Shown: positions 1 through 64,000 of the stretch, in pieces
Numbering within the stretch: the first letter of the stretch is position 1
Layout: the number at the start of each line of letters is the position of its first letter
Assembly (NCBI GenBank): GCA_016748015.1
Contig: JAAOMT010000571.1
Location: 62,001 to 126,000, forward strand
DNA from: Geosiphon pyriformis uo1
Taxonomy: Eukaryota > Fungi > Glomeromycota
Length of the DNA stretch: 64,000 nt
Reading direction: 5' to 3'
The notes under the pieces: generated by a model
Seen by the model: the letters and a program-made list of their open reading frames with translations, nothing else
Told to the model about the DNA's origin: nothing
Databases searched by the model: none
Made by a program: the position numbers and the translations under genes

Positions 1-72
1 GGTAAGGTGGTGGAATGTGGTACAGGATCGTTTACGCTGATTAATCCGTTGGAAAATCGAAAAAGATATTAG
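1..72 (+). CDS. RPA1: 3' end (partial) of probable RNA polymerase I largest subunit
   Basis: Frame 1 reads GKVVECGTGSFTLINPLENRKRY-TAG. This matches the C-terminal G(K)VV..GTG.F.L..PL motif of Pol I largest subunits. Only 23 codons are visible. Confidence 0.6.
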   Translation, partial: GKVVECGTGSFTLINPLENRKRY

Positions 73-129
73 AAACATTTACTGTTAGAAATAATCTTCT
101 AATTTTAGTTTACTAAACTCTTGTCCAAA

Positions 130-1232
130 AACACAAAGCTGTGATACTCCTTTTTCTTTTATTGAAAGTAATAATGTTATTGTAATAAATAAAGGTATTA
201 ATGTTGTTTTGAACAAAATAATTTAAACCTTAATTTAAAATATTAAATTGTTTATGTTTAATACTGGTTTTTTTTTAAAATAAACAACATATTAATGAAT
301 TTTAACTTAATTAAAAAAATATATTAAATAGAATTATAAACTACATAAAAACAAAGTTAAAAATAAATTTAAAAAACCACAATAAATTTTGTAATCTTTA
401 TTATAATAAAAAAGTAATTTTACAAGTTCAATTTTTAAATTTTTTAATTAAATTTTAATTTTGGGTAGTTATAATTAACTTTAAAAATTTAAAAATTCTC
501 TTATATTAACAATAAAATTAAGTACATATTTTATAAACAACATTAATAGTTAAATTATATTGTTTACAGTTAAATTAAGATTAATTGCTATAATTAAAAT
601 TGATATTTAAAAAAAAAAACAAAGCCTTATTTTCGATTTAAAAATATTATTAGTTAAAGTTTTTTTTTAAATTACTAGAAAATTATTATTGCTATAACAT
701 TAATATTAGTAATTATTTTTGGTTTGTTTTATTTTTTGGTTATTTAAAATATAATAATAATAATTAATGCAAAAATTATTAAAAAAAACAAAAACTTTAA
801 CACAAACTTTAAATTAAAAATTTTTAAGATTTTTATTAATAATAATAATAACAAAGCTAAAATTAATTTTAATGTTTTTTTGAAAGAAACTTTAATTGAA
901 AATAAATTATTAATCAAACAAAGCTGTTTTTAAAATTGAAAATTTTTTTAATTGTTGTTATCTTAATTATATTAATAAAAATATGAGTTTTTAGTTGTAA
1001 ATATTTATTATATAAATTAAAATATTATTATTTTATTTTAAACTTTAAATTATTCCAAGTTTATTAAGTTTTTAATTATTTTTAAAAAGTTTTACTTAAA
1101 AAAATATTTTTTAGTTTACTTACTATATTATACAATTAAAAATATGGGTTTAAGATTAAATATCTTGATAAATTCGGATTTAATACATTTTTTTATTTTG
1201 TAAGTTATTATAAATATATATTTTTATAACTA

Positions 1233-1269
<37 letters not shown>

Positions 1270-1500
1270 GAATATAAATTAAATTTATTCTGATTTTAAT
1301 AATAAGTGTAGTCAAGCAAAAGAACTTTTTTTTAAACATGTTAATAATTCAAGTTATTGTTTAAAAAAGTTCTTGTTAGCTACTTTCTGACAATAATAAT
1401 TAGCTATTTTCTGTTTTATTAATTGCAATGCACCTGATTTTTAATTATTATTATTATTATTATTATTTTTAATTACAATACAGAAAATTTACATTTTATT
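130..1500. mobile_element. Extremely AT-rich, CpG-depleted decayed repeat relic (family not assigned)
   Basis: Composition and residual G/C words resemble the recognisable TE relics at 24-61 kb. No domain could be read with confidence. Confidence 0.35.
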
Positions 1501-3433
1501 TTGGAAAAAAGTTTCAAAAGAGCATTTCCAGGTAGGTTAACACCCAATATTAGCAGCATTATTATTTAAAAATGATTCCAAAATCATTATAATAAATAAT
1601 CTCCAATTCAAATTAGAATAGACAGTCTCGTTTATTATTATTAACATAAATAAAGCTCCAAAGATTTTGTAAGTATATGCCATTATTTGGGGATTGATTG
1701 ATTTGGTTAATTTAATAAATTTTAATAAATTTTTTTTACGGAAAAATCAAAGATAAGGTGAAAAATTTATTTTTTTTCACAAAACTCCAGTTAATTACTA
1801 TTCAAATAATTGTACTAGAGAAGAAAATGAAAGAATTAATACTGCTGTTACTTTCAAGATCTTTAATGATTGATAATAAATTTTTTATACAACCAAAATT
1901 AATTTTGGACTTTGATTTTGAGTTTGTATATATTATTTAATAATTTAAATTACTAAAAAAACACAAAAAAGAAAAGAAAAAGATTATAGAATTTATTTGA
2001 ATAAAACAATTTATCCGAAGAAAACAAACTTTCCTGATGGCAAGTGACAACAAATTATTATTCGTTTATTAATCATTAGATTAAATATTTTTATGATACA
2101 AATTTCGGATAAACTTATTCTATGTTATCCAGTTTTAAAAGATATCTAATGATTTTAAAATGATCTTAATCTAACTATTTATCTGTATTTTATAATCCTT
2201 GCTATCGAGTAATATTAGATCTCACACTATGGGAATCATTTATTTAATTGTAAAGAAATCAGTTCAAAAAGAATTTTTAAATTTGATCAATTCGCATCCT
2301 AAGTTTATTTTGACAATATTTGGATGTTGACCAGTCTAAGAATCTTCATATGAAAATTCAATCTATTTAAATATTAAATAATTAAATGTAATTTTATTTA
2401 TAATGTTGTTTTTTTAAACCTATTAATTTTAATTTTTCACGTACCAAATTCTAACATGAAACTATTTGTCGGAAGATGAATTAAAATTTACATGATGTGA
2501 CAAATTCTAATATTTTAAAAAGATAAACGATAGGTTACAATTATATTGATTTTACGTAAAAAGATTTTATAGGGATGAGATTCAACACAAGATGAAAGAA
2601 ATGCGGTTAGTAACCCATTTCAAAGAAAATTTGGATATGTTGGGATTTTTTGAAATATTATTTGGGAAATTATGTTAAGGATTAACATTAGAAACAGTAT
2701 CATTCGGATCGTCCATAGCAGAAATATGTTGATAAGATGAAACTTTTGATTCTTGGTGATTCTTCAAACAAAAGAATGAAATTTTGTATCTGATAAGCCA
2801 AGGAAGAGGTTGACTTTTTTTGGTTGGAGGCAGATAGGTAAATTTATTTTTTAATATCTTATATATATATACATATACTTTATTTCCAAGTTTATTAATT
2901 GAAACTTTTACGAAATGGGCATGGTACGATGATGTTATCTACTTTTTTGGCTTAATAATCAAAATGATAACTAGAATAAATTATTAGAAACCGAAAGTAT
3001 TACATCTTTTGAACCTCAAATGGAAACGAAGAAATTTCATGATTAAAAACATTCCCTGTTCTGAATTTAAATAGAACATCAAAATCTGAACAATCTAATA
3101 ACGCCACTTTACTTTGTTGAACTGTGGTTAATTTTCTTTGAAATTCAATTATACAATAAAAGAGATTAAAAAACTTTGAAACTACTGAATCAATATTCAA
3201 AGCTTTTAACATTCTCTCTATCTACAACAATTAAATGAATTACAGTCATTGAAAACCATAATTATTTAGGAACAGTGAAACTAGACCTTTTTTAATAAAT
3301 ACTTTTATAGAATGAAATGTAAATTAGAATTTTTGTAATTTTGAAAAAGGTGTGATTTGAGGTAAAGAAAAATGAGAGATTTTGTTTTTAGGTAATACTA
3401 GAAATTTTAAAAAGGAAATTTTTTTCAATCTCA

Positions 3434-14915
<11,482 letters not shown>

Positions 14916-15514
14916 CTCTCAAATTTTTATTTTATTGTTGAAGAGTTTTTAATAGTTTGGAGGATTTCTAAATTTATAGTTTTTTTTATTTGTTGCAAGA
15001 TCAAAAACGCACCAAATCGCGCGTGCTCACACGCATATGCATACACACGGTGGTGCTCAAGTATTATTGTTTAAGGAAAGAGGATTTTTATTATTATTAC
15101 TGAGAGTATCTTTATTTTGCCCTCAAAAATTTAGCAACGTGAAAAGGAACGTGTGTTTTGGTTTGGTAGATGCAAAGATTTAAAGGAGAAATTTGAAGGA
15201 AATCTAGTAATTTACCTAAGGAAAGTATGATCAGATGAAGTAGTTTTGAATTAAGACAGTGGTTTTAAGGAAGTGTGCTACGATCCTGTATACTCCTTAT
15301 TATTATTGTTGTTGAGAAATTTAATATTTGATGTATTACGACACTCTTCCATTTCTGAGAGATGATCATCATGACCAATCAAGAAGAGAAGCAAAATAAT
15401 TATTCATTTATTTAAAAAAATTAATATATATATATATATATATAAAATAACTAAATTGTTTAAATTTAAAAAATTAAGCATAAAATAATTTTCCAAATAT
15501 ATTTTAAAAATTAA

Positions 15515-15515
<1 letters not shown>

Positions 15516-15588
<73 letters not shown>
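15516..15588. repeat. (AAT)n microsatellite in the intergenic AT block
   Basis: Perfect trinucleotide run of about 24 units. Confidence 0.9.
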
Positions 15589-15589
<1 letters not shown>

Positions 15590-16151
15590 TTTAAATACAA
15601 AAATTATTTTTTTACAATAAAATTTAATTAAAAAAAATTTCTTAAATATTAAATTAATAAAACAATATCAAAAATAAAAGTTGTAAATATTTTATTCTTT
15701 GTTTCAAATATAATCATAAAAATATAAAAAAAAAGCATTTTTTAATTTAATTTACTTTTTATTTATTCATTTTATATATATTTTTTTAAATATTTTAATA
15801 ATGGTTGTTTTATAATTTTGTAATAATTAAATTATTAATATAAAATTTTATAAAAAAGATTTTTTTTTAATAATAATAAATTTATAATCAATTATAATAA
15901 AATATTATTATTTATTATATTTTATATATAATATAAAATTATATAATTAAAATTAATTGCAATTAAATAATGAATAATTAAAATATTGTTTAATAAAAAG
16001 TTTCTAATTTTCATTTTATATATATTAAAATTGAGAGCCTCAAATATTGGTCTATTTATTTATTTATTTATTTATTTTGAGATTAATAAATTCACAGAAT
16101 AAAATTAAAACATTATATCCTAAAAAAATTTTCTTTTTCCAATACAATTTA

Positions 16152-16222
16152 GCCGTTGTAGTATAGTGGCAGTACATTGCGTTGTGGCCGCACTGACCCT
16201 GGTTCGATTCCAGGCAACGGCA
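16152..16222 (+). tRNA. tRNA-His(GTG)
   Basis: Acceptor stem GCCGTTG/CAACGGC-A, D arm TAGTATAGTGG, anticodon arm TGCG-TTGTGGC-CGCA, T loop GGTTCGATTCC. No intron. G-1 is not encoded, as expected for eukaryotic tRNA-His. Confidence 0.95.
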
Positions 16223-16606
16223 CGTGAATATTGATCTCATCCTATTATGGATAAAAAGTTTTTTCAATAATTGAGTGTGGGTACTGTCCATAATTTTTGG
16301 GGTTTGTTATATCAGATATGTATACCATAATCTGTGATCATCATATAAATATGAGTCAAACATTTTGATGTAATTTCCAGCTCATACCGGAAATATTGAC
16401 ATTTTCTCACCCCCATGTGAAACTTGCATATGTCCCCATCTGTAATGTACGTAACGCGGTTTAATAAATTTCTCCATCGGTTATCCGAGATGATCAAATT
16501 TTTGGGTTCTTGGGGCAAACAACTTCGGTCTTTTGATTTTGAAAAGTGATACTAGATACACTTTTCAAAAACGCAAACAATATTTTCCACATATAAACAG
16601 CTCAAC

Positions 16607-16732
16607 ATGAGTGTCTTTTATAATAATTCACTTTGTGCTCAGGGAATTTGTTTCCTTCAAAGAAGTTGGACGACAGAGGAAAACATTTTCATTCGCCAAA
16701 CACCTAAATTTGAAGAAAGCTCGTCGTCATGA
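16607..16732 (+). promoter_or_regulatory. Candidate 41-codon uORF whose TGA overlaps the ACC1 start (ATGA)
   Basis: [49 protein letters not shown]-like ATATAAA lies just upstream at 16591-16597, so the uATG may fall outside the mRNA. Confidence 0.35.
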
Positions 16733-19700
16733 CTGAAATAATTGAACAATTTATTGGTAAGCTGGTGAAAATTGTGATTCTTTCTGTGAATTCCTATGTC
16801 TTTGAAAATTTTTTAAAAGAACCAAATTAAGACCATGTTACATTAGCATTTTCCCAGTAAAAATTGTCCCATTGGTGAAATCCAAAATCCTAACCTTTAA
16901 AAACATATCTCAATTCTAGGCCTAAATAACATTCAGGATGCACCACGGGGTCCTGTTCGTGATTTCGTGGAAAATCACAATGGACACACTGTCATTACAA
17001 AGATTTTGATTGCCAATAATGGTATTGCGGCAGTAAAAGAAATACGATCCGTTCGAAAATGGGCTTATGAAACATTTGGCGATGAACACGTCATTCAATT
17101 CACAGTCATGGCCACGCCAGAGGACTTGAAGATTAATGCAGAATATATTCGAATGGCTGATCAGTACATTGAAGTCCCAGGAGGCTCAAACAATAATAAT
17201 TATGCAAATGTGGCTTTAATTGTGGACATAGCAGAGAGAACAGGAGTAGATGCTGTTTGGGCAGGATGGCAAGTTGAAATATCAAATCCAAATATAATTA
17301 AAAAACTCTATCTATATATATAAATACGAATTTTTAATACTCATTGAAAACTTTAACAGGGGTCACGCATCAGAAAATCCTCGATTGCCCGATTCACTTT
17401 CGCTCAGTAAAAATAAAATTGTATTTATCGGCCCACCCGGATCATCCATGAGATCATTGGGTGATAAGATTTCATCGACCATTGTGGCACAATCAGCCAA
17501 TATACCTACCATGGATTGGAGTGGTAGTGGTTTAACTCATACTGAAAAAAACAAGCACGGACATGTGATGGTCCCTGATCATATTTACGAAAAAGCTTGC
17601 ATTAAAAGTCCTGAAGATGGTCTTGAAAAAGCAAAATCAATTGGTTTTCCGGTAATGATCAAAGCATCCGAAGGAGGTGGCGGCAAAGGCATACGTAAAG
17701 TAGAATCACCAGATAATTTCGAGCAAGCTTTCAATCAGGTATTAGGGGAAGTACCTGGATCACCTATATTTATCATGAAATTAGCGGGAAATTCTCGTCA
17801 TCTTGAGGTGCAAGTTTTAGCCGATCAATATGGAAATGCCATATCATTATTTGGTCGTGATTGCTCTGTGCAGAGACGACATCAAAAAATCATTGAAGAA
17901 GCACCCGTTACTATCGCCGGGGCAGAAACATTCGAGGCAATGGAAAAAGCAGCTGTTCGGCTCGCCAAAATGGTTGGCTATGTCAGTGCTGGCACAGTTG
18001 AATATTTGTACAATCAGGATAGAGATTTCTTTTGTTTTCTTGAATTAAATCCTCGATTACAAGTTGAGCATCCCACCACTGAAATGGTGTCCGGAGTGAA
18101 TCTACCTGCGGCCCAGTTACAAATCGCAATGGGTATACCACTTCATCGTATACGCGATATTCGTGTTCTTTACGGCGTCGAACCGAATGGTACATCAGAG
18201 ATTGATTTCAGTTTCTCAAATCCTCAATCTCTCCAAACACAACGGAAACCTGCTCCAAAAGGTCACGTAATTGCTGTTCGTATCACGGCTGAGAATCCTG
18301 ATGCAGGTTTCAAACCTAGTAGTGGGATGGTGCATGAATTAAATTTTCGTAGTAGTACCAATGTGTGGGGCTATTTTTCGGTGAATTCAGCTGGGGGTCT
18401 ACATGAATTTGCTGATTCCCAATTTGGCCATATATTTGCATATGGCGAGAATCGACAACAAGCACGTAAAAATATGGTGATTGCTTTAAAAGAACTTTCT
18501 ATCAGAGGTGATTTTCGAACTACGGTGGAATATCTCATTAAATTACTTGAAACGCAAGCTTTCGAGGAGAACACTTTTACCACTGGTTGGTTAGATATGC
18601 TTATTTCTGATGATAATTTAACGGCAGAACGACCTGAAAAAATGTTGGCAGTCATATGTGGAGCCGTCACAAAAGCTTACACATTATCTTCCGAAATTCA
18701 CAATGAATATCGGCGATTTTTAGAAAAAGGACAAATTCCCAATAAAAATATCCTAAGAACAGTGTTTACAATTGATTTCATACACGATGGAGTTCGTTTT
18801 AAATTTACTGCCACCCAATCAGGACCGCATTCTTTTACCTTATATTTAAATGGTTCTAAAACTCAAGTTTCGGTGCGACCACTTTCTGATGGTGGCTTAT
18901 TAGTCTTGTTAGATGGCAAAAGTCATACCTGTTATTTTCGTGAAGAAGTTCAAGGTACTAGAATGATGATTGATAGCAAGACATGTCTTTTGGAACAAGA
19001 AAATGATCCTACACAATTAAGATCTCCTTCACCTGGTAAACTTGTACGCTTCCTGGTTGAATCAGGCGATCATGTGAATCAAGGACAGGGATACGCAGAA
19101 ATTGAGGTGAGTGAGACTTGAAAGCTTATCAACTTCTTTTATTCCAAAGTTAATCAATATATCCCTGGATACATCGTTATCAGGTGATGAAAATGTATAT
19201 GCCTCTCATCGCAAGTCAAGATGGCATTGTACAATTCATTAAGCAGCCAAATGCTACCCTTGAAGCTGGTGACATAATTGGGATTCTAACTCTAGATGAT
19301 CCCACTCGTGTTCGTCATGCACAACCTTATGAGGGACAATTGCCACCAATGAACCCCCCTGTTCTCCTTGGAGATAAACCTCATCAAAGATTCCGGGAAG
19401 TTATTCATATTTTTGAGTGTATTCTCAATGGATATGATAATCAAGCTTTACTACAGAGTAACATGAAAGAATTAATGGAACTTTTGAGAAATCCACAGCT
19501 TCCGTATTTGGAATTTGATGCAGCCTTATCTAATTTATCTGGTCGAATTCCAACGAAATTGGATTCGTCTCTTCATCGTATCACTCGTGAATCACAAGAA
19601 AAAAATCTAGAATTTCCCTCCCAAAAGTTAAAAGATCTGATTAACGATTATGCACGTGATTTTGTTAATTCCGTTGACGTCATTAACTTCACAAATACAG

Positions 19701-22700
19701 TCAATCCATTGATGGAAGTTGTGGATCGTTATATTCTCGGCCTGAAATATCATGAATGGTCAGAGATTTGTCATTTTCTCAACATGTATCACGAGGTAGA
19801 AGTCTTATTCACAAAGTCTAAAAAGCGTGAAGAGGACGTGGTTCTTTCTCTTCGGGAAAAATATAAGGATAATGTTGATAAAGTCATTTCGATCGTTTTA
19901 TCGCATTCGAAAATTGGAGCAAAAAACAATTTGATCCTTCATTTGCTTGATCAAGTTAAACCAGCGACCGTTTCACAGGCTCTCGATAAGTTTTTCTCGC
20001 CAGTTTTAAAAAAATTGACTGAACTTGATGGACGTTCTACATCCAAAATCGCTTTGAAGGCTCGTGAGTTGCTCATTCATTGTCATCTACCCTCCTATGA
20101 AGAAAGAATGTCACAAATGGAACAAATATTGAAGGCAGCAGTCATTGAAAGTCATTATGGGGATGATGGATATGATTATCGCCCTCCGAGTTATGATTCA
20201 CTCAAGGAATTGATTGACACTAAATTTGCGGTATTCGATGTTCTTCCGAACTTTTTTTATCATCAAGATAATTGGATACGATTAGCTGCTTTGGAAGTAT
20301 ATGCACGTCGAGCTTATCGAGCTTATCAAATCTTGAACGTGGAATATTATACAGATCATGTCCCTTTCATGGTTTCATGGAATTTCACTCTTCATGCTAC
20401 TTCACCCATGACTCCCACTACTAATCAGAGTTTCAGTATGAGGAGAGTTGGATCTATATCAGATATGAATTATATGATATCACGCGCAGAATCGGAACCA
20501 GTTCGAGTTGGCGCCATGATGTCATGCACATCCCCGGAAGAAATTGAGGCAAATTTACCCAGAATATTGGCAATTTTTCCAAAACTGAAAAAACCTAAAA
20601 CCAATGATTCTTCCTTAAACGAAGATATTGATAATCATATATTAAGTATCGCTTTGCAATTAACCGAAGATTCAATGAATGACGAGGAATTGAAGCAAAA
20701 ACTTCAGCCTCTTATTCAAGCACATTCTTGGGAATTTCGTGAACTAGGAATTCGTCGTCTCACCGTGCTTTTATTCCGAAAAGGGCTTTACCCAGGATAT
20801 TTTACTTTCCGAGAAGTGGGAGGTTTCGCCGAAGATCAAACAATTCGTCATATTGAACCTGCGATGGCTTATCAGCTTGAATTGGGGAGATTATCTAATT
20901 TCGATATTAAACCATGTTTCATTTCCAATCGACAAATTCACGTATATTATGCCGTGGGCAAAGAAAACACGTCGGATTGTCGTTTCTTCATTCGAGCATT
21001 GGTTCGTCCTGGTCGTTTACGTAATAGTGTTCGTACTGCGGACTATTTAATTTCGGAATCCGATAGACTTTTGAACGATATTTTAGATTCATTAGAAATT
21101 GTGAGCTCGGAGCATAAAAATTCCGATTGTAACCATTTATTCATCAATTTCATTCCAAACTTCGTATTGGAATATCAAGAAGTAGAAGATGCGTTACAAG
21201 GTTTTATCGATAGACATGGTAAAAGACTCTGGAGACTCCGTGTGACTGGAGCCGAGGTACGATTCAAAGTTGAAGATCCGAAACGTGGAGGATATTATCC
21301 TTTACGTGTGATCATCAACAATGTATCCGGTTTCGTTCTTAAAGTTGAATCGTATCAAGAAGTGAAAACTGAACGTGACACCTGGATTTTAAAATCTATG
21401 GGACCACCTGGGTCGATGCATTTGCAACCGATTAATACGCCTTATGCTATCAAAGAATGGCTTCAGCCTCGTCGATACAAGGCTCATTTAATGGGTACTA
21501 CTTATGTGTATGATTTTCCAGAGCTATTTCGACAAGCTTTGCTCAGCCAATGGAATCTTGTTGCGCAAGATATTTCAATTCCGAGCAATCTACTGGAAGC
21601 TAAAGAATTAGTTTTAGACGATAAAGATGAGCTACAAGAAGTTGAACGCAGCGCTGGCACTAATAGTTGTGGTATGGTGGCCTGGGTATTTACTTTATTC
21701 ACCCCAGAGTATCCAAAAGGTCGGAAGATGATTGTTATTGCGAATGACATTACCTATCAAATTGGCTCCTTTGGACCCGCTGAGGATCAATTCTTTTTCA
21801 AAGCCTCAGAGATGGCCAGAGAATTAGGAATTCCTCGAATTTATCTCTCGGCTAATTCTGGTGCTAGAATTGGTCTAGCTGATGAAATTATTAATCATTT
21901 CAATGTTGCTTGGAATGACAAAGAAGATCCTACTAGAGGGGTTAAATATTTATACCTGGATTCTGCCACATATAAACAATTAAATCAGAATGGAAAGGAA
22001 TCTTTGATCGCAGAAGAAATTGAGGATGATGGTGAAAATCGATATAAAGTAACCGATATTATCGGATTTCAGGATGGATTGGGCGTTGAATGTTTAATGG
22101 GCTCAGGGTTAATAGCGGGAGCAACCTCTCGAGCTTATGAAGATATTTTTACCATCACCTTAGTCACATGTCGATCAGTTGGTATCGGGGCATACCTTGT
22201 ACGATTAGGGCAACGTACAATCCAAAATGAGGGGCAACCAATTATTTTGACAGGAGCACCAGCTCTTAATAAAGTTTTAGGACGGGAAGTGTACACTTCT
22301 AATCTTCAACTTGGTGGAACGCAAATTATGTTCAAGAATGGAGTATCCCATCTTACAGCACAAAATGATTTGGAAGGGATTAGCAAGATCGTTCAATGGC
22401 TTTCCTATGTTCCTGCCAAGCGTGGGGTACCGGTGCCAATCACCATTAGCTCCGATAATTGGGATCGTGAAATTGATTATGTTCCACCAAAAAATCCATA
22501 CGATCCGAGATGGTTCCTCGCTGGAAAATATGAAATTGAAGGAAATAACGATAGCTGGTTAAGCGGCTTCTTTGATCGTAATTCATTTGTAGAAACATTG
22601 AGTGGATGGGCTAAGACTGTGGTATGTATAAATTAAATTTTTGGGACAAAAACTGAATATTCAAAGGAGATTTTATTTTAATCATTCGAATTAATACAAA

Positions 22701-23874
22701 TTATTTTAAGGTTGTTGGTCGAGCACGTCTTGGTGGAATCCCTATGGGTGTAATCGCCGTAGAAACTCGTAGCCTGGAACATCTTGTGCCAGCTGATCCA
22801 GCGAATACAGACTCAAGGGAACAAATGTTCACGGAAGCGGGACAAGTTTGGTACCCCAATTCTGCTTATAAAACCGCTCAAGCAATAAATGATTTCAATA
22901 AAGGGGAAGAACTACCATTAATAATTTTTGCAAACTGGCGCGGATTCTCTGGCGGACAACGTGACATGTATAACGAAATCCTCAAATACGGGGCATATAT
23001 TGTTGATGCTTTGGCGAATTATAAGCGGCCTGTATTTGTTTACATTATTCCTAACGGAGAACTTCGAGGTGGAGCTTGGGTTGTAATCGATCCAGCGATC
23101 AACAAAACTTATATGGAAATGTATGCTGATACGAAATCGAGAGCAGGCGTTTTAGAACCGGAAGGAATAGTAGAAATCAAATTCCGTCGACCGCAATTGC
23201 TTGCCACAATGGAAAGACTTGACCCAACTTATCGTTTATTGAAAAAATCGATTGATGTTCCAAATCTTTCGGAGATTGAGCTTCAAGATATAAAGACACG
23301 TTTAGATGCGCGTGAGCGTGAACTTTTACCTGTTTATTCGCAAATTGCGCTCCAATTTGCCGAACTACATGACACTCCAGGAAGAATGAAAGTTAAAGGT
23401 GCCGTAAGAAAGGTCTTAGAGTGGAAACAAAGTCGTCGATTCTTTTATTGGCGTGTTCAAAGACGTTTACACGAAGAGTACATGCTCAAAAAATTAGCTG
23501 ATGCCAACCCACTACTTACCAGGGAACAAACGCGACAACATATGATTAATTGGTTCCACACCGATGTTGATGCGAACACGGATTGGGAAGAAGCTGATAG
23601 GGATGTTGTGGGTTGGTTCGAGAATATGATTGGTATAGCGAACAATAGTACGACCTCATCATCATTGCTAAAATCGCGTATTAATAAATTAAGAGACGAC
23701 GCGATCGCACTTCGTGTCATCGAATTAACTAGAATCAATCAAACAGCGGTTTCAGAAGGCTTGGCCAAAGCCTTACTCGAAGATATGAACTTGGAGGAAA
23801 GAAAAACTTTTCTACGGAAATTGGCTGGAATGGTCAATTCGAAAGCTAAACAAGAAATTGAGAATTCAAATTAG
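16729..23874 (+). CDS. ACC1: Acetyl-CoA carboxylase (BC-BCCP-central-CT), 5 exons, 2241 aa
   Basis: join(16729-16756, 16920-17268, 17360-19106, 19184-22621, 22711-23874) = 6726 nt. Motifs: [36 protein letters not shown], biotinylation EVMKM (split by intron 3), [22 protein letters not shown]. Confidence 0.97.
17269..17359 (+). other. GC-AG intron in ACC1
   Basis: TG|GCAAGT...AACAG|G restores the invariant AVWAGWGHASENP. Confidence 0.9.
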
Positions 23875-26800
23875 AACTTTAAATCATAATCATTGTAAAT
23901 TGTGAATTTTAGATTTACGAACTTGGCAAATCAACAATTATAAATGGCAACATAATAATACTAGTAATATTAACAAAAAAAAAGTTAATTTAGTTTTGAT
24001 TTTAAATTAAATAATGATAAGAAATAATTAAATAACAATACATGTTAATATATTATTTGTTTTGCTTTATAATTGGTAATAATTAATCAGAATTAACAAT
24101 ATAATCAAATATTAATCTAAGTTTAACAAAGTGTAGCCCAATGACATGAAATTCAAATAGCCATGACTTATGCATTTTTTTACATGTGATTAGCCATTCA
24201 ACCCAGTTAAGGCTAAATTAAGTTGAATCTACAAAAGCAAATTTATCCAAAAAAATAATTTTTTGCATAATTGCAATCAAATTATTATTATTAAGAACCA
24301 AACCACCCAATTATACAACTATTTTATTAAAAGCTTAAAGCTTCTAAAATATTATTATCTTAGCAAAAAAAATTTTATTAGCAGAAAAATTCGAATTATT
24401 ATTACAAATATTAAATAAATTATTTATATTATATTTTATCTTAAAATTAATAATTTTTTTACTTAAATTATCAACAATTTTTTTAAAAATATTAATATTT
24501 TTTTCAATTACAAAAAACTTTTTTTTATCTTAATATTCAAAAAAAAGAACCACTTATTAATTTAATAATTAAGATAATTAAAATATTAATAAACTTAGTA
24601 ATAAATTTAATTAGCAATATAAATTTAAACAAATCAAATTTTAAAAAACTAATTTGAAACCAATTATAAAATCAATATTAATAATAAGAAAAAAATTCAA
24701 AAAAATAATATTTTTACATATAATATTATATTAAAAGAACAAATATATAAAAAATTTAAAGTTAATCACAAATTTTATTAAAGTTTTAAAAAAAACATTA
24801 TAAATACTTTACAATTTAAAGCCAAATAATTCAATTATTTATTTATTTAATGAATACAGTTTAATTTTTATCTAATATAAAGAATCAAACTAAAAAACAT
24901 TAATAATAATAATAAATGATTTATTATAATCTAAATAAATTAATACTAAAGCTTAAATAAGCTTTTTTCTTAATGTATTAAAAACTTTTTGTTGTTTTTC
25001 TGTTTATTTATATTTGGTATTCTTGGCTTAAAACTGGTAAAATGGCTGAATTAATTTTAAAAAGTTGTAAATAAAGCATTAATAATATTTAGCAAATTTT
25101 AAAAATAATTAAAATTCAGTAAAATTGATTAGTATTAGAATTTTTTTGACTATTTTAATCTTATTTGGATTTATTTTAATGTTATTTTTGCCAATGACAT
25201 TCCAAAAACTTTGAGTTATGTTTTTCCAAAAAAATATTTAATAACATTTAACTTTAATTTAGTTTTTTTAGTCTTTTAAATACTTGTTATAAATAATAGA
25301 GATAATTATCAAATGTTTTAAAAAATATATTGGTATTATCCAAGTAAACTACTATTAATTTTTATAATAATTTAGTATAAACAATTTTTATTAATCATTG
25401 GAAAATAGCTAAGGCATTAGTTAAGCCAAAAAATATAACATTAAATTCAAAGTTTTTTTCTCTTATAGTGAATACTGTTTTTTTTATTAGTTAAATTCAT
25501 AACTATTTGTCAATAATCACTATTTAAGTCTAATATAAAAACTTATTTTTTTCTTTTAAATACATTAAATAATTTCTGAATAAGTAAATTGGATAACTGT
25601 TTCCATAAGTAATATTGTTAAGTTTCTTGTAATTTATATAAAACCAAATTTTTCTGTTTTTTTTCAAATAAATATTACTGATAATGATCATAAATTTATA
25701 AATAGCTGAATTAATTTTTTGTCTAATACTCTATTAATTTTTTGTTAAATAATCTTATAACTAATAGATAATACTTAATATGTTTGTTGTTTAATTGACA
25801 TAGCATTTTTAATTTTGATTTGATGTTAAATAATATTTATTTCGCCAAATTTATTTTTACTTACAAAAATATTAATAAAATTATTGAGTAGTAGCTTAAT
25901 ATACATATATTAAAGTAGATTTAAATTTTCCAAGTTTATTTGTTCTAACTATTTTAATTATAACAAGTAGTATTTTTTTTATTCTTAAATTATTTGTAAT
26001 GTAAAATTACATATTTATACAATTATAAAAAGTTTGAAACAGTAATAAATAATAAATTTTCAATTTTAGCATTTAAATACTCAATAATAATTTTTATTGG
26101 TATTTTTATTGAATTTTCTGTTGTGTTGTGAATTAGAATTCAAATATGTTTGTAGTTTTTGGTTGGTAAATATAAATTGGTAATGGCAATCTTTTTTGAT
26201 TTGCAAATAATAAGTTTTACTTTAAAATCTGGAGTTGATTTTTTATTTTCTTTGTTATTTTTAATATATATTAATTATATAGTAAAATAGAAATTAGTTA
26301 ATTGGTAGAAATGATTTTTTTCTGATCAATTATTTTTTTTTCTATTATATTTACAGATATTTCTATTTTATTTATGAATTCAAATCTATTTATTTCTTTT
26401 ATTGTTATCTCTAATTCTTCTCTTATTCTTACTAATACTAATTAAATTATTTTTATTAAAGACAGAAATATTGTTTGTGTTATTTTTTTATTGGGTTTAA
26501 TAATATAAACTTTTTCTGATTTATTTTGTAACATTGCAATAATATTTTTTATAAATCTTATATCAAATATTTTTTTCTAATGCTAATTTTTTTTTGCTAA
26601 ACTAAATCTGAATGCTAATTGGACTATTGTTGTTAAAATTTCCAGTACTATTTTTAAATTTATATTGATATATAAGTAGAGCTCTAATGTGATGGTTTTC
26701 TTTTTAAAATATTTGAAATCAAACTCTATATTAGTATTATGTATGCATTTTAGTATGACATTCTTATTATTATTGTTAAAATATTTAAGTTTTTACTTTA

Positions 26801-27124
26801 TAAAAAAATTTGAAAGTATAATATAATGTTTAAAATTTAAATTGGTATTTGAATTGTTATTACTATTGTTATTATAAATAGCATTAGAACTATTATTGTT
26901 ATTATTGTTAAAGTTTGAATTATAATTGATTATTGATTTTAATTTTCATATATATTTGTTAATTGGTTCTTTTTTTTAAATATTAAATAGATTATATGTA
27001 ATAATAGATTATAAATAAGATTACAATTATTACAATATTTAAAATCACATAAAATTAAAAAATAACCACAAAGTTTAGTATTTAATTGTTTTAAATACTG
27101 CTTTTGTTCTTTTTTAATAGATGC

Positions 27125-27958
27125 TATTACTTATAAAAAGAAAACAGATATAGAAAAATAGTAGGCCAGTAAGAAAGTAGTAGTTAGCATGTGAGCACAT
27201 TGCTTAGCAATATAAAGCAATGTCAAAAATCATGGCATATTATTCAGCAATATGAAGCAATGTTAAGAAAATATGGCATATTGTTCAGCAATGTGAATAT
27301 TGCTTGAGAAATTATAGCACATTGCTTGAAAATGTAAGTGATCTCGTAAAACCTAAATTATGTATATATAGTGATAGCATTAGAAGTAGAAAAGACAGAC
27401 CTCTCAGTTTAGATTTAATCTAAGCCACCTTTTCATTCACAAATATCAATAAATAATTATTTGCTATCTTAATCCACTCTCCACTATTAACACTTCATGT
27501 TGATAGCAATTAATACTTAACTACATTAGAACAATAGCTCTTGATCATGGCTATTAATGGGATACTAACTTGCAATTGCTTTTGTTTATTTTCTTTTATT
27601 TTTTTTATTTCTTTGTTTTACTAATTGATTAGAAATTAAGCACTAAGTTATTGATGTCATGAATAGTCTGGTAAAAGACCCAGAAATAAGGGTAAAATTA
27701 TATATATTAACAGACAGCTTACCAGAAGGGCATGACTGCCAGATTAAACTGGTCACCACACTAAAGACAGAAATTGGGAAAACAACTTGAGGAAAACAAC
27801 TTAAACCAACCATAGTGAATCTCTATCTATTATACAAAAAACTCTGCAACAAATCTTCAGATTCACCAAATCTTCAGATATCAACACTAGAATACCAAAC
27901 TAGCACCAAGTTACAGATTTGTTATTTGATTTGAGACCCCAAATAATCATCTGTAATA
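27125..27958 (+). repeat. 5' LTR of element A (834 bp; termini mutated TG->TA and CA->TA)
   Basis: Direct repeat of 36359-37101; TATA-like TATATATAG near 27363. Confidence 0.93.
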
Positions 27959-28020
27959 TTTGATGCTCTCTGTGAAATATAATTCTACAGAGAACCAGCA
28001 CCAACAACAATCATCCAAAA

Positions 28021-31000
28021 GTGGCAGAATTAGAAATCATAGGGACAAATCATCTAGGATTCGCCAAATTCTTGTTTCAATGGTACAGCCAACAATTGGG
28101 ATTAAACAATAACCATTTCTCAGCAGAATCAGTTTTTAACTTCTATGTCAATAATAAAATCACAGACTGCTTAGAAAGAACAGTTGACATTAAATCTGCA
28201 AGAAAAAACTTATATACAGAATTATTTCAACATACCAGTTTACCAAGAAACTACAGTTTCACACCAATCATCAGGGAAATCAATCAAACCATTAAAAAGT
28301 ATGCACAACAACAATTCTCCATCACCTATACAGACAAAGGCAAAGGAAGATTGCAAATACTAGCAGTGACATTAAAACAAATATAACCACCCACTTGGAA
28401 GAAAACCAGAGTTGAATTACCAGCAAACCCATCATACCACTATATACCTGGAAGCACCATTAACATCATATCAACAGATGTATCCATATCAACTATGACA
28501 TCAACATTTGGACAATTCCCATTCCAGAGTAAACAAAAAAAAGAAGATTTTTTAGGACCATACAGTGTGTATTTTGAAGGATTTAAGTCATGATTGTCAA
28601 TGCCATCAGAACTTTGATCTCCACCACCCCAATTCAATTTTAGAACTGCGAGTTTTTGGGAAATAATGGAATCGGAAGGAGAACAGAAAGAAGAGGAAGA
28701 AGAATCTGAAGATCAAGAATTTACTTACCAGAATCCGATCCCAGAAAACCTGGAAATTAAAACCCCAAATCTACAAATTCAGCAAAATCTAAACTTGAAA
28801 AATCCAGAAATCAGAACTCCGAATATTTCAACACTACTGAATTAAGACAATCCAAACTCTGAGTTAATTAATTAGCAAAACTTATTTCCAATAATTATCA
28901 TTGATCAGCCACCAGCTGAACCAATCTAACCACAACAAATATTACTACAACAACTACAACAACCGCTTCAACAGCCACAACAACAACTTCAACAACCAAA
29001 CTTAGATCCAATGGCCTATACTCCAATAGCAAAACTTGAGAAATTCATCAACAAAGAAGACAATGCCCAAATATGACTTAACAATGTTGAAAAAGCCATC
29101 ACAGCTAATGGATGGAATGACCAGAGAGCATTTCAAGTCATCTCTTATTTCTTACAGGATATCACCAACTCGTGATATCAAAGTTTAGCTATCAAACCCC
29201 AAACATTCTAGGAATTTAAAACCACATTCTTGGGATATTTCAGTAATAATAACAGCATTAATTGCTTGGCAAACACTTTTATCACTATCAAGCAAGGAGA
29301 AAATGAAGCAGTCACTACTTACTTAGAATGCTTCCACAAAAATCTGCGCCAAATTTAGACCATATAGGCTGATTATTTCACAGCACCACAAATCTTAAAT
29401 CAATTCATTAGAGGTCTGCACAGTAGCATCTTCCAATATGTGTGCCCAATGCATCCAGCAGACTTCCAAGCTATAGTTACAAATGCCAGAGATTTTGAAG
29501 CAGCCAAACTCAAAGCCAACTATGCTTAAGCTGTAAACTTAGTAATGAACAGATCATTTAACTTGGATTCCAAACTGAAGCAATTAAGTGACTCACTCAA
29601 TCAGAAATTAGAAGAGTACTTAGCTAACAACAATCAAGCCATTTATCAACCTCCCCAATGACACAAAAACCAAGGAAATAGAAATTGATTCCAAAATCAG
29701 TCATGTCCAGCATCTTTCATGACTAATTAACAGTGGCAGTAGAAAATATGTACTTGTCACTATTGTGGTAAACAAGACCACTTGCAAATTGATTGCCACC
29801 AACATTTAAATAACCAATGATTGGGAAATCAATATCGAAATCCCAATTGCCAGATTCAAATTCCAAATCATCAATCAAATCCAGCTCTATATCAACCAAA
29901 TTACTTACTGATGACGCAGTCATTGTATCAAACTCCAATGATGCAGCAATTATACTTACCTCCAGTCTATTAGTCTCCAGCATCAATTTATCAACTACAG
30001 TTCCAATCCATTTATCAGTTGCAGTCTCAGGTAATTTATTAGCCCCAACAAAATCAAATACCATCCCAGTACTTATCTTAAAATGAAACCCAAAGGCTGA
30101 AACTAACACAACAAAGCTAAAAATTGTCAATAATAGTCTATTAACCAATCTCCAGTTCTACAGCACAACTATTAGGATTTTAACAATGGAATTCGGGCAC
30201 TGAGAACTCCCAAAATCTGAATGCCCAACACTATTTAAGTCTTTTGGTTATCCCAAAAGATGCCCCACCCAACAACCCAGAAACCAACAACATACTTCTA
30301 ACCACAGTCACCAATAACAAATCACTAGCAGCAATCTTTCCATTTGAACTCGAGGAAACCACACCAGTTCTATTATTCAATAGAGCCATTCTAGATACCA
30401 AACCAATTACCACCATGTACACAGACATAAAAGTTAATGGCCACACCATCAAATTAATCCTAGATAGTAGATTAGCTGGCAGCATTATCACATGACAACT
30501 CATAAACCAATTAGATCACAGAGTTGATTGTGCTGTCAGCATGTGCATAATTACTGTTGATGGAGTGACCAAAACACCAATTGGTGAAATTAATGACTTT
30601 CCATTCAAAGTCAATAGCATCATTACTCCTATCAAAGTCCTAATGATGGAAGCAACCCAATATCAAGCATTGGTAGGCAATGATTGGTTATCCAAAACTA
30701 ATGCCATACTCGATTGGACCACTTAAGAACTACAACTCAGCCAAAATGGCCAACACACCTGAGTACCAGCAACCTGTGGTCACTTCAAACCCAGCACTGC
30801 TATAAAACCACTAATTGAGTTTGAAAAGGACAAGAAAAAACCAACATGGGAAGCATATCAAGTCTTTTGGGCCAATGAAAACCACAACAAGTTACTGCCT
30901 ATACTATTCTGGAACAACAACAGCAAAAGAAAACAAAAGGACACAGAACTTATTTGAAACATTAACTAAGTCTGATAAACCAACAACAATCAAGACAAAA

Positions 31001-34000
31001 TAATAAAGTAAGAATAGAAAAAAGCTAAATAAGAGAAAAGGGAAAGAGGAGAAAGAAAATTTAACACCAATCACCACTTATAATTACTATACAAATACTA
31101 CACCATGATGATCTATCTATTGTCAGCCAAAACTTATATGCATCAATTGTGGCAAAAAATTGTCATCAATGGGTGCATGCTATAATGATGATAAGGAATA
31201 CTCAACAGTAACCAAATTTTACTGCCATGCATGCATCATAGAACACTTTGGATGACCAAAACGGAAAAAAAAATGGGACAATGATCCTTGTCTAGCTTGT
31301 GGAGAAACATTACTTGACGAAGGAATGTGAAATGACATTTCTGGTCAAGGAGAAACATGCAATGCTTCATGTCAGTACACGATCCTTATCAGCAACTGGG
31401 TTAGGAAAGGGACACCAATAAAAGCCGCCTAGAAAAGAGCTGTACAACAATTGGACAGTTGTTCACACAACGATGATGAGATATGAAGAATGGCAATCAC
31501 CAAAATAGAAGAAGCACCACCTGAAGAAATCAGAGAAATCAAAGACAACCCTCCAGAGCCCATAAAACTTGACTGGGACTCAGAACCAGTCATAAATCTC
31601 TTGGATCCAGAACAATTCCATGAACATTATCAAGAGCTAGCACCTACAAAAGAAGAGCAGGAGCAATGCTTGAAAGAAATTAACACTTGACTATGTGATC
31701 ACTGTTTGATTCTATGTGACTTCCAATATTGTAATGAATGTGACCTTATTTACAATTCACTACCATGCATTATTTACACAATCCCAGAAGAAAAAAAACC
31801 AATCAACAGTTGTGCATCAGAATTGGAATCAACTTTCAATCCTGATTCAAACTCTGACAATGACAACAATGAAAACAACAGTTCCAGCTTCACTCCAAAT
31901 AGCAATGAAAATTACAATGATTCAAACTTTGATTTAAACCCCAAAACATTTATCGCATTTTCTGACCTCACCAAAAAACAGGAATTTAAATAGTTTAGCA
32001 ATAGTAGTGAAGGTATCATGCCAGAATATGCACATGATACAGATACAGAGTTTGATCTGAAATATCCAGGAAAAGATTCCATCAAATTGGAACCACATTT
32101 GCACACCTGTATTGATCTTAAAATAGCACTGGAAATTTTAATGACCACTATGATTCAATTAGCATCTAAGAGTAGTTTAGCAAAAAAGAGAATCAACATC
32201 AAAGGAGGAATAATTGATGCAGAGTATATAGGAAATATCATTGCTATATTACAAAACAACTCAGAAAAGACCTATACCATAGAACCAAATAAAAAGATAG
32301 CACAGGCAATATTCCTACCTCTGGTAAAAATAGCTCAGTTAGTGTCAATGGGAAGCAAGAAAGAATTAGAAATAACAGCAAGAGGGATACAGAGATTCAG
32401 ATTAATGGGTAGAATAGATATATCAGTTAATATGGCAGAGGAAAAGATTATTAACAAAGAAAAAATTATCTTAATCCATCAATCAATTTTCATTCCATCA
32501 TATGATCAGTATATGTTAGCCATAAAAAGAGAAGTAAAGAATCAAGCTCAGTTGTTTGAAGCAGAAGCTATCATTTGTGAATTAGGAGAGATTGGACTTA
32601 CTAATCTTTACATATCAGCCAAAAGTCCCAAAAACATCAAAATTCTCATCTACAACATAACGAAAAATGTCATTGAGATACCAAAGGAAACCATCATTGG
32701 ATATTTAACCACTGAAGTTAAGGATCAACCACCAGACCATATTCCAGATTTTCCATAGCTTTGCAGATATGTGGACATCACATTACAAACCATCTATGAG
32801 CAAAGTGAATGTTATCTGCTCCAATCAGAACAATTGGAACAGATAAACATGAAGAATCTAGACTCACTCCAACAGATACAACTAAGAATGTTATTCAGCA
32901 ATTTCAATGACATTTTTGCTAGCAAAAATGAATTTGGCCACACCAATATCATCCAACATTAAATTAAGACTAGAAATACAATGCCAATTAAGCAAAGAGC
33001 ATACAAAGTACCACCAGCTAGTCATAAGATCATTTGTCAAAAAATCAATTGGATGCTTGACAATGGGCTAATTCAGTCATCAATGAGTTCATAGTTGTTA
33101 CCAGTGGTACTAGTCCAAAAAAAAATGGGAAAATTCATTTTTGTGTGAATCACTGAAAACTGAATGGAGTCACCAAAGAAGACAGCTATCCAACTCCAAA
33201 GATCCAAGAACTATTTGATGCTTTTGGAGGAAATAAATGGTTTTCAACACTAAATTTAGATAGTGGTTACTGGCAAGTAGCCATGGATCCAGCTGACAAA
33301 GAGAAAACAGCATTTACCATAAGAAAGGGAAACTTTGAGTTTGAAGTCATGCCATTTGGCTTGATGAATATTCCAGCAACATTCCAATGGCTCATGGAAA
33401 TTGTTTATACTAGATTACTGTGGAAATCAGTAGTTGTTTACTTAGATAACACAAATGTGTTCTCAAAAACATTTGATAATTATCTGCACCATCTCCAACA
33501 AGTGTTTAAAAAACTTAGATGAGCAGGATTGAAACTAAATGCCAACAAATGCTTCTTTGGAAAAACAGAACTAAAATTCTTGAGACATGTTGTGAGTAAA
33601 AATGGCATCAAAACAGATCCAGACAAGATTGAAACTGTCAAAAACTTTCTAGTACCAAACAATTTCACAGAACTAAGAGCATTCTTGAAATTCACAGGGT
33701 ACTATTGCCACTTTATCAAAGACTTTTCTAAACTGGCCCAGCCACTTTATCATTTACAAATTAAGAATGTGAAGTATGAATAGACAAAAGCTCAACAAAA
33801 AGCATTTGACACACTAAGAAGAAAACTTATTCAAGCTCTGGTGTTGATGTATCCAGATCACAACAAACCATTTATTATCACCACTGATGTATTAGACCAG
33901 ACATTGGGAGCAGTACTATCACAGAAAAAACCAGATGGAAGAAAACATCCAGTAGCTTACGCCAGTAGAAGCTTAAGTCCAGCTGAAAAGAATTATGGAA

Positions 34001-34242
34001 CATTAGCATTAGAACACTTAGTAATTTATTGGGCAGTCATAAAATAGAAAAAATACTTGAGTCAGAAGTTTGATGTATATACTGATCACAAAAGATTGAC
34101 TTTAATCCAGAAACAAAAATTTGAAGATGATTGCCATGTCAGATGAAAAATAGAACTTTCACCATTTAATTATATGATACATTATAAAAAAAGAAAAGAC
34201 AATGGAAATGCTGATGGTCTGTCGAGAATGAGACAAATCTAA
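28021..34242 (+). pseudogene. gag-pol of element A (Gag, protease, Cys-rich region, dUTPase, RT, RNase H)
   Basis: One frame through gag and protease, single-base slips near 31027 and 33120, many transition-type premature stops. Confidence 0.85.
32018..32412 (+). pseudogene. dUTPase domain in pol of element A
   Basis: Five dUTPase motifs: DTEFDL, SKSS, GGIIDAEYIGNI, KIAQAI, RGIQRFRLMG. The altered ones revert to DAGFDL, SRSS, GIIDAGYVG and RGIQGFGSTG by undoing G->A or C->T changes only. Confidence 0.9.
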
Positions 34243-34272
34243 AAACATTTTAACCTAAAAATATAACAAAAG

Positions 34273-35655
34273 ATGAATATACAAAAATATCAACAACTCC
34301 AATATTATATAAATACTCAATTGTTCAAGAAGAAATTATCTCAAAAAGAGCAAAGAAACATAAAACAACAATCAAAATACTTTATCAACCATCAAAATAT
34401 ACTTTACTGAAAGAACAAAAAAAATTCAGACCAACCAACCAGAGTAATCACAGAACCAGAGAAAGAGACAATATTATTCAACATGCACTCAGATCCAACA
34501 ACAGAACATTTTCATAAAAAAGCAACCATAGAGAGAACTAAAAAAAAATATTATTGGCCATTAATGTATCCAGATATCATTCAATATGTCCAAAATTGTA
34601 ATGCTTGTCAAAGAAGAGAAGGAACAAAACCCAGTAAACCATTGAGACCAATCAAAGTGGAACAACCATTTGATCACATTGGAATTGACTTAGTCAGATC
34701 ATTAATAATTACCAGCAGAGACAACAGATATATTGCAATAGCCATGAACTATCTTATTAAATGGCCAGAAGCAAAAGCCATTTAAAGAGCAGATGCAGAA
34801 TTCATTGCTGAATTTGTTCATCAAGATCTGATCTGTTAACACAGATGCTCAAAAAAATTATTATTTGATCAAGGAACTCACTTTGTGAATAGAACATTAG
34901 CAGAACTAAGCCAAAGATTTGGAATAAAAAGACCACTATCATCATCATACCATCCACAAACAAATGGGTTAGTTGAAAGATTCAAAAGAATACTGTGTGA
35001 AGCAATAGCCAAAATTAGCTAAGAAAACCAGAACAAATGGGATTTAATTATATTATCAGTATTATTTGCATATTGAACAATAAAGCAAGACACCACATAA
35101 GCAACACTATTTGAATTAGTATATGATAAAACAACAACATTACCAGTTGAGATAGAAGTCAATACATATCCAACTGAACCAATAACAGAAGATAATTTCC
35201 AAGAAACATTGTTGAAAAGAACATATGACTTAATAGAAACACTAGAAAACAGACGACAAAAAGCAGCTAATAACATCCAAAAGTCACAAGAAAAGCAAAA
35301 AAAATGACATGATAACCAACTACCAGATAAACCAGTTGAATTTAAGATTGGAGACAAAATATTATTACATTATACCAAAGCAGAAAAACAATGGAGTGGA
35401 AAATTTGACCCCAAATGGGATGGACTATTTCACATAGAAAAAATTTTTGAAAATGAAGCTTATAAATTAAGATAAAACAACAAAATTTTAGCCAAAGCAG
35501 CACATGGTGATCGACTGAAATTATATCACCAGATAGCATCATTATTTACCAATAACATTCCACAACTGAGAGTACAAAAAATATTAATTCAACCAGATGA
35601 GATTCTATGCGATCTGAAACCAATCATAATTATTGAACCAAACATATCAAATTGA
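34273..35655 (+). pseudogene. Integrase of element A
   Basis: MHSDPTTEHF...CNAC (HHCC), FDHIGIDLV, FDQGTHF, HPQTNGLVERF, KFDPKWDGLF; no chromodomain seen. Confidence 0.9.
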
Positions 35656-35709
35656 ACAACCAAAAAGTATATAAAAACACAGTACACGTGACAAAAGCAA
35701 CCAAGAAAA

Positions 35710-36345
35710 ATGGAAATACCAGATCATATTTACACTATAGCCCAACAATTGTTCCAGGCCTTAAGTCAACAACAGTTAAACATGGAAATTGTTATTAACA
35801 ACCAAATAATTTGCTATCAAAACATCCAAAGAAAAACAAAAAATACACCATATTAATGGCCACTAAAGAATAATAAAAATTGGACAGATAACTTAATAAA
35901 AAAAGTGAAAAACACTTTTGAGAAGATACCTATTATGGCACCAACAGAAGATCTTACAAAAAAAAATTGAAAGCAATGAACAGAACGACTTTTAATATCA
36001 TATTGCTACTATCAGTTAAGTCAAAAGTTGAATATTCAGGAATTGTATATTAACAAATCCAAGAGAATATTCAATTAAGACATAATACAACAAATTGAGA
36101 AATTTATTGGAAAAAAGATGAATTCAACACTACATGTTAAAACAATGTACCAACTACACAATATATTTCAGAACTATCCAGAAATACTGTTATACTTTGA
36201 CATAAAAACCATAACCATTAACCAATAGGGAAGAATAAATAATACACAAGTAGAAAACATGAGAAACAAAGTCGAACAAACAATACTTGAAAAAGAAGTG
36301 CTAGAATTAATTTAAAACAAAGATTTTGATAGAGCTCAATATTAA
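35710..36345 (+). pseudogene. ORF3 of element A (~211 codons, unknown function)
   Basis: ATG at 35710 and a single frame to TAA 36343-45, broken only by stops explicable as CAA->TAA or TGG->TGA/TAG. Missed by the ORF track. Confidence 0.7.
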
Positions 36346-36358
36346 AAGGAGGAGATAA

Positions 36359-37101
36359 TGTTACTCATAAAAAGAAAACAGATATAGAAAAATAGTAGGC
36401 CAGTAAGAAAGTAGTACTTAGCACATAAACACATTGCTTAGCAATGTGGAACAATATCAGAAATCATAGCACATTGCTTGAGAATGTGAGCAATCTCGTA
36501 GAACCTAAATTATGTATATATAGTGGTAGCATTAGAAGTAGAAAAGACAGACCTCTCAGTTTAAATTTAATCTAAGCTACCTTTCCATTCACAAATATCA
36601 ATAAATAATTATTTGCTATCTTAATCCACTCTCTACTATTAACACTTCATGTTGATAGCAATTAATACTTAACCACACTAGAACAATAGCTCTTAATCAT
36701 GGCTATTAATGGGATATTAACTTGTAATTGCTTTTGTTTATTTTCTTTTATTTCTTTGTTTTACTAATTGATTAGAAGTTAAGCACTGAGTTATTGATGT
36801 TACAGATAGTCTGGTAAAAGACCCAGAAATAAGAGTAGAATTATATATATTAACAGACAGCTTACCAGAAGAGCACAACTGCCAGATTAAACCAGCTACT
36901 ACACTGAAGACAGAAATTGGGAAAACAACTTGAGGAAAACAACTTAAACCAACTATAGTGAATCTTTGTCCATTATACAAAGAACTCTGCAACAAACCTT
37001 TAGATCCACCAAACTTTCAGATATCAACACTAGAATACCAAACCAGCACCAAGTTACAGATTTGTTATTTGACTTGAGACCTCAAATAATTATCTGTAAC
37101 A
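36359..37101 (+). repeat. 3' LTR of element A (743 bp, TGTTAC...GTAACA)
   Basis: Preceded by PPT AAAAGGAGGAGATAA and followed by TSD ATGC. Confidence 0.95.
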
Positions 37102-38561
37102 ATGCCAAGTTTTGGTAATATTTATAAAATTGTTTTGGATTACTTATAATGTTAATAAAAATATTTGAATTTAGATTCAGCAAGTTTTAATAAGCTGTTT
37201 TTAATTTTTAATATTTTACTTAAAGATATGTCTTCAATTTTAGCAGTTATTATTCTTCAGATTTTATCTTTATTATATAGATAACTGTCTAATCATAAAA
37301 GAATTTTGTTTTATATAGTGTCTATAAACATTTTTTTATTTACTTAATTGTTAATAAGAATTATGTATTAGCACAATTTGTCACCAGAAATGTTGTTTTA
37401 TATTTCTTTGTCTAAAAAAATTTTTTTATAAATAAAACAAGATTTATTGTTTTATTTTTTCTGTTGTTTTAGTTATTTAAAGTATTTTTAATAACAAATT
37501 TTATAGTAGTAATAAGTACATATTTTTTATTTTTTTTCTAATAATATGCAAGCTTTCATAAATAAAAGCTTTTTGTTATAATTTTTGTATTTAAGTAAGA
37601 TATAAAGTAGTTGTTTCTTTGGTTTTAGTATTAAATATAAAACATACTAATTGTTAATTAGTTTATTTGTAAAGATAGTAACTTAAAATTTGTCTTTTTT
37701 TTTTCTTTTTTTTTTATATAAATACTAAAGATAACTTATTGTGATTTTTTTTGTTCATAAGATTTAATAGGCTTTTCAAATAAATTTCTCTTTTTTTTCT
37801 TAAATTTTATTAATAATTGTATGTTAATAGTAATTTTAAAGTAATTACAAATAGTTAAAACTTAAATATATTGATTATTTTAGTTAAACTTAAGCTTTTA
37901 AATATTTTAATTAAATATTATATTGGTTTTGGAAAGCCAGTTATTATTAACAAAAGCTTGGTACTATCTGGCTTCTATTATTAAAATTTTAATAAGCATA
38001 ATAATGTCATTAATTTCAAATAAAAAGTTATTAATTTTATCAATAGAAATTTTTGTGGCTTTATCAATAGTAATAATTCTGATATTGGCAATATAATCAA
38101 TTTAATAATCTAATTGATTCATAAATTATTGTATAATAATACTATTTGTTAATTCATTATCAAAAATTAACTTAATAAAATAGCTATTAACTTTTATATT
38201 TGTATACATAATGATAATTAGTTTGGTATTAAAAACAGTTTTATTGAATAATAAAGTTTTTATTGGGTTTTCAAGTTTAAAGAAAAAATAGTGATAAGTA
38301 ACTTATTTTTTGTTATTATAACTAATAGAATATTATTAATAAGTAGTTTTTAGATTTTCAAGTTATTGAATAAGTTGTTTTTTGAAGTGGCCAAAAGACT
38401 TAAATAGCTTTAAAAATTTGGGTTTTAGATATACTTATTTTTTGAATTTTGTTAACATAATTTTAAGTATTAGTTTAATATATTGGAATTAGTTAATATA
38501 TAATTATTGCTAATTTCTAGTTTTGTTAAATAATTTTTGGTTTTTGGTTTTTAGTTGGCAT

Positions 38562-39340
38562 TGTTACAGATGATTATTTAGGGTCTTAAAGCAAATAACA
38601 AATTTGTAACTTGGTGCTTAATTAATATAATGATGTTAATTTCTAAAGATTTTAATTATCTAAAGGTTTTTATATCTGAAGGTTTTTGTTGAGTCCTTTG
38701 TATAATGAACAGAGATTCAATTGTTGTTTTAGTAGCCTTCCAGAATTGCAATTCGGTCGAATTTTTTTCTCAGCATAGTAACCAATAATCCTTCTAATAA
38801 GCTATTCTTAAATCTATAAGTTTTTTACTCTTGTTTCACAGGTTTTTTACCAGTCTCTATAATGTCTGTAACTCAACACTTTTTTTTAATCCTTAATTAA
38901 TTAGTAAAACAAAAAAAAATAACAAAAAAAAATAAAAAAAAATAAAAAAAAAAGCCAAGGCAATAAATATTAATATTCTATTAATAACTGTGATCAAGAG
39001 CTATTGTTTCAGTATAATTAAGTATCAATCACTATCAATATAAAGTATTGATAATAGAGAATAGATTGAGATAATGAATAGTTATTTATTGATATTTGTG
39101 AATGGAAAGATTGCTTAGATCAAATCTAAACTAAAAGGTCTGTCTTTTCTTTTTTTAATGTTATCACTATATATACATAATTGAGATTTCTCAATTTCTC
39201 AATTTTTCACACCAGAAATCCTGAAATTTCTGGAATTCTGCAATTCCTCTAAGAGAAATCTTGGAATTCCACATTTATTATGGCTACTTTTAATTGGCTA
39301 ATTTATATACTAATATACTTTTTATATTCTATGAATAATA
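38562..39340 (-). mobile_element. Solo LTR related to family A
   Basis: Starts TGTTACAGATGATTATT (reverse complement of the LTR-A end); flanked by 4-bp TSD GCAT at 38558-61 and 39341-44. Confidence 0.85.
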
Positions 39341-40785
39341 GCATTTAAGCTAAATTTTGTAACAATACTTAAATTTGTAAAAGTTAATAAATTACTTGTG
39401 ACAATAGAGCTTAATAAATTACAAGTATTAGTATTTAATATATTAAAGATATATATATTGGCTAATGTACTATTTATATATAATAAAATTAATATTATTG
39501 TAATTTCAATTAATTACTAATATAATTCAAATTTGAAATTGGTAATCGAAATTTCTATATTGATTTTTTAATTATGAGTTATTCATTCTTAAATAACAAT
39601 AATAACAGATATGTGTTTTTTGCTATTACTGTTAATTTATTAATAATAATAATAGATATAATTAATTCTAGAACTAATTAAGATTTTCTTAATTGTTATA
39701 ATATTAAAAAAACTGATAAATTGCTTGATTTTTAACTAAATATTTCTCTATTTTTTGGTTAATTGTTTTATTAAACTGTTTTAGTTTGGAATCCAATTTA
39801 AATGATTTGTTTATTATTAAATTTTATGATTGGCTTTGAACTTGGCTAATTTAAAATCTTTGGCATAGATAATTATATCTTAAATATAATAAGCATACTT
39901 ATTGTAAAAAACTGGTGTATAGTTCACAAATAAACTGATTTAAAATCTGAGATACTGTAAAATAGTCAGCATTAATTGTTTAAATTTGGCACAAATTTTT
40001 GTAAATAAGTTATAACTGCTTTAGTATTATTTTGTTTAAGAGTAATAAAGCCAGTTAATAGGTAATTAATGCTGTTATAATTATTAAAATACTGTAGAAA
40101 TGTAGTTTTAAATACATTAAAATTATTAGGTTTGTTTGTAAAGCTTTAATATTACAAGTTGGCAGTATTTTATAAAAAGTATAAAATTTTTTAGAAGACT
40201 TTGATGTTATTCCAGCCATTGGTTATAATGGTTTTTGCAATATTATTTAGTTAGACTTGGATATTATTTTTTTTGTCAATAAACTTTTTAAGCTTAGCAA
40301 TTGGTACATATATTATTTGTTTCAAAGATAAATTGATTTGTTGTTAAAAAAGAATAGATATTAGTACAACTAACAATAAATTAATTTAGATAATTAAAAG
40401 TATGTTTTATTGAATAATAGGAATAAAATTAAGATTGTTTGGGTTTTTTTGGATTTAAACAATCGGAGTTTTATTTTTTAAATTATCTGAAATCAGATTT
40501 TTGTTATTATTTTCTTGATTACTACTTTTTTTTTTTTTTAATTTGGTATTTACTCAATTATTAATAAATCTGAAATTAGGTTGAAATAATAGTAATTAAA
40601 GTTTTAATGGTATTGTTGATCACAATTTTAGTTCTTTAAAGTAATTGTCATAAGTTCCCAATAATTATAATTTTTTCTAATTGTTTTAAAACAAAACTCA
40701 AATTATAAATGTCTTTGCAATTAACAATAATATAAATTCTAATGATATGTTAATAGTACTTTTGAATGTATAATAATATGAAAGG

Positions 40786-43700
40786 TAGAGTTTTGATGTT
40801 TGGTCTGGTTTAATTTAAGTTTAATTAAATCACTAAATTGAATTAAACTTAAACAGAAAATTTGGCAAAATTTCAAACTCAAACTTAAATCAGACTTAAA
40901 ATTATTAAACTTGAACTGAATCCAAACACATGCAACAAGTCTGGTTCAAGTTCAGTTTAAAGTTCATGAACATGTTTAAATATGACTATTAAAAACATTA
41001 TATTATACTATATTATTATTTAATTTTCTTTTTAATAATCTCTATATCTATAATCAAAAACACTGTACTATTTTTATAGTTTAAGCACTAAATGAAATCT
41101 TATATCTGTAATCATATTTTTACCTGCAGAAAAGACACATTCAGAAGCAACAGATAATTCTTGGATTGCCAAATAATTATGAACCATACATAAAAAATAA
41201 GAAAATTGTGTTTGATGTACTTAAATATTAAATTATTAATAAAATGTTAATTTAGATAAATATTTTTTGTAATATATCATCCACTATACCATTATATTTA
41301 TTTTTCTATTGGCCATTTTTTTAGAAATATAACAATTAATTTTGTTAAGTTTTTTTTTCTTATTATTATTAAAGTCTGTTTTTAATATAGATTATATAAC
41401 TAATACTATAGTATTATTAAAATTGTTATTTAACAAAAAACTGTCATTTGATGTTGGTATAATATCCAGTATGTACTTTGTTTTAAAGAGAGCACATATT
41501 TTAAAGGTTTATTTATTGTGTAAAAGCTGGAAAATAAAACTGTTTAAATAAATTAATAACTTATAATTCTTTTATTTTATTAATATTATTATCTGAAAAT
41601 TTTTTTTTTGTGAAATAATAGAATTTTCTTCTTGGATCTAATGCAGTACAAAGTATTATAGTTGTATTTGTATTAAAATAATATTTAATTAACTTTTTTC
41701 TTATTGCTTTAACTATTATAACAAGTAATAAATCTAATATTAAATATGTTAAATAAATAATTAAATAAATACAATTAAGATTATAATGCTTTACTAAATT
41801 TATTATTATTAACTATGTCTTCAACATAATTAAGAATAATATTAAAGAGAAGAATAATTAAAGAAGCAGTATTATTTGAACTGACTAATATTTTGATCAT
41901 AATATTCTTAAATAGTTCAAAAAATTTAGCAATTTTATCAAAGACAGCCCACTGTTTATATAAAATGACATATTAATAAAAGTTAATGTAAATATTAATA
42001 AGAGTGTTTAATGTCTATAAATTTACACTTAGAATTTTTGTATTTAAAATATATGGAATCAAAAATAAATAACTTGCCAATTTAAAAAATAACTTATTCT
42101 TGACTATGTTATAAGTAAAATTTTACCAAATAGAACAATTCAGAATAAATTTATAATATTTAATTTAATATATATTACAGACATGTTCAAGGAGCTCAAA
42201 ACATTAAAACAAAATACAGATTGCAGAGTTAAATTCTTTAATCTTTAATTTATACAAAGTTTATATTAGAAAAATTTCAGATAAATATATTTGGTTTGGG
42301 TTTTTAACAAATATCTTGGAAACATTATTTTTTATTTCATCTAAGGCTGTCTGCACTATCAAGTTTAGAATATGATCAAAGCATCAAAATCAGAAATTTT
42401 TTAAATTTTATTAAATGTTTTTTTTTCTAATTTTCTTACTAATTCTTTTATAAAAATATTATTATTTGTGATATTATTAAGGGTAATAGCAAGAAGCTGT
42501 TGAAAAAAAATTAGATTATAACTAATAAAATTAATAGTAAACTTATATAAAAAAAAGGTAAGTGTAATTCTTTCTTAACCTTTTTTTTAACTTTTTTGGC
42601 TAAAAATTTGGCTTAAAGCAATAATAAAAATCACTTAAGCTAACATTAAGAAAATGCAGTTTTTAATGATATAGATACTATAATAACTTTGAATCTCAGA
42701 TAATATTAATGCCAAAAATTCAGCTCTAAGACAATAATAAAAACCAATTTAAACTAACATTAAAAAAATGTAATTTTTAATAATATGGACACTATAATAA
42801 CTTTGAGTCTTAGATAATACTAATATGTTGTATAATATGCTAATTTTATTATTGGTTATTAATTAACTCAAATTCATGCAAGAATATATGTATATATTTT
42901 TAATGTAATTTTATAATCTTTTAATACTTTAAAAAATTCATTTACAATATTTATTCTATCATGTTGTTTATTTATTAATCCAAAATTAATTATTGTTTGT
43001 TAAAGATTCTAATTGTTATTGATATAATAAGTAATAATAAAAACAAAAACTTTGTTATTGGGAGATGTTTAGAAATCTAAAGTAAAAGAAATTTTGGACT
43101 TAATAATATTTAAGTATATCTATTATGTTATAAATATAAGTAAAAAAAAAGATATTTTATAATATCTGTAGTGTTTATTCTTAATTTTTGTTTACTTAAG
43201 ACATAGAGTTTTATGACTTTATTTTTAATTGTATCAGCACAAACAGATTAAGAAATAGAATTCAAATATTAAAATATTTTAATTAATTCAAAGTCTTTTA
43301 TTATAAAAAGTGGTCATTAGTAATTAATAATCTAAATAGTAATTATGTTACAAAGTTTTTTATTATTAATGTCAATAGCAGTTACTACAAAAGATTAGAA
43401 TAGTTTTCTAGTTAAATTGGCCAAAAATTATAAAAAAAAATAGCAATCTTACTCATTAAAACATTTTTTTAATTGATTCATAATTTTTCTGAATATTTTG
43501 CTTTTTCTTATAATATTCTTTTGTTATAACATATATTATTTAGTAAAAAGTCTTTAAATAATACCATAAGAGTTTAGTAGTGTTTATAGTTCTATAAGAA
43601 AATAGTTTATGCACATATTTTAAGACTGTATATTTAGCTGTTTTTTTTTTATTTACTTAAACTTATTAAAATAGTTTTATATTTTACTCTAAAAACTATA

Positions 43701-44119
43701 TTTACCAAATATATTAATATTTGGACTATTTGGATAATTAAATTCCATTATTTTGGATTTTAAATTTTTAATAACATTGAACAATATCAACAATAAATTT
43801 ATTTTGGTAAGTTGGAAAATAGAATTGTTATATATATATAGTTTTATATACTTTTTTAACTAATCATAATAATTAAACAAAGTAATAATTAATGAACAAG
43901 TAGTACAAGTTATATCTTTTTTTAATTTCATTGAATTTAAACAAGTTTGTGAACTTTGAACCAGACTTAAACCAAATTCAGACTTGTCAAAAAAATTTAA
44001 TACCAAACTCAAATTAAATTTATTTTAAAAAATTAGTTTGGTTCAAGTTCAATTTATAATTCAAACTGAACTTGAATAACACCCAAAGTTTGGTTTAATT
44101 CAGTTTAATTAGAACTTTA
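40786..44119 (-). mobile_element. Decayed hAT-superfamily DNA transposon
   Basis: TIRs TAGAGTTTTGAT / ATTAGAACTTTA (9 of 12 match, mismatches are transitions); degenerate 8-bp TSD ATGAAAGG/ATAATAGA; subterminal (A/G)AAC-type arrays; minus-strand remnants CFDHILNLIVQ (~42350-42385) and dimerisation domain NYLAIQELSVASECVFSAG (~41120-41180). Confidence 0.85.
42602..42825. repeat. ~112-bp tandem duplication inside the hAT relic
   Basis: CAATAATAAAAA...CTATAATAACTTTGA...AGATAATA occurs from 42619 and again from 42732. Confidence 0.8.
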
Positions 44120-44411
44120 ATAATAGATTAATAAGCAAAACAATTTTTGATTTCTTTTAAGTAAGTAGTTGTATCTTTTTTTTTGTTAGTAAAAATAATA
44201 AAAAATCTTTGTTTGGTGTATTCTTTAATTTTGCAATTTATTTCTATAATTATTAGGACAAAACTATAATTTTGTAAAAAACTAATGTGTTGTAGTAGCT
44301 TATTGTAAAAATTTCTAATGATAGTGTTATGGTTAAAACCCATAGTTTTTATTAGTTATCACATATATTAGCCACTAATGTCATATAATTAGCCACCCTA
44401 TTTTTTGATAG

Positions 44412-44531
44412 TGATTGTTAATCTGATCAATGACCTGACCGTTGACCTGATCATTGACCTGATCAATGACCTGATTGTTGACCTGATTGTTGATCTGATC
44501 ATTGACCTGATCATTGATCTGGTCATTGACC
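44412..44531 (+). repeat. 12-bp tandem array (TGATCATTGACC) x10 in the 5' LTR of B; x6 in the 3' LTR (51461-51532)
   Basis: Units counted directly; four units equal the 48-bp LTR length difference (726 vs 678). Confidence 0.92.
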
Positions 44532-45102
44532 ACTTTAGATAGCTATATAAGTGATGATTCTCTTAGCTGTAGAAAAACATGATCAAAGTAACAAAATAAA
44601 CAATATCAATTACTTCCTTTTATAATCACTTATTCCCCTTTCCTTATCTTCAAGTATCTACTTGTTGGCATTCACATACCTTATCTTTTTCCCTTCTTGA
44701 TTTGTATTTGTTAGAATTAGCCTGAGAAGCAATTGGCTTGTTCTTGTAATTCATTGAATAAAGAAACAATTGAAAAGTACAACAATACCTATTATTGATT
44801 CTAAGAATCGCCGAGTTGAGGCATAGAATAATAGCAGTAGTGTTATCTTGTTGACAATCACAGACTATTCTTTTACCTTCAGATTTAAGAAAAGATTAGT
44901 GACTGTGATTTTTATGAAACTAATCATGCACATTAAATTCCTACTTATTCAATTCGCTCCTTTATTGTAATTCCCTCTTTGTTTATTTTCATCACCATAC
45001 AATACTGTTCTCTCTTACTATCCATTAGCTTGTTACTCCAATCCGTAACATAAAAGTGGTGCTCCCTGTGAGGTTGTTAAAATTCACTTATTCCCTCATT
45101 GT

Positions 45103-46655
45103 ATGGGTAATTACTTATATCTGCCACAGTAATCAGAAGAACACTTTGTAGCACACAACAGAAATGACCTAGATTTCATTGAACTTAATTCTCTGCCCTC
45201 CTGCTTGATCTGCTTCCCCCTTGAAGAACAATCCAGTAGACAATTCCAAGACTTCTGGAACTGGTTCCTGAACAAGCATTCAGCTAAAACCTACACAGCC
45301 TATACAACCTATTACTTTGATCAAGCTTATTTTGAAAACAACTTTGAAGAAAGAAACAACAGTATCAATCAGCTCTTATATTCTGCAACCTTTGAACAAC
45401 AGCCCCCTGATTTTGAATATCTGAATCATCAAATCCACATTTGGATTGCTGCCCATCAAGCAATTGAAACTCTTTTTGAAACAGAAGAAGAAAGCTACCA
45501 AACTGCCCCTGTTTTTGACTTTTTATCAAGTAAATCAGACTCGTCTACACAAACAGTTACCTCTGAACCAATGGCTAATGACCTCATGCAAGCAAACATT
45601 CTGGCCACCTTCCAAGGTATACAAACTGCTCTAGGAAGAAGAAATAATACCCCACTACCACTATTTAGAGGTGATGCACAAGATCCAATTGAATGGTTGG
45701 ATGATTTTGAGAGAGCTGCTACAGCCAACCAGTATGATGAAAAATACAAGTTCCAAATCATTGGTGGCTACCTCCAAGGCTCTTCTGCTACCTGGTTCTC
45801 ACAAGAAACAGATGCCAATGCTCAACACAGAATAATCAGATGGACACCAATTAATGCTGGAGAAGAAAATACCTTTTTCACTACCCGATTTGAGGCCAAG
45901 TTCAGAACCCCAATATTAATATCAAAATGGCGCATGGAATTGGAAAGAAGAACTCAAGGTCTTGGAGAAGTAGTGACTGAATATGCCAAGGCTATTAGAA
46001 AGCTAATCAAACATGTAGACTCTGGGAGAAATTGAACAGAAGAGCAGAAAATTCACTCCTTCACAAAAGGATTGAGAACTGATTTATCATATGCTCTTTG
46101 GCCCCTCCTGGCCCTGAAAGATAATCCCATCATAGATATGGCTATTGAATTAGCACAAAGAATTGAAAATAACCAAAGGATGCACTTGGAATCCACACTA
46201 CCAGTTTTTGCTTCTGCTCCTGTCATGGCTTTTGCCCCTCAAATGGCTGCTACTTCTTTTGCCACTCACACTCAAGATCCAAATAAACAGTTAATAGACA
46301 GACTCACAGCAAATCTTGCCTGGTTATTAGAATCTTTAGCCCAAGCAGTCAGAGAAAATCAACAACCACAAAGACCCAGATTTGAACCATGCTTCAATCA
46401 GTCCAGCAACCACCTTATCAAAGACAACAAAATTGTGGCCCACCTGTATGCTATCGCTGTGAATTAACTGGATACTTTTCAAGAGATTGCAACAATCCTC
46501 CACTGTCTCCACCAGTTCCCAGAAACAATGATGCTTAAAACAACAGACCTAACAACAACAATATGCCCAACCAAAGACCCAATCATGTCAACATCAATTT
46601 TTTTGGAGAGAATCCCCTAGTTGAAGCCACTGTTTATTAGCCTTTAAACTGGTAG
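45103..46655 (+). pseudogene. gag of element B
   Basis: ATG at 45103 (MGNYL...), capsid-like LPLFRGDAQDPIEWLDDFERAA, zinc knuckle CYRCELTGYFSRDC (H->Y), a frameshift lesion near 46400, stop TAG at 46653-55. Confidence 0.85.
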
Positions 46656-46690
46656 GCACATCTCCAAAGGATAAAAGTACAAGCCAACCA
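46643..46690 (+). promoter_or_regulatory. Programmed -1 ribosomal frameshift signal (T TTA AAC + stem-loop)
   Basis: The heptamer is in gag phase, one codon before the gag stop. The -1 frame is open from here into protease and RT. Downstream TGGTAGGC...GCCAACCA can pair. Confidence 0.75.
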
Positions 46691-49327
46691 GAAGAAAACT
46701 CCTTTTACGCTTTTAACTTAACTAATAATGACCATGACATAGATGAATTAGCAATCAACCCTTCTGAATCCACAAGAAAGAAAAAGAAAGCCAAAGTTGA
46801 TTTCGTTCTGGACCCCAATAAAGCTTCTACATCAACTGCTGACAACAATAAGCCCCCAAAAGCCAAAGTTTTCAAGAACCCTTCAAAGTTGGAACCCCCA
46901 GAAATAGTACAAAAATCCGGCTCCTATTCTGTTGTCAAAGACCTCATGGAAACCCCAGCACATATAACCTTTGGCCAATTGATGACCCATTCACAATTCA
47001 GAAAAGATCTTCGCAAATCTCTGATTCTAAAAAAAAAGACATCCAAAACCAACAAACGTCCTCACCAAGCTGGACTTGCTAACAATAGCAATGTCACTCC
47101 TCTAATTTGTAAAGCCCAAGTGGCTGGCTACTTCATCAATTTGATCTTAGACAGTAGATCATCTGTTAGTGTTATTGCTAAACACTTTTTTGAAGCAATT
47201 GGCAGAAAAATTGATAAACCATCCACACAACCAATGACCAATGTGCATGGTGATAAAAAAAAAGGGCTTGGCATAGCCAAAGCTATTCCTGTCCACATCA
47301 ATGACATCAGCATTGAAACTGATATGGAAGTATTTGAAGTGAAAGAATACACCATCATTGTTGGCAATAAATGGCTCAAGAAAGCAAAAGCTTTGCTTGA
47401 TTATGAACTCTGTGAACTAACCATTAGATGTGGTGAAAAACCCATTGTGGTTAAATATCACTATTGGACAACTCCCCCAGTACCCAAGCAGAGCCCAGAA
47501 GAAAATGAATCAGATGAATCAGATGATAAAGAAAGTGAGGAAGAAGAAAAACAAGAAAAAACTGCTGAACTTGCCTATACTATCTTCACCAGCAATGGCA
47601 AACCACTGGATAATGTCAAGGCAGATAAAGAAAAAATTATTGTCAATGGCAAGCTGATCTGCTGGCCTTATTATGACATGCTTAAAAGAACCTTTGACAG
47701 AAAGCCAGGCAAGAAAGCCAAATACAGTTATTGGTGGCATGGTCTTTGTGCCTGGTGCTGGTGCAACAAACCATTGTATTCTCCTAGTGATGAATGCATG
47801 TCCTGCCTGATTTATTACAAAGATTGGGAACCAATCAGCTTGATACCCCATAAGGAAATAAAAGAAGTCCAAAAGTCCTTTGAAAATGAACCACCTGAAA
47901 TTCAATCACTGGTTGTAGAACAAAGAGAACTCTCTTCAGAAGAAAAAAAGATAGACATTGAAAATCTGCTGGCTAGAAACAGCCCAGTTGTCTCAAAAGA
48001 AGGTGAACCTCCTGGACGTACACATGTGATACAACACACCATCATTATCAGAGAAACTCGTCCCATCCATTTGAAGTCCTATCAATCCAACCGATGCAAT
48101 GATGAGTTTATCAAAAAAGAAATAACCCAAATAAAAACTCTTGGATTCATACAGAAAACCAAGAGTGAATGGGCATTCCTAGTTGTAGTGGTATCCAAGA
48201 AAGGAGGAACCCTATGCTTTTGTGTTGACTATTGTCAATTAAATGCCATTACTGAAAGAGACATGTATCTACTTCCCAAGATTGATGCAATGCTAGACCA
48301 ATTCCATGGTGTTGCTTTCTTCTCAACCATTGACTTAACTGCTGGATTCTGGCAAGTAGAGATGGATCCAGAAAGCAGAAAGAAAACTGCTTTCATCACC
48401 AAGTATGGCACCTACGAATTCACAGTCATGCTTTTTGGTCTCACAAATGCTCCTCCCACCTTTCAATGCTTAATGGACAAAGTATTTGAATCAGTAAAAG
48501 AAAACTTTGTTCTAGTCTACTTGGACAACATAATGGTATACTCAAAAACCTGGGATAAACACCTTGAACATTTGCAAAAGGTTTTTGACCTCCTTAGAAA
48601 TGCTGGCCTCAAGATCAATCCAATCAAATCATTCTTTGGACGTCAATCCACCCAGTTCCTTGGCCATCTTATTACAAAAAATGGAATCTTCCCTGATTCA
48701 GCCAAAATTGAAAAAGTTTAAAACATTAGACAACCAATGAATGTTCATGAACTACGCTCTTTTCTTGGTTTGGCCTCTTATTACCACAAGTTTGTCAAGG
48801 ATTTCTCCAAAATCGCCACTCCTCTCAATCAGCTACTTAGGAAAAACATCAATTATCACTAGAGCACTCATCAACAAAAAGCATTTAAAATTCTGAAGGA
48901 AAAACTGGTTACAGAATCTATCCTCATGCAACCTAATCTGGATCAACTTTTTATCCTCCATACTGATGCATCTGGCTATGGACTTGGTGCTGTTCTTTCC
49001 CAGAAAGACAAAGATGGCAGGGAACATGTTATAGCATATGCCAGTAGAACTCTCACACCAGCAGAAAGGAACTACTCAGTCACAGAGCAAGAATGCTTAG
49101 CAGTAGTTTGGGCTACCAGCTATTGGAACAAATATCTTAAAGGTGTAAAATTTTTGGTGGTAACAGATTACCAAGCTTTGGTTTGGCTATGCAACAAAAA
49201 AAATCTGGAACATAAATGGATAACTCGCTGGATACTCCACTTGGATGAATTTGACTATGACATTCAACACCATAAAGGAGCTAATCATCAAAATGCCGAC
49301 ACTTTCTCCAGACTTACCATCCAGTGA
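46643..49327 (+). pseudogene. pol (protease, Cys motif, RT, RNase H) of element B
   Basis: LILDSRSSVSVI, FSTIDLTAGFWQV, MLFGLTNAP, YLDN, LHTDASGYGLGAVL, NADTFSRL then TGA TAG TAA. Confidence 0.92.
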
Positions 49328-49392
49328 TAGTAAAACCCTCTCAAACCAAACCAACTTAATTATTTGTAACTCCCCCACAAACAAACACAATA

Positions 49393-50706
49393 ATAGACTT
49401 GGACAACTACTCTGCCTTAATGGAATTTTTGGGTAAAAGACAATACCCACTGGACTATACTCGACAGCAAAGAGAACATTTGCACAAACAATCAAATTTC
49501 TATTTAATTCGCCAGAACCAGTTATATAAAAGAAATAAAAAAGATCCTGACTGCCCCCAGAGAATCATTAGATTTGAAGAAAAAGAAATTGTGATCTACA
49601 ATATGCACACTGATCCATTAGCTGGACACTTTGGAAAAACAAAAACAATTCAGAAAACTTTAGTTCGCTATTATTGGCCTATCTTGAGAAAAGACATCAC
49701 TGAATACATTAAAACCTGTAATACCTGCCAAAAAAAAGGAAAACCCAATCGCAAGGAAGATATCCATCCAATCTCTGTTGGTCAACCATTTGACAGAATT
49801 GGTATAGATGTTGTTGGACTTTTAATAGTAACTCCTGATGGCAACAGATACATTATCACAGCTACCGACTATTTTACAAAGTGGGTAGAAGCAAAAGCCA
49901 CCCCAAATCAAACAGCAGTCTCAATTGTCAATTTCAATTATGAAGATATCATTTGTCATCATGGCTGCCCCAAAGAACTTTTATCTGACAGAGGAAGAGC
50001 TTTTCTCAGTACACTGGTTGAAGAACTTTGCAGAAAAATGGAAATATGTCATAAACTCTTTTCCCTTTATTACCCCCAAACAAATGGCCTAGTGGAATGT
50101 TTCAATAGAACACTATGTAAAACCCTAGCCAAAACCAGTAAAGAAACCAACCTATGGGACAAAGTATTGCCTTCAGCTTTGTTTACCTACAGAACTGTGA
50201 ATCATGACATAACAAATTATGAACTCTTTTATCTGCTCTATGGACAAATGGCAACTCTACCAATAGAAATAGATATAGAAACAATACTTTTTGAAAAAAT
50301 AACAATAGGAGATTACAAAGACATTTTGCAAAGAAGACTTGGTACTATTTTTGACTCATTGGTAGAAGCATGGATAATTGTCTTTGAAAAGATAAAACAG
50401 TTCCAAGAAAAGCTCAAAAAGAAAAAGACTTATAAAACACTTTCCTTAAATGTTGGTGACTTAGTTTTGGAATACTATTCAGACAGAAACAATGTTTATG
50501 GTAATAAATTCTCTAGCTGCTGGAAAGGACCTTTTATAGTCAACAAAGTTTTGAACAATGGTTCATATATCCTATAAGATCAATATGGAACAATATTCAG
50601 TGATTGCCCTATTTATGGTATGCGACTCAAAAAATATCATAAACAACCTGATTGGTTATCTGTTGTGGTAATACTGATCCAAATGATCAGCAAAAATCAG
50701 ATATAA
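49393..50706 (+). pseudogene. Integrase of element B, in a different frame from RT-RH
   Basis: MHTDPLAGHFG...CNTC, FDRIGIDVVG, LSDRGRAF, PQTNGLVECF, WKGPF; probable start ATA (decayed ATG) at 49393. Confidence 0.9.
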
Positions 50707-50747
50707 ATAAATGCACCATTCCCAAAACAGAGGTATCTTCAATCAAC

Positions 50748-51404
50748 ATAAACAATTATTTCCTGGATCAAAACATTCAAAACGCTTTCTATACTCTCCA
50801 TGAGTACTGGATCAAGAACTATCCAAATACTACTTTGACTATCGGAAAACAAACCACCATAACAGACAACAGTAAAACTCACACTGTTATTAGACCAAAG
50901 AAAACAACTACCAGAAGAGAAAAAATTGGTGGCAAAATGGATAAATACCTGTTGGAAAGCATAACAGCAGTAATACTTTCACTTTTCAGCACAATTGGAA
51001 AAACAATACAAGAAATCTTGCCCATAGATAAAAACTTGTCATATGAAAGACAACTAGAACTCTATGATTGTCTTGGTGAAATCATAGAAGACATAAAGCT
51101 CATGAAGAAAACAACTTCAGAAATACAAGGGAAAATTTTGGCCATTATACGATTAAATGTCCCAAGAGTTTTGACCATTACTAGAAGAGCCAGAACTCTT
51201 ATACAAAGATTTGGTCTCTTGGATACAAAACTTATTTTACCTCAAGTATTATATACCCTATCCACAAAAGATTTCAACAAACTAATTAGTTTTGAATTAG
51301 ACAAAACCCTTCACATAAACTATCCCATAAATAGCTTGATTTCACCAGAGCTCAATCTCTTTGGAGAGAATGATGTTATGGTTGAAACCCATAGTTTTTA
51401 TTAG
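50748..51404 (+). CDS. ORF3 of element B (unknown function; open frame 50652-51404 reading into the 3' LTR)
   Basis: 250-codon stop-free frame between integrase and PPT; probable start CAAC-ATA (decayed ATG) at 50748. Confidence 0.7.
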   Translation: MNNYFLDQNIQNAFYTLHEYWIKNYPNTTLTIGKQTTITDNSKTHTVIRPKKTTTRREKIGGKMDKYLLESITAVILSLFSTIGKTIQEILPIDKNLSYERQLELYDCLGEIIEDIKLMKKTTSEIQGKILAIIRLNVPRVLTITRRARTLIQRFGLLDTKLILPQVLYTLSTKDFNKLISFELDKTLHINYPINSLISPELNLFGENDVMVETHSFY

Positions 51405-53082
51405 TTATCACATGTATTAGCCACTGATGTCATATAATTAGCCACTCTATTTTTAGATAGTGATCATTGACCTGATCAATGACTTAACCGTTGACCTGAT
51501 TATTGACCTAATCATTGACCTGGTCGTTGACCACTTTAGATAGCTATATAAGTGATGATTCCCTTAGCTGTAAAAAAACATGATCAAAGTAACGAAATAA
51601 ACAATATCAATTATTTCCTCTCATAATCGCTTATTCCCCTTTCTTTATCTTTAAGTATCTACTTGTTGGCATTCACATACCTTATCTTTTCCCCTTCTTG
51701 ATTTGTATTTGTTAGAATTAGCCTAAAAAGCAATTGGCTTGCTCTTGTAATTCATTGAATAAAGAAACGATTGAAAAGTACAATGATACCTGTTATTGAT
51801 TCTAAGAATTACCAAGTTGAAGCATAGAATAATAGCAGCGGTGTTATCTTGTTAACAATCACAGACTATTTCTCTACCTTTAGATTTAAGAAAAGATTAG
51901 TGACTGTGATTTTTATGAGACTGATCACACACATTGAATTCCTATTTATTCAATTCGCTCCCTTATTGTAATTCCCTCTTTGTTTATTTCCATCACTATA
52001 CAATACTGTTCTCCCTTGCTATCCGTTAGCTTGTTACTCCAACCCATAACAATAGTATCTAAATTTTTTTTGTCTTCTTAAGTAGCATATAATTTTTTTG
52101 TTAATGTAAAAATTGAAAACTGATTTTATTGGCCAATAATTATTTTTTAATCCTAAGTAAGTTTAATAATATTAAAATAAGAATTTTGCAAATCTTAAAT
52201 AATTTTTTTCTATGATTTTTTAGTTTGCCACTTTTTCAAATAGTTAATACTAATACTTGTTTTCTGTTAAATTATATCTTATAAGAAGTATTAAATATTA
52301 TAAATAATTATTTAGAATATTAAAATAAATAACAACCTTATAACTTAGTGCTTAATAACTATTTTTAATATTAATTTCTAAAGGTTTTCAAATTTAAAAG
52401 TTTTTAAGTTAAGTTTTTTGTATAATAAACAGAGATTTACTTAATAGTTATTTTTCTAAATTTTTTTTTTTAACATAAAAACTAGTTTAATCTAACAGTC
52501 ATGCCTTTTTGGTAAGCTATTTTTAAGTTTTTATTTTTGTTTTACAGATTTTTACCAGAATATTTTTGATATTAATATCTTAGTACTTAATTTTTTAATT
52601 AATTAATAAACAATAACAAAACCAAAGAAAATAAAATAAAATAAAATAAAATAAAAATAAAATAAAAATAAATAAAAAATTAATATTTTATTAATAGTTA
52701 TAATTAAGAGCTATTGGTCTAATATAGTTAAACAGCAGATATTATTAGCATAAATTGCTAATAAAATTGAAGAATATCAATTTTAATCCAATAAAAAAAA
52801 TAACATAGATTAAAAATAAATAAATATTTTATTAATATAAATATAAATCTGTTTTAAAATATAAAAAACTATTTTTTAAAAAAGAAGTATTTTTATAATT
52901 AGCTTGTTACTAATTATTTGTCTAGTTATTGGTTTTAAAAATTGATTTTTTTTTATTTTTAATTTTACTACTATATATATATAATTCTTATTATACAAAA
53001 TCTTTTAAAATTTTTTTTTTACTATACTTATTTTCTATTAGTTGTTATTAACTATTATGATTCTTATTTTTTATATGTAATA

Positions 53083-55850
53083 ATACTTTAAAAAAAATTG
53101 TAAACTTTGATTAATTTATAAAATATATACAAAGTATATAATTTTGTAGATTAAGAATATTTAAAAAATAACTTAAATAAAATCAAAATATGTAAGTTAA
53201 TTAAATTATAACTAATTTAATAAATAACTATTATATTCATAATAAATTGGATCAAGACAAGATTTATTTATTTATTTTTTGACATATTTTTTATAATTTT
53301 TTTTTGTGTAAAATTAAAAAACAAAAGAATATATATAATTATAAAATTAATTATAAACTTTTTGTTAAAATTAAATAATTTAAAATCCAAATAAGTATGA
53401 TGTTATTTTTTATTGTTAATATTTTTATTAATAATACAATTTAAATAAAATGTAGTTAAGCTGTAATTCAGTATATTTTGAATATTACAAGTGATTTTTT
53501 TCAAATCAATAATATTTTAATTAATAATAATAAGATAGTGGTTATTTTCATTAATAATAAAGTTGGTTTTTTTTTAATAATTAGTAGTTTGCCTATTTTA
53601 ATTGCCAAAAAAAAAACTTGAGTATTTTTGTATTCATAAATAAATTATTAAAACCCAGTCTGGTTAAAATTTATTTAAATATTAGGTTTTTTATAAGCAA
53701 AGTTTTGAAAAAGATTATAACTAACAAATAATTTTTTTATTTGGTTTTAATAGTTTTATATTTTATTATTAATTATAAAATTTAGTTTAGTTTTGTTTTA
53801 ATTAGTATATATAATAAGAAAGACACTTTGATTTAAAAAAAATTGAAATTAAAAATTAGTTTGTTTTTAGACTTTTTTAATAATATAGTTTATTATTTCT
53901 TTTTATATAACTTAAAATTTTTTAAGCAAATATAGATTGAGTGTAAATTGGCCTTTATTTTAAGTTTTCAAATATTAACAGTATATAAACTGGCTGTTTG
54001 GTTATAAATTTTTGGATCTTTAAATATTAAGTTGGTTTTTTTACTATTTTTGCTTTTTTTATTTAGTTTTTGTGTTAATCTAATATTATTAAAGATTTTT
54101 TTATCCTTTTGTTATTATTAATACTATTTTGTTTTTAAATTTGCTGCTAATAAAAGTTAGTAAACTTTTAATAAGCTAACTTTTTTTTCAAAATATTTTT
54201 TTATATTTTGAATAATATGTGTTGTTAAACTTATAATAAAATAAACAATATTATATCAATTACTTATATAGTTACTTTGCAATAAAAGTTAATTCTTTTA
54301 CAAAAAAATCTTGTTTATAAGTTTTTTAAAAATATATGTAATTATTTTGTTGTAAAAGTCAAACTTATTTACAAAAAATTTTGACTGTAAACTACTTAAT
54401 AATATAAAAAAATAAAAAAATAAAAAAAAATAAAAAATAAGTTAAAAAAGTTATTTTTAAATTCAAATCTAAAAATTATTAATAGTTATTAAAATTAATA
54501 GTTAATTAATTTTAAGATGTTAATATAAAAAAAAATTTCAAAGCAATAATTAAAAATTTGTATTGTTTAATATAAGTTTTATTTAAATTGATTTGTAAAA
54601 AAATATTTTTAGTTCAAGTAAAATAATTTTAACTAAGATATATTTTTCAAAGAGAAAAACTCTTTTTTTATATAATTTGTTATAGTACTATTTTATAATT
54701 TAGCATTTTTTTTTAATATTTTGGCAAATTAAAAATATATTTCAAACTACAAATTATTTTTCTAAACTATAAATTATTTTGGCAAATTATTGAATATTTT
54801 GTCAAATTACGTCAAATTTTAAATATTATATAGTTTAATATATTATATAATCTAATTATTACAATTTGGTTATATTTGTATTTTATATAAATTAAATTAT
54901 TAATTAAGTAATAATTCAGATATTTTAATAAAATAATAAGTAATAAATTAAAATAATAATATATGTTAATTAATAATAAAAATTATAGAAATAATTTTAT
55001 GCTATTTAATATTTCAAATTTTGATTAATAATACTAATTAACAATTTTTGGCTAATATAATTAAAATTTTTTGTGATTAAAATTTGTCTTTGAATAATAT
55101 TTTGTTTTTAATGTTTTAATTTTCTAAGAATATACTAATGTTTATTGTCTTTAATAATTCTGTTTTTTTAAAATTTTTTATTTAATTAAATATTTTAACA
55201 TTGTTTTTATTAAATAGCTATGTAATAAAAATAATAAAGTTTTTAACTAAAAAAACTTTTAACATTAAAAATGACTTGATTTTTATGACTTAGTTTTCAT
55301 ATGATTTGTATTAACAATAATATATTTGGATGTTTTAATAAATTAATAAACTTCTCTTTTTTTATAAAAAATATCTAACTTTTGAATATTTTGAGCTTTG
55401 ATAAATTTTGTTAAGTGTATAATAAATTGTTAAAGACTAATTTTTCTTGTTTTTTGTCTATATTAATGATTTTTTAAAGAGTTTGAATTCAATATACATA
55501 AGAGCTAATGTCGTAATATTTTTTAATAGTTTGGATTTTAGTATTAAAATTAAAATTTTTGGTTTGATATTATCTACTTTGACCAAATTATAAGCTATTA
55601 TATTGGTTTTAGAATATATTTTTCTCTTTTATATAATTATAATATTCTTAAATAATTAAATAACTTTAAATATTTGTTCTTTAAAGCTGGTTTTGGTGTT
55701 GCTTAATTTTCATAATTATTGTTAAATAAAATATTAACACATTATAAATATAATTAAAAAAAAGAATTTGTTTGTATTTTGATCCAAAATTAAAGATTAT
55801 TTTGGTGTTTTTAAAAATAATAAAGCTGATATAATGGTTATATTACATTA
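53083..55850 (+). mobile_element. Decayed LINE-like ORF2 relic (RT + RNase H), interrupted by a solo LTR
   Basis: FINNTI*I at ~53423 (FVDDTIWV-like RT motif after undoing G->A); RNase H-like LSTLTKL*AIILVLEY at ~55570-55620; homologous to the minus-strand copy at 57-58.7 kb. Confidence 0.6.
54084..55033 (-). mobile_element. Decayed solo LTR of family C
   Basis: Reverse complement matches LTR 62503-63518 (e.g. AGAGAAAAACTCTTTTTTTATATAATTTGTTATAGTACTA); 4-bp TSD CTAA at 54080-83 and 55034-37. Confidence 0.8.
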
Positions 55851-56949
55851 TTTTTAAATTTACTCTGGTTATAGTTCAAAATTTTTTAAAAACTAATAGT
55901 ATATGTATATTTAGAAATACAAAAACATTTTATTTGTGAAATTTTTTAAACAATCTATTATATTTATTAAAAAATTAGTTATAATGCCAAAGTTTTAGAT
56001 CAAAATTTAATCAAAGACATAAATTAAGTCAGTTTTTTATTGGTATAGTACTTAAACTCTTATATAATAACTAAATATATAAATCAGATTACTGTTAATG
56101 CTTATTTTTATTTTATAAAAGTTTTGTATTATTGATTGTTTATAACTGTTTATAAATATCTATATAATAAATATTATTATAGTATTCTGTATCTTTTTTA
56201 TGATAATATTGAGTTTTTTGATTATTTATTTTCATGTTTAATTGATTTTGCTACTTGTAATATTTTGCTAATTTTTTAAATTGATATATAAAAATTTGTT
56301 TCTGGTTTATATAAATCTTTATTTTATGTGTCTTAATTATTATTGTTGTATTTATTAAATATTGTAATATATACTGTTTTATGTAAAAATTTTGTTTTTA
56401 GAAATTAATATTTGAAATTTTTTTCTGTTTTTGGAAATTCTAAGATTCCTATTAATAAAATTATAAGTTTTGTGCATGATTTAGACTTAATATACAAAGA
56501 TAAAATTTGGTTTATCTGTTCTAAGTATTATATAATTATAAAAAAAAAGATTTAATTTTATTAGATGATTTGATATTTATTTTTATTAATAGTTTTCTTA
56601 ATATATATTAAAAATTATAATTAAATTGGTTAGTATTACAAAAGCTTTAGATATTAGTTTTAATATATATGTTTTATGTTTATTTATTTTTAGTATTAAT
56701 AAAGGTATTTTTGTTTATATAAAAGTATAATATTGTTTTAATTGACTTAAATAGCTAATTATATATAATAAATATATAATTTATATATAGTTTAAATTAC
56801 TTGGTTTAATATATTATACTAAGTAATATTTGAATCTTACTTATTAAACAAATAAATAAAAAAGCTAATTGCTAATCTTTTATTTTTTATTTATTAACTA
56901 ATTTTGTTAATTAAATATAATAATATAAGTTTTTTTTGCATAATTTTAA

Positions 56950-58690
56950 TGGTAATTTTTATAGTATATATTGTAATTTTTGCATTAATAATTATAAAAA
57001 TTTGTTAATAATAATGTTTTTTTATTCAATAACAGTTTTAAAAATTGAAAAATTCATATACAGTTTATTATTGTACAAATTTACAGTCATTTAGCTATTA
57101 AAAATAATCTTTATTATATTAAATAGAAATATATATTCAAGAACCAACCAAATAATTTATAACTTAATTAATATTAATAAAACAAGTCTCTAAATTTTAA
57201 CATTAATATTTACATTCAAATTTTTGAAATAAATTACAGCTTTATATATTATATTAGAAAAACTAAGATCTTAAAATAACTTATTACTAAAAATTCTTAT
57301 TATTAAAAAATTAAAGCTTAAAAAATTAGCTGATTTTAGCATATTATAACAAATATTAAAACCAAAAACAAGAGGCACCAAAATTTGTTTATAAAGATGT
57401 AAAATTGAATTATAATTTTGAATTAATAAAAAACAAAGTCCTTAAAATTCAGTTATTTTAATACTAAAAAGTTTTTTAATCAAAAATTAATTTATATTTA
57501 TTAATTAATTAGTTAATAAAAGTTATATTAAACTTTTTTAAAGACTTAATATTTTATAATATAAGTTAATATCAAAAATATTAGAAATTAAAACATTATT
57601 AATACAGTAAAAAACAGTAAACAAAAAGTTTAACAATAAAATTTTGTAATTTAAAAAAATTTTAATTATCTTAATAAGAAAGTTGTTAACTAAACTAACT
57701 TTTAATTTAATTAGATATTGTAATAAGTTTTTAAAAATTTATCTAACTATTTGCAAATTCAGAAATTAATAATTAAAAAACTTATTAACAATATCTTATA
57801 TATTAGTAAAAACCAACAAAAAAGCTATTTTAATTTAAATTTAAACAAATAACTTAAGATTATACAAAAAATAATAATATAAAACATTAATTAAAAAGTT
57901 TTTTGGTAAATTAATTTTGAATTTTAAACTGTATTAAATCAATATGTTTTGTTTTTAATACACAAATTTAAAAACAAAACTGAATTAAATACAATAATTA
58001 ATAATAAAATACAAAAACCAAATAAAAAAATTATTTGTTAAATATAGTCTTTTTTAAAAAACTTGACATTAAAATAAGTTTTAAACATATTAAGCTTAAA
58101 AAAACTATTTGTAAATAAAAAAATACCAAGATATCTATGCTATTTTTTATTTTTAACTATTATAATTAGAAAGTTATTAATAAAAAAAAATATTAGCAAT
58201 TTTTTTGTTAATAAGAATAATAATTGTCTTTTTTATATTAATTAAAATATTATTAATTGTAAAAAATTTACTGGTAATATTAAATATATGTTAGTATAAT
58301 TATTATTTATTTAGATAGTATTATTTACAAAAACATCAACAGCAAAATATAAAATTAAATTAATTTAATCTTTTATTCTGTTTGTTTTTACTATTAGTTT
58401 AATGTTAATATAATATTCAAAAAACTGTTTATATTTCTTAATTTTGCACAAAAATGATCATAAAATATTTATTATAGCAATAAAAAAAAACTTTGTTCTA
58501 ATTTAAACTATTGTAAATTCTATACTTATTTGTTAATTTAAAATTAGTTATAATATAATTAATATAATTATCATAAATTTTAGTAAAAAATTTAATAAAC
58601 TTCTTATATATTTTGATTTTTTTTAAATTGGCTTAAAGATAGAATTAACCAACCAAATTATAAACTTTATATATTATTACAAGATAGTTT
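56950..58690 (-). mobile_element. Second decayed LINE-like ORF2 relic (RT + RNase H), opposite orientation
   Basis: Minus-strand FAVDVFVNNTI*I at ~58310-58350; inverted similarity to 53100-53830 (e.g. TAACAAATAATTTTTTTATTTGGTTTT). Confidence 0.6.
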
Positions 58691-58778
58691 TTTAGTATAT
58701 TAAATATTAATATTTTGTTTTAATTATAATTAGTTTTTCATAAATTTTTCAATTCTATTTGTGTAATAATAATATTAT

Positions 58779-59544
58779 TGTTATAAGTTGAAATAACAAG
58801 TTAATAGATAGCAAAAAAGAACAAAATTATAGAATAATAAAATTAATTAAAGAAAAAATTACAATAAAAAAACAAATTAAATAAATAAGAATTCAATATA
58901 TATAATTAGTCTTATAAAAATCACAATTTTAAATCTTTTTTGGAAATTTAAAGGTAGAAAAATAGTCTATAATTGTTAACAAAATAATATTACTATTATT
59001 ATTTTATGCTTCAACTCAGCAATTCTTAGAATTAATAACAAATATTGTTGTGCTTTTCAATTATTTTTTATTTAATAATTTATAAAAGCAAACAATCACT
59101 TTTTAAGCTAATTTTAACAATACAAATCAAGAAAAATAAAATAAAATATGTAAATACCAACAAATAATCTTTTATTCCAAGATATTTAAATACTTAAAGG
59201 TAAAAAAAGATAAATAAACAATATAAAAAGAAATAATTAATAGTAGATTTTATTTTATTACTTTAATTATTGATACATTTTTTTTTATAGCTAAAAAATT
59301 TATTGCTTATATAACTATTAAAAATAGTTAATGACCAGATCATTAATCAAGTTAATAATCAGATTACTAATTAGATTAATGATTAGGTTAATAGTCAAGT
59401 TAACAATCAAATTATTAATTAAGTTAATATTCAAGTTAATACTTAAATCATTAATTATTATCTAAAAATAAGATGGCTAATTATATAATATTAGTGGTTA
59501 ATACATATAATAACTAATAAAAACTATGGATTTTAATCATAACA
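58779..59544 (-). mobile_element. Decayed solo LTR of family B
   Basis: Both ends match LTR-B in reverse complement (TGTTATAAGTTGAAATAACAAG...; ...AACTATGGATTTTAATCATAACA); remnants of the 12-bp array at ~59330-59455. Confidence 0.85.
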
Positions 59545-61498
59545 ATATTATATTAAAAACTTTTTTTTTAATGCCATAATATAAATTATTTTTTAATTTT
59601 TAATTATTATATATATTTATGTACTTTTTTTTTAAAAATTAAACTAAAATTTATCTATTGTTTTAAAGTTTTTTTTGAAACTATTTTTACAATTGCTTAA
59701 TGTATTTTTCTAATTTAAAAACATAAAATATTAATAGTTTTTAACACATTTTTTATTTTATATAATAAAACTTTTATTAATTAATAACAACATAAATAAT
59801 CTTAATCAGAGATTATTTTTTCAAAAAATTTAGCTAATAAATAATAATTTTGTTTAATAAATAATACAAATAAGTTTTTTAATACTTTTAATTATAATAA
59901 TTCAATTTTTAGTATTATTTCTGATTTTTTTTTAATTTAAAGATTTTTTAGGATATTTATTAAAATAAAAACTAAAAAATAATTAAAATAAAAGATTAAA
60001 ATTTGGCAAAATTAAACTATTAAATAAATTATTGTTTTTTTTAATATTAAAACTACTATATATATACATATTTGTAGTTTTATAAGAAAACACATTATAA
60101 TATTTTTTTTAATATCTCAATCTAGTGTTTATTGTTATTACTAATTAGTATTTATTACTATTATAAATTAGTGCTTGTTACTATTGTAAAATAATATTTG
60201 TTACTATGTTAATTATTATTTTTCTAAGATTATTACTGTGCTATATTATAATTAAATAATTTATATTATTTTATAATTTTTGTATTAAATTTTTAAATCA
60301 TAACAATATATTTTATAAAATTAATTACAATATATGAATTTTTTTAAAGCATTTTTTAAAATAATATTTACTGTTATAATTAAAAACAACATAAATGTGT
60401 TCTTTAAAACTAAAAAATTATTACCAAAAAATTTTAAATTTACTACAAAAAAATAAAATGTGATTTAACAAAATTTTAAAAAAAACTTTTTATACTATTT
60501 GATAAATATAATTAAATAAATATTAGTAAAAATTTTTTTTAATTATAAAATTTAAAAATTATTAAGACCCGAATTTTTTTCTATTAAATAAAAATTATCT
60601 TTATTACTAAATACAAATTTAGCAAATATAAAAGCAAAACAATAATAATGTTTTTATAACTTATTAATAATTTTAGAAAAGTTAACAGTTTTATTATCTG
60701 GCAAATTTTTAACAACCAAAAATTTTTTTATCTTAATTTAATTTATTATTTTATTAAAAATATTATTATTAATATAGTTAAGTAGAACATATTATGTATA
60801 CCAAAAATTAAAAAAAATGCTAAACAAAATACATATTTGGTTTAATTTTCTATGATCAAATTTACAAATAATTTAATTTTATTAAAATTTATAACAAGCT
60901 TATTATTTATAACTAAATAATTTAAAATTATTTTGTAAAAATAATAATCTAATATATAAATTATATAGTTTTTGTTATTAATAAAATTCTTTATGTATTT
61001 CTTAATAATAGTTTTAATTCTTTTTGATTTAATTTTATAAGACTTAAAATATTTTAATTAGTAATATTTTTTTTAGCTTTATATAAAACTTTCTAAATAA
61101 CCAAAAATACAATAATATTATCTACCAAATCAAAAACAAAAAAATATTTACAGTATCTATTAAAATTTATTTTTGTATAAAACAAAATTAATTAATTTTT
61201 TTATACTATATAAATTATTTTAAATTACAACTTTAATAAAAAAAATTAACCAAGTCTAAATTCAAGTATTTTTTGAAATTTGCATTATACTTAAAACTAT
61301 TTTTATTAAAGTTATTATTCAAAATAACAAAAGTATTTGTATTAATTATATTAGTAAAAAAAACTTCTTTCTTTCTTTCGTCCAAAATTCCCAAAAAAGA
61401 GTCAAAAGTTTTTTCAAAAGAAGTTTTTTACTATTCAGTATGATAAATCAAAACTGTTCTTTGATTACGAGGCCACTGTTGGCCCTGTTATTGCTGTT

Positions 61499-62502
61499 AT
61501 GAAGAAGACTATTAAAGTTTCTGGTTCTGAGAGTGGTTTCAAGATGGTTGTGTCGAGAAAGAAGAAAAAGGAAGGTGTATTAACAGAGAGTATTAATAAT
61601 AGAGAGATTGCTGCTGAAGCTCCTGGTGCTTGTTCATGAAGTTCTGAGACAGGTGACACTATTGAGTCTAAAAGTATTGACATGAAAAAGAAGTGTTTGG
61701 TTGAGGAAACCAGTGTTGACTATGGTGAGAGTGGTGCTTTCATGGAAGAAGATCCTAATCAAACACCAAAAAGTTTGCATGTAAAGACCAAAAAAGTGTT
61801 AGAGAAGCCTCTGGGTGTGATTGATTATGGTAATGTCAATACAGACGATGACGTGTTAGATGATTCCTTTCTTCTTCCACCCTCTCTACCTATCAAACCA
61901 TTTATACAAGTGTCTGTTTGCAAATCTTTTGCTTTAAATATTGATCTTATGGCCATTGCTGAGAAGTCTTCTCAAGAAAAATTGAGTTTTATCAGGAAAA
62001 TTTTTTCAAGTATAAATGGTTTTGGGGGGGCTTTTACTCCCTCAAAATTTGGTGAAGTTATTCGTGTGACTTTCACTTTAGAAAAGACAATAATGGCTGC
62101 TAGAAAGTTGACAAATGATTGTGGTATTGTGGTAAACACCAATCTTAAGCATCCAGTAAACAATCGTACAAATCAGGATATTGTGATTAAGGAGATTTCT
62201 GTTGGTACATCAATTGAGGCAATGTGCACAGCTGTTTTCGAATTTGGGATTGTTGTGTCAATCAAAATGCAGTTGGTAGGGCTGTGACAAAAAGCAATTG
62301 TCACTTTGGGAGATTCCGATTAGGCTGATTTATTGGCATCCAAGTGGTCTATTCTTATCAGGAAAGATGCGGTCTGAATGGCCAAAGCTGATATTGATAA
62401 ACAGACTTGGGATTTTAGAGATGAGTTTAAGGTGTTGCTTTACACTTTTCCTGTGGGAACCAATGCACATAATCTTTGAGATTTTATTGGTTCAGTGGGC
62501 AG
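61499..62502 (+). pseudogene. LINE-like ORF1 (RRM-like), 5' part, truncated by an LTR insertion
   Basis: Single frame from ATG 61499 with TGG->TGA, CAG->TAG and CGA->TGA type stops; RRM-like IVIKEISVGTSIEAMCTAVFEFGIVVSIKMQ; ends abruptly at FIGSVG. Confidence 0.6.
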
Positions 62503-64000
62503 TGCTACCAGTAGAATTTTAGCTATTAATTAGCATGAAATTACCCTTATAATTTCTATAATTTATTAGTATATTAATATCATTTCAAATTATCATTTAT
62601 TATTTAATCAATTATCACATATCACAATTCAATTAAAATAATCTAATTACTATAACAGAAAGTAAGATGATCAAATTACACAATACCCTAAACTTTGTAA
62701 CATTCAAAAATTCACCAAAATTTACAGAAATTCGCCGAAATTTATAAGAAATTTGCCAAAATTTACAGAAATTTGCCGAAATTATGAATAGTTCACCCAA
62801 ATTAATCAATAGTTCAGCGAAATAACTTGTAGTTCATCAAAATGTATCTTTAGTTTGCTGGAATTTGGGCAAAGAGAAAAAAGTGCAAGTTCATAAACTA
62901 GTACTACAACAAGTTGTATAAAAGAAGAGCTTTTCTCTTCTGGAAAATGTATTTTACTTTAGATTTATTACTTAGAACCAATTTTACACACACAAAAAGA
63001 AATAAATACCAAATAATTTGAAAAACCAAATTCTTTAATTATTGTACTTGGAAAATCCCCAAAAATCCAACTAACATTTCGAAATTGATTAGCTACCAAT
63101 TTTAGTAAACTGTTAGTGACTCCAGGCCTGGATAGAAAACGTTTCCTTGATAAAATCTTATTTCTTTTACACTTCTTTTATTTTTCTTTTCTTTTCTTAT
63201 TACAATCATTAGGGTAGCCTACAGACAAGATTTCTGTAGAAGAGTTGACTTTCACAGCAAAGTAATTACACATTTTTAGTGAGCTTTCAGACAAGCAATT
63301 CTTGGGAAAGAGTTGACGTTTACTACAACGTAACTACATAAAGCAACTGGCACAGAATTGGGTATTCCACTCATAAGCCCAGCAAGTTCAAATTATAGGA
63401 GATAATTTGAAGTTAAAAATTCAGTTACTGGAGGTTCAACCACATACAGAAAACGTGAATTTACAGCAAATAAGTATCAACAACATTACAGAAAAGAGAC
63501 CAAAAACCTCCGGTAACATTTGGTGCTCTCCCACGGAAATAACACAGCAACAAATTCAAAGTGGCAACCGCCTCAGACATCACAACCTTAGAGTACTATC
63601 AATCGATTTACACACACTGCAAACAATGATTTGAAATATGTGACAGAATCATAGCTTTCAAGAAAACACTTTTTCAATACATCAAAAATCGAATCAACGA
63701 CTACCTCTTTGGGAACTATAACATTACAACAGTTAAAAGAGATCTTCTTGAGAACATACTACACTATTCCAACACTGAATCAGAAAACATTAGTGCTGAA
63801 GCTTGTGCTACTTATTTTGAGGAACTCGATTATAATATCATTCGATTCTGTGAAGAAAAATATCTTCCAAATGCACAATTTGCCTTTGAACTCGAATCTG
63901 AACCTGAAACCAGTAGCAACAAAAGACAAAAAGATAACCGATCTGTTCACACAACACCCAATACTCCCAAAATATCATTCAAACATTTACAAACACCTGA
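62503..64000 (+). mobile_element. 5' end of a third LTR retrotransposon (family C): LTR 62503-63518, PBS 63521-63536, start of gag
   Basis: TGCTACCA...CGGTAACA termini; TATA-like TATAAAAG near 62917; ~20-bp tandem units at 62705-62785; PBS TGGTGCTCTCCCACGG; gag-like frame from GTG at 63561 runs off the window. Confidence 0.85.

Follow-up and report, generated by a model that had tools for sequence, protein, structure and literature searches.

The window, by which we mean the whole stretch of 64,000 nucleotides analysed here, carries two host genes followed by a cluster of transposable elements (TEs). The first gene (3758..14125, minus strand), recognised by its open reading frames and a Pfam RasGAP domain (E 1.6e-13), is a RasGAP gene, presumably neurofibromin/Ira-like, and provides a control region that keeps its CpG (CpG o/e 0.94). 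The second (16901..23874, plus strand) was identified with Pfam as the acetyl-CoA carboxylase gene ACC1 (CpG o/e 1.03); its spliced transcript runs to about 23950, its best named matches come from Gigaspora rosea (64%) and Acaulospora colombiana (61%), and its intron at 22621-22709 is skipped in sequencing runs X2 and X3, both of which consist of spliced RNA. Calculated by kilobase, CpG o/e is 0.75-1.41 between 4 and 24 kb, save for two bins at 13-15 kb (0.52 and 0.70), and 0-0.32 between 24 and 62 kb. Calculated by feature it is 0.94-1.03 in host exons versus 0-0.23 in TE relics, which bears out an earlier sequence-only reading of this DNA, according to which host genes are rich in CpG and the TEs nearly free of it. 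NCG codons number 71 in ACC1 versus 0-1 in TE frames.

Two elements in the cluster, both on the plus strand, have paired LTRs, a target duplication and the order PR-RT-RH-INT, and are Ty3/Gypsy LTR retrotransposons. Element A consists of a 5' LTR (27125..27958; ends TA...TA, 4-bp target duplication ATGC), an internal region (27959..36358) with gag, protease, dUTPase (31994-32758), RT, RNase H and integrase (34273-35630) in Ty3/Gypsy order and with many stops, and a 3' LTR (36359..37101; ends TG...CA). Element B has a 5' LTR (44325..45050; target duplication ATAG), an internal region (45051..51373) with gag, protease, RT, RNase H, integrase (49360-50577) and an extra ORF (50652-51404), and a 3' LTR (51374..52051); the closest named match to its integrase is Geosiphon pyriformis G9A89_010833 (77% over 36% of the query). 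As previously claimed, stops occupy codons homologous to TGG (TAG at 33092 and 34045, TGA at 34144), and both RTs read YLDN (at 33439 in A and 48518 in B). However, the YLDN of B (GAC AAC) and at least one arginine stop (TGA at 35074 in element A, opposite a conserved R) sit at CpG sites, and so offer no evidence for mutation outside CpG. Similarly, the proposed conversion of LTR ends from TG to TA and from CA to TA applies to the 5' LTR of A only, the other three LTRs having kept TG...CA, while the sequences quoted for the end of the B LTR and for a solo copy are present in the window as given.

Elements A and B, together with a solo LTR, are hosted by one older minus-strand element. Its pieces, all related to element A, comprise a dUTPase-RT-RNase H part (24885..27124), a protease part (37102..38563; GC 0.17, no CpG), a gag part (39344..40786; GC 0.19), a 5' internal piece to the left of element B (44161..44316; score 119.5, shuffled maximum 50), and a 5' LTR remnant with the start of the internal region (52056..52770; GC 0.155). 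In the first of these pieces, T or A now stands at 447 of the 712 positions that hold G or C in the young copy (226 by C>T and 221 by G>A); contigs of run X1 are identical to it over five pieces, and the relic is without cover in RNA runs X2 and X3, a result that carries no weight on expression. The inserted solo LTR, a partial minus-strand copy of family A (38564..39190), shows intermediate decay. Also on the minus strand is a likely hAT DNA-transposon relic (40790..44150, ends approximate; GC 0.185, no CpG), for which Pfam gave a weak hAT-like RNase H match below the cut-off (E 0.01) and two of the three frames tried were without a Pfam match; its C-terminus carries what we take to be a hAT motif. 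It contains a 114-bp tandem duplication (42599..42824) whose copies differ by 17 transitions and no transversions over 112 columns.

Further right lies a very old relic with inverted arms (53179..58580; scores 478 and 235, shuffled maximum 49). Its arms (53179-55731, interrupted, and 57020-58580; GC 0.13-0.155) differ by 234 transitions and 256 transversions over 1,549 columns, which makes only a weak clock, given that terminal repeats and two separate copies are not distinguished. The relic is interrupted by a decayed minus-strand copy (54221..55033) of a repeat that is likely a third LTR family, here termed LTR-C, 139 of 235 G+C sites having been lost by C>T or G>A. A younger plus-strand copy of this likely LTR (62500..63390; GC 0.28, 8 CpG) lies beyond the region described in the sequence-only reading. 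A minus-strand solo LTR of family B (58779..59545) has lost 122 of 208 G+C sites by C>T or G>A, alongside two C>A and no C>G changes, and is followed by the most eroded tract of all (59550..61360), with GC 0.114, TpC/GpA o/e 0.55 and GpC o/e 2.46. Pfam searches of 61640-62284 and 63630-63998 returned no match. Comparison of the window with itself found no homologue of the tracts 70-2000, 15390-16100 and 59550-61380, nor one of the old A copy's integrase end.

Older nested copies have lost 59-63% of their G+C, with no difference between the strands or among codon positions. That decay tracks nesting order is true of A (GC 0.33), B (0.36) and the solo LTR (0.24) within the older element (0.155-0.19), but not of the LTR-C relic, whose GC (0.11) is below that of the relic it interrupts (0.14-0.155), its family starting from a lower value (0.28). 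Nor do older copies approach pure AT, as had been suggested; GC instead levels off at 11-19%.

Between the paired LTRs of A and B, 1,405 ungapped columns hold 110 transitions and 2 transversions, in agreement with the earlier statement that such differences are almost all transitions. Transitions account for 98% of these differences and, in the reads of the family, for 148 of its 157 variable positions; run X4 gave no matches to the family. Two comparisons give the direction of change as C>T/G>A. Where at least 80% of family read depth has C or G, and among the 40 of 168 rows listed, 19 sites show T or A in the window, with one change in reverse and one transversion; none of the 19 lies in CpG as judged by window neighbours. 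Outgroups, moreover, retain C or G at 34 of 100 differing sites versus 43 of 1016 invariant A/T sites. The frequency of C>T changes is flat over codon positions (0.574, 0.576 and 0.592; p 0.88) whereas transversions favour third positions (p 9e-12), and C>T changes are consequently free of selection. The process acts on LTR elements and on the likely DNA-transposon relic, and the 17:0 ratio in the tandem duplication of the latter indicates that reverse transcription is not its source; the one-strand G>A pattern of RT-stage editing is likewise absent from the old A copy, where C>T and G>A are equal on the coding strand.

Three quarters of the LTR-pair differences (84 of 110) fall outside CpG, and 74 of 402 non-CpG cytosines with both neighbours identical differ between LTRs. 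CpG decay alone is therefore insufficient, as was originally argued, and the removal of every CpG would still leave a GC of 0.35; sequential CpG creation is likewise ruled out as the source of the non-CpG changes. In these pairs CpG is nonetheless the most affected context (26/38, versus 84/455 for non-CpG sites), followed by cytosines after a pyrimidine (YC, 61/240) and after a purine (RC, 23/215), an order that holds between the latter two when only sites with identical neighbours are counted (54/212 versus 20/190). A weaker context effect of a pyrimidine at +2 accompanies that of the 5' pyrimidine, while the 3' base hardly matters outside CpG (A 36/175, C 14/63, T 24/164; p 0.25 in a separate count), so that no preference for CpA exists. 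Relics have CpA o/e of 1.05-1.08 and TpA o/e of 0.92-0.93, compared with 0.6 and 1.14 in a simulated CpA-directed RIP; they end GpC-rich, with TpC depleted to o/e 0.55. Our context model misses CpC/GpG (0.75 simulated, 1.10 observed). There is no excess at CHG over CHH sites (16/80 versus 67/373, and 208/364 versus 939/1494), and hence no plant-type CHG signature, nor does distance to CpG affect non-CpG mutations (p 0.56, 0.72).

Mutations are not overdispersed along the LTRs (p 0.29, 0.85) and 5' and 3' LTRs carry similar loads, an even spread that fits a clock-like process. Same-strand runs appeared strong in the raw data (p 3e-5), yet this signal is largely a context artefact: with context and adjacency controlled, p is 0.18 over all 13 sets and 0.015 for the young copies (Stouffer). 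The weak clustering left in the young copies would also suit episodic RIP. Once context is controlled, no strand coordination remains at 40-400 bp, whether in young or in old sets, and long one-strand tracts were not demonstrated, although one of four LTR copies, the 3' LTR of A, shows strand runs (p 0.004).

These observations support a cytosine mutator that would act after insertion, on both strands and beyond CpG, and that appears, by composition, to be confined to TEs in an early-diverging, Glomeromycotina-like fungus, an affinity to which the nearest named proteins point. The sequence-only reading had proposed an active homology- or heterochromatin-directed mutator of RIP-like character; the both-strand and beyond-CpG aspects of this proposal stand, as does, by composition, the TE-confined one, but the case for RIP is weaker, since its defining CpA preference is absent and mutations are evenly spread. 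A bias towards AT, or UV damage, that operates throughout the genome and shows only in unselected DNA would be in keeping with introns of 20-24% GC, with the tracts at 70-2000 and 15390-16100, outside the TE cluster, at 8-16% GC, and with a preference for dipyrimidine sites as with UV. However, genes and unique spacers are without the scar by composition, and the spacers (26-33% GC) show the opposite of the relic signature (CpG o/e 0.66-1.04, TpC o/e 1.09-1.19, GpC o/e 0.6-0.9). ACC1 keeps 32% GC at four-fold sites as well as its NCG codons, and the scar begins within about 200 bases of its transcript end. Between samples, just one difference in a host gene is well supported, and it is a transversion (22321 G>T, run X3, n=1); non-dipyrimidine sites are mutated too (ACA 5/53, GCA 2/26). 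General AT bias, which had been named as a refuting explanation, thus fits poorly, and we consider it very unlikely and the least probable of the alternatives. Scarcely more probable is a TpC-preferring, APOBEC-like DNA deaminase acting on chromosomal repeats: the 5'-pyrimidine preference, the depletion of TpC and the weak short-range strand coordination would suit it, but ApC and GpC are still mutated (8-12% in LTR pairs, 52-56% in old copies), long one-strand clusters are missing, and two observations exclude its RT-stage form, namely the 17:0 ratio in the hAT tandem duplication and coding-strand counts in which C>T matches G>A.

Two further alternatives deserve more weight, although we regard each as unlikely. 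Passive decay, in which 5-methylcytosine in all contexts deaminates spontaneously over time in nuclei that divide slowly and repair T:G poorly, with no mutator enzyme involved, agrees with the precedence of CpG over non-CpG sites, the even spread and the clock-like loads. Non-CpG transitions also occur in our controls, seven LTR-like pairs of other organisms, drawn from distant metagenome elements of at most 38% identity (ts/tv 4.6 pooled; single pairs up to 15:0 and 35:4). Against it, the non-CpG rate per cytosine relative to the transversion rate per site is about 129 here and 7.6 in the control pairs, some 17-fold apart, although the former, resting on 2 transversions, may lie anywhere from about 36 to 1,000 (exact Poisson limits); the contrast of 110:2 with 154:37 is significant (Fisher p 1.7e-6). 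In the controls the 5' base makes no difference (T 0.166, C 0.177, G 0.178, A 0.194), and passive decay would need dense CH methylation, of which we found no report for Glomeromycotina in the accessible portions of the literature. True RIP, in which a RID-type enzyme mutates duplicates that are sensed through their homology when nuclei fuse or during the sexual phase, would here have to favour YC instead of CpA, with CpG loss arising separately through ordinary methylation. The process resembles the RIP known from Neurospora and further Pezizomycotina (with RID and DIM-2) in that it produces C>T/G>A alone, affects both strands and every repeat class examined, and leaves AT-rich relics with dead ORFs; decay levels off as copies diverge, the 3' LTR of A shows strand runs, young copies show weak short-range strand coordination, and RID is said to be retained in arbuscular mycorrhizal fungi (AMF) along with DIM-2, DNMT1 and DNMT5 (PMC8298701, citing another paper, in its available text). 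Unlike in Neurospora, CpG is hottest, outside CpG it is chiefly the 5' pyrimidine that counts, TpA is not in excess, the spread is even and clock-like, and the host is Glomeromycotina-like. RIP is confined to repeated DNA; here two AT tracts without a known homologue carry the relic signature, while genes and unique spacers lack it by composition. Loss of strand coordination at longer range and a very high family copy number (12,256 contigs on 1,480 bases) also argue against RIP, and a kingdom-wide screen recovered RIP-like signatures only in ascomycetes (PMC12543289), although the part of its genome table available includes neither Geosiphon nor Ambispora. A homology-triggered, RID-dependent RIP in the Geosiphon lineage, with a new 5'-pyrimidine signature missed by CpA-based screens, is accordingly a minority prospect in our estimation.

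The best explanation, in which our confidence is evenly balanced, is a mutator that is linked to a methyltransferase, works gradually and would be restricted to the chromatin of transposons; direction by heterochromatin or methylation would fit better than direction by homology. A DIM-2/DNMT1-class enzyme would methylate TE DNA, densely at CG and more sparsely at CH, and methylated or enzyme-bound cytosines would turn to thymine faster than by the passive decay of the control retroelements. Inserted copies lose CG cytosines first and then others, mostly after a pyrimidine, and the resulting nonsense and catalytic-site damage would inactivate each copy before much neutral divergence had built up; in old relics the process would slow, probably with the loss of CpG and methylation. 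The order CpG > YC > RC parallels the CG-high, CH-low methylation described in the available text on Phycomyces, which has DNMT1 and Dim-2 (PMC7862722). A precedent for a mitotic, DNMT-dependent mutator is Dim2 of Zymoseptoria tritici, where, in the accessible part of that report (PMC8016269), over 95% of changes are C>T and confined to methylated repeats, and the process is gradual and needs no sexual stage; however, over 98% of those changes hit CpA while CpG is left alone, whereas here CpG is lost first. TpCpG hypermutation in Pucciniomycotina (PMC3318451) and CpG decay of methylated fungal TEs (PMC4352252) share TE-restricted CpG loss and a favoured 5' T, but not the predominance of non-CpG changes. 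In the same subphylum, the available texts on Rhizophagus irregularis and Gigaspora margarita (PMC8647823, PMC13443276) describe CG methylation focused on TEs, with old copies losing mCG in AMF (PMC8647823), which would explain CpG loss here; their methylation calls are for CG only, and within those texts non-CpG hypermutation is not described and RIP signatures are undetected in G. margarita or Mucoromycotina. RIP-like change outside Dikarya has been claimed for Zoophthora radicans (PMC11105155) from dinucleotide indices, whereas our evidence comes from alignments and reveals a context other than such indices assume.

Under any of the leading mechanisms, TE-directed mutational defence, thought absent from this fungal group and limited in the prior literature to ascomycetes in its RIP-like form, would extend to Glomeromycotina. 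The context, CpG and then YC with GpC spared, provides a simple index (GpC up, TpC down) with which early-diverging genomes could be rescreened. For the Geosiphon lineage, ages of LTR insertions and repeat landscapes probably come out many-fold too old, and many of the annotated hypothetical proteins may be pieces of mutated TEs. Should RID and homology play a part, the finding would also matter for whether these fungi have sex, a question that has long been open; were homology-triggered RIP true, RIP would be older than Dikarya, and the scar would allow episodes of cryptic sex or nuclear fusion in AMF relatives to be dated.

The LTR pairs of elements A and B, the two younger plus-strand Ty3/Gypsy elements, differ by 110 transitions and 2 transversions over 1,405 columns (transversion share, 95% range 0.2-6.3%), as expected from the sequence-only reading that such differences are almost all transitions. 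As controls we used LTR-like pairs found at unrelated metagenome loci (eight, or seven once a duplicate was dropped); pooled, they give a ratio of 154:37 against 110:2 here (Fisher p 1.7e-6), with single pairs as high as 15:0 and 35:4; the median transition/transversion ratio of cross-locus control pairs (n=174) is 2.8. The non-CpG rate per C, relative to the transversion rate per site, is 129 here versus 7.6 in controls. Hypermutation had also been proposed to extend beyond CpG, and 74 of 402 non-CpG cytosines in the LTR pairs do differ with both neighbours identical. These cannot be CpG events, because their neighbours are identical, deamination removes but never creates CpG, and reverse changes are rare (the solo B copy has C/G at 4 of 413 sites that are invariant A/T).

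CpG is the hottest context (26/38 sites differ between paired LTRs, a lower bound, as a site mutated in both copies leaves no difference). At non-CpG cytosines the 3' base has little effect (p 0.25 in pairs, p 0.35 over 1,900 young-old sites). For the 5' base, 54/212 cytosines differ after a pyrimidine versus 20/190 after a purine (p 1e-4 in pairs; p 9e-9 in old copies), a bias absent from the control LTR-like pairs. A second pyrimidine, at +2, raises the rate further: YCHY and RCHR sites stand at 0.74 and 0.51 in old copies, and at 0.27 and 0.07 in LTR pairs. With falling GC, observed/expected (o/e) TpC/GpA drops from 1.08 to 0.55 and GpC climbs from 1.0 to 2.5, while CpA/TpG (~1.05) and TpA (~0.92) are unchanged. 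Decay simulated with 5'-context rates reproduces GpC, TpC, CpA and TpA and misses CpC (0.75 versus 1.10 observed); simulations under context-free, CpG-only and CpA-RIP models fail to reproduce those four.

When 12,256 contigs of sequencing run X1 were aligned to 44321-45800, transitions accounted for 148 of 157 variable places. In a non-random sample of 40 of 168 rows, C/G makes up at least 80% of the family at 19 sites that are T/A in the window, against 1 reverse and 1 transversion; judged by window neighbours, none of the 19 lies in CpG, and several CpG sites stand near 50% among the same 40 rows. Together with near-equal losses by strand in pol (226 and 221; old A, a decayed minus-strand copy of the A family, against a young copy), this polarisation bears out the suggestion of both-strand C>T/G>A change. 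Outgroups keep C/G at 34/100 differing sites, 199/411 invariant C/G sites and 43/1,016 invariant A/T sites; that the first figure falls below 48% (p 0.01) would follow from parallel mutation at hot sites, though it leaves room for some reverse changes. C>T/G>A losses are flat over codon positions (p 0.88) and transversions favour third positions (p 9e-12), so the C>T changes accumulated in copies already inserted and not under selection. Of the changes at conserved integrase positions, C>T/G>A alone could produce 24 of 33 (element A) and 12 of 15 (element B). Across 218 residues a G. pyriformis protein has 46 differences from element B, and transitions alone could explain 40 of these, a share that is 33-45% in eleven other, more distant homologues.

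Old A (~52770 to 24885, minus strand) is split by four later inserts: element A (27125-37101, target duplication ATGC), a partial solo LTR (38564-39190), a likely hAT relic (about 40790-44150; sub-threshold Pfam match, E 0.01), which we take to be hAT partly from a motif, and element B (44325-52051, target duplication ATAG). Element A and its host element are one family. The stretch at 52.8-61.4 kb carries older relics, including a solo LTR from family B and a third repeat in decayed form. Five pieces of old A find exact matches among X1 contigs, so its decayed state is not a product of consensus building, although X1 may be the window's own source. Decay had been said to track nesting, and GC indeed steps down from 0.33-0.36 in A and B, through 0.24 in the solo LTR at 38564-39190 and 0.155-0.19 in old A and the hAT relic, to 0.11-0.16 in the oldest relics. 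Relative to the young copy, C>T/G>A change has removed 50-63% of G+C from most old ones (36% from solo LTR A). The ratio of C>T to transversions is 131 in LTR pairs but 31, 13 and 10 across the older comparisons, and GC still stands at 13-15% where a pair shows 16.5% transversions; this suggests that the process slows with age, the falling ratio partly reflecting pre-insertion divergence.

Among named proteins, the element B integrase comes closest to Geosiphon pyriformis G9A89_010833 (77% across 36% of the query), with Rhizophagus proteins behind it (mostly 39-47%). Together with the acetyl-CoA carboxylase matches given below, this points to a host that is probably a member of Glomeromycotina in the Geosiphon lineage. 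Element A carries a dUTPase between protease and RT (31994-32758, Pfam E 1.4e-17; relic copy 26780-25883), and element B an additional 250-aa frame without Pfam match downstream of the integrase (50652-51404), similar in position to a broken stretch of element A (35630-36358). All three RT copies, relic included, read YLDN (33439, 48518, about 25330), plausibly a chance outcome under a mutator. The 4-bp duplications of A (27121-27124, 37102-37105) and B (44321-44324, 52052-52055) both begin AT, and the solo LTR at 38564 is likewise bordered by ATGC on its own strand; an integration preference is possible. Inverted arms of ~1.6 kb flanking a 1.3 kb middle (53179-58580) could be two copies in opposite orientation, or else a foldback or Mutator-like element, and 61440-62500, adjoining the cluster (215-aa frame without Pfam match, CpG o/e 0.25), is likely a younger transposon fragment. 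An LTR share of 41.2% for G. pyriformis (PMC11952901) and dUTPase in Gypsy elements are mentioned in the portions of the literature available to us.

The left 24 kb holds a RasGAP gene, in which a poly-Asn/Gln coding repeat and an intronic (GA)n microsatellite, both long, occupy 13411-13750 and 12078-12205, tRNA-His (GTG; 16152-16223) and, downstream of it, the acetyl-CoA carboxylase gene ACC1 (top named matches Gigaspora rosea, 64%, and Acaulospora colombiana, 61%). Host genes retain CpG and transposons are nearly free of it, as first read: exon CpG o/e is 0.94-1.03, and NCG codons number 71 in ACC1, with 32% GC at its four-fold sites, versus 0-1 in transposon frames. Unique spacers have TpC o/e 1.09-1.19 and GpC 0.6-0.9, and composition switches no more than about 200 bases from where the spliced ACC1 transcript ends. 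Counting against clean restriction are introns of 20-24% GC and two AT tracts with the relic signature in otherwise unique DNA, 15390-16100 (GC 0.08, GpC o/e 4.95), between the RasGAP gene and tRNA-His/ACC1, and 70-2000 (GC 0.157, GpC o/e 1.55); both are low in CpG, have no homologues within the window, and are possibly fully eroded transposons. A few RNA contigs (runs X2 and X3) resembling LTR-B (44325-45050) have C/G at many window T/A sites, those from X2 keeping CpGs at 44525, 44768, 44838-9 and 44900; a transcribed copy may escape the mutator, in this single case of a different subfamily from LTR-B.

An origin of the mutations at reverse transcription is argued against by a 114-bp tandem duplication with 17 transitions and 0 transversions, which lies inside the likely, not certain, hAT relic. 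RIP proper would yield the same outcome, transposon C>T/G>A, and to that extent the earlier description as RIP-like stands, but the CpA preference that marks RIP is absent, and we consider it a live but less likely rival. Most of the oldest kilobases nevertheless score higher on the crude RIP product index than on the substrate index, and RIP-index screens could give mixed answers on such sequence. The Dim2 mitotic mutator, too, targets CpA in the text available of PMC8016269, whereas here the 3' base hardly matters. Passive decay of 5mC in all contexts is a rival of similar standing to RIP proper.

In the parts of these sources that were accessible, RIP signatures are undetected in G. margarita or Mucoromycotina, and transposons have high mCG that is lost from old copies (PMC8647823 and preprint); RIP-like signatures are limited to ascomycetes and to CpA (PMC12543289, whose genome table, in 12 of 19 supplement files, includes Gigaspora and Rhizophagus and lacks Geosiphon, Ambispora and Paraglomus); Zoophthora has a RIP index signal (PMC11105155); and G. 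margarita methylation calls are CpG-only (PMC13443276). Similarly, AMF keep DNMT1, DNMT2, DNMT5, DIM-2 and RID (PMC8298701, citing another paper), a table row lists RID for Ascomycota only (PMC13297926), and methyltransferase sets are described in PMC7862722. Our literature search, with the Geosiphon and G. margarita genome papers outside its reach, found no report of non-CpG hypermutation in Geosiphon.

Mutated sites are evenly spread along the LTRs, and 5' and 3' LTR loads are similar (33 and 26; 32 and 24). Same-strand runs show a raw excess (p 3e-5) that fades after control for context and adjacency (p 0.18), a short-range signal remaining in young copies (p 0.015). The pattern is real, strong and, judged from composition, confined to transposons; as to mechanism, our preferred reading, at about even chances, is a gradual mutator linked to cytosine methylation of transposon chromatin.

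What the first reader, a model, noticed from the sequence alone, without database searches (positions are those of the whole stretch)
35710..36345. Conserved non-env third ORF before the 3' LTR in two divergent Gypsy families
Seen: A has a ~211-codon frame and B a ~218-codon frame (50748-51404, stop-free) between integrase and PPT. By eye they share a pattern: YYQLSQKL / YDCLGEII, then MYQLHNIF / RRARTLIQRF, then TITINQ.GRINNTQV / ILPQVLYTLSTKDF. No signal peptide or TM segment is evident. Known: this slot holds env in errantiviruses or accessory ORFs in some plant elements. Inference: an undescribed helical accessory protein (anti-silencing, nucleic-acid binding, or movement between nuclei of a coenocyte). 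With separate IN and dUTPase this suggests a distinct multi-ORF retroelement class.
Basis: partly seen in the sequence, partly recalled or inferred. Interest (0 to 1): 0.8.

Follow-up and report, generated by a model that had tools for sequence, protein, structure and literature searches.

The report
Fungal retrotransposons' own third gene
Two decayed jumping-gene families of a fungus each carry a real extra protein gene after their integrase, with a TATA-like box just upstream; one is conserved in distant relatives and is predicted to fold like a DNA-binding protein that likely regulates the element, but the two extra genes could not be shown to be related.

Summary
Both frames are real accessory genes of two Ty3/Gypsy families; all named relatives are Geosiphon pyriformis. 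The flagged ORF3-A (35710-36345) is not open here: it has 6 internal stops, but a sister copy is intact at exactly 211 aa. ORF3-B (50748-51404) is open, has 20 sisters of exactly 218 aa, and has intact relatives at 26-33% identity in unnamed assemblies; one was shown to sit in the same slot (integrase, ORF3, PPT, LTR). Neither is env-like. A shared helix-then-strands layout and one C-terminal motif leave remote kinship open (about 40%). New here: a TATA-like box 40-52 nt upstream of the ORF3 start in A, B and the remote relative, and a predicted three-helix core in ORF3-B with weak helix-turn-helix matches (Z 3-4). Best reading: a separately transcribed nuclear regulator, working like foamy-virus Tas (0.35). 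Third ORFs and dUTPase are known in LTR elements, so this is not a new class.

The parts
35710..36345 (+). ORF3-A, 211 codons, dead in this copy (6 internal stops); ends immediately before the PPT
   Evidence: intact sister P0121 79% identical over 100%
35668..35677 (+). TATA-like box 42-40 nt upstream of the ORF3-A ATG (candidate internal promoter)
   Evidence: function inferred
27125..27958 (+). 5' LTR of element A, with 40-bp U3 repeats (27195-27297); target duplication ATGC at 27121-27124 and 37102-37105
28900..29800 (+). A gag (Retrotrans_gag, Ty3_capsid), broken
30406..30714 (+). A aspartyl protease, broken
32012..32383 (+). A dUTPase domain between protease and RT
   Evidence: PF00692 E=1.4e-17
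33118..34242 (+). A RT-RNase H, ending in a stop at 34240
34273..35655 (+). A integrase, own ATG, no chromodomain hit
36344..36358 (+). A polypurine tract
36359..37101 (+). 3' LTR of A; 92% identical to the 5' LTR, 56 of 59 mismatches are transitions; palindrome at 36432-36446
44325..45050 (+). 5' LTR of element B, 12-bp U3 unit x9 (44423-44531); target duplication ATAG
45133..49327 (+). B gag-like frames and PR-RT-RNase H, ending in three stops at 49325-49333; no dUTPase
49393..50706 (+). B integrase in a separate, shifted frame
50702..50709 (+). TATA-like box 46 nt upstream of the ORF3-B start, overlapping the integrase stop
   Evidence: function inferred
50748..51404 (+). ORF3-B, 218 codons, open; runs through the PPT (51363-51373) into the 3' LTR
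51374..52051 (+). 3' LTR of B; 92% identical to the 5' LTR, 52 of 54 mismatches are transitions; 12-bp unit x6 (51461-51532)

Best explanation
Each element carries a real third gene after integrase that is likely transcribed from its own TATA promoter at the end of integrase and likely makes a soluble nuclear protein which, for the B type, is predicted to bind DNA through a three-helix core and would regulate the element's LTR. Shown: coding status, position, conservation of the B type, absence of env features, the TATA-like boxes, U3 repeats. Predicted: the fold. Inferred: promoter activity, DNA binding, action on the U3 repeats. ORF3-A is assumed to do the same job from its position and upstream box only; whether it is a remote relative of ORF3-B or an independent acquisition is open (about 40:60).
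For: Coding and kept: intact sisters; full-length remote B relatives 42-54% identical to each other and 28-33% to Geosiphon; same slot in L001; codon-position identity 0.45/0.56/0.34 and 32 of 50 identical residues silently recoded between B and L001. Own promoter: TATAWAWR at -42/-40 (A), -46 (B), -52 (L001), against 5 matches in 8402 nt, 3 in 6323 nt and 1 in 1067 nt, and 2 of 164 ATGs in A's interior have one at that distance; no variant listed inside B's box among the 40 of 55 rows shown, so decay of this copy did not make it. Fold: residues 71-150 at pLDDT 75-94, helices 94-109, 117-128, 132-148; best re-aligned matches KorB DNA-binding domain (Z 3.8, 55 aligned, rmsd 2.9), Spo0J (3.7), SopB (3.4), TnsB (3.3), DnaA domain IV (4.0); the Atlas's own model also lists ParB clusters, TM 0.38-0.39. 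In 5 of 5 remote members examined the core is basic (13-20 K/R, 6-9 D/E) and the N-half acidic. Both LTRs hold tandem or palindromic U3 repeats upstream of their TATA. Precedent for the logic: foamy-virus internal promoter and Tas (PMC7390438, passages); own promoter and nuclear product of maize Grande gene23 (PMC7264820).
Against: All fold matches are in the range that the tool calls a common arrangement (Z under 8; top wide-search rows are a photosystem chain, Z 5.3, and the CHD1 C-terminal domain, Z 5.1); Foldseek has no match at E 0.001 or better in PDB or viral models; no Pfam HTH family hits. The TATA pattern was noticed after the fact, B and L001 are not independent, and the DNA is AT-rich. 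The U3 core motif is not found upstream of ORF3, and U3 repeats may equally bind host factors. The acidic N-half is not seen in the Geosiphon copies. ORF3-A was not folded, and in this copy it is in frame with integrase behind two stops, so a former integrase extension is not excluded.
Confidence: 0.35

Rival explanations
1. ORF3 is an RNA-binding accessory protein (suppressor of small-RNA silencing or export factor): its N-half would be a dsRBD-like domain.
For: The model's N-half runs helix-strand-strand-strand-helix and draws weak matches to dsRBDs (HYL1 Z 2.6, DRB4 2.5), T7 Gp1.2 (3.5) and RaiA/HPF (3.2-3.9). Gypsy elements are main small-RNA sources in Rhizophagus (10.1101/2021.03.30.436303, passages).
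Against: pLDDT of that half is only 46-59; it is acidic in 5 of 5 remote members examined; no Pfam dsRBD hit.
Confidence: 0.2
2. ORF3 is a chromatin or integration-targeting factor that stands in for the missing chromodomain, or counters chromatin silencing by binding the element's DNA.
For: No chromodomain hit at either integrase end; core matches include the CHD1 C-terminal domain (Z 5.1, 72 aligned, rmsd 3.2) and DNA-binding bundles; copies decay almost only by transitions, as expected under cytosine methylation (inference).
Against: No test of integrase or chromatin binding was made; a separate promoter fits a diffusible regulator at least as well; Z values are not discriminating.
Confidence: 0.2
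3. ORF3 is a structural or transport protein that moves particles or RNA between nuclei of the shared cytoplasm, and A and B use unrelated proteins for it.
For: Position equals that of env; the host group is coenocytic (recalled).
Against: No membrane segment, no signal, no match to movement or envelope folds in PDB or viral models; nothing positive found.
Confidence: 0.12
4. The frames are passive: captured host fragments or chance frames copied with the elements.
For: ORF3-A has no relative outside Geosiphon in the searches run and is dead here.
Against: Chance of an open frame of this length by composition is about 6e-9 (A) and 5e-8 (B); B-type frames stay open from the same start to the same PPT-encoded end at 26-33% identity; no host-gene relative appears among 27 hits in 1.84 billion representatives.
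Confidence: 0.05

Closest known systems
Sense additional ORFs between pol and 3' LTR (aORF-3S) of Ty3/Gypsy elements; 'add. ORF' of fungal Gypsy elements (PMC7264820, parts 1-2 of 3; PMC2864245, passages)
   Same: Same slot and orientation, present in most copies, function unknown; dUTPase between PR and RT is described in Postia elements.
   Different: No transmembrane segment; no Pfam match; TATA-like box directly at the integrase end; B type overlaps PPT and U3; integrase in its own frame.
Foamy-virus Tas (Bel-1) under its internal promoter (PMC7390438, passages)
   Same: Accessory gene near the 3' LTR with a TATA-containing internal promoter; a DNA-binding activator of the LTR is the proposed working analogy.
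   Different: No sequence or fold match to Tas was found; no env; host is a fungus; promoter and activation are only inferred here.
Bdelloid rotifer LTR elements with non-env ORF3 and dUTPase (PMC5408684, abstract)
   Same: Non-env ORF3 plus dUTPase in LTR retrotransposons.
   Different: Those ORF3s are recognisable enzymes (GDSL esterase, DEDDy exonuclease); these have no family match.
KorB/ParB/SopB helix-turn-helix DNA-binding domains
   Same: Three-helix core of the ORF3-B model superposes over 55-89 residues at Z 3.3-3.8.
   Different: Below significance; no ParB N-domain; no sequence similarity.
Errantivirus env
   Same: Third sense ORF after pol.
   Different: About 200 aa, soluble, no signal or membrane segment, no env family match.

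Membership tests
Ty3/Gypsy LTR retrotransposon (Metaviridae) | gag, then PR-RT-RNase H-integrase order | tested here: met
   Pfam hits in that order in A and B; B gag by tblastn to A gag only
Ty3/Gypsy LTR retrotransposon (Metaviridae) | LTRs with TG...CA ends, PPT, target duplication | tested here: met
   4-bp duplications ATGC and ATAG; A's 5' LTR ends are altered by transitions
Ty3/Gypsy LTR retrotransposon (Metaviridae) | RT phylogeny within a named Gypsy clade | not tested
   no reference RT set was fetched
Errantivirus env | signal peptide and transmembrane segment | tested here: not met
   highest 19-residue hydropathy 0.33-1.18 in 6 of 6 proteins
Errantivirus env | similarity to env/fusion families | tested here: not met
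   no Pfam family at cut-off for A or B proteins
Chromovirus | chromodomain at the integrase C-terminus | tested here: not met
   no chromo hit at E 0.1 for A, B or L001 integrase ends; integrase ends shortly after the SH3-like tail
One shared ORF3 family (A = B) | significant sequence or profile similarity | tested here: not met
   BLASTP E=28 (9); hhalign 0.1%; HMM -0.7 bits, 1481 of 1969 scored shuffles as high; global Z 0.3-0.9. The A profile is shallow (Neff 1.3), so remote kinship is not excluded
One shared ORF3 family (A = B) | same fold | not tested
   both fold jobs went to the B type; the Atlas does not hold the A proteins
KorB/ParB-type helix-turn-helix | structural superposition of the tri-helical core | tested here: inconclusive
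   Z 3.3-3.8, rmsd 2.9-5.0; TM 0.38-0.39
dsRNA-binding domain | alpha-beta-beta-beta-alpha fold with basic RNA contacts | tested here: inconclusive
   topology fits, Z 2.1-2.6, low pLDDT, acidic in remote members
Foamy-virus Tas-like transactivator | TATA-containing internal promoter upstream of the gene | tested here: inconclusive
   box present in 3 of 3 loci with DNA; activity not measurable
Foamy-virus Tas-like transactivator | binds and activates the LTR | not testable with these tools
   needs binding and reporter assays
Foamy-virus Tas-like transactivator | sequence similarity to Tas/Bel-1 | tested here: not met
   no such Pfam or PDB sequence hit

The most novel reading that the evidence does not exclude
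A lineage of fungal Gypsy elements has evolved a foamy-virus-like layout on its own: integrase in a separate frame, and one ancient family of ORF3 proteins (A and B being remote relatives) made from an internal TATA promoter, which bind the U3 repeats of their own LTR and switch the element on, protein and repeats diverging together.
Probability: 0.15. Interest if true: 0.75.

Novelty: new variant of a known kind. Interest (0 to 1): 0.42.

Why it matters
LTRs cover 41.2% of the G. pyriformis genome (PMC11952901, passage), and these ORFs inflate its list of hypothetical proteins (at least 120 gene models for B, 5 for A). A retrotransposon with its own transcriptional switch would give a testable route by which such elements escape host silencing, and a parallel to complex retroviruses outside animals. 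If ORF3 is only one more unassigned accessory ORF, the value is annotation: one new protein family with a defined slot.

Tried and rejected
A-B homology: BLASTP, pairwise shuffles p 0.24-0.45 (13), hhalign with three B profiles and four settings, HMM, profile alignments, block tests; the first b2 register was misplaced by two residues and redone; the integrase-tail comparison was out of frame and redone. Family scans: Pfam, PHROGs, NCBIfam, PDB sequences, nothing at cut-off. First fold of ORF3-B was unusable (pLDDT 42). Foldseek PDB and viral: no match at E 0.001; a family that is not listed is not excluded. Atlas feature search gave only unnamed clusters at 0.90 or less; A proteins are not held. 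DNA context searches empty in viral contigs, prokaryote genomes and the first metagenome scan. No whole genome is held, so no DNA-level dN/dS among copies. Sequencing runs: no RNA holder listed. Homodimer job for ORF3-B: no verdict. Sequence look-ups among earlier scan notes: nothing. TATA-like matches near the integrase starts lie inside coding sequence and were not taken as promoters. Literature: searches listed no paper describing these ORFs; the library lacks most subscription papers, the G. pyriformis genome paper (recalled) was not listed, and no supplements were opened (the TE library of PMC11952901 may hold these families).

Full report
Setting. The window holds a RasGAP-domain gene and an acetyl-CoA carboxylase gene followed by two complete LTR elements, A (27125-37101) and B (44325-52051). 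Each has LTRs 92% identical, a 4-bp target duplication and a PPT; 56 of 59 and 52 of 54 LTR mismatches are transitions. Pfam gives protease, RT, RNase H and integrase in Gypsy order in both, gag in A, and dUTPase between protease and RT in A only. A and B are distant: RT 51%, RNase H 45%, integrase core 42%, gag 28%. All 120 listed hits of ORF3-B and all 5 hits of ORF3-A are named Geosiphon pyriformis, so the window most likely comes from that fungus or a close relative.

ORF3-A is a real but dead gene. The flagged frame has 6 internal stops. The other + frames hold 20 and 14, the reverse frames 13, 16 and 11; shuffles give 18.2 on average, P(6 or fewer)=0.0005. The pol frame of the same copy has 15 stops in 845 codons, so the decay is of the same order. 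Sister P0121 is open, 211 aa, 79% identical over the whole length, with Gln or Trp at all 6 places. Contigs of one DNA run show a high-copy family; at 3 of the 6 stops the listed majority letter gives a sense codon (40 of 234 rows shown), and no insertion or deletion is listed inside the frame. No relative outside Geosiphon was found, but the search was word-based (87 candidates), so this is weak.

ORF3-B is conserved. 129 of 375 candidates hit; of the 120 listed, 20 are exactly 218 aa and 22 have the family's start and end. A second round gave 12 hits among 2521 candidates. Four full-length remote types are 42-54% identical to each other and 28-33% to the Geosiphon protein, form their own branch (100/100), start at the same Met and end on the same acidic motif that the PPT and LTR start encode. 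For one of them DNA was found (1 of 116 stretches): L001 shows an integrase tail 50% identical to B's, a 47-nt spacer, ORF3, a PPT and a TG LTR start. ORF3 identity there is 26%, with codon positions 0.45/0.56/0.34 and 32 of 50 identical residues recoded silently: selection on the protein, weaker than on integrase. The hosts of the remote members are unknown.

A and B are not shown to be related. BLASTP E=28; pairwise scores within shuffles; hhalign probability 0.1% with three B profiles; a B-family HMM scores P0121 at -0.7 bits, with 1481 of 1969 scored shuffles as high; global profile alignments Z 0.3-0.9. Two hints remain. A forced alignment is colinear over 177 columns at 17% identity, helix then strands then helices. 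And another register, using A's last 60 residues, is reached by 48 of 2000 column shuffles and 0 of 39 real-protein decoys, but by 572 of 2000 block shuffles. The A profile is shallow and A was not folded. I put kinship at about 40%.

How ORF3 could be expressed. The gap between integrase stop and ORF3 start is 54, 41 and 47 nt in A, B and L001. A TATAWAWR box starts 42/40, 46 and 52 nt upstream of the start, against 5 matches in 8402 nt, 3 in 6323 and 1 in 1067; 2 of 164 ATGs inside A have one at that distance, and 0 of 124 in B, whose ORF3 start reads ATA in this copy and is not counted. In B no variant is listed inside the box although its two 5' neighbours vary in half of the depth (40 of 55 rows shown). 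The pattern was found after the fact and B and L001 are kin, so it is a lead for an internal promoter, not proof. In A the frame continues that of integrase behind two stops, and a one-base insertion at 35661 in about 18% of the depth leaves the ancestral junction unsure.

What the protein looks like. None of 6 proteins has a hydrophobic segment; no family library names them. The model from 23 B-type sequences has mean pLDDT 67; residues 71-150 reach 75-94 and form three helices, the N-half (46-59) is helix, three strands, helix. Foldseek finds nothing significant. The full aligner gives 2 of 48,161 chains at Z 5 or more, unrelated to each other, then many helix-turn-helix DNA binders at Z 3-4; the second look puts KorB, Spo0J, SopB and TnsB on top; the Atlas model points to ParB clusters at TM under 0.4. 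These values are within the range of common helical arrangements. The N-half has still weaker matches to dsRBD-like folds. Remote members have a basic core and an acidic N-half; the Geosiphon copies do not show the latter. B's LTR holds a 12-bp unit in 9 and 6 copies and A's a 40-bp unit with a palindrome, upstream of the LTR TATA.

Mechanism. The most economical reading joins these: an internal promoter makes a small soluble protein whose helical core binds DNA, likely the U3 repeats, and regulates the element, as Tas does in foamy viruses (PMC7390438, passages). I give it 0.35; RNA binding or anti-silencing 0.2; chromatin or integration targeting 0.2; transport 0.12; passive cargo 0.05. For ORF3-A the function rests on analogy of position only.

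What is known. Additional ORFs between pol and the 3' LTR are common in plants, some with their own promoter and a nuclear product (PMC7264820, parts 1-2 of 3); fungal Gypsy elements with an additional ORF or a dUTPase between PR and RT are described (PMC2864245, passages); rotifer elements combine dUTPase and non-env ORF3s (PMC5408684, abstract and outline). Earlier notes of this scan report similar unnamed ORF3s in other genomes; they are unchecked leads and none matched by sequence. My paper searches listed nothing on these ORFs; supplements were not opened.

Verdict. Real accessory genes, one an undescribed conserved family; not env; not shown to be one family; not a new class. New variant of a known kind, interest 0.42.

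Noticed in passing
window 34240-34275 and 49325-49395: Both elements stop after RNase H and begin integrase as its own frame at the same place (same frame in A, shifted frame after three stops in B). A spliced or re-initiated integrase message is possible; not checked across copies.
   Followed up: partly
window 24909-27124, 37922-38253, 39714-40304 (- strand): Element A is nested in an older, opposite-strand relative (gag, protease, dUTPase-RT-RNase H pieces at 66-68% identity) that ends about 1 kb from the acetyl-CoA carboxylase gene; no ORF3 remnant found.
   Followed up: partly
window 38555-39400 and 58772-59564 (- strand): Solitary LTR-like relics related to A and B; the A-type relic keeps the downstream part but has different U3 repeats, suggesting swapped enhancer blocks.
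   Followed up: no
window 30900-31993: A Cys-rich stretch without Pfam match lies between protease and dUTPase in A's pol; B has a shorter Cys/Trp-rich stretch between protease and RT.
   Followed up: no
window 61640-62287 (+): A 215-codon frame without Pfam match that looks like the start of a LINE ORF1 (resemblance recalled, not tested).
   Followed up: no
window 52073-52731 (- strand): A further relic of an A-type LTR and leader directly after B's 3' LTR.
   Followed up: no
window 12914-14125 (- strand): The RasGAP-domain gene's first long frame carries a very long Asn/Gln low-complexity tract.
   Followed up: no

Follow-up and report, generated by a model that had tools for sequence, protein, structure and literature searches.

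When a Ty3/gypsy retrotransposon carries its integrase outside the Pol reading frame, is the break damage to a single copy or a property of the lineage, and, if the latter, how would the free enzyme be made and reach the cDNA? The question is raised by element B of the window (the whole 64,000-nt stretch of Geosiphon pyriformis DNA analysed here), a decayed Ty3/gypsy LTR retrotransposon in which gag, protease, reverse transcriptase (RT), RNase H (RH), integrase (IN) and ORF3 were recognized from sequence and Pfam matches. Its LTRs, domain order and RT make it Ty3/gypsy; a canonical feature that is absent is the position of integrase as the C-terminal part of the Pol polyprotein. The features of element B, with the evidence for each, are as follows.

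44321..44324 (left) and 52052-52055 (right), + strand: 4-bp target-site duplication ATAG (flanking sequence)
44325..45050, + strand: 5' LTR, TG...CA (90-91% identity with the 3' LTR)
45057..45073, + strand: primer-binding-site-like stretch starting with TGG, 6 nt past the 5' LTR (sequence, without a matched tRNA)
45133..46467, + strand: decayed gag region (tblastn matches to gag regions of related loci)
46625..49327, + strand: pol (protease, RT, RNase H), closed by a conserved TGA at 49325-27 (Pfam, sibling copies)
49328..49392, + strand: non-coding spacer of 65 nt without AUG (sequence, fold test)
49393..50706, + strand: separate integrase ORF with HHCC, DDE core and GPF (Pfam, homologue alignment)
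50748..51404, + strand: ORF3, 218 aa, start codon ATA in the window copy (homologue starts, predicted structure)
51363..51373, + strand: polypurine-tract-like stretch adjoining the 3' LTR (sequence)
51374..52051, + strand: 3' LTR (LTR pair comparison)

Transitions account for 67 of the 71 differences between the two LTRs. Gag is interrupted by one internal TGA at 46033 and has its zinc knuckle shifted to another frame (in intact relatives it matches Pfam Ty3_capsid and Retrotrans_gag), pol carries internal decay stops at 48719 and 48860, and the integrase ORF, which matches both Integrase_H2C2 and rve in Pfam, has a premature TAA at 50575. At the junction, the RNase H terminus NADTFSRLTIQ is followed by TGA (49325-27), TAG (49328-30) and TAA (49331-33), and integrase begins in a different frame at ATA (49393-95), 65 nt beyond the first stop. 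TAA at 49357-59 closes the integrase frame upstream of that start. The intervening spacer is rich in A and C, and its folding is no stronger than that of shuffled sequences (z 0.17). That mutation has simply broken an ordinary continuous pol is in keeping with the transition-rich decay of this copy and with the distance from RNase H to the zinc finger (approximately 98 codons), which falls within the range of fused elements (73-372, median 116.5, n=60). Against this, just four other internal stops occur in approximately 1,700 codons of gag, pol and integrase, so the break at the junction is more than decay.

Sibling copies bear on the same point. These were taken from contigs of sequencing run X1 (6,605 over 49000-49800 and 732 over 49285-49415), with variants listed above a threshold of 2%; the run may be the window's own sample, and since contigs drop rare variants, rare fused copies may be missed. 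Two further runs, X2 and X3, contributed no contigs at the junction. At that threshold the first stop is kept, with no variant at 49325 or 49327 and with 49326 varying only to give TAA (17%), whereas the second stop reads CAG (49328 T>C) in 29% and the third reads TAC (49333 A>C) in 44% of sibling depth. For comparison, seven T sites among 40 listed rows carry C in 49-97% of sibling depth, against less than 2% at 49325. The original prediction had Pol ending at a triple stop, which is present in this copy but does not hold for the family: one stop (49325-27) and one integrase AUG are the family features, and the triple stop is spacer drift. The AUG is seen in the 49000-49800 contig set, where G at 49395, which turns the integrase start into ATG, makes up 62% of sibling depth; the position is unlisted in the 49285-49415 set, where it lies close to the edge. 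An alternative had also been offered, namely a 1-nt deletion plus CAA>TAA at 49357, and the siblings do not support it, as their contigs contain no frame-restoring indel (the sole indel is a 1-nt loss at 49336 in 4.5%, and no insertion is listed) and no C variant at 49357 above 2% at a summed depth of approximately 330,000. Sibling contigs aligned over the junction, in place of the single family-B copies originally suggested, show a retained first stop and, above the 2% threshold, no continuous RT-RH-IN frame.

The break was likewise sought in related elements, using the best 80 of 474 metagenome stretches retrieved with an alignment of 57 integrases. Pol closes before integrase in 53 of the 53 loci that hold the RNase H end (the other 27 of the best 80 do not extend to RNase H), and a usable integrase ATG is found in 52 of them, the exception being L024, which has a broken integrase start and was left out of the 52-locus counts. 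The 52 loci are diverse, forming 46 groups at 90% and 27 groups at 70% integrase identity with a median pairwise identity of 49%. Four contigs with identical ends (L016, L021, L052, L077), the pattern given by collapsed multi-copy elements, are all split. At the protein level there are 646 near-length integrase homologues; among the 120 listed, the homologous Met is the first residue of 88 and follows a short leader in 6, the remaining 26 starting elsewhere, and the 8 organism-named matches within these 120 are all from Rhizophagus or Geosiphon. Met-Asp/Glu/Asn stands at the integrase start in 72 of 73 cases, which we do not take as evidence because fused linkers also have Asp near that site. 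Scanning viral contigs with the integrase yielded one distant fused element (L001), which was left out of all counts.

Pol itself varies among these loci. RT-RNase H occupies its own frame of 493-544 codons, apart from protease, in L025, L064, L073, L037, L047, L060, L068 and L074. An acidic Pol tail extends 216-344 aa beyond RNase H in L035, L038, L042, L059, L061 and L069, with no Pfam match in the four tails scanned (L035, L038, L042, L061).

Element A (27119-37031), a second LTR element in the window, belongs to this clade too and has decayed further; Pfam places a dUTPase before its RT, and its junction is as follows.

34240..34275, + strand: TAA stop, a 30-nt gap containing another TAA, and the in-frame integrase ATG

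The start of element B's integrase had been noted as similar to that in element A, and the likeness is borne out, the MNIQKY start being matched at 34273, in frame and 30 nt past the RNase H stop. Because element A is heavily decayed, its junction is ambiguous by itself; in trees it falls in the split clade. Elsewhere in the window, inverted LTR remnants of families A and B, about 70-80% alike, lie at 38555-39189 and 58772-59558 and are likely old solo LTRs, and two intron-containing host genes occupy 16900-23874 (+ strand) and about 3500-14600 (- strand), their translations resembling what we take to be acetyl-CoA carboxylase and a neurofibromin-like Ras GAP.

Since the loci had been picked by integrase, two control searches were run, one for longer proteins and one from the RT-RH side. 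The former gave just three proteins with more than 40% identity over most of the query (P0121, P0122, P0123). As fused elements these were rejected, being eukaryotic gene models without an RNase H end and integrase start that we read as intron-joined predictions, and they were left out of the trees; the public models appear spliced across the junction. From the RT-RH-side search, 37 of 150 hits were used (those judged single-RT, in a search dominated by multi-RT chimeric models), of which 5 fall inside the clade, all without integrase in the chain, and 26 are fused, all outside. The densest RT-RH tree, of 94 rows, places 27 split rows together with 5 that lack integrase on a single branch (SH-aLRT 99), which contains 0 of 51 fused rows. 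Two 57-row trees nested one fused row (P0146, 1 of 25; support 96/87) in the clade; it left the clade under the denser sampling, and an AU test did not reject the strict split clade, without P0146 inside it (p 0.43). With the root placed on IN-RT-RH elements, in trees without named reference lineages, the split branch is nested among fused RT-RH-IN elements; the IN-RT-RH order, found in 27 of 120 long hits, forms a separate branch and is still one polyprotein. This nesting makes a single fission of an ordinary RT-RH-IN polyprotein the simplest reading and the likely origin of the layout.

The retained sibling stop, the 53 of 53 split loci and the trees together refute decay of a continuous pol for family B and for the clade (element A alone being ambiguous), leaving that explanation with next to no probability, and we regard the Pol/integrase split as real with near certainty. 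The central claim of the original prediction, integrase in a separate ORF within a gag-pol / IN / ORF3 layout, is upheld by the same sibling copies, informative loci (among the best 80 of 474) and trees. Sequence comparison indicates that the split is real and runs through one large clade of fungal Ty3/gypsy elements.

How, then, might integrase be made? In the 52 loci (from the best 80 of 474) the gap from Pol stop to integrase start is -20 to -1 nt in 19, +2 in 1, 19-192 in 30, and 365 and 943 in 2, the 943-nt gap of L052 being likely a broken RNase H tail, and gaps occur in all three frames. The 19 overlap junctions include ATGA five times and TAATG twice, with other short overlaps in 12, and are concentrated in few families (4 of 27 representatives). 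Low-level fusion of Pol to integrase by frameshifting or readthrough, followed by conventional packaging, would be allowed by the geometry of 26 of the 52 loci (14 by +1, 8 by -1 and 4 by readthrough). In the other 26 no single event of either kind could join the frames, no single frame is common to the loci, and the integrase frame of element B is closed at 49357-59; we consider such fusion very improbable.

The arrangement we favour is that Pol ends just past RNase H and that integrase is its own gene, starting at its own AUG on the full-length RNA, at which ribosomes terminating on Pol probably restart. At overlap-type junctions the ribosome would restart on the spot, and in spacer-type members (65 unstructured nt in element B) the small subunit would keep scanning until it met the first AUG. 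Integrase made on a packaged RNA could then bind in cis to that RNA, or to freshly made Gag-Pol, replacing the covalent link. Foamy virus Pol and the hepadnavirus polymerase are synthesized separately from Gag or core and enter the particle through the RNA, and it is by analogy with these that we infer cis loading of integrase on its own RNA; there the whole polymerase is separate, whereas in the split clade integrase alone would be.

Several sequence statistics bear on this proposal. Purine stands at -3 of 58 of 67 integrase starts, compared with 248 of 388 internal Met codons. In the spacers of 20 family representatives ATG occurs once against 8.9 expected (0 of 1000 dinucleotide shuffles as low), and the reverse-complement control triplet occurs 13 times against 16.7 expected (p 0.15). 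Over all 30 spacers the figures are 10 against 21.2 for ATG and 21 against 31.6 for the control triplet (p 0.006), so the shortage of ATG is partly compositional. ATG is undepleted in the final 60 nt of RNase H coding sequence, with 28 against 24.2 expected in the overlap type and 22 against 24.4 in the spacer type; a mild deficit over the last 99 nt (51 against 59.5, p 0.02) is confined to the spacer type and absent at 60 and 150 nt. The AUG-free zone accordingly begins at the Pol stop, which, together with the ATGA and TAATG overlaps, is the pattern predicted by termination-reinitiation as characterized in the available portion of PMC10275272.

Integrase could instead be translated from a subgenomic RNA, either initiated in the spacer or produced by splicing from the 5' end; it would then meet the cDNA inside the nucleus or through binding to RNA. 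The good start context and AUG-poor spacers would also suit a short 5' UTR, a transcript starting in the spacer suits spacer-type (though not overlap-type) members equally well, gaps range from -20 to +365 inside one subclade, and some spacers (L023, L078) contain pyrimidine-rich YAG stretches. On the other hand, a YAG acceptor precedes the integrase start in 50 of 62 loci, with 49.5 expected by chance, and the upstream ATGs of overlap-type members are unpurged, although a UTR lying within RNase H would require their purging. AUG-poor spacers, an unpurged RNase H end and chance-level acceptors jointly favour termination-reinitiation, and we judge the subgenomic route unlikely. It is important to note that L037 (365 nt, 7 ATG) and L060 (192 nt, 6 ATG) are ill-fitting to simple scanning; close kin of both overlap, so the gap is only loosely tied to the stop. 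With their many spacer ATGs, these two fit neither reinitiation nor a spacer-started transcript in any simple way.

A further feature of the scanning path is an RNA stem-bulge-stem-loop, one per element, that ends 0-12 nt before the integrase AUG in 22 of the best 80 loci and counts against simple scanning. Examples are:

L035, 5192-5229: stem-loop
L015, 294-332: stem-loop (20 other loci carry it as well)

The structure consists of a 4-bp stem, an 11-nt one-sided bulge, a 6-bp stem with many two-sided changes and an 8-nt conserved loop. Over 18 loci, pairing holds in 96% of cells and two-sided changes occur at 8 of 10 pairs; these values exceed all 500 shuffles and all slid controls (26-61%), for a structure that was drawn from these same rows. 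Single-sequence fold energy is unremarkable (z -0.35). Rfam gave nothing at E 1 over six loci, on one 141-nt stretch no Rfam family passed its gathering score, and the exact pattern has no match in viral or prokaryotic contigs. Elements A and B of the window lack it, the best window match (E 0.53) lying elsewhere. Its possible functions are those of an entry site, of an operator for protein binding and of a signal for packaging. A single, covarying copy so close to the AUG would suit internal entry, with ribosomes recruited straight to integrase, in some members by this RNA; but 58 of the best 80 loci (some too short upstream) and both window elements lack the structure, the window spacer is unstructured, and the sequences that support the structure are those from which it was drawn. 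We consider internal entry quite unlikely. Given a real split, reinitiation is probably the main route, judging from the junction sequences, and we give slightly better than even credence to the reading as a whole, a separate-integrase lineage that arose by fission and is translated by termination-reinitiation from full-length RNA.

The message would extend to ORF3. The window protein is predicted to be mostly helical (model pLDDT 67.6), belongs to no known family, and gave no Foldseek match at E 0.001 (best VIA Z 5.8). It has at least 120 homologues, all listed ones being Geosiphon pyriformis proteins annotated as hypothetical, and Met stands at the start position in 59 of the 120 listed. Related loci carry a conserved helical ORF3 family downstream of integrase, in which 28 of 37 candidate ORFs link up, no Pfam match is common to more than one of 29 members, and 6 of 23 cases show an overlap between the ORF3 start and the stop of integrase; the link from the window ORF3 to this family is weak (E 0.19 and 0.085). 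Family members include:

L015, 1596-2042: ORF3-family ORF
L050, 1488-1919: ORF3-family ORF
L078, 1557-2357: ORF3-family ORF

In L067 the ORF after integrase (1945-2889) holds what we take to be a Nudix box.

LTR retrotransposons and retroviruses are believed to get integrase into the particle by making it within Pol, and a diverse split clade is a natural setting for studying how integrase reaches the cDNA when the covalent link is missing. Its junction variants (overlaps, bare spacers, structured RNA) are likewise suited to the study of reinitiation after a long ORF in fungi. Tentatively, and with less than even confidence, we picture an old and successful clade whose polycistronic gag-pol / IN / ORF3 message (some members having protease and RT apart) would be read by restart, with free integrase reaching the cDNA via RNA and the stem-bulge-stem of a quarter of sampled members serving as loading site or translational switch. 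LTR elements make up 41% of the Geosiphon genome according to the accessible text of PMC11952901. Annotation is affected too, as gene-calling programs bridge these ORFs with introns or record the integrase as a solitary transposase. We found no description of a split integrase in the literature searched; Repbase, GyDB, closed journals and supplements lay outside that scope and may describe it.

Other elements also move the integration enzyme in their coding layout. Gmr1-like gypsy elements do so by placing IN before RT, an order that element B does not have. Element B shares LTRs, a target-site duplication, gag, the PR-RT-RH-IN order and an HHCC/DDE/GPF integrase with canonical Ty3/gypsy, and its lineage differs in giving integrase its own AUG and a further ORF behind. 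According to the part of PMC5371799 available, Ty3 integrase is released by cleavage of the Gag3-Pol3 polyprotein, and in neither Ty3 nor Ty1 was cDNA synthesis restored when integrase was provided separately from RT. The split is surprising for that reason; a separate integrase made by restart would conflict with this yeast finding that integrase must travel joined to RT. DIRS elements, according to the accessible text of bioRxiv 10.64898/2026.05.21.726589, similarly have a separate ORF for the integration enzyme, which in their case is a tyrosine recombinase, and plant Tat elements encode an additional RNase H in an ORF of its own (PMC10508981, in the part available). The free-standing enzyme of approximately 400 aa with zinc finger, DDE and GPY/F is shared with Ginger1 and YPYY-type gypsy integrases, among which Gypsy-1-I_RO is listed, and the N-terminal aromatic pattern before the zinc finger looks similar to YPYY when matched by eye; Ginger1 transposases, however, have terminal inverted repeats and no RT in the available account (PMC2836005), whereas element B has direct LTRs and RT-RH. 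Termination-reinitiation after a long ORF is described, in the available portion of PMC10275272, for caliciviruses, influenza B, the fungal viruses CHV1 and HvV190S and the non-LTR retrotransposon SART1; the split clade shares AUGA and UAAUG overlaps with these systems in 7 of 52 loci (from the best 80 of 474) and differs from them in having spacers of at least 19 nt in 32 of the 52, and of 65 nt in the window.
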